In this document: positions 1 to 64,000 of the stretch, piece after piece | Numbering within the stretch: the first letter of the stretch is position 1 | Layout of the letters: each line of letters starts with the position of its first letter | NCBI GenBank assembly: GCA_963678065.2 | Contig: CAXXVZ010000005.1 | Span: 1,024,001-1,088,000, forward strand | DNA from: Treponemataceae bacterium | GTDB lineage: Bacteria; Spirochaetota; Spirochaetia; Treponematales; Rectinemataceae | Reading direction: 5' to 3' | Length of the DNA: 64,000 bases | Program-made: the position numbers and the translations under genes | Notes under the pieces: model-generated | Told to the model about the DNA's origin: nothing | The model's database searches: none | What the model saw: the letters and a program-made list of their open reading frames with translations, nothing else

Positions 1-1793
1 GCCAGTATCGATCTCGGCTCCGACGACGAGTTCGGGCCGCGCATCGACGAAGACGACGGTCAAGCCCGCGTCGCGGGCGGCACAGGCGAACGCCGCCGCG
101 GACTCGGGAAGTCTCTGCGAATAAGGAAGGACGAGGCCCGATAGCGCTCGCCGCACACGAGGAGTTCCCCCTTCCCGAACCGGGCCGCGTAGCGATCCGT
201 GTCGGAGATCAGGTCTTCGGGGACGATGTCGTAATCGATCTGGTTCTGCGCGAGGACGCGCGCCGGCGTTTCGCAGGGCATATAGTCGCCGCACCATTCC
301 ATCGCGGCGTGGTAGAGGATGGCGACGGGCGCGACATGCGTTCCCCCCTCGAGAAGGCCGCAGAGCCTGTCGGTGTAGCGCATGAGGTAGCCGAAGTGCC
401 TGTACTGCGGATTCCTGCCGCGCGCGTAGAAATGCGGCGGGCAATCCGGATCGGGATATTCTTTGGGGTTGAAGGCGTGGGGCACGAGGCGGTTGATCCC
501 CCGGACGAGCATGTGGTCGACGAGCCACTTCATGAGCTTGAGGCCCTCGCTCCACCCGTAGGCGCCGAAAATCTCGCACAGGGCGATTCCCTTCTTGCCC
601 GCATCGATGTGCGCGAGGGAGGACGCGAGCTTGGCCAAGGCATAGTGGAAGAACTCGCCATCCCACTCGCCGCCGAAGAAGGCGTGGCCTGTTTCTCCGA
701 ATCCCGGCAGGATCTGCTGAATCACGACATCGACGCCGGCCCAGTCCTGCCCCGCGAGGGCCCTGAAGTAGTGCCCGGCGCCCGCGCCGAGCCTCGCGTG
801 CTCACCCTGATCCTCGATGACGTGCCCGATGTACTGGCCGCCGCGGGCGCGACACCACTCGCCGAGCTGTTCGGAGAAGTTCTTCCGGTAGAGGGACGTG
901 GCGGCATCCATGTACGCGTAGCGCGCCCGCGGAGCCTCGCTCCCCGGCACCCACAGGAAGGGCAGGGATCGCGCGAAACCATCGCGGAGTCTGAGGGAGA
1001 GCATGTCCCGCAACTCGCCGCACCAGGGGAGGACCATCCCTTTTTTCCGGCCTATGTCCTCGTCGAAGGCGTAGCCGGCCGTATTGCCCATGCCAGGCTC
1101 GTCGGAAAAGAAACCCGAGAAGGTCAGGCCGAACTCGGCCTTGTATCGCTCATAGTGAGGCTCATAGACGGCCTCGATGAGCGCCTCCACCGACTTCCGG
1201 TCGATGGGGTTGAGGTAGTCGGGATTGCCGCCTCCCGAACTCGTCTCGTAGACGATGAAGAGCCGCCACAGGCCCTCGGGGACATCCCAGTGCACGAGAC
1301 TGTCGCGCAGGGATGAGCTGAGATCGATGGGCGAATCGAAGAGCGCCCCGCTCCGGCGGCAGGCGACGAGAGCGACCACGCGATCAGGCCTGTCCCCGGG
1401 GGAGGGCGCGGGGGTGCCGAAGGGACTGCGGTGATCGAGCCTGGCGTCGATCGCGAAGGTCGCCCCGTGAAGAGGGCCGCAGGCGTCGGCCTGCATCTCG
1501 GCGAGATAGCGCTTGGCGCGCTCGGGATACTTCGTCCTGATGAGGCCATTCGCGTACCCGGTCGGAAAGTGCGCGTCGTCCAAAAGCCAGACGCGCATGC
1601 GGCGACGCTTCGCTTCACCCATCACGGCATCGAGATCGCGCCACCAGAGGGGACCGCAAAAGTCAGGATGAGGCCTCGACTCGACGCAGAGGGCAGCCAT
1701 GCCCGCCTGCGCGATCGCCGCGATCTCTTCCCGGATTATCGACTCGGCCTCTCCGTGGAGCCACAAAAAAGGCAGGATCCGTTCGCCTTCCAT
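1..1793 (-). pseudogene. Glycoside hydrolase (GH106/GH2-like, alpha-L-rhamnosidase-type) with an apparent 1-nt frameshift near 135; runs off the window edge
   Basis: N-terminal ILPFLWLHGE..ESRPHPDF..WLLDDAHFPTG and GFFSDEP motifs resemble this family. After YRA the ORF turns to junk and stops at 60, while the neighbouring frame continues LVLPYSQRLPESAAAF..LTVVFVDARPE open to base 1. Start taken as ATG at 1793. Confidence 0.7.
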
Positions 1794-1871
1794 ACGTCCG
1801 CGCGCCTCCCGATACCATCCAATCCGAAAGGCCGCCGCCGCGCTACCCGCAAACCGACGGGGTTCTACCAC

Positions 1872-3473
1872 TCATCCGCCATCAGGTTTTCCGGCGCAGC
1901 GTTCGGCGCGATATCGCGATGGATTGACGCCCTCTGTTTTCCTGAAAGTTTCGGAGAAGTGCGAGAAATTCGTGTATCCGATCCGCGAGGCAATCTCCCC
2001 GACCGGAAGATTTGTCTTCTCGAGGAGATCGCGGGCCATTTTCATGCGTTCGCCGAGAATGTATTCCGAGACAGAGAGGCCGGTTTCTTTCTTGAACAGT
2101 CTCGAGAGGTAATCGGGGTTGAGCGACACGTGCTCGGCTATGCTGGAGCACGACAGATTCTCGGTGAGATGCCGCGAGATATAGCGCGACGCCCGCCCGA
2201 AGGGCGTGCCCGATTTCTCGAGCTCATCCATCTTCCGCCCCGCCCCGTCGAGGAGATGCCCGACCCAGGCGGCGAGGTCAGCCAGAGAATCGGTCGCCCG
2301 CCTCTCCAGGGCGATGGACTCGGGATCGTCGAAGAGCTCGTGCACGGGAACACGCTTCGATTTCAGGATGGAATACACGGCCTGGGAGAAATCCTGGCGG
2401 AAACGATGCAGAGTAGCGGCCTTCCACGAACCGCGCCTGCTCAGGCGCTCGATGTACGCGAGCGCCTCCGATTGCACGGCCTCGCGTCCGCCAGAGGCCA
2501 GCATCATGGCCCAGAGCATCGTGTCCGGAAACGCGGAGCCTTCGGGTTCGTCACCGCAGGAGCCGGCCGCGAGGACCTCGCCCTTCCGGGCGAAACTGTT
2601 CGCCTCGAGGCGGCGCAGCTCGCCGATCCCCGCAGTCAGAGCGACGATATCGCCGACCCGCCCGAGATAGCAGGAGGGTTTGCAATAAAAATGGACGCCG
2701 CAATACGAGATTATCCTTTCGAAAAGCGATCGGTCGGCCGCGCATCCTTCGGCGAGGACAAGGATGAAGAGCAGCTTGCCCTCGCCGAAGACCGCCGAAC
2801 GGGCGTCGATGCCGGCCTGAGCGCAGCTTTCGTCAGTCGCCTTGCGCACGGCGAATTCGAGAAGCCTCCTGTCGTTCTCGCCGATTCCCTCGGTCCAGGA
2901 CCTGATCGAGATCAAGACAGGCTGAAGAGAGGCTCCGGGAGGAATGGCGGTCCCATTCTCCTCGGCCAGGGCGAGAAGTTCCTCCGCGCTGCCCGCGACG
3001 CGTCTCTCCGCGAGGCCGAGCCAAAAGCCCTCGGCGAGCTCCGAACGATGCCTCCGCCAGAGCTCCCCGCGCGATGCGCCTTCGCGCTCGGCGCTCTCAC
3101 CCTCTCTCTTCTGAAAAAGGCGCTCGAGGACTTCCTCGAGTTTCGCATAGGGAACAGGCTTGAGAAGGTAATCGAATCCGCCCAGCCGCAAGGCGCGCTG
3201 CGCATACGAAAAATCCGCGTGGCAGGTGAGGAAGATCGAATCTACGCCTGGCTTGTTCTCCGCTACCCAGGTGACGAGATCGAGGCCGGAGCCCTGTGGC
3301 ATCTCGATGTCGCAGATGATGACATCGACGTCCTGGGCGGCCAGTACCGCCTCGGCCTCGCGGCGGCTATACACCCCGAGAACCGGGGATACACCGAGCC
3401 TTTCCCAATCGACGCAGCGCTTGAGGCCTTCCACAGCGTATTTCTCGTCGTCGATAATAAGAACCCGCCTCAC
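1872..3473 (-). CDS. Response regulator, receiver + AraC HTH (YesN-like)
   Basis: VLIIDDE / CDIEMP / DYLLKP receiver motifs; C-terminal LNPDYLSRLFKKETG..IGYTNFSHFSETFRK AraC HTH; GTG at 3473 with GAGGAG RBS. Confidence 0.92.
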   Translation of the reverse strand: MRRVLIIDDEKYAVEGLKRCVDWERLGVSPVLGVYSRREAEAVLAAQDVDVIICDIEMPQGSGLDLVTWVAENKPGVDSIFLTCHADFSYAQRALRLGGFDYLLKPVPYAKLEEVLERLFQKREGESAEREGASRGELWRRHRSELAEGFWLGLAERRVAGSAEELLALAEENGTAIPPGASLQPVLISIRSWTEGIGENDRRLLEFAVRKATDESCAQAGIDARSAVFGEGKLLFILVLAEGCAADRSLFERIISYCGVHFYCKPSCYLGRVGDIVALTAGIGELRRLEANSFARKGEVLAAGSCGDEPEGSAFPDTMLWAMMLASGGREAVQSEALAYIERLSRRGSWKAATLHRFRQDFSQAVYSILKSKRVPVHELFDDPESIALERRATDSLADLAAWVGHLLDGAGRKMDELEKSGTPFGRASRYISRHLTENLSCSSIAEHVSLNPDYLSRLFKKETGLSVSEYILGERMKMARDLLEKTNLPVGEIASRIGYTNFSHFSETFRKTEGVNPSRYRAERCAGKPDGG

Positions 3474-3505
3474 GGGAACACTCCTCACCGCCGCGAATTC
3501 GACGC

Positions 3506-3511
3506 TATACT
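3506..3511 (+). promoter_or_regulatory. -10 box (TATACT) 6 nt before the kinase ATG; possible leaderless promoter
   Basis: gcTATACTggccacATG; no Shine-Dalgarno sequence upstream of 3518. Confidence 0.5.
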
Positions 3512-3517
3512 GGCCAC

Positions 3518-5236
3518 ATGAAGCTCAGACCGCCGGGGCGCAGCTCGATACGCGTCAAGCTCATTTTCCTCATGCTCGTCGCCACGGTACCGCTCGGTTC
3601 ACTGTTGATTTACCAAAATTTATACTCAATTTCCGCCATGCATGACAAGGTCGCACAATCCAACAAGGATCTCCTGTCGGTCTATCTCGGTCAGATCGAC
3701 CAGAGCCTCCGCTACGTCGAGTACTACATGAACTCCCTCACCGTCAGGAACACTTCCATACTCGCCTTCGACGACTTCGCCGACAGGGACGAGGACGCCT
3801 ACCAGCTGGCAAAACTGGATATCCAGAACGAATTGGGGAACACGGTCCCTCTCTTCGCGATGATGGACGGACTCTTCGTCTACTCGACGAAGCGCAACGA
3901 ATTCATAGAGGCGCTCAACGCGAACACGCCGTATCAGACACGGTTGCTGATACACGCGAGCATCAGGAAGGCCGTCGCGAAAGGGTCAGCGGCGAAAGAG
4001 GTGATGACCTGGCAATCGCCCAAAATCGGCGACGGATACTATATCACGCGGATCGTACAAATCGGCGATACCTTTTTGGGCGCATGGGGCCGCGCCGACC
4101 GGATACTTCTTCCGCTCGAGCGCATAGACCTCGGGAAAGGCGGCAAGGCACTCTTCGTCTCCTCTTCGGGAGAGCCGATGAACTGGGGGGAATGGATAGC
4201 GGAGCGCGGCATAAACCTCAGGCCCGACTTCAGCCGCTACTACATGAGCGGCAACAGAGAAAAATACCTGGTCGTCGGCAGTCGATCGCGGGAAGGAGGG
4301 TTCTCGCTCGCGGCCGTCATTCCGGACTCGACCATCAGAAAGGGCCTTCCCACGCCGCAGGGGCTCATCCTCTGGATATCCGTATTCGCTCTCGGACTCG
4401 TACCGCTCTCCCTCCTCATCGCGCAGAGGAGCGTGATCGACCCGCTCCGGCGCATGGTCGAGGCGATGCGGCGGATCCAGGGCGGCAATCTCGAGCTCCG
4501 GATGGAGGCGGACCCCACTTCCAACGAGTTTGCGATCGTGGACTCGACGTTCAACAGCATGATAGCGCGGATACGCGACCTGAAAATCGCCGTCTACGAA
4601 GAGCAGCTCAACGCTCAGCGGGCAGAGCTGAAGCAGCTGCAGCTCCAGATAAAACCGCACTTCTACCTCAATTCGCTCAACGGCATATACCACCTGGCGC
4701 AGATGCGCGAGTACAGCCTCATCCAGGAGATGACACAGAACCTCGTCGATTATTTCAGGTACATGATAAAGACCAACGCCAGCTTCGTCAGCCTCGGAGA
4801 TGAGCTCAGGCATGTCCGGACCTACCATCGCATACAGGAGATGCGGCTCGCCGGCGAGCACAGGCTTTCCATCGACGCCCCCGATGAAGCGATGACTGCC
4901 TCGGTGCCACCCCTCCTCGTCCAGACCTTCGTGGAGAATTCGAGCAAGTACGGGATAGAAGAGGACGGATCGCTCCGGGTATCGATCACGGTCTCGCTGA
5001 GCGCGACGCGGGAGAGGCTCGCGATCTCGATCGGGGATGGCGGCCCCGGTTTCCCGGAAGAGGTGTTGGCGGAACTCAAGGGTGGAACGCTCGAACCGGA
5101 CGAAAACGGCAAAAAAGTCGGGATATGGAACATGCGCAGGAGGCTCGCGATCCTCTATCACGGGCAGGCGAGTCTGCGATTCGAGAACACGCGACCCGGG
5201 GCCCTCGTGGAGATCGACATCCCTTTCACGGAGTGA
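3518..5236 (+). CDS. Sensor histidine kinase (YesM/LytS-type, HAMP + His_kinase + HATPase)
   Basis: Two TM segments, QIKPHFYLNSL H-box, LVQTFVENS, DGGPG, VGIWN motifs. Confidence 0.92.
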   Translation: MKLRPPGRSSIRVKLIFLMLVATVPLGSLLIYQNLYSISAMHDKVAQSNKDLLSVYLGQIDQSLRYVEYYMNSLTVRNTSILAFDDFADRDEDAYQLAKLDIQNELGNTVPLFAMMDGLFVYSTKRNEFIEALNANTPYQTRLLIHASIRKAVAKGSAAKEVMTWQSPKIGDGYYITRIVQIGDTFLGAWGRADRILLPLERIDLGKGGKALFVSSSGEPMNWGEWIAERGINLRPDFSRYYMSGNREKYLVVGSRSREGGFSLAAVIPDSTIRKGLPTPQGLILWISVFALGLVPLSLLIAQRSVIDPLRRMVEAMRRIQGGNLELRMEADPTSNEFAIVDSTFNSMIARIRDLKIAVYEEQLNAQRAELKQLQLQIKPHFYLNSLNGIYHLAQMREYSLIQEMTQNLVDYFRYMIKTNASFVSLGDELRHVRTYHRIQEMRLAGEHRLSIDAPDEAMTASVPPLLVQTFVENSSKYGIEEDGSLRVSITVSLSATRERLAISIGDGGPGFPEEVLAELKGGTLEPDENGKKVGIWNMRRRLAILYHGQASLRFENTRPGALVEIDIPFTE

Positions 5237-5367
5237 AGGGGCCGGCCAACGATACGACTGCGAAAACACGGCAGTATTGGAAACGTCTCTGTCGGCTTTG
5301 TCAAAACCCTGCTAGACTGAGGATACAAGCCCGTCCGGCAAGGACAGACAAATCCAAGGAGGAAACC

Positions 5368-6231
5368 ATGAGACTGAAAGCAGCGGCAATCGTCGCGCTC
5401 GCCCTCGCGATCGTCGCGGGATCGGTGTACGCGGATCCCATCAAAACCACCGAATTCGTGGCCTACATCCCGAACGAGGGGCGGATGATTCCCGCCACCG
5501 TGTGCCTTCCCGCGGGGGCTGCAGACCGCATGTATCCCGCCGTCGTTATGCTCCACGGCACAGGCTCCAACAGGGAAGAGGCCGGAAACGGCTACAAAAT
5601 GCTCGCGCCCTACATGGCCGAACACGGCATCGCTTCCATACGGATCGACTTCGCGGGCTCGGGAGACAGCAAAGCCGACTACGTGGAGTACACCTGGACT
5701 TCCGGTGCCTCCGACGCGGCGGCCGCGGCCGAGTTCATAAAGCAGTTCAAAGTTGTCGATCCCGACAGAATCGGAGTCATGGGATGGAGCCAGGGTGGAT
5801 CGGTCGCCATACTCGCGGCCGCCAGATACCCGACCTTCAAAGCCCTCCTCACATGGGCCGGCGCTCTCGACATGTTCGACTACTTCGCGCCCATCTACGA
5901 CGAGGCGAAGGCCAAGGGATTCGCGAAGGCGACCTTCGAGTGGAGAACCCCGCTCAACCTCTCGCTGCAGTGGTTCGCTGACGCGAAGAACATTTCCCTC
6001 CGCAAGGAACTGTCCAATTTCAAGGGTCCCGTTCTCGCGATCGCGGGAAGCGACGATGAGGTCGTTCCGCTCAGCGCCCTCGACGAAATCGTAGCTTCCT
6101 CAGGTGGCTGCGATTCAGCGAAACTCCTCATTCAGGGCGCCGACCACACCTTCAGGGTTTTCACGGGCGATCTTTCCAAATTCAACGAACTGAGGGACGC
6201 GACCACTTCCTGGTTCGGCAAGAAGCTATAA
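5368..6231 (+). CDS. Secreted alpha/beta hydrolase (esterase family)
   Basis: AAGGAGG RBS, signal peptide MRLKAAAIVALALAIVAGSVYA, LHG oxyanion motif, GWSQGG nucleophile elbow, GSDDEVV and GADH. Confidence 0.88.
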   Translation: MRLKAAAIVALALAIVAGSVYADPIKTTEFVAYIPNEGRMIPATVCLPAGAADRMYPAVVMLHGTGSNREEAGNGYKMLAPYMAEHGIASIRIDFAGSGDSKADYVEYTWTSGASDAAAAAEFIKQFKVVDPDRIGVMGWSQGGSVAILAAARYPTFKALLTWAGALDMFDYFAPIYDEAKAKGFAKATFEWRTPLNLSLQWFADAKNISLRKELSNFKGPVLAIAGSDDEVVPLSALDEIVASSGGCDSAKLLIQGADHTFRVFTGDLSKFNELRDATTSWFGKKL

Positions 6232-6232
6232 A

Positions 6233-6262
6233 ACAAAGGCGTTCGAAACACCGCGCCTTTGT
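6233..6262. terminator. Hairpin after hydrolase gene
   Basis: acaaaggcg ... cgcctttgt inverted repeat between convergent genes. Confidence 0.5.
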
Positions 6263-6291
6263 CGGCCGGCGCGGATCAGGAACGGACACCA

Positions 6292-6326
6292 AGTCCTGCC
6301 TGATCCCGCCGGCGATGGCGATGCGC
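6292..6326 (+). repeat. 35-bp direct repeat, copy 1 (also the right arm of an imperfect hairpin ~6265-6313)
   Basis: agtcctgcctgatcccgccggcgatggcgatgcgc; 34/35 identical to 19381-19415. Confidence 0.9.
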
Positions 6327-6335
6327 TGGTCGCGG

Positions 6336-7892
6336 CTACTTTTTGTCCGGGAATGAGATCATCCCGTCCCAGCTGTTGAGAACCTTCCCCGCCCGCGCCT
6401 CCTCCTCAGAAAACCAGTGTGCGGTCACACTCTTCAGTTCCGTGAAGAACCGGATGCCGTCCGTCCCCATCGCGTGCAGATCCCCGAAAAACGAGTTCTT
6501 GTGCCCCGTGAACCCGAACACCCCCAGCGGCACGGGAATCCCGACGTTGACCCCCACCTGCCCGCCATGCGTCCGCTTCGCAAACTCCCGCGCGTAGTAC
6601 CCACTCCGCGTGTAGATCACCGAACCGTTCGCATACTCGTTCCCGTTCATGAGCGCAAGTCCCTCCTCGAAGTCCTTCACCCGCTTGATGCACAGAACGG
6701 GTCCGAAGACCTCTTTGTCCCCGATGCTCATCCCCGGTTTCACGTGATCGAAGAGCGTTGGTCCGACATAGAACCCTTTTTCGTAGCCCTTCACGACGAC
6801 ATCCCGTCCGTCCAGCACGAGTTCGGCCCCCTCCTTCACTCCCTTCCCGATCCAGTCGACGACGAATGCGCGGTGTTCCGCGTTCACCACCGGCCCCATC
6901 TGGCTCGACGCTTCGTACGCCGGCCCCACGGTGAGCTCCGACATGAGCTTCGCGAGGATCGCCACGAGTTCATCCGCAATCTCTTCCTCTACAACAACCG
7001 CAGGCAGGGCCATGCAGCGCTCGCCCGCGCAGCCGCAGGCCGAGTTGACGATACCCCGGGCTGTGCGCTCAAGGGCGGCATCCTTGAGCACGAGCGCATG
7101 GTTCTTCGCCTCCGTGAGGCACTGCACCCGCTTCCCCGCGGCCGCCGCCGTGGCGTAGATATGTCTCCCCACCCCCGTCGAGCCCACGAAGGATATCCCC
7201 CTCACATCGGGATGCCCGAGGAGTATCTCCGCCTCATGCCTCGAACAGGTGACCAGATTGAGCACCCCGGGTGGCAATCCCGCCTCGGCCCAGAGCTCCA
7301 TGATCCGCATCGAGGTCTGCGGCGTGAAGCTCGCCGCTTTGATGACCATCGTGTTCCCCGTGGCGATGCACAGGGGCGCCATCCAGCCCATCGGAATCAT
7401 GGCCGGGAAGTTCCAGGGCGCTATCCCCGCGAAGACTCCCAGGCTCTCCATGTACTGCGTCGTGTCGTAGCCCGTCGTGCAGTTCATGAGGGCGGGACCC
7501 TTCATGAGCTGCGGGATACCGCAGGCGAACTCCACGACTTCCGTGACCTTGAGCACATCGCCCATCGCCTCGCCCAGCACCTTGCCGTTCTCGCGGGCGC
7601 AGAGCTGTGTGAGTTCGTCGAGATGTTTGTCCAGAAGGGCCTTCATCCGGAACAGCACCTGCACGCGCTTGTTCGGCGGGGTATCCGACCAGGCGGGGTA
7701 GGCCGCCGCGGCCGAAGCGACCGCCGATTCGACCTCATCTGAGGTGCACTGGGGTGCGCGGGCGATGATTTCGCCCATGGACGGATTGTAACAATCCATG
7801 TAGTTCGTGGTCTTCGAAGTTTTCCACCCGCCATCGACCCAGTACTGAAGCTGCCGCACTCCGGCTACAACATCGGTTTTCGCGTTATCCAT
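6336..7892 (-). CDS. iolA: CoA-acylating (methyl)malonate-semialdehyde dehydrogenase, copy 1
   Basis: IAPWNFP, SFVGST, AKNH, AGERCMA catalytic Cys, EVFGP, GQVGVNVGIPVP, FFGDLH; AAGGAG RBS before ATG 7892. Confidence 0.9.
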   Translation of the reverse strand: MDNAKTDVVAGVRQLQYWVDGGWKTSKTTNYMDCYNPSMGEIIARAPQCTSDEVESAVASAAAAYPAWSDTPPNKRVQVLFRMKALLDKHLDELTQLCARENGKVLGEAMGDVLKVTEVVEFACGIPQLMKGPALMNCTTGYDTTQYMESLGVFAGIAPWNFPAMIPMGWMAPLCIATGNTMVIKAASFTPQTSMRIMELWAEAGLPPGVLNLVTCSRHEAEILLGHPDVRGISFVGSTGVGRHIYATAAAAGKRVQCLTEAKNHALVLKDAALERTARGIVNSACGCAGERCMALPAVVVEEEIADELVAILAKLMSELTVGPAYEASSQMGPVVNAEHRAFVVDWIGKGVKEGAELVLDGRDVVVKGYEKGFYVGPTLFDHVKPGMSIGDKEVFGPVLCIKRVKDFEEGLALMNGNEYANGSVIYTRSGYYAREFAKRTHGGQVGVNVGIPVPLGVFGFTGHKNSFFGDLHAMGTDGIRFFTELKSVTAHWFSEEEARAGKVLNSWDGMISFPDKK

Positions 7893-7931
7893 ATGTCTCT
7901 CCTTCGGCAATACATAAAATCGCCCATAGTC

Positions 7932-8867
7932 TCATCCCAACAGGCGTCGCGCGGTACTCTCTATTTCCCTGGATGTGAGTCCATAGACCTCCAACAGCTC
8001 GTCGTAGTTGCGGGCGGATCTGCCGAACTGGTCCTGCACTCCCACGAAATCGATCGGCGCGTGACGCTCCAATCGCAGGGCCTCGACGATAGCGGAGCCG
8101 AGGCCGCCGTACACCGTATGTTCCTCCGCCGTCACAATCGCCCTCGTCCCGGCGGCGTACGCGATCAGTGCGCCTCTATCGAGGGGCTTTATCGTGCTCA
8201 CGTTCAGGACCCGCGCCTCGATGCCGCTCTTTGCAAGATTCCCGGCCGCTTCGAGCGAGCGCGTCACCATCGTGCCGCAGGCGAAGATCGCGACATCCGC
8301 CCCATCCCGGAGCCGCGTCACTTTCCCGATATGGTAGGGCTCGTCCTCCGGGTACACCCTCGCGAGGTCATTCCGGTTTATCCTGATATAGGCTGGCCCG
8401 GCCCAATTCTCCAGGCACTCCATCATCTTCTCGGTCTCGGCTGAGTCCACAGGACAGAGCACCGCCATGTGGGGAAGCGAGCGCATGATCGCCATGTCCT
8501 CGAGTGACTGGTGTGTTTTGCCATCGCCGTAATCGGAGAGCCCGCAGCTCGAGCCGGCGATCCGCACGGAAAGGTTGGGTATGCAGATCGAGCCCCGGAT
8601 CTGGTCGAATGCCCTGCCGGAGGCAAACACCGCGAAGGAGTTGATGAAAGGGATCTTCCCCGACAGCGCGAGCCCCGCCGCGATGGAGGCCATATTCTGC
8701 TCGGCGATCCCCACGTCGAAGTAGCGGTCGGGGAATCTTTCCTTGAACAGGACGCTCCTCGTCGATTTCCCGAGATCCGCCTCGAGAACGACGACGTTCC
8801 TGTTCCGCGTCCCGAGCGATACGAGCCCGAGACCGTAGGTCTCGCGAATACTGTTAGACTGCGTCAT
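7932..8867 (-). CDS. Transketolase, C-terminal subunit (split transketolase)
   Basis: GIAEQ, RAFDQIR, DGKTHQ, TIKPLD, AEEH..GGLG motifs. Confidence 0.9.
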   Translation of the reverse strand: MTQSNSIRETYGLGLVSLGTRNRNVVVLEADLGKSTRSVLFKERFPDRYFDVGIAEQNMASIAAGLALSGKIPFINSFAVFASGRAFDQIRGSICIPNLSVRIAGSSCGLSDYGDGKTHQSLEDMAIMRSLPHMAVLCPVDSAETEKMMECLENWAGPAYIRINRNDLARVYPEDEPYHIGKVTRLRDGADVAIFACGTMVTRSLEAAGNLAKSGIEARVLNVSTIKPLDRGALIAYAAGTRAIVTAEEHTVYGGLGSAIVEALRLERHAPIDFVGVQDQFGRSARNYDELLEVYGLTSREIESTARRLLG

Positions 8868-8883
8868 GATACAGGCCCTCTCC

Positions 8884-9729
8884 TCAGTCGACGTTGTGCG
8901 ACGCCAAGCGCGCCTCAAGCTCGCGGATAGCCGTTCCCATCTGAACCTCCGTGAGCGCCGCGTTGTGGAAAACCGCGGAATCCTCGGCGTAGGAGATTCC
9001 CTTTCCCTTTATCGTGTCCGCGACGATGACGTACGGTCTGTCGCCGCCCTTGCCCGCTTCGCCCAGCGCGCGGAGTATCTCCTTCACGTCGTGGCCGTCG
9101 ACCGTCGCGACATTCCACCCGAAGGCCCGCCACTTGTCTTCGATGCGCGGGATGTCGAATACCTCGGCTGTCCTGCCCGTGGCCTGGATCCTGTTCCTGT
9201 CCACGATGCCGACGAGGTTGCCGAGCTTGTAAGCGCTCGCGGCCATTGCGGCTTCCCATATCTGGCCCTCCGACAGCTCGCCATCGCCCATTATTACAAA
9301 GACTCGGCTTTTCCGATCGTCGAGCCTCGCCGCGAGGGCCATACCCACGCCGATCGAGAGTCCCTGCCCGAGCGAGCCGGTCACCGCCTCGATGCCTGGC
9401 GTATGAGCCATGTCCGGGTGCCCCTGCAGGATGCCCTCGAGGCTTTTCGTTTTCGCCAACTCGCTCCGCGGAATGACGCCGAGTTCCACGAGAGCCGCGT
9501 ACTGTATGAGCACCGCATGGCCCTTGCTGAGTATGAGGCGGTCCCTGGCCGGGTCGTCGATTCTCTTCGGATCGAATTTCATCTCATGGAAATAGAGCGA
9601 GGCCACGATCTCCGCGAGAGAATTCGAACCGCCCAGGTGGCCGGCCTTCCCCACGCCCATCATCTCGAGGACGTTCATGCGCAGCTTGGTCGCCCTGTCG
9701 TATATTTTCTTCAACTCCCGATCTTCCAC
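8884..9729 (-). CDS. Transketolase, N-terminal ThDP-binding subunit
   Basis: GHLGG, SKGHA, QGHP, TGSLGQG, GDGE..EGQIWEA..N; GTG start with GGAG RBS. Confidence 0.9.
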   Translation of the reverse strand: MEDRELKKIYDRATKLRMNVLEMMGVGKAGHLGGSNSLAEIVASLYFHEMKFDPKRIDDPARDRLILSKGHAVLIQYAALVELGVIPRSELAKTKSLEGILQGHPDMAHTPGIEAVTGSLGQGLSIGVGMALAARLDDRKSRVFVIMGDGELSEGQIWEAAMAASAYKLGNLVGIVDRNRIQATGRTAEVFDIPRIEDKWRAFGWNVATVDGHDVKEILRALGEAGKGGDRPYVIVADTIKGKGISYAEDSAVFHNAALTEVQMGTAIRELEARLASHNVD

Positions 9730-9785
9730 GTCGAATCTCCTTTCCTGGACCGCGTACAGTTTGCCTGCGTACAGCTTGCCCGGCC

Positions 9786-10811
9786 TTAAGCGATGTCGAC
9801 GACACCTCTGAAAAGATCCTTCTCGCCCTTCGCCAATTGGGTATACAGCTTCTGGGCCCCGTCGAGGCCGATCCTCTCCTCGGCGAAAGCCCCCGCGAGC
9901 CCGGCGTGTCCCTCGACGAAGCGTATGGCAAAGCGATAGTCGTCGTCGGTATAGCAATAGATGCCTTTTATGGTCTTCGCGCGTACGACAATTTCCTGCA
10001 TGTCGATCTCGATCATCCGCTGCGAATTGCCAATCCACACGATTTCGCCGCCGGTCTTCGCGAGCGAGTTCGCTAACCTCGCCGTCTGGGAGATGCCGAC
10101 CGCCTCGAAGGAGGTGTCGACACCAAGGTCTCCGGTGGCCTGAAGGATGGCGGTTAAAGGATCCTCTTCGCTGAAATTGACGGGTATCGCCCCCAGTCTC
10201 TTCGCCATATCCAGCTTCTTCGGGAACTGATCGATGACGAAAACCCTGGCCGGTCTACGCTGGAGAACCATGGCCAGAACGGCGAGGCCGATCATGCCGC
10301 CACCCACGATCGCGACGGTGTCGCCCTCCTTCACGCCCGACCTCGACACGGCGCCTGAGCCGACCGCGAAGGGTTCCACCAGAGCGGCGGTGGAAAAGGG
10401 AATAGTGTCGGAGATCGGAAAGGCGCTCGAGGCTCTCACGACCAGGTACTCGGCGAGCCCGCCAGTCTTCCCCATGTTGACGCCGACCATCTTTTTGTTC
10501 AGGCAGACACTCGTCATGCCGCGTCGGCACGGCCCGCATGTTCCGCAGTACATGATCGGCTGCACGACGACGCGCTGGCCCAGGCCGAGTGTATCGACAC
10601 CGGGGCCGAGAGCGACGACAGTGCCGGATATCTCATGCCCCATCACCATCCCTGGCTCGCGCCTGCCGGTCTTGCCCGCGAAGCCATGCACGTCGCTGCC
10701 ACAGATGCCCACCGAACCGACGCGGATGAGCACCTCGCCCGCCCTCGCCTCGGGGACCGGGATATCCTCTCCGGAGAATTCGAATGGCCCCTTATAGATC
10801 AAAGCCTTCAT
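9786..10811 (-). CDS. Zn-dependent medium-chain dehydrogenase (polyol/aldonate dehydrogenase-like)
   Basis: GICGSD, GHE, CGTCGPC..C structural Zn site, GGGMIG. Confidence 0.88.
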   Translation of the reverse strand: MKALIYKGPFEFSGEDIPVPEARAGEVLIRVGSVGICGSDVHGFAGKTGRREPGMVMGHEISGTVVALGPGVDTLGLGQRVVVQPIMYCGTCGPCRRGMTSVCLNKKMVGVNMGKTGGLAEYLVVRASSAFPISDTIPFSTAALVEPFAVGSGAVSRSGVKEGDTVAIVGGGMIGLAVLAMVLQRRPARVFVIDQFPKKLDMAKRLGAIPVNFSEEDPLTAILQATGDLGVDTSFEAVGISQTARLANSLAKTGGEIVWIGNSQRMIEIDMQEIVVRAKTIKGIYCYTDDDYRFAIRFVEGHAGLAGAFAEERIGLDGAQKLYTQLAKGEKDLFRGVVDIA

Positions 10812-10863
10812 GATCTGTTCCTTCGTCGAGCACTGTTTTTTGTTTCGCTCAGGACACGCACGG

Positions 10864-11610
10864 TCAGTTGCTCATCACGATCCCGCCGTTGACGTTCACA
10901 ACCTGACCTGTCACATAATCCGAAAGCGGGGAGGCGAGGAAGAAAGCCACATTCGCCACGTCCTCCACGGTCCCGACTCTTTCCATGGGAATGTCCCTGC
11001 CGGCATCGGGACTCGCGGCCCAGCTCTTCGTCATGTCCGTGAGAATAAAGCCGGGGACCACCGTGTTCACCGTGATTCCGTGCGTCGCCCCATACCGCGC
11101 GTAGGCTTTCGTCAGAGCGTGGATACCGCCCTTCGACGCGGTGTAGTTCACGCCGGCCTTCAATCCGCCAGTCTGCGCCGACATGGACCCGACATTGACA
11201 ATCTTTCCATGTCCCTGCGCCACCATCTCCCTGATGACCATCTGCGAGCAGATGTGCGTCCCCCTCAAGTTGACGGATATGACGCTGTCCCATTCCTCGA
11301 TGCTGATCTGATCGATGGGCTTGTTGCTCCCGAAGATCCCGGCATTGTTCACGAGAATATCGATCCGCGCCGCCTCGCCCATGACTGCCTTCACCATGCA
11401 TTGGATGGATTCCGCTTTCGATATATCCACTTTTATTGCCTTCGCCCCGTATCCTTGCTTCGCGATGGCGACCGCGGACTCAGTGACGCCCGCGAAATCT
11501 ATGTCCGCGAGGTACACGAATGCGCCCTCGGCCGCCAACTTCTCGGCGATCGCCCTGCCGATGCCTTTGGAGGCGCCGGTCACGATGGCCGTCTTGCCTT
11601 TGAGATCCAT
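10864..11610 (-). CDS. Short-chain dehydrogenase/reductase
   Basis: TGASKGIG, NNAG, YTASK catalytic motif. Confidence 0.92.
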   Translation of the reverse strand: MDLKGKTAIVTGASKGIGRAIAEKLAAEGAFVYLADIDFAGVTESAVAIAKQGYGAKAIKVDISKAESIQCMVKAVMGEAARIDILVNNAGIFGSNKPIDQISIEEWDSVISVNLRGTHICSQMVIREMVAQGHGKIVNVGSMSAQTGGLKAGVNYTASKGGIHALTKAYARYGATHGITVNTVVPGFILTDMTKSWAASPDAGRDIPMERVGTVEDVANVAFFLASPLSDYVTGQVVNVNGGIVMSN

Positions 11611-11636
11611 GGATCCTCCCCGCCCGAGAATGGTTC

Positions 11637-12491
11637 TTATGCTTCCGCGTCCAGCATTCTCTCGATCGCGTCGACGTAATCGAGCGTCGTCGTGAGTTCA
11701 TCGAAAGGCCGCGAGGACGGGATATATTCGAAACCAATGAAGCCTTTGAAACCGATGCCCCGAAGGCTTCGGGTCATCGTCACGAAATCGAAATTCCCCG
11801 CTCCCGGTCGCCGCCTGTTGCTGTCGGAATAGTGGACGTAGGCCAGTCTGTCGCCGCAATCCTCGACGCAGCGGGCGAAATCCCTGTCCTCCAGATTCAT
11901 GTGGTATGTGTCCAACAGAATCCTCAGTCGCTGATTGCCGATCCTGGTCACATATTCCAGAACTTCGTAGGTTGTGTTGAAGTAATTGCACAGGATATGG
12001 CTTATCGCCTCGAGGTCCAGGTTCACATCGAATCTCTCGGCCTTCTCGAGGAGAATTTGGAGGCTCTCCGTCAGTCTTTCCTCGAATATTGAATACCGGG
12101 AGAGGTCGGGAATCTTCCCTCGCAGGAGTCCGATGATGACCGAACTCCCAAGCTTCCCGGCGAGTTCTATCATTCCTTCCAGCCTGACACGCGCGTTGCG
12201 CCTGACCTCGGCATCGTCATCGATCAGCGACAGACCCTCGGCCGCAAACCCCATACCCGTCGAGATCGAGGAGATCTGTACGTGGTTCTCGACACAGCAC
12301 TGCAGCAGCCTGTCGCTGTCCACCAGATCGGGGCTCCGCACATGCAGCTCCGCGAACGCGCATCCGGACCGGGCCACATCCTTCACGTTCTCGTAGAGGT
12401 CCTTCCTGAATACCGCCGGATAGCTGTCTGAAAGGTTCGGGCCTATCGCAACGCTGTACTTCAATCTGTTTGCCATTCCGGTACCCGTCAT
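11637..12491 (-). CDS. TIM-barrel sugar epimerase/isomerase, similar to 5-keto-L-gluconate epimerase IolO
   Basis: C-terminal part of ORF 11637-13274: STGMG..EGLSL, VIIGLLRG, DTYHMN, HYSDSNR..PG.G, GFE metal ligands; ATG overlaps the livF stop (alternative start 12476). Confidence 0.8.
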   Translation of the reverse strand: MTGTGMANRLKYSVAIGPNLSDSYPAVFRKDLYENVKDVARSGCAFAELHVRSPDLVDSDRLLQCCVENHVQISSISTGMGFAAEGLSLIDDDAEVRRNARVRLEGMIELAGKLGSSVIIGLLRGKIPDLSRYSIFEERLTESLQILLEKAERFDVNLDLEAISHILCNYFNTTYEVLEYVTRIGNQRLRILLDTYHMNLEDRDFARCVEDCGDRLAYVHYSDSNRRRPGAGNFDFVTMTRSLRGIGFKGFIGFEYIPSSRPFDELTTTLDYVDAIERMLDAEA

Positions 12492-13201
12492 CCTTCTCCC
12501 AGATAGTGTTTTCGCACGCTCTCGTCTTGCATCAGGCACTTCGCGTCGGCGGAGAGCGCCACCTCCCCGGTCACCATGACGTAGCCGCGCTGTGCGACAT
12601 TCAGCGCAGCCTTGGAATTCTGCTCCACCAGCAAAACCGTCACCCCGTCGGCATTGATTTTCTTGATGATCTCGAAAATCTCCTTCACGATGAGAGGGGC
12701 GAGACCTAGCGAGGGTTCGTCCATGAGAAGAATCTGGGGTTTCGACATCAGCGCGCGCCCGACCGCGAGCATCTGCTGCTCGCCGCCGCTCAAGGTCCCG
12801 GCCTCCTGCTTCTCCCTCTCCATGAGGCGTGGGAAAAGAGCATAAACATAATCGAGGCCGGCGGCAAAACTGCGATCCTTTCTGAAGGCCCCCAAAAACA
12901 GGTTCTCTTTCGTCGTCAACTTCGGAAACACATGCCGCCCTTCGAGTACGTGGGATATTCCCGACGACACTATGCGCTCTGCCTTCTTCGAGATGATGTT
13001 GTCGCCCTGAAACAGGATCTTCCCGCTCGTGGGCTTCCCCAACAGCCCCGAGACGCAGCGCAGGGTGGTGGTCTTGCCGGCCCCGTTCGAGCCGAGTATC
13101 GCGACGATCTCGCCCTTGCCCACCGAGATGTTCACGCATTTCAGCGCATGGTTGGCCCCGTAATGGAAATGCAAGTCCTCTATCCTGAGTATCTCTTCCA
13201 T
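12488..13201 (-). CDS. livF: LIV/HAAT-family ABC transporter ATPase
   Basis: GSNGAGKT, LSGGEQQM, DEPSLGLAP, VEQN. Confidence 0.92.
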   Translation of the reverse strand: MEEILRIEDLHFHYGANHALKCVNISVGKGEIVAILGSNGAGKTTTLRCVSGLLGKPTSGKILFQGDNIISKKAERIVSSGISHVLEGRHVFPKLTTKENLFLGAFRKDRSFAAGLDYVYALFPRLMEREKQEAGTLSGGEQQMLAVGRALMSKPQILLMDEPSLGLAPLIVKEIFEIIKKINADGVTVLLVEQNSKAALNVAQRGYVMVTGEVALSADAKCLMQDESVRKHYLGEG

Positions 13202-13203
13202 CG

Positions 13204-13956
13204 CTACTCTCCCCCCAGGTAGGCTTCGATGACGACCGGATTGCGCTGTATTTCTTCCGGCTTGCCCGCGGCAATTTTCTTGCCGTAGTTCATCACATAG
13301 ACGGAGTCCGCCATACCCATGACAATTTTCATGTCGTGCTCGACGAGGAGAATCGTTTTCCCCAGATCCCGGATCTTCAGGATCAAGTCCATCACATCGG
13401 CCTTCTCGCTCGAGTTCATTCCCGCAACCGGTTCGTCAAGAAGGAGCATCGCCGGGTCGCTGGCGAGAGCGCGGGCGATCTCGAGCTTCTTCTGCTGCCC
13501 GTACGGCAGGTTTTTCGCGGTCTCCGAAGCGTAGGCGGCAAGATTTATGAATTCGAGAAGGCTCTTGGCCTTATCCAGCATCTCGCGCTCCTCGCTCCGT
13601 TGCCTCGGTGTGCGAAGGAGGTTGCGCACGACACCGCAGGTACCTTTCGTATGCCGGCCGACCAGGATGTTGTCCAGGACAGTCATTCCGCTGAACAGAT
13701 GGATATTCTGGTATGTCCGCGCGATCCCTTTTTCGTTGACCTGATACGGCTTCAGCCCCGAGATTTTTTCCCCTTCGAAATCGATCGCGCCCTCCATCGG
13801 TGCGAATACGCCGCTTATCAGATTGAACGCAGTCGTTTTTCCCGCGCCGTTGGGGCCGATAAGCGCGGTTATGCTGCTCTTTTCCACAACCATCGTCAGC
13901 CTGTCGACCGCGGTGAGGCCGCCGAACCGGATTGTAACGTCGCGCAGATTCAGCAT
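13204..13956 (-). CDS. livG: LIV/HAAT-family ABC transporter ATPase
   Basis: FGGLTAV, GPNGAGKT, LPYGQQK, DEPVAG, VEHDM, VIEAYLG. Confidence 0.92.
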   Translation of the reverse strand: MLNLRDVTIRFGGLTAVDRLTMVVEKSSITALIGPNGAGKTTAFNLISGVFAPMEGAIDFEGEKISGLKPYQVNEKGIARTYQNIHLFSGMTVLDNILVGRHTKGTCGVVRNLLRTPRQRSEEREMLDKAKSLLEFINLAAYASETAKNLPYGQQKKLEIARALASDPAMLLLDEPVAGMNSSEKADVMDLILKIRDLGKTILLVEHDMKIVMGMADSVYVMNYGKKIAAGKPEEIQRNPVVIEAYLGGE

Positions 13957-14927
13957 GACGCATTCCTCTTCTTCGCTCCCCACTTCACCAGGCTCAGGAC
14001 GTTAAGGCCCCGCGAGACACCGCCCGGGATATAGACGATGATGAAAAGCAGGAATACTCCGTATACCAGCATCTGGTAGCTCCCGAGCTTCTGCAGGAAT
14101 TCCGAGAGGATGGCAAGCGCTCCGGCGCCGATAATCGGCCCCCAGAAGTTGCCCATTCCTCCGAACAGCAACATGGTCAGGAAAAGCGTCGATTGGCTCG
14201 AACTGAAGCTCTCGGGGCTGATAAAGCCGATGAGATGCGCATACAGCGCGCCGGCCAAACCCGTATAAAGCGCGCTCATCGCGAAGGCCATCGTTTTGTA
14301 TTTCGTGACATTTATCCCCATGCCGTTGGCCGCATGGCTGTCCTCCCGTATCGCGATGAAAGCCCGGCCGGTGCGCGAGCGGACCAGCCGCTGCTTGAGG
14401 AAAAGCAGGAGTACAAGCATTCCGTACACGACATAGAAGTACGAGGTGTTCGACTCGAAGGCGAACGTGCCGATTTTCGGCCTCGGGATGAAGTTCATAC
14501 CCGTATAGCCTTCCGTCAGGCCGCGGGCCTGGGAGACAAACAGATAAATAAGCTCTCCGAATGATATCGTCACGAGGGCGAGAAAATGGTGGACAAGTTT
14601 TACGGCCGACAAGGCGAGCAGGACAGCGACGAGCATCGCGAGGAAACCGCCGATGAAGATAGTCGCAAAGACGGGCAGTCCGAGGTTCCGCGACAGTATC
14701 GCTGAAGTGTAAGCCCCGATGCAGTAGAAGCCCGCGTGCCCGAGGGATATCTGTCCCGAATAACCGAACAGGATGTCGAGTCCCGTTATTACGATGATCG
14801 AGATCCCCGTCGTGCAAAGCAGGAGGACCAAATACGAATCAAAGAAGCATATGACAGGGAGCAGGCCGCCTGCGACCACGAGCAGAAGCGCTTTTACCGA
14901 TGGCGGAGTCTTGGCTCGGATATTCAT
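13950..14927 (-). CDS. livM: LIV/HAAT-family ABC permease
   Basis: GYSGQISLGHAGF, GRAFIAIRED, GGMG..GP; multi-TM. Confidence 0.9.
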   Translation of the reverse strand: MNIRAKTPPSVKALLLVVAGGLLPVICFFDSYLVLLLCTTGISIIVITGLDILFGYSGQISLGHAGFYCIGAYTSAILSRNLGLPVFATIFIGGFLAMLVAVLLALSAVKLVHHFLALVTISFGELIYLFVSQARGLTEGYTGMNFIPRPKIGTFAFESNTSYFYVVYGMLVLLLFLKQRLVRSRTGRAFIAIREDSHAANGMGINVTKYKTMAFAMSALYTGLAGALYAHLIGFISPESFSSSQSTLFLTMLLFGGMGNFWGPIIGAGALAILSEFLQKLGSYQMLVYGVFLLFIIVYIPGGVSRGLNVLSLVKWGAKKRNASC

Positions 14928-14942
14928 CGAAGTACCCTCATG

Positions 14943-15815
14943 TCAGTCACCGTAGACCTTGCCCTTGAACAATCCACGGGGAATGAAAATCAAGAAAATT
15001 ATGAGAATGAAGAAGGAAATGAAGTCCTTGTACATCGACGATATATACGCCGCGGTAAAGGTCTCGATACCACCCAACAGCAGAGAACCCACAATCGCCC
15101 CGTACATATTCCCGTAGCCGCCGATGACTGCTCCCGCGAATCCCTTCGTCCCGATCATCGTGCCCATGTGCGCGCTTACTCCGTATATAGGGCCTATCAG
15201 CACGCCCCCGACCCCCGTCAGCATCGAGGCGATTCCCCATGTTATTCCGGTGGTCATGGAGACATTGATGTTCACCGTTTTCGCGGCCATGGGATCCTGC
15301 GCCGCGGCGCGCATGGAGGTCCCGAGCCTTGTGCGGGTCATGAAGAAATGGAAAACCAGCATTACGACGAGGCCGACCGCTATCGCCATCAAGGCCTCGG
15401 GCGGGACGTTAAAACTTCCCAGCCTGATGCGGTTGACTGCGAAGATCGGGGGGAACTGGAATACATTGCTTCCCCAGATGATCATCGCCAGATTCTTGAA
15501 GATAATCGACAGGGCTATCGTCGCGACAACTATGAATATCGCGTTGGCCCCGGCCTTCTGAAGTTTCCGTATTATGAATTTCTCGATCAGTATTCCGATG
15601 ATATACATGCATAGCATCGTCAGGAGAAGTGCGATGTAGAACGGCAGCTTACAATACTTGTAAAACGTAAGGCCGAGAAAGGATCCCAACATGAGCAGTT
15701 CGCCCTGAACAAAGCTCATCAATCCTGACGCGCTGTATATCACACTGTATCCGAGTGCGACGAGGCCGTAGACGCTGCCGATAACCAGAGCGCCGACAAG
15801 TACTTGGAAGAACAC
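14943..15815 (-). CDS. livH: LIV/HAAT-family ABC permease
   Basis: GSVYGLVALG, GTSMRAAAQD, IGGYG; multi-TM. Confidence 0.9.
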   Translation of the reverse strand: MFFQVLVGALVIGSVYGLVALGYSVIYSASGLMSFVQGELLMLGSFLGLTFYKYCKLPFYIALLLTMLCMYIIGILIEKFIIRKLQKAGANAIFIVVATIALSIIFKNLAMIIWGSNVFQFPPIFAVNRIRLGSFNVPPEALMAIAVGLVVMLVFHFFMTRTRLGTSMRAAAQDPMAAKTVNINVSMTTGITWGIASMLTGVGGVLIGPIYGVSAHMGTMIGTKGFAGAVIGGYGNMYGAIVGSLLLGGIETFTAAYISSMYKDFISFFILIIFLIFIPRGLFKGKVYGD

Positions 15816-15834
15816 GAGGGACCCTCCCGTCAGA

Positions 15835-15872
15835 ATCGCGAAAGCCGAGGGGAACCCGCGGCCTTCGCGATG
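15835..15872 (-). other. Intercistronic stem-loop after the substrate-binding protein gene
   Basis: atcgcgaaagccg ... cggccttcgcgat imperfect inverted repeat. Confidence 0.5.
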
Positions 15873-15888
15873 ATTTCAAGCGACTGGA

Positions 15889-17040
15889 CTATTTCTTCAC
15901 AGACTTCAGGTAGTCAGAAAGGAGTATGTCTCGCCCGTCCTTGATCGCGAACATCCTCGCCTCGCGGATGCCCTCACCATTCCCGCCGCGGAAGTCGAAG
16001 GTTCCGGCGAGTCCCTCCAGCCCGTAAAGGTTGGCAATCTGGTCGCGGACTGCAGTGCCATCGACGCTCTTGGCGCGCTTGAAGGCTTCCGCGAATATCT
16101 TCACGGAATCGTATGCTCGTAGGGCTGTCTGACTGTCGGGCATTCTGCCAAACTCGGCGACGAAGGCTTTGAAGAAGTCCTCGTGCATTTTGTTGATCGC
16201 CAACTCGGGCTTGGCCGGAATGACGTACGATGAGCCGAAGACCGACCCGTCGGCGTCCCTGCCCGCGACCTCTTTGACGGATGGTACGGAGAGACTTTCA
16301 GGCCCAAACACAAGGCCGCTGAAGCCGTTCAGCCTGGCCTGCTTGACGATCGGTCCCTGGTCGGCGTCGACGCCGAAAGCGATCAAGGCTTCGATCTTCG
16401 AGTTGAGCAGTTTCGTGAGCTGGCCGGTGAAATCCGTGTCGCCGGGGTTGAACCACTCGGCCACAAGCTGGATTCCGTACGTGTCGAGCTGCTTCTTGAC
16501 GTCCTCGACGCCGCCCTTGCCATACTCGTCCGACCGTCCGAGAGCGCCGACCTTCTTGTACTTGAGGTCACTGATCGTCTTCGCGATCTGGATGTTGATG
16601 AGGTTGGTATTCGCCAGGGGCCTGAACAGGTAGGTGTAGCCCTTCTGGAGCCATCCGGGACTCGTACCTATCCCGATTTCGGGCACCTTGGCCTTCTCGG
16701 CGACAGGCGCCGACGCGAGGATATTGCCGGAGTGCAGCGACCCGACGATGCAATTGACCTTGTCCGCGGTTATCATGCGCGTCACGGCCTTCACCGCCTC
16801 CTCGGGGGATGAATTGTCGTTGTAGGCGACGAGGACGAGCTTCTGGCCATTCACGCCCCCCTGGGCGTTGATCTGCTTGATGGCCAGCTCGGCGCCTTGT
16901 CGGGAGGCGATCCCGGAGAGGGACATCGGTCCGGCCAAGGGGCCATAGAAACCGATCTTGATGGCTTCCTGAGCGACGACGGGCATCGCCAGCAAAGCGC
17001 TTGCGCAGAGGCACAACAAAAGGCTTCTTCTCAACTGCAT
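15889..17040 (-). CDS. LIV/HAAT-family ABC substrate-binding protein
   Basis: Signal peptide, IKIGFYGPLAG, INAQGGVNG, DTDFTGQL. Confidence 0.9.
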   Translation of the reverse strand: MQLRRSLLLCLCASALLAMPVVAQEAIKIGFYGPLAGPMSLSGIASRQGAELAIKQINAQGGVNGQKLVLVAYNDNSSPEEAVKAVTRMITADKVNCIVGSLHSGNILASAPVAEKAKVPEIGIGTSPGWLQKGYTYLFRPLANTNLINIQIAKTISDLKYKKVGALGRSDEYGKGGVEDVKKQLDTYGIQLVAEWFNPGDTDFTGQLTKLLNSKIEALIAFGVDADQGPIVKQARLNGFSGLVFGPESLSVPSVKEVAGRDADGSVFGSSYVIPAKPELAINKMHEDFFKAFVAEFGRMPDSQTALRAYDSVKIFAEAFKRAKSVDGTAVRDQIANLYGLEGLAGTFDFRGGNGEGIREARMFAIKDGRDILLSDYLKSVKK

Positions 17041-17162
17041 CTCTACCTCCCTGTGGATAAATTCTTTTGATTTATCCTACAATATGACTAATAGCATAAT
17101 ATGTCCCGTTTTTTCGTTTTGTCAAACTCTTTTTTCCGCATCAGAATTGCCACTTGCAGTGC

Positions 17163-18257
17163 TCATTCTCCCCTGATGTCCGGATCAAGAATCAGCGCGT
17201 CGCGGATCAGCGCGACGAGATCGTCGTAGCTCTTCAGGAACTGCCTGAGCGTTCTCCGCGTCGCGCCGAAATAATCGAAGTCCGCCACGGACAGCCCCTT
17301 CTCGTCGTAGGCTCTGCGGAAATCAGGGTACTTTTTCTCCAGTTCCCCCACGATGCGCGGATCGACAGGAACACTCATTCGATCATTCACCGCCACATCG
17401 CTGACATTGAAGCGAAGCTGCCACTCATAGGGGATTGTCATACTGATTTTTCCCCCGATGAACTCCGACCATTGCATGTGATTCCGGTAGGCCGCAGTCA
17501 GCAACCTCGTTCTGTAGCCTCTTTCCGTGTATAAGGCATAGGCTTTCTTCACTACCGCGACTCCCGCCCACTCCAGATTTCCAGGATCCGTAATTATTCC
17601 TTTTTTGTCGGTGATCTTCTTGAGCCAATCATCCAGGCGCCCCGCCATGATCGCGCACATGGGACTCATACCGGCCGCGTCTTTCCCTTCCCGTTCGCGT
17701 CTGCATAATCCTCTTTCGGTGGCCTCCGCCACGGCCAGCGCCTGAGCGACGGTGAAGCAGACGGTGGCGTTGGTACTGACACCGAGGTAGGTGAGCTGTT
17801 CTATGGCATCCATGCCGGCACGTGTCGCGGGCAGTTTAATGTTCAGATTGGGCGCTATGGCGTTCAGACGGAGCGCCTGCTCCACCATCCGGCCGGCATC
17901 GCGGAAGTATTTCGGGTTGGTCTGTACAGAGAGCCGTCCCTTCTTCCCCCTGGACGCCTCGAAGATCGGAAAAAGGAGAGCGGCACCCTTCGCCGCCATT
18001 TCTTCGATGATCGTCCACGCAATCTCATCCTCGGTGCAGGATTGATTGGCTTTTATATATTCCCGTATCCGGGGTTCCCATTCCGGAAACTCCTTTTTGA
18101 GAACCGTCGCGACGATGACAGGATTGGTCGTGGCGCCTACAGCCCCGTTCTTGATGGCGTAACTCATCTCGTCGATCGCGCACGAATCGTTCCAGAACTC
18201 CGTCGGCGTCTTTCGCGACATCAAGGTCAGCGGATAGACCGATGGCATTGCTTCCAT
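17163..18257 (-). CDS. Transaldolase-family protein with a non-canonical active site
   Basis: WNDS, GATTNP, NIKLP Schiff-base Lys, NATVCF, AGRLDD; GGAG RBS before ATG 18257. Confidence 0.85.
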   Translation of the reverse strand: MEAMPSVYPLTLMSRKTPTEFWNDSCAIDEMSYAIKNGAVGATTNPVIVATVLKKEFPEWEPRIREYIKANQSCTEDEIAWTIIEEMAAKGAALLFPIFEASRGKKGRLSVQTNPKYFRDAGRMVEQALRLNAIAPNLNIKLPATRAGMDAIEQLTYLGVSTNATVCFTVAQALAVAEATERGLCRREREGKDAAGMSPMCAIMAGRLDDWLKKITDKKGIITDPGNLEWAGVAVVKKAYALYTERGYRTRLLTAAYRNHMQWSEFIGGKISMTIPYEWQLRFNVSDVAVNDRMSVPVDPRIVGELEKKYPDFRRAYDEKGLSVADFDYFGATRRTLRQFLKSYDDLVALIRDALILDPDIRGE

Positions 18258-18336
18258 ACCCCCTCCCCGATCATGGCACAGACATCTCTCCGGGTTACGG
18301 AGAGAGACATAATTGATATTTATTGCACTTATTGTT

Positions 18337-18353
18337 GTATTGTCCGACAATAC
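18337..18353. promoter_or_regulatory. Palindromic operator, probably for the GntR/FadR regulator
   Basis: GTATTGTC-C-GACAATAC, just downstream of a minus-strand TTGACA (18381-18386); related TTATCCTACAATA at ~17072-17084 in the SBP promoter. Confidence 0.65.
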
Positions 18354-18612
18354 TATTATTGTCTATCCTGATTCCGATTCTGTCAAGATTTTTCTTTAAA
18401 AACGGAAATATCATCCAATATATTATCGCATCAGCTTTTATTGATTATCAACTCTCCCGCATCGATCCGAATAATTTTCAGGGAAGGTTCCATTCACGAC
18501 TTTGTTTTTTCGCCAGAAAAAAAGCTTGTGCTATCATGATGATCCGTATTATACTTTCCTAGTCTTAATCCGCGTTAAGCGGTCCAAATCGTTACCGTAT
18601 AGAGGCGCGAAC

Positions 18613-19356
18613 TTGATAGATAACCCAGCCAATATCCAGATCCGCCAGAAAACCATCGTCGAACAAGTCATGGAACGGATCAAGGATTTCGTCGCTTCTG
18701 GGCAGATCAAGCCTGGCGATAAGCTGCCGACAGAACTGGAAATGGCGAAATCGTTTGGCGTCAGCCGCTCCTCCATCCGCGAGGCCATCAAGATATTCAC
18801 GTATCTCGGCGTGTTCGAAACGCAGACAAGGCGGGGCACGATCCTCTGCGACCACTCAAGCATTTCCAACGAGGCCCTCACGTGGACCTTCCTTCTCGGG
18901 AAGAAGGAATTCGATGACCTGATCGATCTCAGAAAGGCCATCGAGCAAGAGGCCTGGATCATGCTCTGCGAAGCGCGGAAAAAGGACAAAGAATCGACCC
19001 AGAGCACAGTCGATAAGCTCAAGGCCGAGGTCGAGAGCATGAAGAGCGCCGTGCAGAGGAAGGAGATGGATGAGCTCGAGGGCGCCGATTATCGATTCCA
19101 CCAGGCGGTGATCGACTCTTCGCAGAATGAGCAATTCATCATTCTCTTCCAGACACTGAAGGCCTTCACTCTCGAGGAGATCCGTAAGTCCAACATCTAC
19201 CGAAACATGTCACCATCGATCTGCACCGAACACATGCAGATGCTGAACGCGCTCGAATCCGGAGACATGGAAAAGGTATTGAAACTATTCCGGGCGCACA
19301 TCAAGAAGACAAAGAACAATATCAAGGCCTTGGTCTATTCCACGAAGAAACAATAG
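18613..19356 (+). CDS. GntR/FadR-family transcriptional regulator
   Basis: PGDKLPTE..FGVSRSSIREA wHTH, FCD domain D.RFH..EH; start codon uncertain (TTG 18613). Confidence 0.9.
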   Translation: MIDNPANIQIRQKTIVEQVMERIKDFVASGQIKPGDKLPTELEMAKSFGVSRSSIREAIKIFTYLGVFETQTRRGTILCDHSSISNEALTWTFLLGKKEFDDLIDLRKAIEQEAWIMLCEARKKDKESTQSTVDKLKAEVESMKSAVQRKEMDELEGADYRFHQAVIDSSQNEQFIILFQTLKAFTLEEIRKSNIYRNMSPSICTEHMQMLNALESGDMEKVLKLFRAHIKKTKNNIKALVYSTKKQ

Positions 19357-19380
19357 AGTCGGCGGTCTCTCCACTTCTAT

Positions 19381-19415
19381 AGTCCTGCCTGATCCCGCCG
19401 GCGATGGCAATGCGC
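19381..19415 (+). repeat. 35-bp direct repeat, copy 2
   Basis: agtcctgcctgatcccgccggcgatggcaatgcgc. Confidence 0.9.
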
Positions 19416-19424
19416 GTCACCGTT

Positions 19425-20309
19425 TTATTGCTGCTCCGCGTGCCGTTTCGCGACCGGCACGATGCCCGCCATGTCGCCGATGACATTGACGAGATCCCCG
19501 TTGGCGGGCAGGACGATCTTGGCGTTGTTCTTGAGCGATTCCTCGACAGTCTGGAGGCGTTTCAGGAGCTGTGCGTTGCCGACGAAGTACATGTTCGCCG
19601 CCTCGTTCACGAGCTTGATCGCCTGGGCCTCGCCTTCGGCCTTGAGTATTTCTGCCTGCCTGATGCCCTCGGCTTTCTTGATCTCGGCGCGCTTCTGGCC
19701 GTCGGCCATTGTCTCTGTCGCCGTGGCGAAGTCGATGGCCGCTATCTTTTCGTTCTCGGCCTTGACGACCTTGTTCATGGTCTCCTGGACATCTTTGGGC
19801 GGGTCGATCTCCTTGAGCTCGGTGCGCACGACGTCGATGCCCCAGCTCTTCGTCTCGTTGAGAAGCGTCGCGAGGAGCTCCGAATTGATGCGCGAACGCT
19901 CGCTGTTGGCGCTCTTCAGCGTCATCGTGCCGATGATGTTGCGCAAGGTTGTCCGGGCGAGGTTGACGATCTGCCACTGATAGCGGTTCACGTTGTACTG
20001 GGAAGCCTTGACGCTCTCTTCGTCGAGCTTGACGCGGAAGTAGACCTGCGCGTCGACGCGGGCGTTGAGGTTGTCGTTGGTGATGATTTCCTGCGGCTCG
20101 GCGTCGACCATCTGCTCGGTGGTGTTGACCTGGAACATTCTCGTGATGACCGGAATGATCCAGTGGAAGCCCGGCTCGGCGAAACCCTTGTACTTGCCGA
20201 GTGTTTCGATGAGTCCGCGGTGCGTAGGGCGGATTATCCTGATGCCGGAAAAAAACAGCACGACGATCGCGGCCAGAATGAAATACAGAAAGAATGATGA
20301 AACTGACAT
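19425..20309 (-). CDS. SPFH/band-7 (stomatin-like) membrane protein
   Basis: N-terminal TM, PGFHWIIP, QEIITNDN, TTLRNIIG, WGIDV.R.E, AEG repeats. Confidence 0.9.
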   Translation of the reverse strand: MSVSSFFLYFILAAIVVLFFSGIRIIRPTHRGLIETLGKYKGFAEPGFHWIIPVITRMFQVNTTEQMVDAEPQEIITNDNLNARVDAQVYFRVKLDEESVKASQYNVNRYQWQIVNLARTTLRNIIGTMTLKSANSERSRINSELLATLLNETKSWGIDVVRTELKEIDPPKDVQETMNKVVKAENEKIAAIDFATATETMADGQKRAEIKKAEGIRQAEILKAEGEAQAIKLVNEAANMYFVGNAQLLKRLQTVEESLKNNAKIVLPANGDLVNVIGDMAGIVPVAKRHAEQQ

Positions 20310-20350
20310 GACTCCTCCGGCGCGATCCGAACCCGGATCGCGCTAGTTCA

Positions 20351-20379
20351 ACAGTACGACTGCCCGTACCGCAGGTCAA
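20351..20379 (-). promoter_or_regulatory. sigma70-type promoter of the SPFH gene
   Basis: TTGACC-17-TACTGT, followed by a 10-bp-stem hairpin (20320-20343) and a GGAGGAG RBS. Confidence 0.55.
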
Positions 20380-20507
20380 CTCTGGATGCTAAAAAAACTT
20401 CGTCGCTTCGGCTTTTGCGACCCCGGCCGTCGTCGACCCGGGAATCCGGCCTTGAGGCCGCGGATCATCCCGCCAGCCGACAGGAGAATGCACATCCGGC
20501 TACGGAA

Positions 20508-22340
20508 CTACTTCTTGTCGCGCAGACTCGTTTTGCGCTCCATGGCCGGAAGAATCGTCTTGCGCAGGCGGATGGATTTGGGTGTCACCTCGACCATCTC
20601 GTCTTCCTGCAGGAGCAGAACAGCCCGTTCGAGGGTCATGGCCTGGATCGGCGTCAGGGTCAGGGCCTCGTCCTTCAGGACCGAGCGCATGTTGGAGAGT
20701 TTCTTTTCCTTGGCGGGATTCACGTTCAGATCCGAATCGAGGTTGTGCTCGCCGATGATCATGCCCTCGTAGACCGGGTCCCCGGGAACGACGAAGAGGC
20801 GGCCGCGCGGCTCGAGGTGATAAAGGCCGTAGGTGACGGCCTTTCCGCTCCGGTCGGACACGAGGAAGCCCGTGAAGCGGTCGTTGAAGTCGCCGCGGTA
20901 TTCCTCGTATCCGGAGAGGTAGGAGTTCATGATGCCCGTTCCCTTGGTGTCCGTGAGAAAGGTGTCGCGGTAACCGATGAGGGCGCGCGCCGGAACGGAG
21001 AACTCGAGGTGCACGCGGCCGCCGTCGTGACAGGTGTAGGAAAGCATGCGGCCCTTGCGCGCCGACACTTTGTCCGTGACGATGCCCGCGAAAATCTCGT
21101 TGCAGTCGACGAAAAGATGCTCGATGGGTTCGAGCTTCTGTCCACCCTTGTACTTGAAGATGACTTCGGGCCGGCCCACGCAGATCTCGTAATCCTCGCG
21201 CCTGAGCATCTCGATCAGGATGACGAGCTGGAACTCTCCCCTGCCCCGGACGATGAATCCGCCGCCGACCTTCGCCTCCTCGACCTGGATGGACACATTT
21301 TTCAGGGTTTCCTTGCGAAGCCTTTCGAAGAGCTTCATGGACTGGACGTTTTTGCCCTCAAGACCGGAGAGCGGCGAGGTGTTCACGGTAAACAGCATGG
21401 AGACGGTCGGCTCGTCGATGACGATCCGCGGCAGGGCCTTCGGAGCGTCGCGGGTGCAGATGGTGTCCCCGATGTGGACGTTTTCGATGCCGGAGAGGAC
21501 GATGATGTCGCCGGGCTCGGCGCCCTCGGTCTCCACGAGCTTGACGCCCGAGTAGGTGTGCAGCTTGGAGATGTTCAGGGCCTCGCGGAGATCGCCCTCC
21601 CCGATGCAGACGAGGCTGTCTTTGGAGTGTGCCCGGCCGTTTATCACCTTGCCGATAGCCTGACGGCCGAAGTAGTCGGAGTAGGAAAGGTCGGAAACGA
21701 GCATCTGAAAGGGTTCGTCCGAAGTGTAGGCGGGAGGATCGAGCTTTTCCACGATGGCATCGAAGAGCGGATGCAGATTGTCGCCGGGGCCCTCCAGGGT
21801 ATTCTTCGCGATGCCGGCCTTGCCGATCGCGTAGAGCAGGGGGAACTCGAGCTGCTCCTCATTCGCGCCCAGGTCGATGAAGAGATCGTATATCTCGCTC
21901 AGGACCTCGGCGGGCCGCGCGTCCGGCCGGTCGATCTTGTTGATGACAACGATGATGGCGAGGCCCCCCTCGAGGGCCTTTTTCAGCACGAAGCGGGTCT
22001 GCGGCAGGGGTCCTTCGGACGCGTCGACGAGGAGGATGGCGCCGTCCACCATGGACAGCGCCCGCTCGACTTCGCCGCCGAAGTCGGCGTGGCCCGGGGT
22101 GTCCAGGATATTGATCTTGATGCCTTTCCACACGACCGAGCAGTTTTTCGCGGCTATGGTGATCCCGCGCTCGCGCTCCAGGTCCATGCTGTCCATGAGC
22201 CGCTCCGGCGCTTCCTGCCCTTCGCGGAACACGCCGGACTGTCTGAACATGGCATCGACGAGGGTGGTTTTCCCGTGGTCGACATGGGCGATGATGGCGA
22301 TATTCCGGATGGCGGGATTCGATGCGTCTTTATGGAGCAA
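20508..22340 (-). CDS. typA: Translational GTPase TypA/BipA
   Basis: IRNIAIIAHVDHGKTTL, RERGITI, DTPGHADFGGEVER, NKID, GRGE, KKLSNMRS, EVTPKSIRLRK. Confidence 0.96.
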   Translation of the reverse strand: MLHKDASNPAIRNIAIIAHVDHGKTTLVDAMFRQSGVFREGQEAPERLMDSMDLERERGITIAAKNCSVVWKGIKINILDTPGHADFGGEVERALSMVDGAILLVDASEGPLPQTRFVLKKALEGGLAIIVVINKIDRPDARPAEVLSEIYDLFIDLGANEEQLEFPLLYAIGKAGIAKNTLEGPGDNLHPLFDAIVEKLDPPAYTSDEPFQMLVSDLSYSDYFGRQAIGKVINGRAHSKDSLVCIGEGDLREALNISKLHTYSGVKLVETEGAEPGDIIVLSGIENVHIGDTICTRDAPKALPRIVIDEPTVSMLFTVNTSPLSGLEGKNVQSMKLFERLRKETLKNVSIQVEEAKVGGGFIVRGRGEFQLVILIEMLRREDYEICVGRPEVIFKYKGGQKLEPIEHLFVDCNEIFAGIVTDKVSARKGRMLSYTCHDGGRVHLEFSVPARALIGYRDTFLTDTKGTGIMNSYLSGYEEYRGDFNDRFTGFLVSDRSGKAVTYGLYHLEPRGRLFVVPGDPVYEGMIIGEHNLDSDLNVNPAKEKKLSNMRSVLKDEALTLTPIQAMTLERAVLLLQEDEMVEVTPKSIRLRKTILPAMERKTSLRDKK

Positions 22341-22526
22341 GAGGGATTCCTGGTTTCGTTCGATTCGGCTGAGGATGGAACCATCATAGCGAGAAGCGCG
22401 GGGTTCGAATAGCGTGGGAGTTTATCGGGGTCTGGATTGGGAGATACCTGCGATCCGGGCCCCGAAGCACGATGCAGGAATAACCTTTTCTTGTTCATAT
22501 CCCGAATTTCGGAAATGCGCTCCGCG

Positions 22527-23015
22527 CTAGCGGTGATTCTTCAGTTTTTCCGCGAGAGCGAGCCTCGCATCGCGCCGGATGCCCGCCTGCTCATAGCGGC
22601 GGACCTGATCGGGCGTTTCGGGGATGACAGGCCGGACCCTGACGGGTTTGCCTTCCCGGTCTATCGCCACGAAGGTGAGATACGCCGGGCATATCAATCT
22701 CTCTTCCGTATCGCCTGGCATCAATCCCGTGACGCGCACGCCCACTTCCATCGAAGTGGTAAAAACACGGTTCACCGATGCCCGGATGGAAAGAATGGTC
22801 GCTTGGGGAGCGGGATTCTTGAATACGAGCTGGTCCACCGACACGGTGACCACGCTATTCCCGGAATGGCGATACGCTGCGATTCCAGCGGCCTTGTCAA
22901 CCAAGGACATAAGGTGGCCGCCGAACACCGATCCGTGCACATTCACGTCGAATGGCTGCACTATCTCCGTCGTTTCCACGAAGGAAGACGATACGGGTTT
23001 CCCTTCCTGTTCCAT
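22527..23015 (-). CDS. Hotdog-fold acyl-CoA thioesterase (YciA-like)
   Basis: N.HGSVFGG.LMSLVD, VVTVSVD, TSMEVGV, YLTFVAID. Confidence 0.9.
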   Translation of the reverse strand: MEQEGKPVSSSFVETTEIVQPFDVNVHGSVFGGHLMSLVDKAAGIAAYRHSGNSVVTVSVDQLVFKNPAPQATILSIRASVNRVFTTSMEVGVRVTGLMPGDTEERLICPAYLTFVAIDREGKPVRVRPVIPETPDQVRRYEQAGIRRDARLALAEKLKNHR

Positions 23016-23294
23016 GGTACCTGCCTGAAATATGTATCCGGTCGCCGCGGCCGGAGAAATGGGCGTCTTTTGCCTTCAAAGAATACCTTTTCCGCGCGTA
23101 CTTTCACAAGCGACATCGATGGCAGCAAAGGCAAAAAGCAGTACAGCGCGCTACGGCAGCAGACGACCGAAAGAACGGGCGCGGTCAGGAGAATTCTCCG
23201 CCCTTCGAGCGAGGTTCCGCTTTCCCGGAAAGGCAAATAAATGCCTCGAAGGGCACGGCATCGGCACTTCGACCTCTTGTCGCGTCGCCCGGGA

Positions 23295-24500
23295 TCAGGC
23301 GGTCCTTTTCTTTCCCTGAACGTTGAGGACGGCGAAAAGCGCCGCGCAGACGAGACAGACGCCGAAATCCGCGAGGAAGCCCGCAGTCATAGTCGAGGCC
23401 TGAATCACCGCGCCGATGATGAAGGGACCGGCCGATTGGCCTATATCCATGATCGAACTCAGCGCGCCCATCGAGGCGCCGAGATTCTCTCTCTCGGCCA
23501 CGTCGGAGACGTAGGTGCTGGTCGCGACGGTCGAGAATGAAAGCCCGACGCCGAATACGATGCCGATCGCCGTGGCCGCTGCGATTCCTGAAACCACCGG
23601 GATCAGGGCGAAGGATCCGCCGAGGACGACGATGCCGACCAGAATCTGGATACGGCGGTCGATACGGTCGGAAAGATGGCCGAAGAAGGGTTTCGTGAGG
23701 GCGATCGCCAGTATCTGGAGCGAAAAGATAAACCCGATCTGGTAGGGCAGGAGACCTTTCCCCTGGAGATAGAGAGGAAGGTAGGTTTCGAAGGCTCCGT
23801 AGGTAAAATACGTAGCCATCTCGACCAGGGCCGTACCGAGCAGCCTGCCGTTCGTCACGAAAGCATGGAGGCTCGAGCCGAAATCCCCGAGTGTCACTCT
23901 CTTGATTCCCGATTCGGCCGATCTGTCGTTCGGCATCAGGAACGAAAGGATGAACACGGGAATGGCGAGGATGAAGGCCGCGGCATAGACGAGTCGGTAG
24001 TTCCAGCCGCCGGAAAAAGTCGAGAACAGGGAGATTATCGCCCCGCCGAGTATCGGCGCGAGGGTCCGCCCCACGAGGGTCGCCGAGGAATAGATGCCGA
24101 GCATCTGACCCTTCTTTTCTCTGTATTCGCTCAGGATAATGGCCGCTGACACGGGACCGAGAATGGCCGTCGCGATGCCGTGGAAGAATCGGATGGGAAT
24201 GAACCACCAGGGACTCGCGACGAGAAGGTAGAAGAGCGGAGCCAAAAGAAAGACGAAGGCGGAAACGATGAGGAGCCGTTTTTTGCCAAGCCGGTCCGCG
24301 AGGAGTCCGACAGGAAAGCTGAAAAGGATTCCCGCCAAGGGCGATATGGCCGCGATGATGCCGATAACGTCGGTCCCCGCGTTCATCGATCTCATGAAAA
24401 GCGGCAAAACGGGATTTTTCGAAATGGTGGTCGAAAAGATTCCGAAGAATCCGACCGTCGAAAGAAGCGATATGACGGTTGCTTTCGTTTTTCCTTTCAT
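23295..24500 (-). CDS. MFS transporter
   Basis: GLLADRLGKK and GHLSDRIDRR motif A; about 12 TM segments. Confidence 0.9.
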   Translation of the reverse strand: MKGKTKATVISLLSTVGFFGIFSTTISKNPVLPLFMRSMNAGTDVIGIIAAISPLAGILFSFPVGLLADRLGKKRLLIVSAFVFLLAPLFYLLVASPWWFIPIRFFHGIATAILGPVSAAIILSEYREKKGQMLGIYSSATLVGRTLAPILGGAIISLFSTFSGGWNYRLVYAAAFILAIPVFILSFLMPNDRSAESGIKRVTLGDFGSSLHAFVTNGRLLGTALVEMATYFTYGAFETYLPLYLQGKGLLPYQIGFIFSLQILAIALTKPFFGHLSDRIDRRIQILVGIVVLGGSFALIPVVSGIAAATAIGIVFGVGLSFSTVATSTYVSDVAERENLGASMGALSSIMDIGQSAGPFIIGAVIQASTMTAGFLADFGVCLVCAALFAVLNVQGKKRTA

Positions 24501-24563
24501 GACCGATCTCCACGCGATGCTGAACCTGCGTCAGGGATGGCAGAAGGCCATCCCCGATCCCGA

Positions 24564-26699
24564 TCAATAGTCACTCAGACTTGATGCCGGCAGAATCTCT
24601 CCGGCTTCGACAGGTCCACCATATTTCGTGATACTGACCCACACCGAGACGATACCGCTCCACTTCTCGCTGCTCCCCGTGCGTGTTCCGCTCACCCGGA
24701 GATAGACGGTGGCCGAAGATGGATGCATGGCCTTGGGCGCGACGTTGCTGAATTCCCTTTGTGTGCGCTCTATACTGCTGAATTGTATTTCCTCTGCCGT
24801 CACCCCGGGATTTTTGAACACTTTCTGGCTTCGGGCGAAGGCCAGAGCCCGTTCGATCGCCTCTTTGTCGCCGATCGGCCGAAGCACCGTCATCGTCGTT
24901 TTACCCTCATAGAGCTTGCGCCAGAGACCGCTGGTCACGTCGGCCACCTCCAGCCCGACGGTAAAGATTCCCTCTTTGGGGAATTTGTGCTTCATCTGGA
25001 TCTGAAGCGGTTTGTCCAGCGGCTTGTCGTAGGGATAATCGATGGTTCTGGTGCCGTCGCCGAAGGTCCACACGTAGGATAGCTTCTTTACGGTCGCAGG
25101 CGGGGGATCGGCAGTACCGGCGAAGGCGTACTCGACATCGACTCCGCCCAACTCGTAATTGTCGGGGTATATCTTCACGGTACCCATTTCCTCCGAGTGA
25201 ACCATAACTCCCCCTATGCTCATCCGCAGGGTGAAGTTTAACGCGTTGCTCAGGGTTCGCGGGTCCATCGCGCTCAGGTCGACGGAAATTTTACCGTTTT
25301 CCACCTTCAGCGTGTAGGCGCTCTGCGGCTGGACATTGCCATTGATCGCGAGCTCGTACTTGTCGTCAGGCCCGCCCGAGTAGAATAATTCCTTGGTCTG
25401 GGCTCCGTAGGGGGTATGTTTGACGAGGCCGGTGAGAATTTTCTTATCCCGGTCGAAGGCGTCGAGTTTTATTTCCACGCGCGGCACATACCAATCGATG
25501 AGTCGTACATTGGCAGCGATCGCGATGGGGATCAGAATACCCGCCTGTTCGCGCACGCTTTCGTACGAGATCGCGATCCGGTTCATCGGCTCGCCCCATC
25601 CCTGCTCGCCGAGCCAGGTCCGGTGGGCCAGGCTCACCTTTACACCGTCGAAATCGCCATAGAAGTAGCCGGAGTCCTCATCGAAATTCAGGTTTTCGAG
25701 CTTCGGGGCTTCGTAGTCGGGCCGGCCGTTGGCGTTGTGGAAGTCTTGGCCGCGGAAGCTGCCGGAAATGGTATCCGCCGAGAAGAATCGTCGATTGGTG
25801 AAGCGGGCCACCTTGTCGAAAAGATCCATGGGATCTGTCGCATTCGCGATGAAGGGCTTCATGTTCGACACAAGCGCTCCGGCGCCGGCAGTCTCCGCGA
25901 CGCGGGGAATGCAGAGCAGCTCGTAGGGATCGTTTCTCAATAGCCCCAGATTGGCATCGGCGTTCCCCAGACCGATATAGTCGTAAATGGCCCGACCCGG
26001 ATGGGAGTCATTGCGCACATGCGGCACGCATGTCATGTCGGCTATCAGATGCATGGTCTCGCCGAGCGCGCGCCACGACTTCGCGAACAGCTTGTTTTTA
26101 TTGCTGGTCTTGTCGGCGAAACCCTGCGCCATGGCCAGCGCGCCCTCCTTCCAGCTGTATTCGTTGGGGCGGATTCCGTTGTTCTGCGTTCCGTTTATGG
26201 CCCAGTCGCGCGCATCCACCCGCGGATTGACCGAAGACGTGAAGGCGGCGAAGGGACTGCGGGTTACCGCGAAAATGGCGGTGCGGTAGACGTAGTCGAG
26301 CTCTTTCAGGTGATCGGTCAGGTACGAAACGCCATCAGCCTGTACCGGGTCGTAAAAATGCCGGAACGAGTTGTACAGCTCGGGCTCGTCAGCGGTAAAC
26401 CCGCCTTCGACGATCCACCAGTCGAAGGTGCCGTTCTCCGGACCTTCGCGTATGATTTCAAGGCCCGCCTCCCGCACCGCGACGCCGGTCAGAAGCGGGC
26501 TTTTGGCCGTTTCCAGGCTGGCGAGATATTTTTTGCGCGCTTCGTCGGATCCGGTTCCGGCAAGCCACGACTTGATGGCCATTTCGTTGATCTTCCGATG
26601 CGTGCCGAATGCTGTTGTGCGGTCCACCCCGCCGCAGTCGTAAGCCCAGGCTCCGGCCGTGAGGCCGAGGATCATACAGACAAGCAGTGCTCGTTTCAT
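24564..26699 (-). CDS. Secreted protein: Zn-dependent phospholipase C/P1-nuclease-like N-terminal domain + PKD-like domain
   Basis: Signal peptide ending AWA; GTH, ADEP, RHFYDP, LGETMHLIADM..PHVRNDSH, YE ligands; YVWTFGDGT..HKF..G.F.V.LEV PKD motif. Confidence 0.6.
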   Translation of the reverse strand: MKRALLVCMILGLTAGAWAYDCGGVDRTTAFGTHRKINEMAIKSWLAGTGSDEARKKYLASLETAKSPLLTGVAVREAGLEIIREGPENGTFDWWIVEGGFTADEPELYNSFRHFYDPVQADGVSYLTDHLKELDYVYRTAIFAVTRSPFAAFTSSVNPRVDARDWAINGTQNNGIRPNEYSWKEGALAMAQGFADKTSNKNKLFAKSWRALGETMHLIADMTCVPHVRNDSHPGRAIYDYIGLGNADANLGLLRNDPYELLCIPRVAETAGAGALVSNMKPFIANATDPMDLFDKVARFTNRRFFSADTISGSFRGQDFHNANGRPDYEAPKLENLNFDEDSGYFYGDFDGVKVSLAHRTWLGEQGWGEPMNRIAISYESVREQAGILIPIAIAANVRLIDWYVPRVEIKLDAFDRDKKILTGLVKHTPYGAQTKELFYSGGPDDKYELAINGNVQPQSAYTLKVENGKISVDLSAMDPRTLSNALNFTLRMSIGGVMVHSEEMGTVKIYPDNYELGGVDVEYAFAGTADPPPATVKKLSYVWTFGDGTRTIDYPYDKPLDKPLQIQMKHKFPKEGIFTVGLEVADVTSGLWRKLYEGKTTMTVLRPIGDKEAIERALAFARSQKVFKNPGVTAEEIQFSSIERTQREFSNVAPKAMHPSSATVYLRVSGTRTGSSEKWSGIVSVWVSITKYGGPVEAGEILPASSLSDY

Positions 26700-26725
26700 A
26701 GCTGCCTCTTTTCCCTCAAACGATG

Positions 26726-29700
26726 TCAGAACCGTGCCAGGAACCAGCGATCGCCCAGCTTTTCAAGTACGACGATGTAGTTCCGGCCGCGCTCGGTCAC
26801 CGCATACTCCGCGTAGGAGCCCTCTTCCATGACGAGCCTGGCCGAGGAGAGCATCGTGAAGAGGCGGTTCATCGCTTCGGGATGCTGGGTGAATACTGTC
26901 TGATAATCTTTCCGGAAGGCGGGAGTGACTACCTGCGCAGCCGTCGAAGGATCCCCGCTTGCCATGGCCGCTCCGATCCCCTGCAGCGCAGTCGCCCGCG
27001 TTCCGGATGGACCGGGAATCGGGGGGAGCGTATCGCCGGCGGGCGGCTTCGGCGCGGACTCGGGGGACTTCGGCGTGGGCTCGGGCGGCTTGACGGCAGT
27101 CGCGGCAGCGGCCGGAATGGCGCCCAGGTAACGCAGTCTCATCGAACCAGTCATTGCGGGGTGAATATTGTACCGCGCGCCCCATCCATCGTCGTCGGGG
27201 ATATCTCCGACATAGATCGGCTTCCCCGACAAAATCATGGACATGGCAAGGTTCTTCTCTACCTTGCCATTCACGGACAGCGACACAGCGTTCTCCCCAA
27301 TATCTATATCCAGGGCCGCGTCGACACCCGGACTCAAGACCGAATCCGCCGCGATGACATGCCATCCGTTGGGAACCCTGACGGGGCTCTGCCTGCCTGG
27401 ATCGTAAATCTGGAAAATGGGTTTGCCGGAGCCATCGATCAACAGAATGAAGGATCCAAGAGGAGCGGCATTGATACCGACGGTATCCAGTATCGTGCCA
27501 GGCTTCGTATAGTTGACGGTCAGGGAAATACGCAGATTGCTTCGGGGATAATCCTTGGCGAGCAGCGAAGAAAAGGAGGGGCCGGTCATGGTAAACCCCT
27601 CTGATTTTTTTCTCATCCAGCGGAATTCGTATTTTCCGCTTCGACTGTCCGTGTACCGGCCCTCCAGTGTGTCAGAATCCAGGAGGGTTCCCTCGAACTC
27701 GGCCGTATAGTTTTTCGGCGCGTCGACATAGCGCATTCGGACAAGGATGCGGCCTCCGTCCGATACGAGCTCTCCGGTATAGCTTCCATAGAGTCCCGTG
27801 CCATAGCGGGCGGTGAAGCGGTTCCCTCCCGAAGGAGTTATATCCACCGGGTAGGGAGCCTCGACCGGCTGCATCCGGCCGTCCCAGGTCGCGTCGTATA
27901 CATAATCCCAGCGCCCGGCAAGAAAGCCGGCATCGGGATCGGGGGCTGCCGGAACCACCGGAGTAAGCGGCGCCGGCTGGGCTGCCGCGACGGCCTCAGA
28001 GCTGCCGGCGCAGCGGAAACCGCAATTGTAGTACATCCCGGAAGGCGGAGCCGCGTCCCTGTAATCTATCCGGAAATAGCGTGCCTCATCGCGATACCAC
28101 GAGCCGCCGTGCTGTACACAATCGCTGCCGCTGGATGGCGGATTCAGGTCGCCTTTCCGATATCGATCGTACGCGCCGCCCGCGAACCAGTCGGCGCACC
28201 ACTCCCACACATTCCCTACCATCTGGTACAAGCCCCAGGGACTGCGCCCCTCGGGGTATGACCAGACATCGGCGGTAGTCTCCTGGCCCCGGTTGGTCTT
28301 ATTCCGGCAGAGTCGCGCATCCCAGGTATCGCCCCAGGGGAATATCCTGCCATCTGTACCGCGGGCGCCTTTCTCCCACTCGAGTTCGGTGGGCAGACGC
28401 AGCCCGGCCCAGTCGCAATACGCCTTCGCTCCGTACCACGACACCATCACGACAGGGTGATCGGCCTTGCCGCCATATGCCTCATATCCGGAGCCGGCTT
28501 TTCGCACGAAACAGTCTCCATTGAGATTGATCCACTTCTTCAATTCTTCTTGACCAGGTCGCTTCGCGGTCAGGAATTTCGCATATTGCCCATTTGTGAC
28601 CGGATGAAGCGCCAGATAGAATGCAGGAAGGGTGACGGAAAACTTCGCCTCTCCCGCGAGAAAGCTCCCCGCGGGAATCTGAACCAGCTTCGTCCCGTCA
28701 GTCGGATTAGTCCGGACCGCCGCGGTATCCACATCTTCCGCGGGCCGGTCGCCCGGCCCCGGTGGAACTTCCCGGGTACCGCCGACGGTAAGCGGATAGA
28801 TTTCCACTTCATCCAGGTGAAGCCAGGTCTTCTCGTCAAGCTGCAGCCGGACGAAACGCGCGGGTTCGCCCTGGAGGACGACCCGCAAGGGATTTCCGTC
28901 AGTCCCTCCGATGGGCGCGCCGTTGTGCCGATATACGATTTTCCAGCCGGAGCCATCGGTTGACACCAGTACCTGCAAGGTCCTCAGCCGCTCGGGATTG
29001 AAATCGATACGGTTGAACACACGGATCTCGCCCAACATAAACACCGACCCCAGATCCACCTGCCACCAGGGATTAACCTCGTTATCCGTATGGAATCCAA
29101 AACTTCCGTTCTTTATGCCATCGACGGCACCCTGCGGATCGTTTGCGTTCGACCAGGACGATCGGCTCGACTGGCTTGCCGGGCGTCCCTTCGCGATATT
29201 GGCAGCGGCGTTCTCGCCGACCGATGCGTACTCAAAGATCTCGACTTCCTTCACTTGAGGCCCGTTGCCTGTCGACTCGCACCAGATCCTCAGCTTTTGC
29301 AGGCTCTTTCCAATATTTACCTTGTACCACTCTTCCCGTGGCGTCGGGATGAGGCTACCGACGGCCTGCCACACCCCGTTCTCCCATACATCCACCCTGA
29401 ATGCGCTCAGGAAGCTGGTGGACGGATCAGCCGCGATGTAGCGGTCCGGTTGTAGCTGCAGATGCGCGACATTCCGGGGGGTTTTGAAGTCGACGACGAT
29501 CCAGCCCGTTTTTGTGCCGCCCGCCGCGCACCATCCCGAGTTCTGTCCGAGATCCCCGTCGAATGCCTTGATCGCCGTGTAGCCGTTGTAGACGGAAGAA
29601 GCCGACAGAAGGTCTTCCGTGATTTTTATTTTCCGGATATCCGGCGATCCCGAATTCGGTACAGGCTGTTTTACCGGATTTTGCCCCGGAGACTCCCCTG

Positions 29701-30535
29701 CCGGCTTCTGGCCGGAGCCGCTCCCCGGGACTGCTGCGCCCGTCCCCTTCCCTGAAGCCGTTCCCGGCCGTACTCCGGCAGCCTTCCCCGTTTCATCCCA
29801 CCGATAGACATACACGTAGCCCAGGGCGTTCTGGTGATGGAGAACGATCGCGCGGAGATAGATTTTACCCATCTGGCGATACTCGCCGAACAGAGCGTTC
29901 AATCCGGGTACCGACACACTCCCCTTTATGGTTTTGGTTCGGGCTTCAGGGTCTGTGAGGTTCAGGGTGATTTGCCCGAATCCGAGGTTGAAACTCGTGC
30001 CGGCTCCAGGCATCGTCAGATCGATATCCGAATAAAAAACAGCTCCGAGATAGGAACCCCAGGTCTGATTGATTTTCGGGGTCGCGGCGAGGGACATCGA
30101 GATCGTTTCTCCGGGCGTCATCGTCACAGGCGGCGAAGACCATGAAAAATCGATGACTTGCCTTGCGACGGGATTGCTTCCCCGGACAGTGACCTCGCTG
30201 GAAATCACTCCGGAAGACTCGCTCCAGGTCCAGGAATAGTTCTGGTCGGAACCACGCAGCTCGTAAGGGAGCGTCTCCGACAAAACCCAACGCCCGGTTT
30301 CCCGCGGACTCTGGGCCGTGACGGGCAATAGCCCGGAGAAAAGGAACAACGCCAGAATGAACGAACCCCGGAGCAGAGCTCCGAGGTATCGTTCGTTCTG
30401 TAAGGAATGGATTGTATGCGGGTCCATACCCGATAGGCACCTCACAAGAAAAGCGAAGCAGAGCTTCGGGGTATGGACCCGCCTGCGAATCAGCGCGATG
30501 ACAAAACCAGAATACTCGCGCCCACGTCGATTCAT
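26726..30535 (-). CDS. Large secreted multidomain protein: two discoidin/F5-8-type domains, FGE-sulfatase-type domain, further beta domains, Pro/Gly-rich linkers
   Basis: [76 protein letters not shown]; start uncertain (ATG 30535 has an AGGAG RBS; hydrophobic signal-like stretch about 50 aa later). Confidence 0.75.
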
Positions 30536-30864
30536 GATGCACTCCTTTCCGCTTTTGGCCGGACTGCTCGCTATTCCATCTCCATGGAGCAGATACAGGT
30601 ACACCTTGTGAGTATAGGGTAGAATTTTTCGGGCTGCCACGTCTGTTACAGGCTTGAGGTCGGGAAATCGGAATACCGGCAAGGATAACAAGGCGGGAAC
30701 GATGGAGCGGAAAAAGCTGGCCACGATTTTTTCAGGAAGGCTTGGGATGGCGGAGCGCCGCGATGCAAGGCAGGCGGGGCGGGAAAAACGCGGCGGGCCC
30801 GCCCCCGAAAGGTCGGACCCGGACGCTGTCCGATCAGGCAGCCCGCCGCGCCTGCTTCGACCTG

Positions 30865-31866
30865 TTATTTCTTGGCGGCGAGGAAGGCCGCGTACAGCTG
30901 CTTGACCCTGTCATCGGCGCTGGCCAGATACTCGTCGACCATCGGTTTTACCGCTTCCCGGAAGGCGGCCTTGTCGACTTCGTTGATCTTGACGCCGGCG
31001 GCCTTGAGGGTCGCGTATTCCTTTTCGACGGCCGCGGCCCAGATCTGGTTGAATTGCTCCTGGGAGGCTTTTCCGGCCTTGATTACCGCGTCCTGGAGAT
31101 CGGGCGGCAGTTTGTTGAAGACCTTGAGGCTGATGAGCTGCGGATCGGGGATGATGAACTGCTGGGTGAGCGAGTAGTACTTGGCGACTTCCTGCAGCTT
31201 GTTCGCGGTGATGACAGGCGGGCTGTTCTCGAGGCCGTCGATGACCTTCTGCTGAACTGCGCTGTACACCTCGCCCCAGGCCATCGGCGTTCCGATCGCT
31301 CCCATGGCCCCGATGGCCTTGGCGAGGACTGGGTCCTGCATGACTCTGATCTTGATACCCCTGAGATCGGCGGGTTTGACGATCGGCCGCTTCGCGTTGA
31401 GCACAGAGCGCTCGCCCATATTCCACCAGGCGATGATCTTGAACCCGGCGGCCTCGGCCGAATCGTTGAGGATCTTGGCCACGGCCGGACTGCTCAGGAT
31501 CCTGACCGCGTCCTCGCCACTATTGAAGGTGAAGGGGAGCGAAAAGACCGACCAGAGCTTGTCGAAGTTCGAAAGATCCGAAGCGGCGCATTCGGTCATC
31601 TCGATGCTGCCCTCGCGGAGGGCCTGCATGACAGGCATCTTGTCGCCGAGCTGGGAACTCGGATAGAATTTCATTACGAGCCTGCCGTTCGAGTACTGGT
31701 CGATCAGTTTCACCAGTCCCACGGCGCCATCCGCCTGGGCTCCGACGGGCGGGTAGACGACGGCGTACTTCAGCTCGATCTTGGCCTGGCCGAACGCGAC
31801 TCCCGTCGCGAACAGCAACAGGCAGAGTGCGAGGGCAAACCCTCTCCCGACACTACAGTTTTTCAT
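30865..31866 (-). CDS. dctP: TRAP transporter substrate-binding protein
   Basis: Signal peptide, [36 protein letters not shown]. Confidence 0.93.
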
Positions 31867-31959
31867 GAAAACCTCCTGGAAAGAAATCCACACCTCGCCC
31901 CTTCAAGGCGATCTGATATCCAAAGACCCGACGACGTCGGATCGACAGCTGGCTGCGGC

Positions 31960-33249
31960 TCATATATACCCGAGGGCCCTCGGGACGATGAGGACGAGGT
32001 CGGGGATATAGGTCACTAAAAAGAGAGTGGCTATCTCGGCCGCGAGGAAGGGCATGATCTCCTTGAATGTCTTGTCGATGGGCACTTTGGCGATCGAGCT
32101 CGCGATGAAAACGCAGACGCCCAAAGGCGGCGTGCCCGCGCCTATGACGAGGTTCAGCACCATGATGAGGCCGAAGTGGACGCCGTTGATCCCCAGGGAA
32201 AGCGCGATAGGCGTGAGGATGGGGGCGAGTATGATTACGGCCGCCGAGCCGTCCATGAACATGCCAACGAGAAGCAGAAGGAGGTTGACAAGAAGGAGAT
32301 AGACTGCCGGAGAGTGTGAAAGGGATAGAAAGAGCTCCCCGATATAGACCTGCACCTGAGCGGCGGCGAAGACCCACCCGAGTATCTTCGCGCAGCTGAT
32401 GATCATGATGAGGCCGGCCGAAACCAGGGCGGTGTGCTTGAGCATGGGGATGAGGTCGGAGAGTTTCAGTGTCTTCAGGACGAAAAAGCCGACGAGGAGG
32501 GAGTACACCACGGCGATCGCGCCCGCCTCCGTGGGGGTGAAAACCCCGCCGAGGATGCCGCCGATGATGATGAGCGGCATGACGAGGGGAATGAGGGCCT
32601 GGACGGTTATCGCAAGACCCTCTCTGAAGGCCACTTTCTGGTAGCGCCGCGGGAATTTCTGCTTGATGTTCATTATAAAGATGGCGAGGATCAGCCCACC
32701 GGCTATCATCACTCCCGGAATGAAGCCACCCATGAACATGGCTCCGATGGACTCGCCGACCGTCACGCAGTAGACGACCATCATGATGCTCGGGGGGATT
32801 ATCGGACCACAGGTCGAGGCGGCGGCGATGAGAGCCGCGCTCCAGGCTGGTTTGTAACCTTCCTTTTTCATCGCGGGGATGAGAAGGCCGCCGATGGCCG
32901 AGGTATCCGCCTGGGCCGATCCGGTCACCCCGCCGAAGAACATGCAACCGAGCACCGCGCTGTTCGCGAGGCTCGCGGGCATTCTCCCTATGAGGAGGCG
33001 GGACAAGTTGATGAGACGTTCGGTTATCCCCCCTTTGTTCATCAGCTCGCCCGCAAAAATGAAGAATGGAATGGCAAGGAGGGGGAAGAAACCCGCTCCT
33101 GCGAAGATGGATTGCGGAATGATGAGAAGGGGGTTCCCCTTCAGCATCAGGAGACCTATAGCTCCCACCGTGCCGAGGGCGAGATAAATGGGAATGCCGA
33201 TAAGCATCGCCGCGAAAATCAAGCCAAGCAGTACCAATCCGATGCTCAT
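31960..33249 (-). CDS. dctM: TRAP transporter large permease
   Basis: LLAIPFFIFAG, GSAQAD, IIPPSI, TPTEAG, TPPLG. Confidence 0.93.
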   Translation of the reverse strand: MSIGLVLLGLIFAAMLIGIPIYLALGTVGAIGLLMLKGNPLLIIPQSIFAGAGFFPLLAIPFFIFAGELMNKGGITERLINLSRLLIGRMPASLANSAVLGCMFFGGVTGSAQADTSAIGGLLIPAMKKEGYKPAWSAALIAAASTCGPIIPPSIMMVVYCVTVGESIGAMFMGGFIPGVMIAGGLILAIFIMNIKQKFPRRYQKVAFREGLAITVQALIPLVMPLIIIGGILGGVFTPTEAGAIAVVYSLLVGFFVLKTLKLSDLIPMLKHTALVSAGLIMIISCAKILGWVFAAAQVQVYIGELFLSLSHSPAVYLLLVNLLLLLVGMFMDGSAAVIILAPILTPIALSLGINGVHFGLIMVLNLVIGAGTPPLGVCVFIASSIAKVPIDKTFKEIMPFLAAEIATLFLVTYIPDLVLIVPRALGYI

Positions 33250-33776
33250 GCTGTCTCCTCCTCTGACTCTTCGGTCGGGGATGCGGGCGCCGCATCCGGT
33301 CGTCCCGTCAATACCGAGGGCATCGTCTTGAGATACTCGTAGATGGAAAAGACCGCGCCGATCGGCAGTATGACGAAGATGTATTGCATCGGGATCCTCA
33401 GCACGGTCGTCACCATGCCCCGCGTGGTCAGGCTGTAGCGCGCCGAGGCAAAGAGGAAAACTCCGAGAAAGGCCAGACCGATGAGACTCGTCAGAATCCG
33501 CACCGCGCGTCTGGCCGGTTCCGGCAACTTGTCGACAAAGACGAGGAGTTCGGTGTGGAGCTTCCTTCTCGTCATGGCGGCCGAACCGAACATGGTCATC
33601 ATGACCATGAGTATGGTGATGACTTCGTCAGTCCAAAGAATTCCGCTGTTGAGGACGTATCTCCAGAACACCTGGATTATGACGAGGACCGACAGGACCA
33701 CGAGCGCCGAGATGGACACGATCTCCTCGACAAGACCAATGAACCGGTCTATTGGCCTGAGCACTCTATGCATCAT
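33246..33776 (-). CDS. dctQ: TRAP transporter small permease
   Basis: QVFWRYV..WTDE, 4 TM segments, overlaps the dctM start. Confidence 0.9.
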   Translation of the reverse strand: MMHRVLRPIDRFIGLVEEIVSISALVVLSVLVIIQVFWRYVLNSGILWTDEVITILMVMMTMFGSAAMTRRKLHTELLVFVDKLPEPARRAVRILTSLIGLAFLGVFLFASARYSLTTRGMVTTVLRIPMQYIFVILPIGAVFSIYEYLKTMPSVLTGRPDAAPASPTEESEEETA

Positions 33777-33827
33777 TCTCCTCCTCACTACCACGCTGGC
33801 CGAAGTCTCTGATTCAAATCGATATCA

Positions 33828-33857
33828 TTTCATATATGTGAACTAGTTTCATAAATA
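33828..33857. promoter_or_regulatory. Putative IclR operator 1 (TRAP promoter)
   Basis: tttcatatatgtgaactagtttcataaata; minus-strand TTGACA at 33878-33883. Confidence 0.7.
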
Positions 33858-33890
33858 GTAGCACCCGTATACGGAGCTGTCAAGGATTTT

Positions 33891-34940
33891 TCAGTTCTCC
33901 CCGGATTTCCAGGAAAGCACGCTTTTGAGCGAGGCACCTTCGGCGGATTTTTTGAAGGCCAGCGCGGCTTGGTCAAAGGAGAAGACCGAAATCAGCTCGT
34001 CCCAGGGAAGTTCGGAGGAGGAAAGAAGGTCGAGGGCCTGAGAGCCGCCTTTTTCGTCCGGGAAGGGATAGGGCCCCTTCGCGCCCAGGACCGTCAGCTC
34101 CTTGCGGAAGATCGGGAGTGGCGCGAAGTACACCGATTCCGTCGGGACGCCTGCGAGAACGACCCTCCCCCCGAGACGGGCGAGGTCGAGCGCGAGGGGA
34201 AAGACCGAGGCGACACCGGTTGCGTCGACGACGAGATCGAAGTCGGGCGCGATGTCCCGGATGGGCGCCGTTTTTCCCGATTCGAGGTGGACGCAATGAT
34301 CAAACCTGAGTCTCTTTGCCGTAGCCACGCGGCCTGGATGCGTGTCCGCGCCGACCACGAGACTCTCCGGCGATTTATTTTTGAACAAAAGTCCGCTCAG
34401 CACGCCCATCATCCCGAGGCCGAGAATGAGTATCCGGGCCCCCGGGACAGCATCCGCCCTCTCGACTATACGCATTGCGCAGCTCAGTGGCTCGAAGCAG
34501 GTGGCCCTGATATCGTCGAGCGAGTCAGGAATTCCGATGAGGGGCCTGCAGCCCTCCGCGCAGGTCACGAGGCAGTACTTCGCGAAGCCTCCGGGAAGGA
34601 ACTGGTTGCGGGCCCTTTCGCAGAGGTTCGGAAAACCCCGGAGACAGGGATCGCAGAAACCGCAGCCGAGGGCCAGCCCCGACGCGACGCGATCGCCGGG
34701 ATGGAAATCCCCTATCTCGCCGCCCACTGCCGCGACGATCCCGGAGAACTCGTGGCCAAAATACGGGAAGTCGAGCTCGCCTTTGCGGTAAGGCCGGAGA
34801 TCGCTTCCGCAGATGCCGCAGGCTGAAACCTCGACGAGGACCTGGTTGGCTTCTGGTTCTGCGATCGTGCGATCGATGAAATCGAGCAGCTCGGGGCCGC
34901 GGATCCTGAGCGTTCTGTTGATGCCCGTCCGGATACTCAT
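33891..34940 (-). CDS. Zn-dependent medium-chain dehydrogenase
   Basis: GICGSD, GHE, CGFCDPC..C, GLGMMG. Confidence 0.88.
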   Translation of the reverse strand: MSIRTGINRTLRIRGPELLDFIDRTIAEPEANQVLVEVSACGICGSDLRPYRKGELDFPYFGHEFSGIVAAVGGEIGDFHPGDRVASGLALGCGFCDPCLRGFPNLCERARNQFLPGGFAKYCLVTCAEGCRPLIGIPDSLDDIRATCFEPLSCAMRIVERADAVPGARILILGLGMMGVLSGLLFKNKSPESLVVGADTHPGRVATAKRLRFDHCVHLESGKTAPIRDIAPDFDLVVDATGVASVFPLALDLARLGGRVVLAGVPTESVYFAPLPIFRKELTVLGAKGPYPFPDEKGGSQALDLLSSSELPWDELISVFSFDQAALAFKKSAEGASLKSVLSWKSGEN

Positions 34941-35935
34941 AATTGCACCACCCTTCGTTCTCTGCCGGACTGGTAGACCGCGTCGATGAGGCCCATGACT
35001 CTGGCCATTTCGGGCAGGGAGGCGGCGGGAGATCTGCCTTTCTCGAAGTCATCGAGGACCTTGCGGACGAAAACAGGATAGAAGAGGTCGGTATCGGTGA
35101 CGATTTTCTTTTCAAATCGCCGCCCGTCATGCCCGGACCAGATGAATTCGCCTTCGCGGATTTCCGCATAGCCTTTCGTCGTCGTGAGGCAGTACTCGAA
35201 GTGCCGGGGGTGCTCCGAATCCGAAGGATAGGCATACCCCGTCTCGATGGTGCACGCGACATCATCGGCGGTGGAGAGCACGACCGTCGAAAAATCCTCG
35301 ACCGGCGTGTCGTATTTTCTGCGGCTTGGGACGGCGTACACTCGTTTCACCCGATTGGTCCCGAGGAGGAGGAGGGCCAGATCGAAGAAGTGCACGCCGA
35401 GATTGATGGTGCATCCGCCGCCTGAGATGGCCGGATCGAGAAGCCAGGCGCTGTTCGCCTTCGGATAGCGGGTGGGAGGTCCGGCGATAAAGCGGAAATA
35501 GCCGTTCGTCAACTCCCCGAAGGCATCGGCCGCGCGCAATTCATCGATAGTCTCCAGGATCGGGCTGTAGCGGAACACGAAGGGAACCGCGATGAAGAGG
35601 GAGCTGCCCGCGGCCAGAAGCTGTGTCGCCTCGACCTCGGACAGGGAGGTTCCCATCGGCTTTTCCATGGCGAAGGGAATTCGCCCGCTGATCAGACAGG
35701 CGGCGATGGCAGGCATTTCGCGATGACGCCCGAAGGCGAAGGCAAAATCCGGCCTTTGCTCCCGAAGCATGGATGCATAGTCGACATACGCCGCGCATCC
35801 CAGTCTCGCCGCCACCCGCCCTGCGACTACGGGATCAGGATCAGATACGGCGATGACCTGCGCGCCCATCGAGGCGAGCGCTTCGACGTACAGGGGGGTA
35901 TGCCAGTGCGAAACCCCGATCAGGGCGATTTTCAT
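34937..35935 (-). CDS. Gfo/Idh/MocA-family oxidoreductase
   Basis: KIALIG, EKPM, SGGG..NLGVH. Confidence 0.88.
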   Translation of the reverse strand: MKIALIGVSHWHTPLYVEALASMGAQVIAVSDPDPVVAGRVAARLGCAAYVDYASMLREQRPDFAFAFGRHREMPAIAACLISGRIPFAMEKPMGTSLSEVEATQLLAAGSSLFIAVPFVFRYSPILETIDELRAADAFGELTNGYFRFIAGPPTRYPKANSAWLLDPAISGGGCTINLGVHFFDLALLLLGTNRVKRVYAVPSRRKYDTPVEDFSTVVLSTADDVACTIETGYAYPSDSEHPRHFEYCLTTTKGYAEIREGEFIWSGHDGRRFEKKIVTDTDLFYPVFVRKVLDDFEKGRSPAASLPEMARVMGLIDAVYQSGRERRVVQL

Positions 35936-35976
35936 AGGACCACCTCTATTTTCATGTTCACATCCATATGCATGTG

Positions 35977-36006
35977 GTTTCTATATATGAACCAGTTTCA
36001 TAAATA
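35977..36006. promoter_or_regulatory. Putative IclR operator 2
   Basis: gtttctatatatgaaccagtttcataaata; minus-strand TTGACA at 36029-36034. Confidence 0.7.
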
Positions 36007-36130
36007 TTCTACAGGCGTTTTTGCCGCCTGTCAAACTGAATTCCCGGAATGATCCGCGCATGGATTGACAGCGATACATACATGTGTAGTAGGTTCATAT
36101 TTATGGACTGCTGAAGAAAAGAGGGTAGAT

Positions 36131-36916
36131 ATGGACTTGGTCAATTCCATCGTCAAGGCGGTGCACATCCTCGACCTTCTCAAGAGCCGGGGAAGCCTGA
36201 GCTATGCCGAGATACTGAAACAGATGTCGCTCCCGAAGAGCACACTCTTCAAGATACTGTCCACCCTGGAATCCGAAGAGCTCGTCCGCAAGGATCAGGA
36301 AAGCGCCCGCTACCAGCTGGGGGTGAGGCTGATCGAGTGGGGGAGCGGGGCCCGGTCCCAGCTTGAGATCCGGAAAATCGCCCGGCCGTTCATGAAAAAA
36401 CTCAGCGATGCCCTGGATTGCACGATACACCTCACCGTGATGACGCACGGCGAAGTGTTGCCAATAGAGAGCTTTGAGTCGGGCAACACCTACTGGCACA
36501 ACTTCAGCTTTCCCGGAGGAGTGGGAATCCCCGCTCCCCTGCACGCCACGGGGGCGGGCAAAGCCATTCTCGCCTACCTGAGCACAGAAGAAATCGAGAC
36601 CATGATACAGAAAAAGGGGCTCGAGAAGTTTACGGAGCACACCATCACCGACCCTGATCGTCTGCGGGCGGATCTTGACGCAACCCGAAGGCGCGGCTAT
36701 GCGGTGACCGATGGAGAACACGACGAGATGGTCCGCAGTGTCGCTGCGCCGATCCGCGATCACGAGGGCCAGGTCATCGCCTCGCTGAGCGCTCTCGGGC
36801 TGGCCTCCCGGTTCGCCCTGGAGCGCCTGCCCGACATATCGGTGCCGGTGGTCGAGGCGGCCGAAGAAATATCCCGCCTCTTCGGCTATATTCCGGGGAA
36901 TACGCCGCCGCATTGA
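36131..36916 (+). CDS. IclR-family transcriptional regulator
   Basis: LPKSTLFKILSTL HTH, PLHATGAGKAILA, GYAV..E..VRSVAAPI. Confidence 0.93.
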   Translation: MDLVNSIVKAVHILDLLKSRGSLSYAEILKQMSLPKSTLFKILSTLESEELVRKDQESARYQLGVRLIEWGSGARSQLEIRKIARPFMKKLSDALDCTIHLTVMTHGEVLPIESFESGNTYWHNFSFPGGVGIPAPLHATGAGKAILAYLSTEEIETMIQKKGLEKFTEHTITDPDRLRADLDATRRRGYAVTDGEHDEMVRSVAAPIRDHEGQVIASLSALGLASRFALERLPDISVPVVEAAEEISRLFGYIPGNTPPH

Positions 36917-37000
36917 GTTAAGCCTGTCCACTCCAGGCCCGGGCTACTACATTTTCCGAACACGTTTCGACCCTCGACTTACCTATCTTTCTGTTTTCGT

Positions 37001-37069
37001 TTGACAGTTACCCTTTTAGCAGGTATTATTAGTTTCATAATTCATGAAACTAGTTCATATATAGGAAAC
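37001..37069 (+). promoter_or_regulatory. sigma70 promoter plus putative IclR operator 3
   Basis: TTGACA(37001)-17-TATTAT(37024), then gtttcataattcatgaaactagttcatatataggaaac (reverse complement of the operator motif). Confidence 0.75.
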
Positions 37070-37160
37070 AGCAAAAAGAGAGGCACCATGAGGCGTGTTT
37101 TCAGGATTTTGAATCTGCCGAACGCGGGCAAACCGCGCGTGGCGCATCGGTGAGATAGTC

Positions 37161-38165
37161 ATGCCGAAACCGATTCGCGTCGCCATTATCGGGGCCGGAG
37201 AGTGGGCGCAGCTCTATCACCTTCCGGCCCTGAAAGCCATCAAGAGCGAAATACCGCTCGAGATCGTAGGGATCTGGAACCGCAGCCCGGAAAGAACGGA
37301 TCAGGCCGCCCGCAAATTCGGCATTGGCCGCGTCTACACCGGACTGGATGAAGCGGCAAACGACGGGCAGGCGGATTGTCATGTCGTGCTCGTCAATTCG
37401 ACAGCCCTGTTCGACATCGTGTCCAGATTGCTGCCGCGCCGCCTGCCCATCTTTACCGAAAAGCCGCCGGGAGCCTCGTATCTCGAAGCGCGAAAGCTCG
37501 CGGAACTGACGGATATCCCCAACACGGTCGCCTTCAATCGACGCTACATGCCCATCAATCGCAGGTTCAAACAATTGGCAGGCGACGTGGAGGGGGCCTA
37601 TTTCGCAGAATGCCATTTTTACCGGAACGAGCGATTCTACGACCATTTCATCCTGGAAACCGGCGTCCACGGCATCAACTTCATGGAATACATATGCGGA
37701 CCGATCCGGACAGTGCGGACAGAAAAGCGAAAGACACCCCGGAATGGGACCAGTTTCTGGATATGTCAGCTTACCTTCGAATCGGGGATGCGGGGAATCA
37801 TGAAATTTTTCCCGTCCTCAGGATCGAGTATCGAACGATACGAGTTGCACGGCGACGGCGAATCGATCTACCTGAACTGCCCGCAGACCTATACGAGCGA
37901 CCATCCGGGTCAGATATTCGTGCACAAAGATGGGAAACTGATATCGACCATCGCCGACGAAGAGAGCGATCACCTCGTAACCGCGGGCTTCATGGACGAG
38001 TACCGTGACTTTTTCCGGGCGGTTCGCGAAGGATCCGACACGCTCTCCAATTTCCGGAACGCGTCGAACACCATGAGGGTAGCGGAGGCGATCGAGGCGG
38101 CGGCCGGAGACGGCGAGGAGATTGTCCTTCATCCGGGCGAAGGCTTGGGGAGTAAGCTGGCATGA
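37161..38165 (+). CDS. Gfo/Idh/MocA-family oxidoreductase
   Basis: RVAIIGAG, TEKPP, AFNRR, ETGVH. Confidence 0.88.
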   Translation: MPKPIRVAIIGAGEWAQLYHLPALKAIKSEIPLEIVGIWNRSPERTDQAARKFGIGRVYTGLDEAANDGQADCHVVLVNSTALFDIVSRLLPRRLPIFTEKPPGASYLEARKLAELTDIPNTVAFNRRYMPINRRFKQLAGDVEGAYFAECHFYRNERFYDHFILETGVHGINFMEYICGPIRTVRTEKRKTPRNGTSFWICQLTFESGMRGIMKFFPSSGSSIERYELHGDGESIYLNCPQTYTSDHPGQIFVHKDGKLISTIADEESDHLVTAGFMDEYRDFFRAVREGSDTLSNFRNASNTMRVAEAIEAAAGDGEEIVLHPGEGLGSKLA

Positions 38166-39202
38166 AAATTCTCTCTTTGGAATCGATGCCGATCGAAACG
38201 GATAGAAAAACTTCCCGCCACGCCTCGACCATCCTGCCTTTACCTGACGGTTCAATAATGGCCGCCTATTTTGCCGGAACATACGAGGCCGCTCCCGACG
38301 TAGACGTGTATGTCGCGAAAAGGAACGCCGTGGGCCTGTGGACCCGACCCACCCGTATCAGCAGGGAAGAGGGAATCGCGCATTGGAACCCGGTTCTCTC
38401 CATCCGATCGGACAGCGATATTCTTTTGTTCTACAAGGTTGGATTCCAGATCGCCACATGGAGGACGATGGTGAGAGTCTCGCGCGACGGAGGCGCGGGA
38501 TGGGACGAGCCGCGGGAGCTCGTTCCCGGCGATGTCGGTGGCAGGGGTCCCGTGCGGAACAAGCCCATCGTTCTCAGCGACGGAGTGTGGCTCGCCGGAG
38601 CTTCGCTCGAGCGCGGCGCCATCTGGACTTGCTTCTCCGACCGCTCCGAGGACGAAGGCGAGACGTGGCGGCGGAGCGCGGACATCGCCCTCGCGGAGGC
38701 ACAGAGCCCCTCATCCCGCGCTGGTTCGTCTCCTCCCCTTTCATCCATTGCGGTTTCCGAGCAATCCTTCCTCGGCCGCGGAGTCATCCAGCCAACCCTC
38801 TGGGAAAGCGAGTCAGGCAAGGTCCACATGCTCATGCGCAGCAGCGAAGGCTATGCATATCGCAGCGATTCCGAGGACGGAGGGATAACCTGGCGCGATC
38901 CTTATCGCACGGGGGTGCCGAACAACAATTCTGCCATCGACCTCATCCGGCTCGATGATGGCCGGCTCCTTGCAGCCCACAACCCGACTGGCGGCAACTG
39001 GGCCGAACGGACGCCGCTCGTACTGTCATCGTCCATCGATGGCGGCCACACCTGGATACGCGAACTCGTTCTTGACGAGGGCATTGGGGAGTTTTCGTAC
39101 CCGGCCATCGTCCGCGGTCCCGATACAGTGTTCGTTTCGTGGACGCGGAACAGGACAGAGATAGCCTTTGCGCAGATCGAATACGCGGATGGCGGTGGAT
39201 GA
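38162..39202 (+). CDS. Asp-box/BNR beta-propeller protein (sialidase-like fold)
   Basis: Asp boxes SRDGGAGW, SEDEGETW, SEDGGITW, SIDGGHTW; HAST, GPVRNKP, IQPT, SYP; no signal peptide. Confidence 0.85.
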   Translation: MKILSLESMPIETDRKTSRHASTILPLPDGSIMAAYFAGTYEAAPDVDVYVAKRNAVGLWTRPTRISREEGIAHWNPVLSIRSDSDILLFYKVGFQIATWRTMVRVSRDGGAGWDEPRELVPGDVGGRGPVRNKPIVLSDGVWLAGASLERGAIWTCFSDRSEDEGETWRRSADIALAEAQSPSSRAGSSPPLSSIAVSEQSFLGRGVIQPTLWESESGKVHMLMRSSEGYAYRSDSEDGGITWRDPYRTGVPNNNSAIDLIRLDDGRLLAAHNPTGGNWAERTPLVLSSSIDGGHTWIRELVLDEGIGEFSYPAIVRGPDTVFVSWTRNRTEIAFAQIEYADGGG

Positions 39203-39234
39203 TCGAATCGCCCAGAGGCGGAGTACTGGTTCGT

Positions 39235-39274
39235 CGTTTTTTGCAAAAGGCCGCACCACCTTTTGCAAAAAACG
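39235..39274. terminator. Perfect 16-bp inverted repeat between convergent genes (bidirectional terminator-like)
   Basis: cgttttttgcaaaagg-8nt-ccttttgcaaaaaacg. Confidence 0.6.
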
Positions 39275-39294
39275 GCATATCCGTGAGGGAATAG

Positions 39295-40851
39295 TCAATA
39301 TGCGCTTTTTGAAGCGCCACTTTTCTCAGGGAAAGATATCATACCATCCCAGCTGTTCAGTACTTTGCCCTCCCGAGCTTCTTTCTCGGAGAACCAGTGT
39401 GTAGTCACGCTCTTGAGCTCCGTATAGAATCGGACACCATCCGCCCCCATGGCATGGAGATCGCCAAAGAACGAGTTTTTGTGCCCGGTGAAACCGAACA
39501 CTCCGAGCGGCACAGGGATACCTACGTTGATCCCCACCTGCCCGCCGTCGGTCCGTTTCGCGAATTCGCGCGCGTAATATCCACTCTGCGTGTAAATGAC
39601 CGAGCCGTTCGCGAACTCGTTCGCGTTCATCAGTGCGATCCCTTCCTCGAAATCTTTCACGCGCTTGATGCAGAGGACGGGGCCAAAGACTTCCTGATTG
39701 CCGATGCTCATCTCCGGCGTGACGTGGTCCAGGAGGGTCGGGCCGAGGTAGAATCCGTTCTCGTAGCCTTTCACGACGATGTCTCTTCCATCGAGAACGA
39801 CTTCGGCGCCTTCCGCTATTCCCTTCGCAATCCAATTTGAAACGAAGGCGCGGTGCTCGGCGTTGACGACCGGACCCATCTGGCTCCATTTCTCGTACGC
39901 GGGCCCGACTTTGAGTTCGGACATGAATTTCTTCAGGATCGCGACGAGTTCATCGGCTATCTCTTCTTCGGCGACGATTACGGGAAGTGCCATGCAGCGT
40001 TCGCCCGCGCAACCGCAGGCCGAGTTGATGATGCCGCGGGCGGTTCTCTCCAGCGCGGCATCCTTGAGCACCAAAGCGTGATTTTTGGCCTCTGTAAGGC
40101 ATTGCACGCGCTTTCCGTTGGCCGCCGCCGTCTCGTAGATATGCCTGCCGACACCGGTGGAGCCGACGAACGTAATGCCCTTCACATCGGGATGCTTGAG
40201 AAGTATTTCGGCCTCATGCCTGGAACAGGTGACAAGATTGAGCACCCCTGAAGGCAAGCCCGCTTCCGCCCAGAGTTCCATGATCCGCATCGATGTCTGC
40301 GGCGTAAAACTCGCGGCCTTGATGACCATCGTGTTTCCCGTCGCGATACAGATAGGTGCCATCCACCCCATTGGGATCATGGCAGGGAAGTTCCAGGGAG
40401 CAATCCCCGCGAAGACTCCCATGCTTTCCATGTACTGGGTCGTATCGTATCCGGTCGAGCAATTCATCAAGGCAGGACCTTTCATAAGATGGGGTATCCC
40501 GCACGCGAATTCCACGACTTCCGTGACCTTCAGCACATCGCCCATGGCCTCGTCGAGCACCTTGCCGTTCTCGCGGGCGCAGAGAACGGTCAGTTCGTCG
40601 AGATGGCTGTCCAGCAGGGCTTTCATGCGGAATAGCACCTGCACTCTTTTGTTCGGCGGCGTATTCGACCAAGCCGGATATGCCGCTTTCGCCGAGGCTA
40701 CCGCCGCTTCAACCTCCGCCGCCGTGCACTGTGGAGCGCGAGCTATTATTTCACCCGTCGATGGATTGTAGCAGTCCATGTATTTGGTGGTTTCCGAGGT
40801 TTTCCATCCCCCATCGATCCAATACTGAAGCATCTTCATTTTCGCATCCAT
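39295..40851 (-). CDS. iolA: CoA-acylating (methyl)malonate-semialdehyde dehydrogenase, copy 2
   Basis: Same motifs as copy 1 (AGERCMA, FFGDLH); close paralog. Confidence 0.9.
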   Translation of the reverse strand: MDAKMKMLQYWIDGGWKTSETTKYMDCYNPSTGEIIARAPQCTAAEVEAAVASAKAAYPAWSNTPPNKRVQVLFRMKALLDSHLDELTVLCARENGKVLDEAMGDVLKVTEVVEFACGIPHLMKGPALMNCSTGYDTTQYMESMGVFAGIAPWNFPAMIPMGWMAPICIATGNTMVIKAASFTPQTSMRIMELWAEAGLPSGVLNLVTCSRHEAEILLKHPDVKGITFVGSTGVGRHIYETAAANGKRVQCLTEAKNHALVLKDAALERTARGIINSACGCAGERCMALPVIVAEEEIADELVAILKKFMSELKVGPAYEKWSQMGPVVNAEHRAFVSNWIAKGIAEGAEVVLDGRDIVVKGYENGFYLGPTLLDHVTPEMSIGNQEVFGPVLCIKRVKDFEEGIALMNANEFANGSVIYTQSGYYAREFAKRTDGGQVGINVGIPVPLGVFGFTGHKNSFFGDLHAMGADGVRFYTELKSVTTHWFSEKEAREGKVLNSWDGMISFPEKSGASKSAY

Positions 40852-40968
40852 TCTGTTATTCCTCCCGTAATTTCATTCATATGACATAAAACGCTCTTGG
40901 GTCCCACTTGCAATTCATCAACTTCCGCGCCCGCCCATCGATTGGTGAGGCATGCAGATACCCTATCC

Positions 40969-41655
40969 TCATTTTGCGCCTACCTTCCTCCTTCGGGCAT
41001 ACGTGAGCGCGAGGCCCAGGGCAACCGATAAATATGCCGCAGTAATGACCCTGTACTCGGAGGGCAGCATGAAGGTCAACGTATGGGCGGGGATCCAGAA
41101 CAAAGGGATAGTCTTTCCGACGACAAACCGGATGAAGTCCGGCCAATCCACTTCGGCTATGGCATCATTCAACATTACAATCTTCTTCCGCAAACGAAGA
41201 TCGATGAAAGTGTCGCAGACCCTGTGCGCTCCCATGAAGACAATGCCAAACGTCAAATTCATGAGAGCGCTCACGAAAAACGCCGCCAGCACCTTCGCCG
41301 GAAATCCTGTCCCGACAAAGAGGAGCTTTCTTTCAACGAGGCCTCTGACTCCATCCGAAAAGAGGGCGAACATCAAGACAATCGCCATCCCCACAATACC
41401 CCACACGAGCGCCTTGACAAGGAATCCTGGCGGCCTGTGCCATTTCCCCTCGAGAATGCGCATGGCCAGCAACTCGCCCATGGATGCCATTACGGCGAAC
41501 TTGAAGAAGCCCAGAAGATAAGGATGCACGTTGGTCAGCATCACAAAAGTATCGCGGCTTTTGGACACGACCAGTATCGCCGTTATTCCGCAGAAAATCG
41601 CGGCCCAGGAAAAATCCCCGATACGTGTTTTCATCCTGTTGTCAGAACCACTCAT
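40969..41655 (-). CDS. Membrane protein, Mpv17/PMP22-like
   Basis: Multiple TM segments, C-terminal FWIPAHTLTFMLP..YRV..A motif. Confidence 0.6.
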   Translation of the reverse strand: MSGSDNRMKTRIGDFSWAAIFCGITAILVVSKSRDTFVMLTNVHPYLLGFFKFAVMASMGELLAMRILEGKWHRPPGFLVKALVWGIVGMAIVLMFALFSDGVRGLVERKLLFVGTGFPAKVLAAFFVSALMNLTFGIVFMGAHRVCDTFIDLRLRKKIVMLNDAIAEVDWPDFIRFVVGKTIPLFWIPAHTLTFMLPSEYRVITAAYLSVALGLALTYARRRKVGAK

Positions 41656-42560
41656 TTGTCGCCCCTGGCCGCGACGAGGCAAGCGAGCGCGATGGAATCG
41701 ATCTTCGCCTTGGCGTTATCCGACCTGGAAACCATGACGATCGGTTTCAGGGCGCCCGCGACGATACCGGCGATTTTCGCGCCGGCATAATAGACGAGCG
41801 TCTTGCCTATCATATTGCCCGCCTCTATGTTCGGCACGATGAAGATGTCCACGTCTCCGGCGATGACGCTATGGATGCCTTTATGCCCGGCCGCTTCGCG
41901 GCTCGCTGCCACATCCATGGCTATCGGGCCCTCGACGATGCACGGCGGGAAATTGCCGGCTTTCCAGCGTTCCACCAGCGCCTGAGCATCCATCGTGGCG
42001 GGCATCTTGGGAGTGGGTTTTTCATTTGCCGCGAGGATGGCTATTTTCGGCATGTCGATGCCAAGCCCGCGAACGACCTCGATAGCATTACGAAGGATTT
42101 GCTCTTTCTCATCGAGGGTAGGGGCAATATTCATGCCCCCGTCAGAGTGAAAAACCAGCTTGCGCGACGATGGTATTTCAAACGCCGCGATATGGCTCAA
42201 TATCCTGCCGGACCGCAGGCCCCTGGAAGGGTCGAGGGCCGCCTTCAGGAAATCGGAACTGTTGATGCGGCCTTTTGCCAGGACATCGGCCTTTCCCTCC
42301 CTCACCATCTCCGCCGCGAGGAGGGCGGCGGCGGTATCATCCGGTTCGTGCACGATCGTGATGTCCGTGTCGAGTCCTATTTCCCTGCACATAGTCCCGA
42401 TCGCTCTTTCATCGCCGACCAGTATGGATCGGGCAAGTCCTATTCCCGCCGCGCCTTTCACCGCGAGAAGCACTTCCCGATCCTGGGCGACGGCAACGCA
42501 GATGGTACGCATGCCAAGGGCGCAGCTTTGCGCCACCAGTTGATCGAAGCTTGTGATCAT
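41652..42560 (-). CDS. ptb: Phosphate butyryl/acyltransferase
   Basis: ADVLAKG, ILSHIA, SDGGMNIAP, EGP.A.D.A, PNIEAGN, VSRSD. Confidence 0.88.
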   Translation of the reverse strand: MITSFDQLVAQSCALGMRTICVAVAQDREVLLAVKGAAGIGLARSILVGDERAIGTMCREIGLDTDITIVHEPDDTAAALLAAEMVREGKADVLAKGRINSSDFLKAALDPSRGLRSGRILSHIAAFEIPSSRKLVFHSDGGMNIAPTLDEKEQILRNAIEVVRGLGIDMPKIAILAANEKPTPKMPATMDAQALVERWKAGNFPPCIVEGPIAMDVAASREAAGHKGIHSVIAGDVDIFIVPNIEAGNMIGKTLVYYAGAKIAGIVAGALKPIVMVSRSDNAKAKIDSIALACLVAARGDK

Positions 42561-43642
42561 CGGCCTTTCCCCATTCCCTGCCCGTATATCTTCGCCTTTT
42601 CCTCGCCCCGCAGCACCCGCAATGCGCCAGCCGCCAGGGACACAAGCTCTTCCTCTCCGGGAACGACCTTTATCGGCGCGATGAACTCGACACGTTCCGA
42701 GATTTCGCGGACGAAAACCTCGTCGTGCGCGATTCCCCCTGTGAGGATGATCCTGTCCACCTGACCCCGGAGCACGGTGGCCATCGCGCCGATTTCCTTG
42801 GCCGTCTGGTACGCCATGGCCGCGAGCACGATGGCTGCCTTGGAGTCGCCGCTTTCGGCCATCCTGCGGGCCGCGCGGATATCTTTCGTGCCGAGATAGG
42901 CGCACATGCCTCCGGAGCCCATCATGCGCGACAGCAATTCCTTTTCCTTGTATTTTCCCGAATAACACAGGCGGATAAGCTCGAGAGAAGGTACGCTGCC
43001 TGCGCGATCCGGAGAGAAGGGGCCCTCCTCCCGAGCGTTATTCACATCTATCATCCTTCCGCTGCGGTGTGCGGAGATCGATATCCCGGAGCCGAGATGC
43101 GCCACGATGAAATTGACTTCGCCATAACCCTTGCCCATTTCCCCGGCTACTTTTCTCGCGACAGCTTTGCTGTTGAGGGCGTGGGAGAGGCTTTCCCGGG
43201 GCAACTCCGGCAACCCCGAGAGTCCCGCGACTTCTTCCATTTCATCCACCGCCACGGGATCCACTATGAAAGCCGGTACCCCCGCGCCGCTGGCGAGCCT
43301 GTACGCGATTATGGCTCCCAGGTTGGATGCGTGCTCACCTCTTTGCGCTTCTTCCAGGTCGGCGAGCATCGCACCGTTGACTTCGTAGGTTCCTCCCTCA
43401 AGAGGCCGCAGAAGCCCGCCCCTGCCGACGACCGCGTCGAGCGATGATCGGGGAATGCCCGCTTCGCCGAGAGCTTTCGTGACAATCTCCAGCCGGTAAG
43501 GCCATTGATCGAAAACCCTTTCATACCGCTCCAGGTCATCACCTTGATGCTCGACAGTACAGCGCATCGCCTCGCGTTCGTCGTCAAAGACAGCCATCTT
43601 GGTGGAAGTCGAGCCTGGATTTATCGCGAGCACCCTTTTCAT
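42557..43642 (-). CDS. buk: Butyrate kinase
   Basis: INPGSTSTK, GRGGLL, EHASNLG, HALN, HLGSGIS, EGPFSP.R.G, LTGGIA. Confidence 0.95.
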   Translation of the reverse strand: MKRVLAINPGSTSTKMAVFDDEREAMRCTVEHQGDDLERYERVFDQWPYRLEIVTKALGEAGIPRSSLDAVVGRGGLLRPLEGGTYEVNGAMLADLEEAQRGEHASNLGAIIAYRLASGAGVPAFIVDPVAVDEMEEVAGLSGLPELPRESLSHALNSKAVARKVAGEMGKGYGEVNFIVAHLGSGISISAHRSGRMIDVNNAREEGPFSPDRAGSVPSLELIRLCYSGKYKEKELLSRMMGSGGMCAYLGTKDIRAARRMAESGDSKAAIVLAAMAYQTAKEIGAMATVLRGQVDRIILTGGIAHDEVFVREISERVEFIAPIKVVPGEEELVSLAAGALRVLRGEEKAKIYGQGMGKGR

Positions 43643-43723
43643 CGTCAACACTCCCTCGTCGGAACTCACAGGGGAAATCCCGATCGCCCGGTCTCGCCGA
43701 CTTCTATACGGAATGCGAGAATT

Positions 43724-45394
43724 CTATTTTCCGGGGCGCCAGGGAGCAGGAGGTTCGATACCCAGATCGGTGATCACTTCCACGAGAGCGGGCCTGTCGG
43801 CGGCGAGCGCCATCTTCAAAGCAGGCGCTATCTCTTCCGGGTCCTCGACGCGCACGGCGAAAACGCCCATCGCCTTGGCAATTTCCGCAAAACTGATATC
43901 CTTTTTGAAAACGTAATTGCCGTGATCGAATTCTTTGCCTTTGAACAAAGCTCTGCGAACGTTCGACCCCTGTCCGTACCCATAATTGTTGTTGACCACG
44001 GTGATGGTCTTTATGCCGTACCGCATCTGGGTTTCCATTTCCGTCAGGTGGTACCACAATCCTCCGTCTCCCGTAAAACAGAAGACGGGGCGATCGCCCG
44101 CCGCGCATTTGACGCCGAGAGAAGCCGGATATGCCCAGCCCAAGGAGCCTCCACCCGGCCTTATGTAGGTTTGACCGGCTCTTATCCTGATCCTCGAGCA
44201 TGTCCAGATCGAAGCGTGCCCCGTATCGGCCACGAGGACGGCGTCATCGGGCATCATGGCCTCGAGTTCCTTGCAGAGCCGTTCCGGGCGAATCGGGATC
44301 GCGCCGGAATTGGCGTTTCCCGACTCCTCCCGGTACCACGCATCCACGATGCCCCTGACGGTGGCGATCCAGTCCCCGTCTGCGCAGGGGAAAGCGGCCT
44401 GGGCGAGGGCTTCGGCGCACAGTCTGGCGTCGCCCAGAACTCCCGCCTCAATGGAGTAGTTCCTTCCCAGTTCGACAGGATCGATATCCATCTGCACGAT
44501 TCTGGTCTTCTGATCCGGGATGGTCCAATCGAGGGTAACCTGATCGCCTGTATGGCTCCCGATGTATATGACGAGATCGGCGCGGGCGACGACTTCGTTG
44601 GCCGTGTTTCTGCAATAGTTCCCGACGCAGCCGACGCTCAGAGGATGATCTTCGGGGATAGTCCCCTTGCCGCTCGCAGATGTGGCGACGGGGATATTGA
44701 GTCTTTCGGCCATCGCCGTCACGGCTGCTCCGGCATCGGAGCGAATCACACCGCCGCCCGCGACGATCACGGGCCTCTTCGATTCCCGCAATATCCTCGC
44801 CACCGCGGCTATCGAGGAAAGGTCCGGTAGGATCCGATGGGGAGGAAGCTGGAACGCGGAGACGTTTTTGATGTCGGGGAAATCCCCTTCCGCCCGATCC
44901 AGAAATCCGAGGAAATTCACCATGTCGAGGTGTGCCGGCCCCGGATTGCCGGAAACCGCTTCCCGTATCGCCTGGGGAAAATACAGCGAGAGCTGCTGGA
45001 TGGTTTCCGCGGAGACATTGTACTTTGTTACCGGCTGATAAAAAGGACGGTGATCCACTTCCTGATAGGAATTCCGGTTCTGGAAAATCTGATCTTTCTT
45101 TCCGGTCAGTGCGATGACGGGAGAATTGCTGAGGTAGGGCTCCTGCAATCCCGCGGCCAGGTTGGCTGCTCCCACGGACTGGGCGAAGACGAAACCAGGC
45201 TTTCTCGCCATGCGGGCGAATCCGTCGGCCATATAGGCCGCTGATTTTTCGCAATGGCAGATGATCCTCTCGATTCCATTCCGCTGCAATTCATACATGG
45301 TCTCCCAGAACGAGGTCTCCATTATGAAGATGTGGCTGTTCCCGATCGATTTTATCGTATCAGCCATGAATTTCGCGCCTGTTGTTCTCATCAT
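43724..45394 (-). CDS. ThDP-dependent enzyme (acetolactate synthase-like superfamily)
   Basis: HCE..AAYMADGFAR, GAANL, PGPAHLD, GDGG..NNN. Confidence 0.88.
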   Translation of the reverse strand: MMRTTGAKFMADTIKSIGNSHIFIMETSFWETMYELQRNGIERIICHCEKSAAYMADGFARMARKPGFVFAQSVGAANLAAGLQEPYLSNSPVIALTGKKDQIFQNRNSYQEVDHRPFYQPVTKYNVSAETIQQLSLYFPQAIREAVSGNPGPAHLDMVNFLGFLDRAEGDFPDIKNVSAFQLPPHRILPDLSSIAAVARILRESKRPVIVAGGGVIRSDAGAAVTAMAERLNIPVATSASGKGTIPEDHPLSVGCVGNYCRNTANEVVARADLVIYIGSHTGDQVTLDWTIPDQKTRIVQMDIDPVELGRNYSIEAGVLGDARLCAEALAQAAFPCADGDWIATVRGIVDAWYREESGNANSGAIPIRPERLCKELEAMMPDDAVLVADTGHASIWTCSRIRIRAGQTYIRPGGGSLGWAYPASLGVKCAAGDRPVFCFTGDGGLWYHLTEMETQMRYGIKTITVVNNNYGYGQGSNVRRALFKGKEFDHGNYVFKKDISFAEIAKAMGVFAVRVEDPEEIAPALKMALAADRPALVEVITDLGIEPPAPWRPGK

Positions 45395-45412
45395 GATCTC
45401 CTGGATTCTTCT

Positions 45413-46222
45413 TTATACGTTCCCCACGAAAAGCGACCACTCGTGTCCCGGCAGGACGAGTTCTTTTCTGTTCAGCGTCAGGGCTTTGGCTTTATAGATG
45501 CTGTCATACCAGGAATAGTAGTCGTAGGTGATGCTCGACGGTTCGGCGGGAGTTATGGCCGCCGCCGGTTTTCTCTTCACTTTCGTACTGTTCCCGTACA
45601 TGTCGGTGAATATGTCCATGTCCGGAAAGAAATGAAGATAGTCGTTGCAGAGATCACCCAACAGAAGCATTCTTCCTTTCCCTGTTTCCACGGTAATTAT
45701 CTGATGACCAAGGGTATGTCCCGGGGTCTTGTAGAGGGAAATCCCCGGAAGGAATTCGAAATCCCCATCCACGGGAATCGTGTCGAGCTTCTCAAGTTTG
45801 GGGATGACCCCGGGATCGTAGTCTTTCCGCAGGATCTGCACAGGAAGGGGATGAAGCAGATTCGTCCATTCATCTTTCTGGAATACGTGCTTGGCCCGGG
45901 GGAATAGATGGCAATTCCCGGCATGGTCGTTGTGGAGGTGGGTATAGAGCACGACATCGATGTCTTCGGGGACAAGATCGAATTTTTTCAATGCCCTTGT
46001 CACGAAAGAGGCGCCCCCTTCGGCAGGGAATCCAGCGAAGGCCTTCCCGTCGACGAAATAGTCTTCGCTCACCCCGCAGTCGACCAGGATATTGAAATGT
46101 CCGCTCCGGAGCAGGAAACCGCAGTAGGGTGTATCGACAGGCTTGGTCAGGCCCGCGAAAAGATACTCGGGGGGAACGAGCATTTTGCCATAATAAAGAA
46201 TTCCCAGATCCCACGATGCCAT
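45413..46222 (-). CDS. Metallo-beta-lactamase-fold hydrolase (N-acyl homoserine lactonase family)
   Basis: THLHNDHAG, TPGHT.GH, GD, PGH. Confidence 0.88.
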   Translation of the reverse strand: MASWDLGILYYGKMLVPPEYLFAGLTKPVDTPYCGFLLRSGHFNILVDCGVSEDYFVDGKAFAGFPAEGGASFVTRALKKFDLVPEDIDVVLYTHLHNDHAGNCHLFPRAKHVFQKDEWTNLLHPLPVQILRKDYDPGVIPKLEKLDTIPVDGDFEFLPGISLYKTPGHTLGHQIITVETGKGRMLLLGDLCNDYLHFFPDMDIFTDMYGNSTKVKRKPAAAITPAEPSSITYDYYSWYDSIYKAKALTLNRKELVLPGHEWSLFVGNV

Positions 46223-46255
46223 CTTCGTCTCCTTTTTGACAATCAAGAAATCTTT

Positions 46256-47461
46256 TCATCCTTCCTTGAAAACTTCATCGAGCCAGTCGAACAGCTCGCA
46301 GGCCATGAGGACACGGTTCTCGCCCGTGCAATGGGCGGCGGCTCCTTCGTTGAAAGGCGTAACCACCTTCTTTTTCCTGTCCGTGTTCACCCGTTCCATG
46401 TAGATCTGGCCTTGTCGATGCCCAATGGGATTGGCTGCCTCACCCTCCCCGACCACATTCAGAACAGGGCATGTGATATCCGCAGGATCATACGAGAAAC
46501 CCTTCGTCGCCTCCGCCTGTCCCGTAAAATTCCCGGGTTTCAGGCCCAGGCGCCATACGACGTTTTCGGTCACTCCCTTCCCGAAAGGTGACCATGTCTT
46601 GTCGATTTCATCCTGGGTGAGCTTCGAAAACGGCATGGCCGCGAACATTTCGTAATTGTCGATGACGGCGGCATTGGTGATGAGGGCTTTGATTCTCTTG
46701 TCGACGCTCGCGGCCCTGGGAGCGAAATAACCTCCGAAGCTGATCCCCAACACCGAAAGCCTCTCGGAATCGACTTCGGGCATTTTCGTGACGACATCCA
46801 GTATCGCCCCGATGGGTTTTTCCGCGTTTCCCCTGAAGAATAGCCCTTCAGCCGGGAGCAGACCCTGCCCGGGGATATCTACAGTGACGAAATTGTATCC
46901 GCGTTCCACCGCGAGAGGACCGATGTAGAAGAGGTTGTCCGTGAGGAAGCATTCCCCTCCGCCCACCATGAGAAGGGTCTTGCGGGGCTTCCCGTCATTC
47001 GCCACGGGCCAGAAGAAGCCCGGCAGGACCGCGTTCTCGAAGGGAACCCCTATCGGGATCATCGCGGGTTCCATGAGGCTGCCGGCCTTTTCGATACACC
47101 CGTACGATTTCTTGCCGAGCGAAAGATAGTCGGCGTCCCAGGGGAGCCTCGAAGTGAGGGATGAACGGTAATAATTCGCCGCGAGCAAGAAATTTTTGGA
47201 CGCCGAAACCTTGTGCCCCTTTCTCATTGCCTCTTCCGCCCGCGACTCCTTCCGCTCGGCCAATTCCTTCCATTCGCGCTGCCAGCTCTCGGGATCCCCG
47301 TCCTTTATCCTTCCGGCGGCGTAGAATGCCTCGCCAATGACGCAACCGCCCGTCGATATGCTGCCAAGGAGCCATTGGAAAACAAAATCCATCTCGATAT
47401 TCTTGAAATAGTAGCTCGAGTACACACGATGAGCGTCGAAGACTTCCTTCTGCGCTTCCAT
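46256..47461 (-). CDS. Alpha/beta hydrolase (2,6-dihydroxypseudooxynicotine hydrolase/FrsA-like)
   Basis: A.NYYR, DIPGQG, GISFGGY, GAAAHC; start uncertain (47461, 47512 or 47536). Confidence 0.78.
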   Translation of the reverse strand: MEAQKEVFDAHRVYSSYYFKNIEMDFVFQWLLGSISTGGCVIGEAFYAAGRIKDGDPESWQREWKELAERKESRAEEAMRKGHKVSASKNFLLAANYYRSSLTSRLPWDADYLSLGKKSYGCIEKAGSLMEPAMIPIGVPFENAVLPGFFWPVANDGKPRKTLLMVGGGECFLTDNLFYIGPLAVERGYNFVTVDIPGQGLLPAEGLFFRGNAEKPIGAILDVVTKMPEVDSERLSVLGISFGGYFAPRAASVDKRIKALITNAAVIDNYEMFAAMPFSKLTQDEIDKTWSPFGKGVTENVVWRLGLKPGNFTGQAEATKGFSYDPADITCPVLNVVGEGEAANPIGHRQGQIYMERVNTDRKKKVVTPFNEGAAAHCTGENRVLMACELFDWLDEVFKEG

Positions 47462-47706
47462 CGCCGATGTCGAGCCGGCCTTCTCTTTTTCGCAGCATGA
47501 TGGATTATTCACGGCGATCCTCCCTTCGATGAACACTCAAGGATGATGATATGTGATGAATCCGCTCCGAAATATAGGTTTCTTGCTCTTCATTTTTCAT
47601 CGCTTGCTCTCCGCTTATCCATGATTGCTATCGGGAACGCGTGGGTTTCCCTCCGGTGCGCCGGAACGATTTGTATTGACAAATTCATTGCTCTATATGA
47701 AAATAA

Positions 47707-48429
47707 ATGATGCCTTTCATCCAGATAAACCACATCGGCCTGACGATCGACGATATCCTTCGTTCAATCGGTATTCCCCGAGCCCGAACCGGAATGTTGA
47801 AAAGCTCCCTTCCCGAAATCTGCGGCAGGACCCTCGAAACGATGAAGGAACTCATCGAGCAGAGGATACTGTATAGAGTACTCCCCGTGTTGTCAGTCGC
47901 GGAAAATGGCTTTCGCCTGGAAGCGGGCATCCCGGGAAAGACCGAAGAGTTCCTGTTCGGAGGTCCGGGCTTGGTGAAGGCCATACCTGGGGCATCCTGT
48001 TTGATCGTCATCCTGATTACGCTGGGTCCCGAACTGGAACGGAAGGCTTTGGAGTTGTCAAAAACCAGCGTGGTCGAAGGATATACGCTCGATTGCGCCG
48101 GGGGAGCTGCCTTGCGCTATTTTTCTGACGCTGTCTGCTCTCATTTTGAAAAGGAGTATGCCCGAACGGGATTGGCGGTTTCCCATCCCTATGATCCGGG
48201 CATGGATGGCTGGCCGGTGGAACAGGGACAGAGAGAGATCTTCTCGATCCTCGATGGCCGGGAAGCGGGAGTCGTGCTCAACGGGCACTTCATGATGATT
48301 CCCCAGAAATCGGTGACGATGGTCCTTGGTGTAGGGGAACATTTCCCGTTTACGAGACGCTCCTGTCATGTCTGTTCCTGTCGTGACACCTGCGTCTACA
48401 AGGTTGCATGCGCATCCATGATTCCGTGA
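47707..48429 (+). CDS. Stand-alone methionine-synthase reactivation-domain-like protein
   Basis: TLGPELE, LD..G, PG..GWP..QR.IF, MIPQKSVT..G, C-terminal CHVCSCRDTC; TTGACA at 47676. Confidence 0.78.
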   Translation: MMPFIQINHIGLTIDDILRSIGIPRARTGMLKSSLPEICGRTLETMKELIEQRILYRVLPVLSVAENGFRLEAGIPGKTEEFLFGGPGLVKAIPGASCLIVILITLGPELERKALELSKTSVVEGYTLDCAGGAALRYFSDAVCSHFEKEYARTGLAVSHPYDPGMDGWPVEQGQREIFSILDGREAGVVLNGHFMMIPQKSVTMVLGVGEHFPFTRRSCHVCSCRDTCVYKVACASMIP

Positions 48430-48438
48430 AAATCCTCG

Positions 48439-48469
48439 ATCCGGATGTCGTCGCCGACGGCATCCGGAT
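48439..48469. terminator. Hairpin between convergent genes
   Basis: atccggatgtcgtc-gcc-gacggcatccggat. Confidence 0.55.
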
Positions 48470-48492
48470 GAAGACATACACCTTCATTCAAT

Positions 48493-49800
48493 CTAGAAAA
48501 GCTTACTGGGCAGCCATAGACTGATAATCGGGAATGCCATAAGCAGGACGACTACCAGCAATTCCAGAACGACATACCAGGATATCCCTTTGAATATCTC
48601 CGCGAGGGAAACATTGTCCCCGACCACACCCTTGATGACGAAGACCGACATCCCGAAGGGCGGGGTAATAGCCCCGATTTCGCTCATTTTTATAAAAAGA
48701 ATGCCAAACCAGATGAGATTGATATTCATCTGCATCATAACAGGAAGAAGGATGGGGATCGTCAGAAGCAGGCTGGCGATGGCGGGAAGGAAAACCCCCA
48801 GGACGAAGTACACAACCATCAGGACGGCGAGGAAAGCCCATATAGGCAAATTGGCGGCGACGATCGCGTTGCTCAGGATTCTGGGAAGGCCCGTGACATC
48901 GATGAAGACAACGAATATCGCCGACGCGATCAGGATGATGAAGAGGACGGCAGTCACTTCCACGGTCTCCAGCAGACCCTGACGAAGCGCGGCCCACGTG
49001 CATTTCTTCTTCACGATCATGATGATGAATGCCGTGAACGCGGAGAGAGCGGCGGCCTCGGTGGCTGTAAACCAGCCCGTATAGATGCTCAGGAACATTA
49101 CGAGGAATATTACGCCGATGCCCCACAGGCCTTTCAAGGCTTTTATTTTCTCGATTCTGGTAATCGGCGTCGTATTTACTTCCGGGGCCAGTTCGGGATG
49201 CCTGCGCACTCTGAAATAAATGGCAACCACGTATATCACAATGGAGAGAATACCCGGGATATACCCGGCAAGCAGCATTTTCCCCAAGGATACCTGCGTA
49301 TATACAGCGTACACGACCATCATGATGCTCGGGGGGATCATCGACGCGATAGTCGAGGTAGCCGCTATCGTTCCGGTCGCAAAGCCCTTGTCGTATTTCT
49401 TGTTTATCATTTCGGGAACCGCGAGTTTCGCGAGGGCGACCGTCGCCGGCACTCCCGACCCCATGCATGCGCCTATCGGCACGGAAGCGACGCAGGAGGC
49501 CATGGCGAGACCGCCCGGAATTTTCCGCAGCCACACCTCGGCGGCGTCAAAGGCGGATTTCGTGATTCCCGATTCCATCGCAATATATCCCATGAACAAA
49601 AACAAAGGCACGGCCGTGAAGGAATAATCAGACGCCAGTTTGAATGCCTGGGAGGAGATCAACTCCAATGTCTGAGGAATCCCCAACATAAAGAAGAGGG
49701 AAATGATCGCAGGCAGACCGATAGCGATGGTGATATGGCAACCCATGGCCATGAGGACGAGAATAAGAACGAACCCGAATAGGCCGATGAATGGTTCCAT
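48493..49800 (-). CDS. dctM: TRAP transporter large permease
   Basis: AVPLFLFMG, MIPPSI, TATEAA, ITPPFG. Confidence 0.92.
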   Translation of the reverse strand: MEPFIGLFGFVLILVLMAMGCHITIAIGLPAIISLFFMLGIPQTLELISSQAFKLASDYSFTAVPLFLFMGYIAMESGITKSAFDAAEVWLRKIPGGLAMASCVASVPIGACMGSGVPATVALAKLAVPEMINKKYDKGFATGTIAATSTIASMIPPSIMMVVYAVYTQVSLGKMLLAGYIPGILSIVIYVVAIYFRVRRHPELAPEVNTTPITRIEKIKALKGLWGIGVIFLVMFLSIYTGWFTATEAAALSAFTAFIIMIVKKKCTWAALRQGLLETVEVTAVLFIILIASAIFVVFIDVTGLPRILSNAIVAANLPIWAFLAVLMVVYFVLGVFLPAIASLLLTIPILLPVMMQMNINLIWFGILFIKMSEIGAITPPFGMSVFVIKGVVGDNVSLAEIFKGISWYVVLELLVVVLLMAFPIISLWLPSKLF

Positions 49801-49802
49801 GT

Positions 49803-50291
49803 CTATTCCCTCCCGGCGGGTTTTCTGATTTCATCGATCACTGTCACAACCAACTGAAGAGTAAATACCCCCAGTCCTATCGGAATCGTCCATCGCCAAG
49901 GCCAGGCAGGAAAGAATATGGCGCCCATCCATTCTTCCTTCGTGCGGGTGCACTCCACAGCCTTGAGAAATCCCGCCCATGTCACGACACCGAAGAAAAA
50001 GACGGCCATAAGGTTTGTGATGATCGAGAGGATTCTCTGTGTTTTCTTGCTCAATTTCGACGTGACGAGATCGATGGTGATATGGGCCTTTCGCATCTGC
50101 GCATATCCCTGGGAGAAGAAGAGCACTATGATGAGGATGGCTATCGTGGCGTAATATCCGCCGGGAACGCTTCCTACAATCTTTCTTCCTATCGCGTCGG
50201 CGACCATCAAAATCATCATGAAAAAAATTGCCGCACCTGAAATCCAACTCAGAAAGCGACTTATCGCACTAATAATATTCTTTTCTTTCAT
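49803..50291 (-). CDS. dctQ: TRAP transporter small permease
   Basis: 4 TM segments, HITID motif, lies between dctP and dctM. Confidence 0.85.
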   Translation of the reverse strand: MKEKNIISAISRFLSWISGAAIFFMMILMVADAIGRKIVGSVPGGYYATIAILIIVLFFSQGYAQMRKAHITIDLVTSKLSKKTQRILSIITNLMAVFFFGVVTWAGFLKAVECTRTKEEWMGAIFFPAWPWRWTIPIGLGVFTLQLVVTVIDEIRKPAGRE

Positions 50292-50338
50292 ACACCGGTC
50301 CTGTGCTGAACATCATTGAAAAACACAAGTTCGTACCT

Positions 50339-50374
50339 GGCATGGAGCGATGCCGATCGGCATCGCTCCATGCC
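50339..50374. repeat. Perfect 36-bp palindrome between dctP and dctQ
   Basis: ggcatggagcgatgccga|tcggcatcgctccatgcc. Confidence 0.9.
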
Positions 50375-50392
50375 CTCGCGGGGAAAAGAATT

Positions 50393-51472
50393 CTATCTAT
50401 TCCAGGGGTAGCCTTTTTCAGCGGCTTCCTTCTGATATTGGGCGACATATTGCTGATACTGATCCCAGACGGCCTTTGTCGTATTCCCGCTCTTGTCCCA
50501 TTTGGCGAACCATGCCTGGTGCGCCACATCGATCGCGGCGGTGTAGGCTTTGTCCACTTCATCCACCATTTTCACGTACTGCACGCCGAAGGAGGATTTA
50601 GCCTTGCTGACGACCTGCTCTTCCAGCGCCAGCACATTCTTGGTGTACACATCGTTGTACTCTCTGATGAGCTGTTCGATGATCGCTTTCGTCTCCGCAG
50701 TGAATTTGTTCCAGGTATCCTTGTTGATGACCGTGGTCACATCGCCCCCGAGAAGGTTGTCGGAGAAGCGATACCAGTATTTGGCCACCTCACCCAGTTT
50801 CAGTGTATCTGCCCAGGTGACCGTAAAGAGACATCCATCGATGACACCTTTGCTCATGGAGTCGTACACATCGAATGGAGCGATCTGGACGGTTTCCACG
50901 CCGAGTTTCGCCCACGCGGCCGCCTCGTCCGGAGTGGCTGCCCGGATTCTCAATCCCTTCAGGTCCTTCAGCGAATTGACTTTTTTCCTGAGCACCAATA
51001 TCGGGGTGCCAGGGAAATAGCCATGAGTTCCGACGACATTGTGCTTATCCATTTCGGCCTTTATCGCCGCATTGTTCTTGATCATCTCATAGGTGGCCCA
51101 CATTATCGCCCACTGATCCTTTCCGGCGCCTACCATGCTCAGCGTCGACCAATGAGGGTTCTGGGAGACCGTCGTTCCGCCCATCGCGGCGCCCATCGCC
51201 ACCACGCCCTTGCCTACTGATGTAAGAGTGTCGGCCTGGCTGACCAGAGTCCCTCCCCAGTGGATGGTGATCTTGATCTTTCCATTCGTCCGTTTGGTGA
51301 TCTGGTCGCAGAACCACTGATTCGCTTCGGCGAAGGCGCCCTGATTCGGACCGCCGTATGCATACCTCAGATTCATGGGCTCCTGAACCGAAGGAGCTCC
51401 TCCCTGACCTTGTGAAAAAGCACTGACCGCGAATAAAAGGAATAGTCCCACGAGACACGTGATTCTTTTCAT
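50393..51472 (-). CDS. dctP: TRAP transporter substrate-binding protein
   Basis: Signal peptide, RTNGKIKI..HWGGTL, DLKGLRIR, DVYDSMSKGVIDG. Confidence 0.9.
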   Translation of the reverse strand: MKRITCLVGLFLLFAVSAFSQGQGGAPSVQEPMNLRYAYGGPNQGAFAEANQWFCDQITKRTNGKIKITIHWGGTLVSQADTLTSVGKGVVAMGAAMGGTTVSQNPHWSTLSMVGAGKDQWAIMWATYEMIKNNAAIKAEMDKHNVVGTHGYFPGTPILVLRKKVNSLKDLKGLRIRAATPDEAAAWAKLGVETVQIAPFDVYDSMSKGVIDGCLFTVTWADTLKLGEVAKYWYRFSDNLLGGDVTTVINKDTWNKFTAETKAIIEQLIREYNDVYTKNVLALEEQVVSKAKSSFGVQYVKMVDEVDKAYTAAIDVAHQAWFAKWDKSGNTTKAVWDQYQQYVAQYQKEAAEKGYPWNR

Positions 51473-51515
51473 CCTCTCACTCCTTTGAACGTAGCAACGG
51501 CATCGTGTCACTTTG

Positions 51516-51571
51516 AGGTTAGCACCCGATTCCGTATTTGTCAACTATCAGACTATACGTAATCGCACTAT
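51516..51571 (-). promoter_or_regulatory. sigma70 promoter of the TRAP operon with upstream shared operator motif
   Basis: TTGACA(51544-51539)-17-TAACCT with extended TG; 51538-51571 is 25/34 identical to 59665-59698. Confidence 0.7.
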
Positions 51572-51739
51572 TTATTCGTGTGCCATATTCATGCCTTTTC
51601 CATCCCGATCCTCATCGCCTGATTGGTCGAAAACAAACCAGGCGTGAGAAGGATAGACTGTGCAGAGGTGGGAAGAATGGGGAAGGCGGGCAGAGGGAAT
51701 TGGGCTGATCAGAACAAGAAAATCATCGTCATCATTTCA

Positions 51740-52267
51740 CTATTCATCATCGTCGATAGAGTTGAATGCGGCGTTGTCTATTTGGGCGAGCAGGTGCTTC
51801 CGGACCATCCTCATTATCGCGCTGATCTCTTCCATTTGTTCCTTGGAAAACGCCGGCATCGCCGTATTGATCGTTTCTATCGTGTTGGGAAGACTCTCCC
51901 TGATCGAGTCGAGTCCCTTTTTCGTGATAATGACCCTGCGGGTTCTCCGATCCTTCCCGATGGACTCTCTCGTCACCATACCGTCCCTGTCCAGGCCGTC
52001 GATCACCTTGGTTATGGTCTGCTTCGTCCTGAATGTCATCTTCCCCAAATCCGACGGTTTCAGAATCCCGCCATGGGCTATCAGCGTATGCATAATGTCG
52101 AGACGGCTTCGATTCTGCCCGTATTTGCGGGCTCTGATATCGATGTATTTGTCCATCAGAAGTCCCGTATAAAGAACTTCCAGGCCGGTATTGTACCTCA
52201 GGTCGGTCGCCATGGCTTTGATATCATCGGAAAGTAAACCAAGCGTAGTATCGCTTTTTTTCGTCAT
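51740..52267 (-). CDS. MarR-family transcriptional regulator
   Basis: TITKVIDGL...G.V.R....DRR....IT.KG. Confidence 0.9.
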   Translation of the reverse strand: MTKKSDTTLGLLSDDIKAMATDLRYNTGLEVLYTGLLMDKYIDIRARKYGQNRSRLDIMHTLIAHGGILKPSDLGKMTFRTKQTITKVIDGLDRDGMVTRESIGKDRRTRRVIITKKGLDSIRESLPNTIETINTAMPAFSKEQMEEISAIMRMVRKHLLAQIDNAAFNSIDDDE

Positions 52268-52477
52268 AGTAATACTCCCTTTGCGGATATATCGAAACGC
52301 CCATCACCCGGCACAGGATGATTCGCATTCGAATATAATACTGAAATTACCGCTTGATTGGTAGTATGCCCCGATCCGATATCGGGATGACTATGACAGA
52401 GAGATGATCCGCCAAAGCCGGGAGATCCGGGCGTCATAGAGCGAAAAAAGAATCCCTTCATCGTTCCGGCCGGAGTG

Positions 52478-52876
52478 TCAGATTCGCTGTATCAACTCGA
52501 CCAGAATGCCTGCGGTGGAACTCGGATGGACGAAGGCAACCAACGATGATCCGATGGAGGCGGGCTTTCCTTGCACCAGACGGACGCCCTTTTCCTCCAG
52601 GGACTTCAGCTCCTGATCGATATCATCCACGCGGAAAGAGACATGATGCATGCCCCCTCCTTTCTGGTCGAGGAATTTTGCGATGCTCCCTGTCGGACCT
52701 ACCGGCTCGATCAGCTCGAGTTTCGTTTCACCCGCGGAAATTATGGTCGTATTGAAATCTCCCTGGGGTGAAGCGACGCTTCCCGACACCTGGAACCCGA
52801 ATGTTCCGGACAAAGTTTCGATGACCTGCGCGGCATTTTTCACGACGATACCGATATGATCTATCTGCTGCACCAT
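52478..52876 (-). CDS. mce: Methylmalonyl-CoA epimerase-like VOC protein
   Basis: IDHIGIVV, LELIEP, GGMHHVSF.VDDI, AFVHP...GILVEL. Confidence 0.8.
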   Translation of the reverse strand: MVQQIDHIGIVVKNAAQVIETLSGTFGFQVSGSVASPQGDFNTTIISAGETKLELIEPVGPTGSIAKFLDQKGGGMHHVSFRVDDIDQELKSLEEKGVRLVQGKPASIGSSLVAFVHPSSTAGILVELIQRI

Positions 52877-52890
52877 TTTACGCCCCTTCC

Positions 52891-54036
52891 TCAGACCTTC
52901 AGTATGTGTACGGCGCAGGCGCCGCATTCCAGATTCGCGACCTCGCCGCCCATGGTCTGGGCAAGGCCTATCTTCGCTCCCTCGACTTGACGTTGGCCGG
53001 CCTCGCCCCTCAGGTGCCACACGATTTCCGCGATCTGCTCGATGCCCGTGGCGCTCACCGGGTGGCCGCGGGAGAGCAGGCCGCCGCTCGGGTTCACCGG
53101 TATGCGGCCGCCTATCTCGGTTTCACCCCTGTCGACGAGGGCTCCGCCTTCGCCGGCTTTGCAGAAGCCGAGTTCCTCGTAATGGCTTAGTTCTGAATAG
53201 GTGAAAGCGTCGTGGCATTCGCAGACATCGATGTCCCCGGGACCGCAGTCCGCCATCTCGTAGGCTTCGTTCGCACATTCCCTCGTCAGATCGGAGGAAG
53301 CCATATCGGTCCAGCGGAATGCGTAGTCGCCCATCTTCAGCACGGACGCGGCCACCCTGACGGGTTTGGCGCTGAATTTTTTGGCAACATCCATCGAGCA
53401 AAGGATCACCGCCGCGGCTCCATCCGTATTCGGGCAGCACTGCAAAAGCGTTATGGGATCGCAGATCATCCGGGAATTGAGTATCTCATCCAGCGAAAGG
53501 GCCTTTTTGTATTGGGAATACGGATTCAGGCAACCATTCCTGTGATTCTTCACCGATATCCTTGCGAACTGCCCGATCGTCGTTCCGTACAAGTGCATGT
53601 GCCTTTTCATGCCCATGGCGAAGTGCGCTGGCATATTCATCCCCAATTGTCCCGCGAGATCGCCTTCTTCGGGCGGAATCAGTTTCCCGGCTATAGGACT
53701 CGTGGTCATCGATTCAGCGCCGATGGCGATTCCCACATCGTAGAGTCCGGAAGCGATCGCGTACCACGCCGCCCTGAACGCGGAGGCGCCTCCCGCGCAG
53801 GCATTTTCCATATTGTTGACTTCGATCTTCGAAATTCCGACGTCTTCCAGTATCCTCTGCCCTAATACAGCTCCCCCGAATACGGTGGAGCTGTAGGCGC
53901 ACTGGATGCTCCTGCGATCCATCGTCGCGTCCCGAAGCGCTTCGGTGACAGCCTTGCTTGCCATGTCGACCACGCGCACTTTCGGGAATTTTCCGAAGGC
54001 AGTGGTACCGACACCGATGATGGCGACCTCTCTCAT
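52891..54036 (-). CDS. SCP2-type thiolase
   Basis: ENACAGG, KNH.NG..NP, DGAAA, HDAFT, NPSGGLL.RGHP. Confidence 0.9.
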   Translation of the reverse strand: MREVAIIGVGTTAFGKFPKVRVVDMASKAVTEALRDATMDRRSIQCAYSSTVFGGAVLGQRILEDVGISKIEVNNMENACAGGASAFRAAWYAIASGLYDVGIAIGAESMTTSPIAGKLIPPEEGDLAGQLGMNMPAHFAMGMKRHMHLYGTTIGQFARISVKNHRNGCLNPYSQYKKALSLDEILNSRMICDPITLLQCCPNTDGAAAVILCSMDVAKKFSAKPVRVAASVLKMGDYAFRWTDMASSDLTRECANEAYEMADCGPGDIDVCECHDAFTYSELSHYEELGFCKAGEGGALVDRGETEIGGRIPVNPSGGLLSRGHPVSATGIEQIAEIVWHLRGEAGQRQVEGAKIGLAQTMGGEVANLECGACAVHILKV

Positions 54037-54039
54037 CTT

Positions 54040-54459
54040 TTATTCCTTTTCATTCGTTGGGCGGGGTTCATGGTTCGGCTCGAAGATGTACCCGAAAACT
54101 TCTTTGCCATTCTCCTCCCAAAGAGTGCCGGTAACCATTTTCATTTTCATCCCGATCCGCAGCCCTTCGTTTCCCCAACCTCTGATCTGTCCGAATACCC
54201 GAAGACCTTCCGGAAACTCAACCCATCCTATCGCGTAGGGTGCTGCATAATGTGCCGAAGGCATATTCACGACAGTGTAGGTGTACAGTGTCCCCGTACC
54301 GGAAACCTTGACCGGCATAAGTTCCGCGCCGTGGCATTCGAGGCAGAATGTCCTCTTCGGGAAAAAGAGCTTCCCGCAGGACGCGCACCTGCTGGCCAGA
54401 AGTTCGCAATCTTTCGCTCCCTCATCCATCAACCCCTGTGCGAGAGCTACTCTTTCCAT
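54040..54459 (-). CDS. Zn-ribbon/OB-fold protein (DUF35), thiolase partner
   Basis: CASCG..FFP....CLEC, GTLYTYTVV, PYAIG.V. Confidence 0.9.
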   Translation of the reverse strand: MERVALAQGLMDEGAKDCELLASRCASCGKLFFPKRTFCLECHGAELMPVKVSGTGTLYTYTVVNMPSAHYAAPYAIGWVEFPEGLRVFGQIRGWGNEGLRIGMKMKMVTGTLWEENGKEVFGYIFEPNHEPRPTNEKE

Positions 54460-54473
54460 ATTCCTTCACTCCC

Positions 54474-55328
54474 TCATTTGTACTTGTATACGCCGCGGCC
54501 CGATTTTTTCCCGAAGTATCCGGCAACCACCAACTGTTTCAGCAAGGGACTAGGCCGATACTTGTCCCCTCTCTCCGCGCAGATGTATTCCGAGCTGTTG
54601 AGGATGACGTCGAGGCCGGCGAAATCGGCGAGCTCCAGCGGCCCCAAGGGATGCCCGAGGACCAGCTTGAATTCTTTGTCGATATCCTCGGCGGTGGCGA
54701 TGCCCTCCTGCAGCACGTTGAAGGCTTCGTTTATGTACATGCACATGATCCTCGTGCCGGCAAAGCCCGGGGAATCCTTCGTGACCCAGTATTCCTTGCC
54801 GATGAGGGTCAGGAACCTTTTCGTGGATTCCAAAATCTCATCCGATGTCTCAAGGCCAGTGATGATCGCCACGCCCTTCATGATCGGCACCGGATTCGTG
54901 AAATGCATGCCGATGACCTTGTCTCTTCTCCCCGTGGAGGAGGCGAGCGCGGTTATGCTGATGCCGGAGGTGCAGGAACCCAGAATCACTTCCGCTTCGC
55001 AGAGTTCGTCGAGTTTCTTGAAAACCCCTCGCTTGAGTCCGATTTCTTCGGGAACGGCCTCTATCACCATATCGATGTCGCTCAACGCAGAAGGAAAATC
55101 GAGGGTCTCCGTGATATTCGCCAAAGCCGATTTTTCCTGAAGTTCCGTTATCCTGTTCTTTTCCCGCATGAGTTTCAGGCTTTTCGCAATTTTCCCCATG
55201 CCGTCGCGGAGCATCTTCTCACTCACGTCCAGAAGGTTGACCGATATCCCATGCATCGCGGCGACCTGCGCTATCCCGCCCCCCATGGTGCCGGCTCCGA
55301 TGACTGCCAGTTTTTTCACTTCATCCAT
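54474..55328 (-). CDS. 3-hydroxyacyl-CoA dehydrogenase
   Basis: GAGTMGGGIA, IEAVPE, GMHFTNP, PLGPLEL.D..GLD, GKKSGRG. Confidence 0.92.
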   Translation of the reverse strand: MDEVKKLAVIGAGTMGGGIAQVAAMHGISVNLLDVSEKMLRDGMGKIAKSLKLMREKNRITELQEKSALANITETLDFPSALSDIDMVIEAVPEEIGLKRGVFKKLDELCEAEVILGSCTSGISITALASSTGRRDKVIGMHFTNPVPIMKGVAIITGLETSDEILESTKRFLTLIGKEYWVTKDSPGFAGTRIMCMYINEAFNVLQEGIATAEDIDKEFKLVLGHPLGPLELADFAGLDVILNSSEYICAERGDKYRPSPLLKQLVVAGYFGKKSGRGVYKYK

Positions 55329-55381
55329 TGGATTACCTCTTTTGCATTTTTCAATGCCGCAATGCTTTCGAGCCATGCGCC

Positions 55382-56617
55382 CTAGATCACATCGTCTCTT
55401 TTCAACCTTTCTATTTCTTCCCGGGAAAGACCGAGAATCTCATGGTAGACATGCTCGTTGCCTTCGCCCAACATCGTCGCGTAGGTCACGGCAGGCTTCG
55501 ATTTGGACATCCTGAAGGCAGGCCCATGGAACAGGGATGTCTTTCCCATCGCGGGATGCTCGATCTCCTGGAAGAAATCGTAGTGGGCATACTGGGGATC
55601 CCGAGCCTGATCGCTCGCGTTCGCCACGATGCCGGCGGAAACTCCGGCACCCTGCAGCAATTCCATGACTTCATGCGCCGTATGGGTGATCGTCCACTCC
55701 CCCAGCAATCTATCCAGCTCGTCTTCGTTTTGCTTTCTCCCCGAAAGGCTGGAAAACCTGGATTCCCCCGCCCAGGGAGGGCTTCCCATGACTTCGCGCA
55801 AACGCTCCCATTCGGCATCGGTGAAGACAGCTATGGCGCACCACCTGTCATCGCCGAGGCATCGGTAGACACCATGCGGAGCGGCGTTCTCCTTCCTGTT
55901 GCCGTTGATGGTCAGTTCCCTGTCGTTGATCGCGTAATCGAGGATCAGTGGCGCGAGTATCTGGATGCTCGCCTCGTGCTGGGATATGTCGAGACACTGG
56001 CCTTCGCCGGTTCTCTCCCGGTAGTCGAGCGCCGCGATCAGCGCAGGAATGCAGAACAAGGGAGCCAGGTGATCCGTGAAGGGTTGGGCGTCGAAGCCGC
56101 AGGCTGTCCTGTCCGGCCAACCCATCAGGCTGTTGAATCCGGAGAGCGATGTCAGCTGGTTCCCGAATCCCGGCTGCCGCGCCAGAGGGCCAGTCTGGCC
56201 GTGCACGCAGGTGCGCAACATTATGATATCGGCATTGATTTTCCTGAGGTCTTCATAGCCCAGGCCCCACTTCTCCATGGTCTGGCCCACGAAGCTCTCG
56301 ACCACGATATCCGACCAGGAGGCCAATCTTTTCGCGATCCCGATTCCTTCGGGCTTGTTGAGGTTGAGCGTGATCCCATGCTTCCTGGAAGGATTGGAAT
56401 AGGCGAAATACGCAGAGTGCTCGAGATCCGCCACGCCGTCTTTGTGGGGTCCTATCGTCCTGCAGCCGTCGGGCCTGTTCCGGGATTCGACCTTTATCAC
56501 GTCGGCGCCAAAATAGGAGAGATAGTTGACGGTGAATGGTCCCGCACCGTACATCGTGAAATCGAGTATCTTTATTCCTTCGAAAGGTTTCGTATCCATA
56601 TTCGCGGCGTTTTTCAT
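55382..56617 (-). CDS. Family III CoA-transferase, probable catalytic (BbsF-like) subunit
   Basis: GADVIKVES, VVESF, G.TGP, PFTD (Asp at the catalytic position), TGEGQ..DIS. Confidence 0.88.
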   Translation of the reverse strand: MKNAANMDTKPFEGIKILDFTMYGAGPFTVNYLSYFGADVIKVESRNRPDGCRTIGPHKDGVADLEHSAYFAYSNPSRKHGITLNLNKPEGIGIAKRLASWSDIVVESFVGQTMEKWGLGYEDLRKINADIIMLRTCVHGQTGPLARQPGFGNQLTSLSGFNSLMGWPDRTACGFDAQPFTDHLAPLFCIPALIAALDYRERTGEGQCLDISQHEASIQILAPLILDYAINDRELTINGNRKENAAPHGVYRCLGDDRWCAIAVFTDAEWERLREVMGSPPWAGESRFSSLSGRKQNEDELDRLLGEWTITHTAHEVMELLQGAGVSAGIVANASDQARDPQYAHYDFFQEIEHPAMGKTSLFHGPAFRMSKSKPAVTYATMLGEGNEHVYHEILGLSREEIERLKRDDVI

Positions 56618-57874
56618 CTAGATGACCCCCGCCTTTTTCAGGTCTTCCAGCATGTCTTCGGACAAGCCAAGCTCCCCGATGAACACTTCGGAATTCTGTT
56701 CCCCGATCAGGGGAGGCCGCAGCCCGGTCCGGCATTCAGGACCGCTGGTTTTAAAGAAGGCGCCTGGATAGGAGATGGTGTCATTGAGCTCGGGATGTTC
56801 GGTCCTGACCCAGAAACCCCTGCTCTGCAGCTGGGGAAACTCCACGATATCCTTGGGGGTGAAGATCGGGTAAAGGATGATGTCCCTCTTCACCGCGCCT
56901 TCGAGCAGCTCCTTTTTGGTCTTCGTCCTGAAAAATTCCGCGAAACCTTGGGTCCATCGGTGGATCCGGCTCTCGTCCAGGTTCCCCCAATCCCGGACGT
57001 AGGAATCCGTGTCCCCGAACCCTCGCGGATCGATCCCGTCGCCCTCCATCCATTCGGCGAGCCCCCGATTCGACCCGACCCGGAGAGGGCCGAAAAACGG
57101 AAAGAAGGTTATGGCGCCGTCCTTGCAGGAGTAGATGACGGGAATCGAGATGTTCTTCAGCGCGTTGAGCCAGTTGGGGCCCGATCGCCTCAACAGGATC
57201 TTTTCGAATTCCCAGAGCCCCTGGTATTCCGGACCTGTCGCCCAGAAAAGCGCCATGTGTGCCGACACATCGATATATTGTCCCTCTCCCGTCTTCGTCC
57301 GGTGAAAGAGCGCGACCATCGTGCCGATCGCGCCCTGGAGAGCGGCGAAAGCGGGGGTGATCGGAAAAGAAGGGCAGAGAGGCGGACGATCCGTATCCCC
57401 GTATATGTACTGATTGCCGGACATGGCCCACAGAACGAGGTCGCAGGCCTTGTACTCCCTGTAGGGCCCAGTCTGACCGAACCCCGTTATGGATGTCATG
57501 ATCAGTGAGGGATTCACTTCAGAAAGATGGGGATAGTCGAGCCCCAGACTCTCCAGGTATCCCGGATCGAAGGATTCGATTACGATGTCGGCTTCGGACA
57601 CCAGCTTTTTGAAGAGCTTCGCGCCCTCTTCTTTTTCGATATCGAGGGTCACGCTTTTCTTGTTCGAGTTGTATCCCCACCAATAGAGGCTCTTTTCCGG
57701 ATCGGCGACATCGTGATAATAAGGAGGGGTGTTTCGGCCCTCGTCCCCTTTCGGCCTCTCGACCTTGATCACGTCGGCGCCGAGATCGCCCAGGATCTTT
57801 CCGCAGAGATAGCCCCGCTCGTTCGAAAGATCCAACACCCTGTAGGGACTCAACATCCCAGCACTATTCCGCAT
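56618..57874 (-). CDS. Family III CoA-transferase, probable non-catalytic (BbsE-like) subunit
   Basis: LGADVIKVE.P.GD, NKKSVTLD, ITGFGQTGPY; no Asp at the equivalent position (FPITPAFA). Confidence 0.85.
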   Translation of the reverse strand: MRNSAGMLSPYRVLDLSNERGYLCGKILGDLGADVIKVERPKGDEGRNTPPYYHDVADPEKSLYWWGYNSNKKSVTLDIEKEEGAKLFKKLVSEADIVIESFDPGYLESLGLDYPHLSEVNPSLIMTSITGFGQTGPYREYKACDLVLWAMSGNQYIYGDTDRPPLCPSFPITPAFAALQGAIGTMVALFHRTKTGEGQYIDVSAHMALFWATGPEYQGLWEFEKILLRRSGPNWLNALKNISIPVIYSCKDGAITFFPFFGPLRVGSNRGLAEWMEGDGIDPRGFGDTDSYVRDWGNLDESRIHRWTQGFAEFFRTKTKKELLEGAVKRDIILYPIFTPKDIVEFPQLQSRGFWVRTEHPELNDTISYPGAFFKTSGPECRTGLRPPLIGEQNSEVFIGELGLSEDMLEDLKKAGVI

Positions 57875-57913
57875 GGCGACGATCCTGAGATATCTCTCGA
57901 GCCGACCCGGACC

Positions 57914-58951
57914 TCACACACATATCGGATATACCCCGAACTCCCGAATCGCCCCGATCATCTCCAGGTAGTTCTGCGGCTTTACGGCGGAATGGATGGT
58001 ATTGCTCGACATGCATATATAGCCGCCCCCCTTGGCTCCCTGCCTCATGCATCTCCTCACGTCCTCGCGGACCGCTTCGGCCGAGCCCCAGCACAGCGTC
58101 TCGGCGCAGTCGACATTTCCCATGAGGGTGAGTCTTTCGCCGTATTTTTCCTTCATGAGACCAAGATCCATGCCGGCGTTGGGGTCAATCGGATGCAGGC
58201 CGTCGATGCCTGATTCCAGAAGGAGATCCATGATCGGCATGACATTCCCGTCCGTATGCTTGAACACGTAGGCGCCCTTGCTCTTGGCTTCGGTGGTCAG
58301 CGCCTTCAGGACCGGTATGACATGGCGCGAGAAACATCGATTCGAAAGCATCGGCCATTTTGTGGTCGCGTAATCGCCCGTGATGAAGATGATATCCGCC
58401 CCTGTCGCCATGCAGTTGTCGATATATTTCAGGTAATAGCCCCGCAGAAGCTCACCGATGCGGTCAACGAGCGGGGGATTCAGAATAAAATCTTTGTAGT
58501 AGTTTTCGGCCCCGCGCATCGTGCTGGCGATATCGAAAGGATCCTGAAACGCAACGATTATCGCCTTTCGACCCTTGTATCTGTCGACAATGTCCGCCAA
58601 TTGCCTGTAGCGCTTCGGATCATCGGGATCGGGGAGAACCCATGTGTCCAGGTCTTTTTCCGACTTTATCGGACCTTCCACCGGATGAATCGAATCGGAA
58701 GAGGTCTGCCAGACGACGCCCCATTTATTCCGGAACCTGCTCGAATCGAGCATCTCGGCCATATCGTTCTGGGGCATATCGTCCACGACGATGGCATCCA
58801 GGTCGAGCGCTTCGACTACATCGAAATAGCTGGCTCCAGGCTTTATGAAGTCTCTCACTTTTTGATGAATGTACAGTTCGAAATGAGGAACCCTGTCCGG
58901 CTCCTTGTGCCGCAATGTCGTCAGTACTCGTTCCAGACCAGAAAGCTCCAT
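57914..58951 (-). CDS. UroD/MtaA-CmuA-family (corrinoid methyltransferase-type) TIM-barrel protein
   Basis: EPDRVP, MRG.EN, GD, KHTDGN, GNVD, GGGYI..SSN.I. Confidence 0.85.
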   Translation of the reverse strand: MELSGLERVLTTLRHKEPDRVPHFELYIHQKVRDFIKPGASYFDVVEALDLDAIVVDDMPQNDMAEMLDSSRFRNKWGVVWQTSSDSIHPVEGPIKSEKDLDTWVLPDPDDPKRYRQLADIVDRYKGRKAIIVAFQDPFDIASTMRGAENYYKDFILNPPLVDRIGELLRGYYLKYIDNCMATGADIIFITGDYATTKWPMLSNRCFSRHVIPVLKALTTEAKSKGAYVFKHTDGNVMPIMDLLLESGIDGLHPIDPNAGMDLGLMKEKYGERLTLMGNVDCAETLCWGSAEAVREDVRRCMRQGAKGGGYICMSSNTIHSAVKPQNYLEMIGAIREFGVYPICV

Positions 58952-58968
58952 CGCACTACCCTCCCCGG

Positions 58969-59607
58969 TTATCCCAAAAGCTGAAAGAGCTTCTGCGCTC
59001 CCTCGGAGGCATCGGTTGCGTAGCAATCAGCCCCAATTTCCTCAGCCCACTGTTTCGTGCATATGCAGCCGCCGATAGCGACCTTGACCTTGTCCCTCAG
59101 ACCGGCCGCCTTCAAGGCCTCGATCGTTTTCCTCTGGTTTTCCATGGTGCTCGTCAGCAGGGCCGACAGTCCCAACACCTGGAAATCGTTGTCTCTCACG
59201 GCCTTGCAGAAATCTCCGGGCGACACGTCGACACCCAGATCGGTGACATCCCACCCATTACCTTCGAGCATCATCAGCATTATGTTTTTTCCGATATCGT
59301 GGATATCGCCCTGTACCGATCCGATGGCCACCTTCCCGACATAGTGAATGCCGCTTTTTGTCCCGGCAAGAATCGGCTTCAGGATGTTCAACGCAGATTT
59401 CATCGCGTCTCCCGCCATCAGCAATTCGGGGAGGAATATTTCTCCGTTCCCGAACATTGTCCCGACTTCCTCGATCCCGGCTATCATCCCCTTTTCCATG
59501 ACATCGCGCGCTGATATGCCCGAATCCAGCAAATCCCTTACCAACTTTTCAGTGCCTTTCGTGTTTCCCGAAAGGAGGCTGTCGATAATAACGGAACGTT
59601 CGACCAT
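58969..59607 (-). CDS. Corrinoid (cobalamin-binding) protein
   Basis: Cap domain FLPELL, GDIHDIGKN (DxHxxG), LSALL.ST, IGG, IGAD. Confidence 0.93.
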   Translation of the reverse strand: MVERSVIIDSLLSGNTKGTEKLVRDLLDSGISARDVMEKGMIAGIEEVGTMFGNGEIFLPELLMAGDAMKSALNILKPILAGTKSGIHYVGKVAIGSVQGDIHDIGKNIMLMMLEGNGWDVTDLGVDVSPGDFCKAVRDNDFQVLGLSALLTSTMENQRKTIEALKAAGLRDKVKVAIGGCICTKQWAEEIGADCYATDASEGAQKLFQLLG

Positions 59608-59642
59608 GGGTCTCTCCTATGAACACTCGATTCACCTTTTCT

Positions 59643-59698
59643 ATCCTAGCACCACTCCATTTTTTTGTCAACCGTCTGACTATCTGTGTTCATACTAT
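59643..59698 (-). promoter_or_regulatory. sigma70 promoter of the corrinoid operon with upstream shared operator motif
   Basis: TTGACA-17-TAGGAT with extended TG; adjacent atagtatgaacacagatagtcagacgg matches the TRAP promoter motif. Confidence 0.7.
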
Positions 59699-59824
59699 CG
59701 CGCTACTGCCACGAGGACATAGTTTCCCGGCCGGCTGGGGGGGAGAACCTAAATGGATCGGGAGAATTGATTGCCTAAGGTCTTTCGCGACGACCGGCGG
59801 TTTGAACTGAAGGCACCCGCTTTC

Positions 59825-60760
59825 CTAGACAGAGCGGATCGGCACGCTCAGGGTGACTACCAGTCTTTTTTCGCTCGGGCGATTCAGAAAACAGATATAA
59901 TCGTATCGGTGGATATCGGGGGAATAGCCGAAATTGCACAGCCAGAATTCGTATATGAAATTGTAGACGGCCGTATATTCTTCCCGAGTCTCGTACTCGA
60001 ATTGTGAAACGGCATATTTCCCCCCGGAAAGAATCATCTTCCCGACCTTCCCGCTGACCTCCAGGGCAGAGGCGGCCTCGAAGCCGGCGCTGATGCGCAA
60101 CTGGTAATCTTTGGTTATCAGGGGATTGTCATGATACACGGCGAATATCTTCGTTCCGATACTATCCGACAGACCCCTGGCCGAAGCCCACTGCAGAAGG
60201 GTTTCATAGGTATACTCGAAGCGTTGGTGGTTTCCCAAGGAAGCTCCGATATATCGCAGATATACTATGGGGATATCCTTCAGATCGCGAATCTGTACCC
60301 GTACTCTCGTCTTTCCCAAAATCTCGTATTGCCAGGACATGTTCTTGTCATCGAAAAAAATATTCCTGTCATTCTCGTTGATCGACAGTATCTCGTGAGC
60401 CTGCTTTTCCCGTTCGCGCTCCTTGATCTTCGATTGTTCACTCCTCCACGCGGAGGGAGAGAGTCCGAAATGCTCCTTGAAGCATCGCGAAAAAGTGGCA
60501 CAACTCGAGAAACCCAATTCATACGCGACGTTCGTTATGGGGGTTTCTTCCTCCAGCCTCATCCATTTGGCGGCCCTCTCCAGCCTGAGTCTATGGATGT
60601 AATGGAATACCGTTTCCCCCATCATGGTGGCGAAGATCCGGCTGAAGTGGTATTTAGAATAACAGGATACGACGGCCAGCTCATCGAGAGTCATTTCTTT
60701 GTTCAGATTTATATCGATGTAATCGAGGACGTTATCCCGCTGTCTGATATAATCTTCCAT
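59825..60760 (-). CDS. AraC-family regulator with GyrI-like effector domain
   Basis: SKYHFSRIF, RLRLE.AA, GFSS...FSR.FK.HFG.SP; YHDNP, GGKYA. Confidence 0.9.
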   Translation of the reverse strand: MEDYIRQRDNVLDYIDINLNKEMTLDELAVVSCYSKYHFSRIFATMMGETVFHYIHRLRLERAAKWMRLEEETPITNVAYELGFSSCATFSRCFKEHFGLSPSAWRSEQSKIKEREREKQAHEILSINENDRNIFFDDKNMSWQYEILGKTRVRVQIRDLKDIPIVYLRYIGASLGNHQRFEYTYETLLQWASARGLSDSIGTKIFAVYHDNPLITKDYQLRISAGFEAASALEVSGKVGKMILSGGKYAVSQFEYETREEYTAVYNFIYEFWLCNFGYSPDIHRYDYICFLNRPSEKRLVVTLSVPIRSV

Positions 60761-60902
60761 GCTTTTCCCACGATGAGCCTTTGCGAATCCACAACAATAT
60801 CAATGTAGCATAGAGAAACCCATGGAACAATAGAAATGAGTCCATATCGAGGCGAGCGAGCCGCGGCCGCATTTTCCGTCCACTATCGAATTCCTGTCCC
60901 GG

Positions 60903-61145
60903 CTATCCTCCTCCGACAAGCATGAATATCTGCACCAGGTCGTTTCCCTTGACGATGACGGTATCCTCCACCTTCACATGCGTGCCGTCGATCATGACCA
61001 GACAGCCTTTCGCGGCGATACCGATTCTGCGCAACAGCTCGGGCAAGGGCATATCGCGCTCGATGTCGATGAGGATCCCCTTTCCGGGATCATATTCCCT
61101 CACCAGATTCCTGTATGTGCCGAATAATTCCAGCCGGATATCCAT
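60903..61145 (-). CDS. MoaD/ThiS-family sulfur carrier
   Basis: 80 aa ubiquitin-like protein ending VGGG, directly downstream of AOR. Confidence 0.85.
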   Translation of the reverse strand: MDIRLELFGTYRNLVREYDPGKGILIDIERDMPLPELLRRIGIAAKGCLVMIDGTHVKVEDTVIVKGNDLVQIFMLVGGG

Positions 61146-61149
61146 GGCG

Positions 61150-62862
61150 TCAGAATGGCAAAGCTTGCGCCATCTCTTGGTCGGGAATGTCGAAAACCGT
61201 ATTGTGGGGAGGCAGAGCTTCCACGTACATGAACTCCGGAAGTCTGTCGTGCTCAGCGGTAAAACCTGCGGCCGCGTTGAATTTTTTTTCGGCCATTATG
61301 GTCTGCGCGCCAATCCCGAACAGACGCTCCGGGGTCCATTCGCCGCCGAAACGAGCCTTCATCATATCCACGAGGTAGCCGATGTTTTGGGGTTCCGCGG
61401 TGCAGAATCCCGAAAAGATGCACATTCCGAGAGAGTCGAAAGTCGCCATGCCGATCTGAAGTTTTCCGGAAAGCTCGACCTGCCCTTCTTTCTCATGGGG
61501 AACGACACGAGGATCGCCAATCGAATTGCCTGCCGTATGATCCGCGCCCATCGGGGATGTGGCGTAGGTTACCCCCGTGCCTTTCAATGCCCGAGGGTCA
61601 TAGCCGGCGAGGGATTGATTCTTGACGGTCGGTATTCGCTTTACCTTCAGATACGCGCCGCAAAAGGCCGTCCCTTTTCCCATGATTCGTCCGAACTCGG
61701 TTCCTTCACCCATCGCATGGATCAGGGCCAACACAGCTTTTTTGTCACCAAAGGGAATCAGGCCGGCTTCCATGCAGACGCCGAGGGTACAGCCCGTCTC
61801 CATCGTGTCCAGCCCGAAGTCGTCGCACAATCGGTCGATGGCCGCGATCGTGTCGAGATCGGAAATCCCCAGGTTCGATCCATTCAGCGCTATCGTTTCG
61901 AATTCGAAGCCCGAGGTCAGATACTCGTTTTTTTCATCCATGTAAATGTTCGAACATCCGATGGGACAGCCGTACTGGCAGGAATGGCCATTCTTTCCCC
62001 CTCTTCCCGCCTGAAGCCGCGACAGGTTTTCGCCGCTGATGCTTTCGGCTCCGGGGAAAGTGCCCGCGCGATAATTGTTAGTAGGCAAAGCTCCTATCGC
62101 ATTGACAGCATTCACCAGCACCGCCGTCCCGAGAGCCGGCAAGGCTTTCCCCGAAAGCCCGTTCTCCATTATTCCCTGGATGTACTTCTTGTTGGCTATC
62201 TTGAAAGCTTCCTCGTCCGAATACTCCACCTCATGCCTGCCCGGGGAAGCTTCGATCACCACCGCTACCAGGCGCTTCGAACCCATGACCGCACCGATCC
62301 CCCCTCGCGCCGCGGCCCTGGTGGGTCTGCCCAAGGTATCCAGAATCTGTATGGAGGAGTTCAGGTATCCCCTCTGCCCCGCGCAGCCGATCGAGGCTGC
62401 TGCTATCTTCTGCCCATATTCGGCCTTCAGCAGATCCGACAGAGCATAATTATTGAGTCCGGCGAGGCTGTCCGCGGAGAGTATCTCGGCTCCACGAGGG
62501 CTTATCCGCAATAAATACCAATTTTCCTCGTCCGGTTTGCCTTCGATGACGATTGCCCTGAGCCCCTGCCTGGCCAGTTCCCGTCCGAAGGTCCCGCCGG
62601 CATTGGCTTCCTTGATTGTCCCTGTCAGAGGACTTTTCGCCCCGACAGAAAGCCTCCCCGCTGTCGGCGCGTTCGTTCCCGCCAAAAGCCCATTGCAGAA
62701 TATCAGCTTGTTGCCCGAACCCAGCGGCTCACAGGTCGGGTCGACTTCGTCGTTCAAAATCCTTCCAATAAAGCCACGCCCCCCAATCGTTTCGAAGTCC
62801 TCATCGATATTCTCGTATTTTATCGTTCTGACACTCATATCGACACGAAGGATTTTGAACAT
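61150..62862 (-). CDS. aor: Aldehyde:ferredoxin oxidoreductase (W/Mo)
   Basis: GGRG, KSPLTG.IKE.N.GG, AARGGIGAVMGSK, C..GC.I.C, D..GLDT, YDPR, GADH, DSLG.C. Confidence 0.93.
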   Translation of the reverse strand: MFKILRVDMSVRTIKYENIDEDFETIGGRGFIGRILNDEVDPTCEPLGSGNKLIFCNGLLAGTNAPTAGRLSVGAKSPLTGTIKEANAGGTFGRELARQGLRAIVIEGKPDEENWYLLRISPRGAEILSADSLAGLNNYALSDLLKAEYGQKIAAASIGCAGQRGYLNSSIQILDTLGRPTRAAARGGIGAVMGSKRLVAVVIEASPGRHEVEYSDEEAFKIANKKYIQGIMENGLSGKALPALGTAVLVNAVNAIGALPTNNYRAGTFPGAESISGENLSRLQAGRGGKNGHSCQYGCPIGCSNIYMDEKNEYLTSGFEFETIALNGSNLGISDLDTIAAIDRLCDDFGLDTMETGCTLGVCMEAGLIPFGDKKAVLALIHAMGEGTEFGRIMGKGTAFCGAYLKVKRIPTVKNQSLAGYDPRALKGTGVTYATSPMGADHTAGNSIGDPRVVPHEKEGQVELSGKLQIGMATFDSLGMCIFSGFCTAEPQNIGYLVDMMKARFGGEWTPERLFGIGAQTIMAEKKFNAAAGFTAEHDRLPEFMYVEALPPHNTVFDIPDQEMAQALPF

Positions 62863-63059
62863 GGGGACCTTCCTTAGCATATGGTTCTATTCTATATAGT
62901 AAGACTTCGAATCTTTTAAAGATATTCATACTTTGCTCTTCTCTTTTCGAGAATTGCTTTCCAGATATCAATGATTGCTTCGACGCATGAGTAAAAGTAT
63001 TCGGATTCATACGTTTGCTTCAGAATCCTTCTTAATCACTCCAAAAAGTTCAGCGACTA

Positions 63060-63090
63060 TTGACTTGGAGTCAACTCCAGGATGTACCTT
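63060..63090 (+). promoter_or_regulatory. MerR-type promoter/operator
   Basis: TTGACT-19 bp-TACCTT with the dyad TGGAGT-CA-ACTCCA in the long spacer. Confidence 0.8.
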
Positions 63091-63107
63091 CGCACATGAG
63101 GTGAGAA

Positions 63108-63358
63108 ATGCATATCGCAGAGGTGAGGGGAAAATACCATGTCTCCCACGACACGCTCAGGTATTACGAGCGGATCGGCTTGATTCCCTAGAGGAAACAA
63201 ACGACACCCGGAAAGCTTTGTTGGTGGAACAAAGAAATCTTCTAGCCGCGAAAATCGAAGACCTGAAGAAGACCCTGGAGCGGCTGGACTTGAAAATTGA
63301 ACGATACGAGAAGGTGCTGCTCGAGAAGGAAAGATCCATGAGAGGATTCAATGAATAA
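63108..63358 (+). pseudogene. MerR-family regulator (AdhR-like) with internal deletion/frameshift
   Basis: MHIAEV..KY.VS.DTLRYYERIGLIP* (63108-63191) joined directly, in another frame, to the C-terminal coiled coil RKALLVEQR..LERLDLKIERYE. Confidence 0.85.
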
Positions 63359-63467
63359 TGACGCGAGGAATGAGTAGGAGTTTGATTATACACTCGTCGA
63401 AGAAGAAGGATGAGAACGGAGTCTTCCCGAGGGGGAACGTAATTCCAGGGGACCATTTCACTATTGG

Positions 63468-63677
63468 ATCGGCCACGAACTGACGGCCATGTTCGGGATC
63501 GATCACGGACAAACCCTCGCGATCGTGCTGCCCTCGCTGCTCGAAGTCCAGTGCAAACAAAAACATGCCAAGCTCGTTCAATACGCTGAGCGGGTATGGA
63601 GGATCAATGGCGTCGGCGAAGAAGAAAAGGTCACTATAACCATCGAAAGGACGAAGATCCTCATGAACGCGCCGTGA
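63468..63677 (+). pseudogene. Internal fragment of an iron-containing alcohol dehydrogenase (YqhD-like)
   Basis: IGHELTAMFGIDHGQTLAIVLP..AKLVQYAERVW matches the YqhD C-terminal metal-binding region as recalled; N-terminal part absent. Confidence 0.8.
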
Positions 63678-63705
63678 TGCGGCATCGATAGGAGATAAAA
63701 AATAT

Positions 63706-64000
63706 GGCTCTTCGCTGTTTCATGTGGGTAACTGCCCCAGTTTACCGGCGACAATGTAGGTCATGATCTTGAGATTTTTGATAGTTCGGAATCCTCTGGC
63801 TCTGGTCTTTGCTGACTGAATCAGACTATTCAACGATTCAAGAAGCCCATTTGTCACTCCGGATGTAAGCCACCGAACGACTCCATTCCAGTGTCGTTTG
63901 AGCATCGCAGCAAAATTGATGATTGGGGTAAGCTGTGATCGTGTTGCCCATACTCTCCATTTTTTAAGTTCTTCTATGGCTCGAGAAGCCGAGAATTCGA
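63706..64000 (-). mobile_element. ISL3-family insertion sequence, right end (partial)
   Basis: Transposase C-terminus ending at 63720 (W..WA..S.L.P, HW.G, TNGLLESLNS.IQ.AK..ARGFR); terminus GGCTCTTCGC at 63706 next to the AT-rich 8-mer aaaaatat. Confidence 0.88.

Follow-up and report, generated by a model that had tools for sequence, protein, structure and literature searches.

Introduction

Cleavage of an anionic ketose without a kinase is known from sulfoglycolysis. According to the available part of PMC11659671, the sulfo-TAL, sulfo-TK and bifurcated TK/TAL sulfoquinovose pathways of Faecalicatena use a transaldolase or a split transketolase for the cut and pass the aldehyde to a dehydrogenase or reductase, and TK and TAL may share a cluster. 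The operon described here is similar in these respects; however, its anion would be a carboxylate, entry would be by oxidation and epimerisation and not by isomerisation, and its transaldolase-like (TAL-like) enzyme is of a 364-aa Gln/Met subfamily, not a small SF transaldolase. The lower myo-inositol pathway (IolC-IolJ-IolA), as given in the accessible text of PMC9430895, shares the IolA end step and the intermediate 5-dehydro-2-deoxy-D-gluconate with the six-carbon branch proposed below, whereas our operon has no kinase, class II aldolase, iolG, iolE, iolD or iolB; within that accessible text, the main text of the survey mentions neither transaldolase nor transketolase. Also alike are the L-gluconate pathways of Paracoccus (Lgn) and Luteolibacter (Lgu), which in the available part of PMC12632266 combine an aldonate dehydrogenase yielding a 5-keto acid, a C4 epimerase (IolO/LguG) and a second oxidoreductase. 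There the keto acid is re-reduced and then processed by a dehydratase, a kinase and a KDPG-type aldolase, whereas our operon lacks these three and has a transketolase, the TAL-like enzyme and IolA. Transketolase cleavage of an unphosphorylated keto-aldonate, 5-keto-D-gluconate, to tartaric semialdehyde is described in the available part of PMC12016104, but as an engineered or proposed biosynthetic step with a four-carbon product and not in a dedicated catabolic operon; the H461S exchange, part of an E. coli transketolase variant with raised activity on this substrate, is natural in the subfamily of our operon. Finally, oxidative deoxyribonate catabolism (PMC6365646, available part) offers a candidate substrate class that is oxidised without prior phosphorylation. 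In the searchable literature we found no published description of a route in which an unphosphorylated deoxy sugar acid is cut by a TAL-like enzyme and a transketolase.

Results

The regulator-transporter-enzyme set claimed by the earlier note is present at 6336..19356 of the 64-kb stretch of DNA analysed here (the window), with every named gene intact (Table 1). Twelve genes on one strand and a divergent GntR-family regulator make up the 13-gene set, the twelve being ordered TAL-like, solute-binding protein, two permeases, two ATPases, TIM barrel, short-chain dehydrogenase (SDR), Zn-dehydrogenase, transketolase N, transketolase C and IolA-type, with gaps of -7 to 122 bases. The regulator, whose true start is probably 35-40 codons or so inside the ORF, shares 73% identity across 245 aa with the one adjoining the TAL-like gene in locus L001. 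Between regulator and TAL-like gene stands the palindrome TTGTCNGACAA, found as an exact match only once in the 5.27 Mb genome, its pattern being presumably the FadR-type consensus; related sites occur just 5' of the TAL-like gene in two other loci (L030 and L031).

Table 1. Features of the operon and its control region, in window positions.
Feature	Position	Strand	Remarks
IolA-type CoA-acylating (methyl)malonate semialdehyde dehydrogenase	6336..7892	-	TIGR01722, 542.5 bits, above cut-off 448.5
Transketolase C-terminal chain	7932..8867	-	Phosphate site: both Arg and Ser present, His replaced by Ser
Transketolase N-terminal (ThDP-binding) chain	8884..9729	-	Active-site His motifs present
Zn-dependent polyol/aldonate dehydrogenase family	9786..10811	-	Under all listed cut-offs
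Short-chain dehydrogenase/reductase	10864..11610	-	Under all listed NCBIfam equivalog cut-offs
Ketose 3-epimerase-type TIM barrel	11637..12476	-	Nearest TM0416/IolO
LIV-type ABC ATPases	13204-13956 and 12488-13201	-	Pfam ABC_tran, BCA_ABC_TP_C
LIV-type ABC permeases	14943-15815 and 13950-14927	-	Pfam BPD_transp_2
LIV-type solute-binding protein	15889..17040	-	Pfam Peripla_BP_6
Possible internal promoter, predicted	17096..17125	-	Ahead of transporter genes; consensus match only, 11/12
Transaldolase-fold enzyme (TAL-like), 364 aa	17163..18257	-	PF00923
Candidate operator, perfect palindrome	18340..18350		Between predicted promoter and TAL-like start
Sigma-70-like promoter, predicted	18358..18386	-	5' of TAL-like gene; consensus match only, 10/12
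GntR/FadR-type regulator, HTH and FCD	18502..19356	+	Pfam GntR and FCD; divergent

The TAL-like enzyme has the TalB-type core (TIM-barrel fold, Schiff-base Lys, Asp17, Asn35 and Thr156), retaining D24, N45, K141, T165, R207 and R258, but differs from TalB at Q112 (E96), M204 (F178), A256 (S226) and A202 (S176). Gln at the Glu96 position is found in 205/205 subfamily sequences and Met at the Phe178 position in 202/205, the phosphate-binding Ser226 is Ala in 200/205 and Gly in 4/205, and there is no variation at the Schiff-base Lys or at either phosphate-site Arg. In TalB, the acid/base residue Glu96 is accompanied by Phe178, while FSA, an enzyme of about 220 aa, has Gln at the Glu96 position and a catalytic Tyr at that of Phe178. 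A classical transaldolase was rejected, since Glu96 and Phe178 are replaced and the score falls under all NCBIfam transaldolase cut-offs; FSA, whose Gln (Q112) is present and invariant, was rejected on Met204 in place of the Tyr and on length. As judged from its residues the enzyme belongs to an uncharacterised transaldolase-fold subfamily, part of a family whose sole annotation is 'transaldolase' (7,016 matches among 8,000 scored candidates). The window genome holds five TAL-like paralogues that are 30-36% identical, the operon copy being its sole close TAL-like gene. An aldolase freeing dihydroxyacetone appears about as plausible as a transaldolase, with a slight lean to the former; in genomes picked by IolD, a DhaK-domain gene accompanies 12/16 that are TAL-like-positive and 20/64 of the others.

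The two transketolase chains are of the split type (adjoining N and C chains, ThDP motif, active-site His), with a Lys within the G-D-G-K-T-H-Q loop of the C-terminal chain; in the PDB they match best, at 256 and 290 bits, the split transketolase of Carboxydothermus. Transketolases acting on sugar phosphates bind the phosphate through Arg, Ser, His and Arg. Here the His is replaced by Ser in 10/10 aligned close members, and it is also absent from most other split transketolases of the window genome. The subfamily adjoins a tartronate semialdehyde reductase in 5/9 relative loci examined (L086, L159-L162), a GH43 pentosidase being present twice among these reductase-linked loci. This company, with the lost phosphate-binding His, points to five-carbon keto acids, and a 4-keto-pentonate is the more likely substrate than a 5-keto-hexonate.

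The importer belongs among ABC systems of the branched-chain amino-acid type, not those of the sugar type; no close solved relative of its binding protein was found (best match 118 bits). In the TIM barrel both catalytic Glu, the metal Asp/His and the substrate His/Arg of the ketose 3-epimerase family are all present, but the O1-binding Glu (residue roles from the available part of PMC8167858) is lost, being Leu in the window protein and Gln in most orthologues. The description of this protein as an IolO-like epimerase holds for nearest resemblance (IolO/TM0416) but not for identity as the IolO 5-keto-L-gluconate epimerase, which we rejected at 190.8 bits for NF041099 (cut-off 300). Close orthologues of it were absent from 400 other Spirochaetota genomes and 16 metagenome loci. 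We found no characterised orthologue of the binding protein, SDR, Zn-dehydrogenase or epimerase, the Zn-dehydrogenase being 43% identical to that of locus L001. The IolA has its catalytic Cys motif and belongs to the same subfamily as IolA genes within Treponema iol operons, with active-site motifs common to both and with Lys for the first carboxylate-site Arg, as in the iol-linked relatives; a second copy, 98.8% identical, is located 41 kb away.

We examined 80 loci centred on relatives of the TAL-like gene. In 36 of them, from several phyla, there is an aldehyde dehydrogenase that is IolA-type or acylating, and an IolA-type gene lies directly 3' of the TAL-like gene in 19; iolD occurs in 26, and in 20 the immediate same-strand neighbour of the TAL-like gene is iolB, iolD or iolE. 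Inside the iolGBDE-iolA clusters of other bacteria the TAL-like enzyme thus occupies the place of IolC/IolJ, and in a search that covered 29 genomes IolC exceeded its cut-off in 2/25 of those behind the 26 iolD loci. A set of 80 IolD-picked genomes, many of them incomplete MAGs and with kin that are not independent, contained IolC only in 7, TAL-like only in 12, a GAPDH/PGK/malate (GAPDH-II) module only in 52, TAL-like plus module in 4 and none in 5 (totals: IolC 7, TAL-like 16, module 56), so that the three are nearly mutually exclusive. The exclusion is not absolute: L004 and L017 have both IolC and a TAL-like gene, and in L059 a fragment at the edge of a contig shows 43% identity to IolC. 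In other contexts its partners are different enzymes that handle semialdehydes: an acylating dehydrogenase and a carboxyltransferase stand beside the TAL-like gene in L004, L019 and L068, and a tartronate semialdehyde reductase adjoins two distant paralogues in the window genome (L083, L084). No second copy of the whole operon emerged from the 400 other Spirochaetota genomes and 16 metagenome loci covered for the epimerase; orthologues at 71% (TAL-like enzyme) and 64% (epimerase) do exist. Its closest relative (L001/L163) combines regulator, TAL-like enzyme, transketolase and IolA with a sugar ABC importer, DUF4432, SDR, lactonase and Zn-dehydrogenase, a gene set with the apparent shape of an aldose-to-aldonate funnel. 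A two-chain transketolase occurs in only 2/80 TAL-like loci, L001 (near kin) and L069 (40% transketolase, 7 kb off), while the transketolase in L002 and L028 is of another kind.

The operon has no sugar kinase, as the earlier note had said, and PfkB, FGGY, ROK, DUF1537 and DhaK genes are absent from the entire window. A butyrate kinase lies at 42560-43669, within another cluster. Homologous clusters do not routinely carry a kinase either: a sugar-kinase-family gene is present in 9/80 TAL-like loci (11/80 if two pyridoxal-kinase-like genes are counted). Absence from the operon alone nevertheless proves little, because about 50 sugar-kinase-family genes lie elsewhere in the genome, and a kinase outside its own cluster has precedent in LguH of Luteolibacter (PMC12632266, available part), which weighs against the reading we prefer. 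The suggestion that the route saves ATP was overstated as a general claim: phosphorylation is only postponed, since phosphofructokinase or dihydroxyacetone kinase must act later on the C3 or C2 unit, and a saving of ATP comes only with PPi-phosphofructokinase.

Discussion

Taken together, these observations lead us to favour, by a narrow margin over doubt, an operon that degrades 2-deoxy-aldonic acids unphosphorylated, with five-carbon acids cut by transketolase, six-carbon acids cut by the TAL-like enzyme, and both leading to IolA. The acid would be imported by the LIV-type ABC system, and the Zn-dehydrogenase and SDR, judging from family and context, would oxidise the carbon adjoining the terminal CH2OH to give a ketose with a carboxylate at its far end, the IolO-like enzyme setting the configuration beside the keto group. 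In the six-carbon branch the TAL-like enzyme would cut 5-dehydro-2-deoxy-D-gluconate 3+3, and in the five-carbon branch transketolase would cut a 2-deoxy-4-keto-pentonate (for example from 2-deoxy-D-ribonate) 2+3, the carboxylate taking the place of phosphate at the two conserved Arg; each cut would release malonate semialdehyde, which IolA would turn into acetyl-CoA, CO2 and NADH. Kinase-free cleavage to malonate semialdehyde is the firmer part, and we regard it as probable, well supported by gene context (the IolC/IolJ position and the near exclusivity); that both C5 and C6 acids are handled as described is a tentative assignment, on balance doubtful. Of the earlier proposal, the idea that a keto acid is cut without phosphorylation and its semialdehyde passed to IolA is supported by the IolC/IolJ position in inositol clusters and by the few kinases in TAL-like loci, but plain 5-keto-gluconates do not fit: they would yield tartronate or tartrate semialdehyde, and as IolA uses neither, a 2-deoxy acid is required. 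Against our reading stand the failure to find the full operon elsewhere, the rarity of two-chain transketolases in TAL-like loci, the incomplete exclusion between IolC and the TAL-like gene, the lack of characterised orthologues for four of the proteins, and two features of the cutting enzymes. With neither the transaldolase Glu nor the FSA Tyr, the acid/base catalyst of the TAL-like enzyme is unexplained, and the transketolase keeps the Asp that in this family binds the 2-hydroxyl of the aldehyde product, a hydroxyl that malonate semialdehyde does not have.

That Asp would suit a single 2-deoxy-hexonate, converted to 5-dehydro-2-deoxy-D-gluconate and cut in two ways, by the TAL-like enzyme to malonate semialdehyde and by transketolase 2+4 to malate semialdehyde, or with the transketolase only recycling sugar-phosphate acceptors. 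Bifurcated TK/TAL cleavage of one unphosphorylated anionic ketose is known for sulfofructose (PMC11659671, available part), and the genome holds a four-carbon-handling set (GAPDH-II/PGK/racemase/malic enzyme, on contig C3) that could take up malate semialdehyde, if this is not reduced and excreted. However, the window transketolase shares no more than 36-44% identity with those linked to such sets, has other active-site motifs, and comes from a subfamily whose usual companion is a reductase of a C3 semialdehyde, so we consider this account unlikely, though the strongest of the alternatives. It is improbable that the TAL-like enzyme and IolA mainly form the lower half of myo-inositol catabolism. 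A canonical cluster is marked by three or more of iolB, iolC, iolD and iolE together, and the operon contains none of the four, iolGBDE lying on contig C3. In favour of this reading, IolC stays below its cut-off of 300 throughout the genome (best score 139.7), the operon supplies the one close TAL-like gene, and no transketolase stands beside the iol cluster, the best match to iol-linked transketolases being in a sulfo-TK-like cluster. Yet GAPDH-II, PGK, malic enzyme and a LarA racemase follow directly 3' of iolE, the module that replaces IolC in 56/80 genomes, which makes it probable that the operon serves another substrate; a close TAL-like gene is absent from 22/24 IolD-positive genomes of the same family, and the operon comes with an importer, dehydrogenases and a regulator of its own, as well as a candidate operator that is unique in the genome.

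No more probable is conventional metabolism, in which a polyol or sugar becomes a ketose, one of the many unlinked kinases phosphorylates it, ordinary transketolase and transaldolase reshuffle it, and IolA is a passenger. Both enzymes keep the two phosphate-site Arg, and the near-identical second IolA suggests a gene that moves between operons, but each enzyme has lost one phosphate ligand, the dehydrogenase recurs in TAL-like loci across phyla, and in iol clusters the place left empty by IolC/IolJ is taken by the TAL-like family. An operon for sulfosugars, like those of sulfo-TK and sulfo-TAL, in which IolA would oxidise sulfoacetaldehyde as an isostere of malonate semialdehyde, would match a known architecture, kinase-free TK and TAL in a single cluster; with no SQase, SQ isomerase, sulfoerythrose isomerase, sulfoaldehyde reductase/dehydrogenase or exporter among the 13 genes and no GH31 in the window, we hold it to be the least probable reading of all.

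Cleavage of unphosphorylated 2-deoxy-keto acids may possibly, though we would not yet back it, extend to a general strategy, a carboxylate counterpart of sulfoglycolysis in which a Gln/Met subfamily of the transaldolase fold (a third catalytic type next to TAL and FSA) and a His-to-Ser transketolase cut keto-aldonates and pass the product to IolA or tartronate semialdehyde reductase according to 2-deoxy status, our operon joining both to lead C5 and C6 2-deoxy-aldonates, perhaps including DNA-derived deoxyribonate, to acetyl-CoA. A bolder sub-case, a 2,6-dideoxy substrate releasing hydroxyacetone, might be read from the Ala at the Ser176 position and the lost O1-binding Glu of the epimerase, and is very improbable. 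If the proposed pathway is true, it would assign a role to this large family of 'transaldolase' proteins, of which our enzyme, with its missing acid/base residue, is a mechanistic puzzle. Engineers, who have looked for such enzymes to make tartrate, would gain natural scaffolds, both transketolase and aldolase, that act on keto acids without phosphate. It would also explain inositol clusters without IolC and IolJ, and would mean that kinase-free TK/TAL cleavage reaches from sulfonates to carboxylates.

Results

The operon headed by the TAL-like gene, which encodes a transaldolase-fold enzyme, is real, intact and regulated (Table). The palindrome pattern upstream of it is the sole exact match genome-wide, and among the operon proteins only IolA exceeds the cut-off of a specific curated family. 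The surrounding genome (5.27 Mb, 99.9% complete, 6.7% contamination), in which the window lies on contig C5, holds an unusually large set of ketose-cleaving enzymes, with six TAL-like family genes, 13 matches per transketolase chain and four close IolA genes in all.

Table. The operon, its surroundings and related gene sets. G000 is the window's genome, C3 to C5 its contigs and L-numbers loci around relatives or paralogues of operon genes; bare numbers are window positions.
Feature	Position	Strand	Content
Operon	18257 to 6336	minus	12 genes, intergenic gaps -7 to 122 bases: TAL-like, LIV-type ABC importer (five genes), IolO-like TIM barrel, SDR, Zn-dehydrogenase, two transketolase chains, IolA
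TAL-like gene	17163-18257	minus	first operon gene
GntR/FCD regulator			divergent from the 12-gene run
Perfect palindrome	18340-18350		between sigma-70-like site and TAL-like gene
603-aa ORF	within 60-5236		adjoins response regulator and sensor kinase
Two long proteins	24564-30724		711 and 1332 aa, probably secreted
Third IolA copy (88%)	39298-51544	minus	ends run of TRAP genes, FrsA-like hydrolase, lactonase-like protein, ThDP enzyme, butyrate kinase
Second operon	G000:C5:987674-989232 (L081:4678-14192)		41 kb before window's IolA: LIV-type ABC, Zn-dehydrogenase, two tandem TAL-like paralogues (33-36%), IolA, GntR gene
Inositol cluster	G000:C3:368296-378300 (L088)		iolG-iolB-iolD-iolE, then type II GAPDH (GAPDH-II), PGK, malic enzyme, LarA malate racemase
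Transketolase cluster	G000:C4:83260-90700 (L169)		split transketolase, 161-aa protein, acylating aldehyde dehydrogenase, two CoA-ligase chains, Na/sulfate-family transporter
Distant TAL-like paralogues	L083:5333-13090, L084:5451-10421		each beside tartronate semialdehyde reductase; one with TRAP, SDR, IolO-like gene, the other with class III aminotransferase
IS21-type element	L086:5840-8121		IstB and integrase core, immediately upstream of closest transketolase paralogue and tartronate semialdehyde reductase

A six-frame screen with kinase profiles found no sugar-kinase-family gene within the 64-kb window, bearing out the earlier note's view of the operon as free of sugar kinases; elsewhere in the genome there are 24 PfkB, 18 FGGY, 11 ROK, 4 DUF1537 and 2 DhaK matches. 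Neighbourhood analysis, which that note had put forward as a check, agrees. We scanned GTDB contigs for TAL-like relatives and retained the best 80 of 127 matches as loci, with genes called by our own script and named by Pfam and NCBIfam (Pfam for singletons mostly within 6 kb). Many of these loci are short contigs, and six-frame screening with profiles built from the window's genome placed a kinase-family gene in 9 of the 80, three being about 9 kb off, while Pfam gave two more genes, pyridoxal-kinase-like; we estimate that random DNA of the window's genome would yield about as many matches.

The TAL-like family keeps company with inositol genes. iolD is present in 26/80 loci, from Spirochaetota, Bacteroidota, Acidobacteriota, Bacillota and Myxococcota, TAL-like directly adjoins iolB, iolD or iolE in 20/80, and an IolA-type or acylating aldehyde dehydrogenase is found in 36/80. 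IolC exceeds its cut-off in only 2 of the 25 genomes behind the iolD-holding loci, with one further genome carrying a contig-edge fragment of 43% identity to IolC. We also chose 80 genomes by IolD alone, 73 from 400 others of the window's order (one with an IolD score below cut-off) and 7 from 400 of the order around locus L043. The window's own genome was excluded from this set, as were G013, the centre genome, and 7 more IolD-positive Spirochaetota. IolC alone occurs in 7, TAL-like alone in 12, the GAPDH-II module alone in 52, TAL-like with GAPDH-II in 4 and none in 5, in a sample that includes the genome with the IolC-like fragment, overlaps the GTDB scan in several cases and contains kin that are not independent. 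Where TAL-like stands alone, 10 genomes have it at most 5 kb from iolD, one has it beside iolB and iolA, and one has it unlinked. This pattern reads as three alternative endings of one pathway, and therefore suggests that the TAL-like family likely converts 5-dehydro-2-deoxy-D-gluconate to malonate semialdehyde. By stereochemical reasoning this acid has the same configuration beside its keto group as fructose. By established mechanism, neither transaldolase nor transketolase chemistry could proceed were the acid phosphorylated at its sole primary hydroxyl.

The window operon itself is probably not for inositol. Its genome has a separate inositol cluster on contig C3 ending in the GAPDH-II module, a genome search for IolC found none over cut-off, and in 3/4 genomes with both TAL-like and GAPDH-II the TAL-like gene is likewise away from iolD. 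A GAPDH-II gene occurs in 56/80 IolD-positive genomes, and 5/20 relatives' loci of this module also hold a split transketolase; the gene set is consistent with transketolase cleavage that gives malate semialdehyde, followed by ATP-yielding oxidation to malate.

In a quick tree the window TAL-like and that of L001 (contig C16 of the Rectinemataceae spirochaete MAG G762, of the same family) are sister sequences with support of 100. In L001, the closest relative, the four core genes shared with the window (regulator, TAL-like, transketolase and IolA) adjoin a sugar ABC transporter, SDR, lactonase and related Zn-dehydrogenase. The tree neighbours of the sister pair come from spirochaete loci with regulator, Zn-dehydrogenase, TAL-like, IolA-type gene and TRAP or LIV importers, which suggests that dehydrogenases working on imported acids supply the TAL-like module as well.

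Other settings of the family are varied. Acylating aldehyde dehydrogenase and carboxyltransferase genes adjoin TAL-like in L004, L019 and L068, and microcompartment shell genes with an RpiB-family isomerase in L069; in termite-gut-type Treponema (L029, L032, L033) it stands with GntR, a URO-D-family gene, LIV-type ABC, Zn-dehydrogenase, a 3-hydroxyacyl-CoA dehydrogenase-like gene and an IolA-type gene. The two distant paralogues suggest that the TAL-like cut also has variants for sugar acids of the 2-hydroxy and the amino type. IolA of the second operon shares 98.8% DNA identity with that of the window, a likeness pointing to recent duplication or gene conversion. Within the window, the 603-aa ORF has no Pfam or NCBIfam match and by eye resembles a glycoside hydrolase, and the two long proteins are matchless among labelled neighbourhood proteins.

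Close relatives of the transketolase (55-68%) occur in 10/68 other genomes of the family. The N chain retains its His motifs; the phosphate-site His is replaced by Ser, with a Lys in the following loop, in the window transketolase and 10/10 close members. An E. coli transketolase variant with H461S has higher activity on 5-keto-D-gluconate (PMC12016104). The phosphate-site His is also missing from most other split transketolases of the window's genome, so its loss is not a unique mark. Tartronate semialdehyde reductase follows the transketolase pair in 5/9 relative loci, two also having a GH43 pentosidase, and the sole kinase match among these loci is an FGGY gene in L001, 9 kb from TAL-like. 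Removal of C2 that leaves a C3 semialdehyde implies that the keto acid is C5, and where IolA replaces the reductase this acid would be of the 2-deoxy kind. The cluster on contig C4 looks like a sulfoacetate-forming sulfo-TK-type cluster, its transketolase having 60-65% identity to inositol-linked transketolases.

Discussion

The earlier note had also called the pathway ATP-saving, which in this general form is not supported. The canonical inositol route spends one ATP to reach DHAP. By our accounting, a transaldolase would pass the C3 unit to fructose 6-phosphate, which then requires phosphofructokinase, and an aldolase would release a C3 unit requiring dihydroxyacetone kinase; with ordinary kinases the cost equals the canonical one, and ATP is spared only if a PPi-dependent enzyme serves. 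The genome has a phosphofructokinase gene with the PPi-type motif, and two DhaK-domain genes. Among IolD-positive genomes, DhaK-domain genes occur in 12/16 with TAL-like vs 20/64 others, a hint of aldolase chemistry; the DhaK domain also includes tetrulose kinases.

Among open-access papers, judged by title and start of abstract, we found no description of the route proposed here; for clusters that lack iolC, the gene tables of PMC9430895 could be informative. Most likely, 2-deoxy-aldonates would be imported, oxidized at the penultimate carbon and epimerized, after which the C5 acid would be cut 2+3 by transketolase and the C6 acid 3+3 by TAL-like, with IolA making acetyl-CoA. A kinase-free TK/TAL strategy is known from sulfoglycolysis; the window operon would be a variant of it, in which cleavage to malonate semialdehyde likely proceeds without a kinase.

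What the first reader, a model, noticed from the sequence alone, without database searches (positions are those of the whole stretch)
39295..59607. Uncharacterised 20-kb B12- and CoA-dependent anaerobic catabolic supercluster
Seen: corrinoid protein, UroD/MtaA-type enzyme, two CoA-transferases, 3-hydroxyacyl-CoA dehydrogenase, DUF35, thiolase and epimerase in one tight operon; then MarR, TRAP, a MetH-reactivation-like gene, and an operon of alpha/beta hydrolase, lactonase, ThDP enzyme, Buk, Ptb, membrane protein and IolA. Known: each family is familiar, but I do not recognise a described pathway joining corrinoid methyl transfer to Bbs-like beta-oxidation and Ptb/Buk ATP formation. Inference: uptake, (de)methylation, CoA activation, C-C cleavage and fermentation of a methylated aromatic or branched acid. 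This is the best candidate for a new system in the window.
Basis: partly seen in the sequence, partly recalled or inferred. Interest (0 to 1): 0.75.

Follow-up and report, generated by a model that had tools for sequence, protein, structure and literature searches.

The report
Conserved anaerobic demethylation and chain-cleavage cluster
A 20-gene block that probably lets an oxygen-free bacterium import a methyl-bearing organic acid or lactone, strip the methyl group with vitamin B12 and cut the carbon chain for energy; the same core recurs in unrelated bacteria, but its food source is unknown.

Summary
All 20 genes are there as listed. The cluster is more than chance. The transporter's binding protein belongs to a rare, tight clade. 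All three other genomes found to carry it (one actinobacterial family) hold the same core beside it: alpha/beta hydrolase, metallo-lactonase, CoA activation, dehydrogenase, DUF35 plus thiolase, corrinoid plus UroD-like methyltransferase. The second C-C-cleaving enzyme varies: ThDP enzyme here and in one, beta-keto acid cleavage enzyme in two. The window's corrinoid and transporter promoters share a 17/20 motif found nowhere else in the genome. None of the four clusters has an enoyl-CoA hydratase or acyl-CoA dehydrogenase, so this is not the bbs pathway: the substrate must already carry its beta-oxygen. Best reading (0.5): B12-dependent O-demethylation and ester/lactone opening give a 3-hydroxy or 3-oxo acid, which is activated, oxidised and cleaved. 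Ptb/Buk, IolA, epimerase, MarR and the MetH-like gene were not found in the other clusters and look like host additions. The substrate is not identified. No paper describing the set turned up in 10 searches of an open-access library.

The parts
59664..59683 (-). Promoter-proximal motif ending in a -35 hexamer, upstream of the corrinoid operon
   Evidence: 17 of 20 identical to the site upstream of dctP; only these 2 sites in the genome at up to 2 mismatches
58969..59607 (-). Methyltransferase-cognate corrinoid protein (conserved core)
   Evidence: PF02310+PF02607; D101-x-H103-x-x-G motif; TIGR02370 193/215
57914..58954 (-). UroD-superfamily putative corrinoid methyltransferase, 346 aa, H233-T-D235-G motif (conserved core)
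   Evidence: PF01208; best PDB relative MtaA 4ay7 E 9e-14; clade mostly in Dehalococcoidia and Desulfobacterota records; corrinoid gene adjacent in 110 of 119 loci
56618..57874 (-). BbsE-like family III CoA-transferase subunit, no active-site Asp
   Evidence: best PDB hit 9fn0_A E 6e-60
55382..56617 (-). BbsF-like family III CoA-transferase subunit, Asp182 kept
   Evidence: best PDB hit 9fn0_B E 6e-76; T-D-H aligns with T-D-H of 9fn0_B
54474..55328 (-). 3-hydroxyacyl-CoA dehydrogenase-family protein with an atypical active site (Ser137, His158 kept; Glu170 is Ala, Asn208 is Thr, Asn135 is Cys; numbering from the ORF start at 55376)
54040..54459 (-). DUF35 zinc-ribbon/OB-fold thiolase partner (BbsA-like; conserved core)
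   Evidence: PF12172+PF01796, two CxxC motifs; BbsA model 69/250
52891..54036 (-). SCP2/BbsB-type thiolase with nucleophile Cys (conserved core)
   Evidence: best PDB hit BbsB 7pxp E 3e-75; BbsB model 290/750
52478..52876 (-). Methylmalonyl-CoA epimerase-like VOC protein (window only)
   Evidence: TIGR03081 111/115; a second copy lies beside the genome's mutase genes
51740..52267 (-). MarR-family regulator (window only; TetR or HTH-cupin in the other clusters)
   Evidence: PF12802
51537..51556 (-). Second copy of the promoter motif, upstream of dctP
50393..51472 (-). TRAP solute-binding protein DctP of a rare clade, conserved Arg in L-R-I-R (conserved core)
   Evidence: 19 proteins at E<=1e-30, 17 of them 55-92% identical; R175 and R177 invariant in the alignment
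49803..50291 (-). DctQ (conserved core)
   Evidence: PF04290; 52-54% identity in the other clusters
48493..49800 (-). DctM (conserved core)
   Evidence: PF06808; 60-64% identity in the other clusters
47707..48429 (+). Stand-alone MetH activation-domain-like protein (window only; homologues lie beside RACo and methyltransferase II genes elsewhere)
46256..47512 (-). FrsA/DHPON-hydrolase-like alpha/beta hydrolase, G-I-S266-F-G (family conserved, subfamily differs)
   Evidence: PDB 3fnb E 4e-45, 2jbw E 5e-14; 26-30% to the hydrolase of the other clusters
45413..46222 (-). Metallo-beta-lactamase-fold lactonase/esterase, HxHxDH (conserved core)
   Evidence: PF00753; nearest solved relatives are AHL lactonases, E 4e-23; 44-45% in the other clusters
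43724..45394 (-). ThDP-dependent enzyme of the acetolactate-synthase-like family (shared with G431; replaced by BKACE in G601 and G611)
   Evidence: Glu49 and GDG motif; best PDB hit BbmA E 1e-60; 41% to the G431 enzyme
42557..43642 (-). Butyrate kinase family (host module)
   Evidence: TIGR02707 507/289; 52% to a paralogue
41652..42560 (-). Phosphate butyryltransferase family (host module)
   Evidence: PF01515; its paralogue lies directly after iorAB
40969..41655 (-). Membrane protein, Mpv17/PMP22-like by language-model features; candidate product exporter (host module)
   Evidence: no Pfam hit; Atlas score 0.96; 49% paralogue between ptb and buk
39295..40851 (-). IolA/MMSDH; membership of the system doubtful
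   Evidence: TIGR01722 555/449; three paralogues at 76-88% in the genome; not found in the other clusters

Best explanation
One catabolic system for an O-methylated organic acid, or its lactone or ester, that already carries oxygen at the beta-carbon. All steps are inferred from gene families; none is shown. (1) The TRAP system imports a carboxylate. (2) The UroD-like enzyme moves the methyl group to the corrinoid protein; activator (RACo), methyltransferase II and the folate branch are supplied from elsewhere in the genome. (3) The two hydrolases open ester or lactone bonds and free a 3-hydroxy or 3-oxo acid. (4) The BbsEF-like heterodimer (a CoA ligase in other genomes) makes the CoA thioester. 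(5) The dehydrogenase gives the 3-oxoacyl-CoA. [quoted passage not shown] (7) In this host Ptb/Buk turn the leftover acyl- or aroyl-CoA into free acid plus ATP, and the membrane protein may export it. Within this reading my odds for the substrate: methoxy-aryl C3/C4 acid or lactone of lignin or lignan origin 45%, O-methylated pyrone or triketide lactone 25%, 3-O-methyl-2-deoxy sugar acid 10%, other 20%.
For: Co-conservation: G431 has lactonase 44%, hydrolase, DctPQM 57/52/60%, ThDP 40%, corrinoid, UroD 48%, PrpD, CoA ligase, SDR, DUF35 and thiolase within 16 kb. G601 and G611 have PaaK-like ligase, TetR, hydrolase, DctPQM 64-66/54/62-64%, lactonase, BKACE, dehydrogenase 39-40%, DUF35, thiolase 47% and a corrinoid-UroD fusion. 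Of 159 UroD loci only the one with an orthologous DctP carries lactonase, hydrolase and ThDP genes. Shared promoter motif. No hydratase or acyl-CoA dehydrogenase gene in the four clusters and none found in this genome with one query each. The lactonase family shares a locus with BKACE in 11 of 16 Desulfobacterota loci, directly adjacent in 10; one also has a corrinoid gene and a distant UroD-like gene (L214). RACo, a methyltransferase II candidate and FTHFS are in the genome. The paralogous ptb-membrane-buk trio follows iorAB, and no class I benzoyl-CoA reductase family hit was found, which fits export of an unreduced aryl acid. Precedent for the chain-cleavage logic: deoxyribonate pathway (10.1101/205583, passages).
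Against: The three supporting genomes belong to one family and two are close kin (about 84% protein identity), so there are two independent lineages and three arrangements. Only the transporter is clearly orthologous; hydrolase (26-30%), UroD of G601/G611 (28-29%), CoA activation and the second cleavage enzyme are replacements, so the substrates may differ. The UroD clade has no characterised member among the solved structures and is only about 20% identical to the long UroD-type proteins compared; the superfamily also acts on haloalkanes (PMC13222342, passages), so O-methyl specificity is an assumption. The dehydrogenase lacks the usual Glu and Asn and may be slow or do other chemistry. Six of the 17 matching promoter bases are the generic -35 hexamer, the pattern was derived from the two sites, and 6 of 1500 random upstream pairs reach 17. 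IolA and the epimerase have no assigned step.
Confidence: 0.5

Rival explanations
1. A mosaic island: hydrolase, lactonase, TRAP, dehydrogenase and thiolase form one pathway, while the corrinoid-UroD pair (and Ptb/Buk, IolA) are separate modules that serve other substrates.
For: The pair usually occurs without these genes (7 of 71 loci with a beta-oxidation gene within 7 kb downstream); the genome has 25 UroD-family matches; lactonase plus hydrolase occur alone in two genomes of the host phylum; nearest named relatives of the CoA-transferase are mostly Chloroflexota.
Against: The pair is present in 4 of 4 clusters, from two different UroD subfamilies and once as a fusion, which suggests repeated recruitment; it heads the tight operon and shares the promoter motif with dctP; equal contig lengths suggest UroD (72%) and BbsE-like (59%) relatives share a contig in a further lineage (indirect).
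Confidence: 0.2
2. Same chain chemistry, but the methyl group comes from nitrogen or sulfur (carnitine-, betaine- or alkaloid-like, or methylthio acid).
For: The corrinoid scores best against methylamine and betaine corrinoid models; dehydrogenase plus BKACE is also the layout of carnitine catabolism (recalled); one UroD locus has dehydrogenase, BKACE and CoA-transferase (L121).
Against: No MttB gene in the cluster or found in the genome; carnitine dehydrogenase models score lowest; the MtaA H-x-C zinc motif is H-T-D here; TRAP rather than a betaine transporter.
Confidence: 0.15
3. The corrinoid system adds a methyl group (for example C-methylation that dearomatises a ring and sets it up for hydrolytic C-C cleavage by the alpha/beta hydrolase), as recalled for anaerobic oestrogen methylation.
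For: A MetH-activation-like gene is in the cluster; the hydrolase is related to C-C hydrolases 2jbw and Ayg1; no methyltransferase II in the cluster.
Against: The MetH-like gene was not found in the other three clusters; characterised UroD-superfamily methyltransferases I are demethylases or dehalogenases (PMC13222342, passages).
Confidence: 0.07
4. A true bbs-type benzylsuccinate (toluene) beta-oxidation operon.
For: Best PDB hits are BbsE, BbsF and BbsB.
Against: BbsA and BbsB models far below cut-off; no BbsG, BbsH or BbsCD equivalents in the cluster; other genomes use CoA ligases instead.
Confidence: 0.03

Closest known systems
Oxidative 2-deoxyribonate pathway (Klebsiella michiganensis CoA route; Pseudomonas simiae BKACE route; 10.1101/205583)
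   Same: Lactonase, CoA synthetase/transferase, 3-hydroxyacyl-CoA dehydrogenase and thiolase with no hydratase step; thiolase and BKACE are alternative ways to cut the 3-oxo acid.
   Different: No corrinoid module, TRAP system, DUF35 or ThDP enzyme in the passages read; no glycerate kinase in this cluster; sequence orthology not tested.
bbs operon of anaerobic toluene degradation (BbsEF, BbsAB)
   Same: Heterodimeric family III CoA-transferase with one Asp-bearing subunit; zinc-ribbon-partnered thiolase.
   Different: No BbsG, BbsH or BbsCD equivalents; scores below equivalog cut-offs; joined to methyl-transfer and hydrolase genes.
Corrinoid O-demethylases (MtvB/OdmB/VdmB/MtoB type) and CdmBCA (PMC13222342)
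   Same: UroD-superfamily methyltransferase beside a corrinoid protein; RACo activator and methyltransferase II candidate in the genome.
   Different: Short 346-aa H-T-D-G clade, only distantly related to CdmB (E 7e-5); methyltransferase II and activator are not in the cluster; tied to side-chain cleavage; no acetyl-CoA synthase found in this genome.
Anaerobic phloroglucinol pathway PGR-DPGC-TfD-TAL (PMC10470551)
   Same: Hydroxyacyl-CoA-dehydrogenase-family enzyme next to a triacetate-type BKACE in the G601/G611 variant (360-367/430 bits); cyclase-like genes near several related lactonase loci.
   Different: The window has no reductase, cyclase or BKACE in the cluster.

Membership tests
bbs operon | BbsE/BbsF heterodimer with the catalytic Asp in one subunit | tested here: met
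   Each subunit's best PDB hit is the matching 9fn0 chain; Asp182 only in the BbsF-like one
bbs operon | BbsA/BbsB equivalogs | tested here: not met
   69/250 and 290/750 bits, although BbsB is the best PDB hit
bbs operon | BbsG acyl-CoA dehydrogenase, BbsH hydratase, BbsCD SDR | tested here: not met
   none in the cluster; no hydratase or acyl-CoA dehydrogenase hit in the genome with one query each
bbs operon | Benzylsuccinate synthase upstream | not tested
   two glycyl-radical-like genes 8-20 kb beyond the window were not examined
Corrinoid O-demethylase system | Corrinoid protein with DxHxxG | tested here: met
Corrinoid O-demethylase system | Methyltransferase I of the UroD superfamily | tested here: inconclusive
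   superfamily yes; distant from CdmB and from long UroD-type proteins
Corrinoid O-demethylase system | Methyltransferase II and reductive activator available | tested here: met
   not in the cluster; RACo over Pfam cut-off at C4:261549 and a pterin-binding candidate at C4:69231 (189/259 bits)
Corrinoid O-demethylase system | Cleavage of a methyl ether | not testable with these tools
   needs an assay
MtaA-type methylcobalamin:thiol methyltransferase | H-x-C zinc motif | tested here: not met
   H-I-C of 4ay7 aligns with H-T-D; D235 invariant in 64 sequences; model 72/400
AHL lactonase (AiiA) | HxHxDH motif and family score | tested here: inconclusive
   motif invariant; score 76/375
Phloroglucinol pathway | PGR reductase, cyclase-family DPGC, TfD and TAL together | tested here: not met
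   no SDR, cyclase or BKACE in the window cluster; paper passages
Oxidative deoxyribonate pathway | Lactonase, CoA activation, hydroxyacyl-CoA dehydrogenase, thiolase, glycerate kinase | tested here: inconclusive
   first four families present, glycerate kinase not in the cluster; orthology not tested
Canonical L-3-hydroxyacyl-CoA dehydrogenase | Ser, His, Glu and Asn active-site set | tested here: not met
   Ser137 and His158 kept; Glu is Ala, Asn is Thr; His, Ser and Asn named as essential in PMC10470551; the Glu role is recalled

The most novel reading that the evidence does not exclude
A dedicated, cross-phylum anaerobic pathway in which sediment bacteria harvest the methyl group and the side chain of methoxy-aryl lactones or aryl-glycerate-type acids from lignin or lignans and excrete the intact ring. 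[quoted passage not shown]
Probability: 0.2. Interest if true: 0.8.

Novelty: new variant of a known kind. Interest (0 to 1): 0.6.

Why it matters
It defines a compact, testable gene set for an undescribed anaerobic pathway shared by at least two phyla of uncultured bacteria. One ligand screen on the DctP protein would name the substrate. That would also give a function to two large orphan families common in Dehalococcoidia and Desulfobacterota records: the short UroD-like methyltransferases and the BKACE-linked metallo-lactonases. If the substrate is lignin-derived, it bears on how methoxylated plant carbon is turned over in anoxic sediments.

Tried and rejected
DctP clade not found in 0 of 68 other genomes of the host family, 0 of 260 of its class or 0 of 351 genomes of the Dehalococcoidales record's class; these are samples of incomplete genomes. 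No close UroD orthologue in 40 relatives (best 34-36% on partial matches). The lactonase search of the host phylum hit 2 other genomes of 400, both with lactonase plus hydrolase only. Solved DctP structures are too distant to suggest a ligand (best E 6e-13). No structure model could be made, so the metal site of the UroD protein and the DctP pocket stay untested. No RNA holder listed. The promoter and terminator scan was near chance level. Composition is only mildly atypical (GC 0.552, 13% of 261 windows lower; tetranucleotide distance exceeded by 17%; no tRNA nearby), so transfer rests on patchy distribution. The PaaR-like inverted repeat in G601/G611 resembles the Burkholderia operator (PMC9493321, passages) but is generic for TetR proteins and was given little weight. 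Six look-ups of earlier scan findings returned nothing. Ten paper searches found no description of this gene set; the library lacks most subscription journals, the BbsAB structure paper was not held, and no supplements were read.


Full report
OBSERVATION. All are on the minus strand except the MetH-activation-like gene. The corrinoid-to-epimerase run has gaps of 0-39 nt, the hydrolase-to-membrane-protein run -31 to 54 nt. Contigs of runs X3 and X6 (the latter a strain about 98.5% alike) cover the stretch in the same order, so it is not a misassembly. Its CoA-transferases, thiolase, DUF35, dehydrogenase, lactonase and hydrolase have essentially no close paralogue in the 5.27-Mb genome, whereas IolA has three at 76-88% and Ptb, Buk and the membrane protein have a paralogous trio.

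ANATOMY. The two CoA-transferases are a BbsE/BbsF-type pair: their best solved relatives are 9fn0_A (E 6e-60) and 9fn0_B (E 6e-76), and only the second keeps the Asp. The thiolase's best relative is BbsB (E 3e-75) but it scores 290 of 750 bits on the BbsB model. The dehydrogenase keeps Ser137 and His158 but has Ala for the usual Glu and Thr for the usual Asn. The UroD-like protein has an invariant H-T-D-G where MtaA has H-I-C-G, so it is not an MtaA-type thiol methyltransferase. DctP keeps an invariant Arg pair, which by established knowledge of TRAP proteins points to a carboxylate. The lactonase has HxHxDH and AHL lactonases as nearest solved relatives. The alpha/beta hydrolase is related to SMU_737, DHPON hydrolase and Ayg1. 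What is missing matters: no enoyl-CoA hydratase or acyl-CoA dehydrogenase in the cluster and no hit in the genome with one query each. The genome has RACo beside a second corrinoid gene, a methyltransferase II candidate, FTHFS and methylmalonyl-CoA mutase, but no hit for acetyl-CoA synthase or the benzoyl-CoA reductase/HGD-D family (completeness 99.9%).

IS IT ONE SYSTEM? I first followed the UroD clade. The best 79 of 218 genome loci and 80 of 566 metagenome loci were kept; named ones are mostly Dehalococcoidia and Desulfobacterota. A corrinoid gene is adjacent in 110 of 119 loci with enough flank, but a CoA-transferase, thiolase, DUF35 or dehydrogenase lies within 7 kb downstream in only 7 of 71. 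So the pair is a mobile module. One locus stood out: L074 (G431, record title 'Actinomycetes bacterium') carries lactonase (44%), hydrolase, DctPQM (57/52/60%), ThDP enzyme (40%), corrinoid, UroD (48%), PrpD, CoA ligase, SDR, DUF35 and thiolase. DctP proved the specific marker: 19 proteins at E<=1e-30, 17 of them 55-92% identical, two labelled Thermoleophilia. A search of 401 genomes of G431's class found 3 holders, all in one family of 61. G601 and G611 have PaaK-like ligase, TetR, hydrolase, DctPQM, lactonase, BKACE, dehydrogenase, DUF35, thiolase and a corrinoid-UroD fusion (intact, 623 aa, in G601; frameshifted in G611) from a different UroD subfamily (28-29%). The core is therefore present in 4 of 4 genomes known to hold this DctP, in three arrangements and two lineages; none of the four has a hydratase or acyl-CoA dehydrogenase in the cluster. 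Inside the window, the promoters of the corrinoid operon and of dctP share 17 of 20 bases, and no third site exists in the genome at two mismatches; 6 of 1500 random upstream pairs reach that score, and six of the bases are the -35 hexamer, so this is modest support. Equal contig lengths suggest that DctP, UroD and the BbsE-like gene share contigs in a close relative (87-92%), and UroD and BbsE-like relatives (72%, 59%) in a further lineage (indirect). Against: the hydrolase, CoA activation, second cleavage enzyme and regulator are non-orthologous replacements, and Ptb/Buk, membrane protein, IolA, epimerase, MarR and the MetH-like gene were not found in the other clusters. The DctP clade was not found in 68 other family members, 260 class members or 351 genomes of a Dehalococcoidales record's class.

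WHAT THE LACTONASE FAMILY ADDS. It occurs in 15 of 401 genomes of a Desulfobacteraceae record's phylum. I fetched 16 loci covering 17 of the 20 matches (three short contigs left out); 11 hold a BKACE gene, 10 directly adjacent. Two of the three such BKACEs scanned are closest to the 3,5-dioxohexanoate-cleaving model (438 and 427 of 430 bits), the third to the lysine-fermentation enzyme; those of G601 and G611 score 360 and 367 on the first. One locus has BKACE, lactonase, corrinoid and a distant long UroD-like gene in a row (L214). The family thus feeds 3-oxo acids to C-C cleavage, which fits a lactone or ester substrate.

MECHANISM (inferred throughout). Import of a carboxylate; B12-dependent removal of an O-methyl group, with activator and methyl acceptor supplied in trans and, lacking acetyl-CoA synthase, the methyl probably oxidised on folate or used for methionine; ester and lactone hydrolysis to a 3-hydroxy or 3-oxo acid; CoA activation; oxidation; thiolytic cleavage, with a second cut by the ThDP enzyme or BKACE; and, in this host, ATP from Ptb/Buk. 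The paralogous ptb-membrane-buk trio follows indolepyruvate:ferredoxin oxidoreductase genes, which suggests the module handles aryl- or branched acyl-CoAs and excretes the acid. A 2-hydroxy-3-oxo acid could in principle be cut by both an acetolactate-synthase-like enzyme and a BKACE, which would explain the swap; an aryl-paraconate would open to the hydroxybenzylsuccinate that enters the bbs route after the hydratase step, which would explain BbsEF and BbsAB without BbsG and BbsH. Both are chemical reasoning of mine, not results. Confidence 0.5; rivals: mosaic island 0.2, N- or S-demethylation 0.15, methylating system 0.07, true bbs 0.03.

COMPARISON WITH KNOWN SYSTEMS. It works like the oxidative deoxyribonate pathway, where lactonase, CoA activation, dehydrogenase and thiolase, or BKACE, cut a 3-hydroxy acid (10.1101/205583, passages seen), with an added module like the corrinoid O-demethylases (PMC13222342, passages seen). 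It is not a member of the bbs operons, of the MtaA family or of the phloroglucinol pathway (PMC10470551, passages seen). PMC9493321 was read in passages for the PaaR operator. Other papers were seen as search listings only. Statements on carnitine catabolism, oestrogen methylation, the bbs reaction order and the catalytic Glu of hydroxyacyl-CoA dehydrogenases are recalled. Ten searches found no description of this set; most subscription journals are not in the library and no supplements were read.

VERDICT. Real, conserved across two phyla and apparently undescribed: a new combination of known enzyme kinds with an unknown substrate. Interest 0.6. A DctP ligand screen is the single step that would settle most of it.

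Noticed in passing
G000 whole genome: 25 UroD-family matches but only two stand-alone corrinoid genes plus MetH and one RACo; some relatives have up to 35 matches. A large unexplained expansion, possibly sharing one corrinoid partner.
   Followed up: no
L212, L214, L215, L218-L220, L222-L224, L226: A recurrent lactonase-BKACE gene pair in Desulfobacterota-phylum genomes, with ABC or TRAP transporters, ADP-forming acyl-CoA synthetase and cyclase-like genes; looks like its own undescribed pathway.
   Followed up: partly
L189:7401-9272 (G601): N-terminal corrinoid domain fused to a UroD-like methyltransferase, 623 aa.
   Followed up: partly
L104 and L105: Two UroD genes with TetR, MetH-activation-like, RACo, CobW and a BbsEF-like pair (L105 also methyltransferase II and a CocE-type hydrolase): another link between methyl transfer and BbsEF-type transferases.
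   Followed up: partly
window 59825-62880: AraC/GyrI regulator, a small MoaD-like ORF (label recalled, no family hit) and an aldehyde:ferredoxin oxidoreductase directly upstream, in the same low-GC stretch; could oxidise an aldehyde made by the ThDP enzyme; not found in the other clusters.
   Followed up: partly
window 63720 to G000:C5:1088935: ISL3-family transposase in two overlapping frames at the right edge of the low-GC stretch.
   Followed up: yes
G000:C5:1095721-1099184 and 1104988-1108342: Two large ORFs with adjacent activase-like ORFs that look like glycyl-radical enzymes (label from reading the sequence, no family scan), 8-20 kb beyond the window.
   Followed up: no
window 6336-7910 and 39295-40851: Two IolA/MMSDH copies 88% identical in the window; four in the genome.
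   Followed up: no
window 47529-47538 and 59619-59628: A 10-base word just before the ribosome-binding sites of both the hydrolase and the corrinoid gene; 7 copies in the genome; may be chance.
   Followed up: no
window 24564-30724: Two large probably secreted proteins: one with F5/8 discoidin and formylglycine-generating-enzyme domains, one unassigned 711-aa ORF.
   Followed up: no
window 30865-39202: A second TRAP system with dehydrogenases and a BNR-repeat (sialidase-like) gene next to the cluster; probably a separate sugar-acid locus.
   Followed up: no
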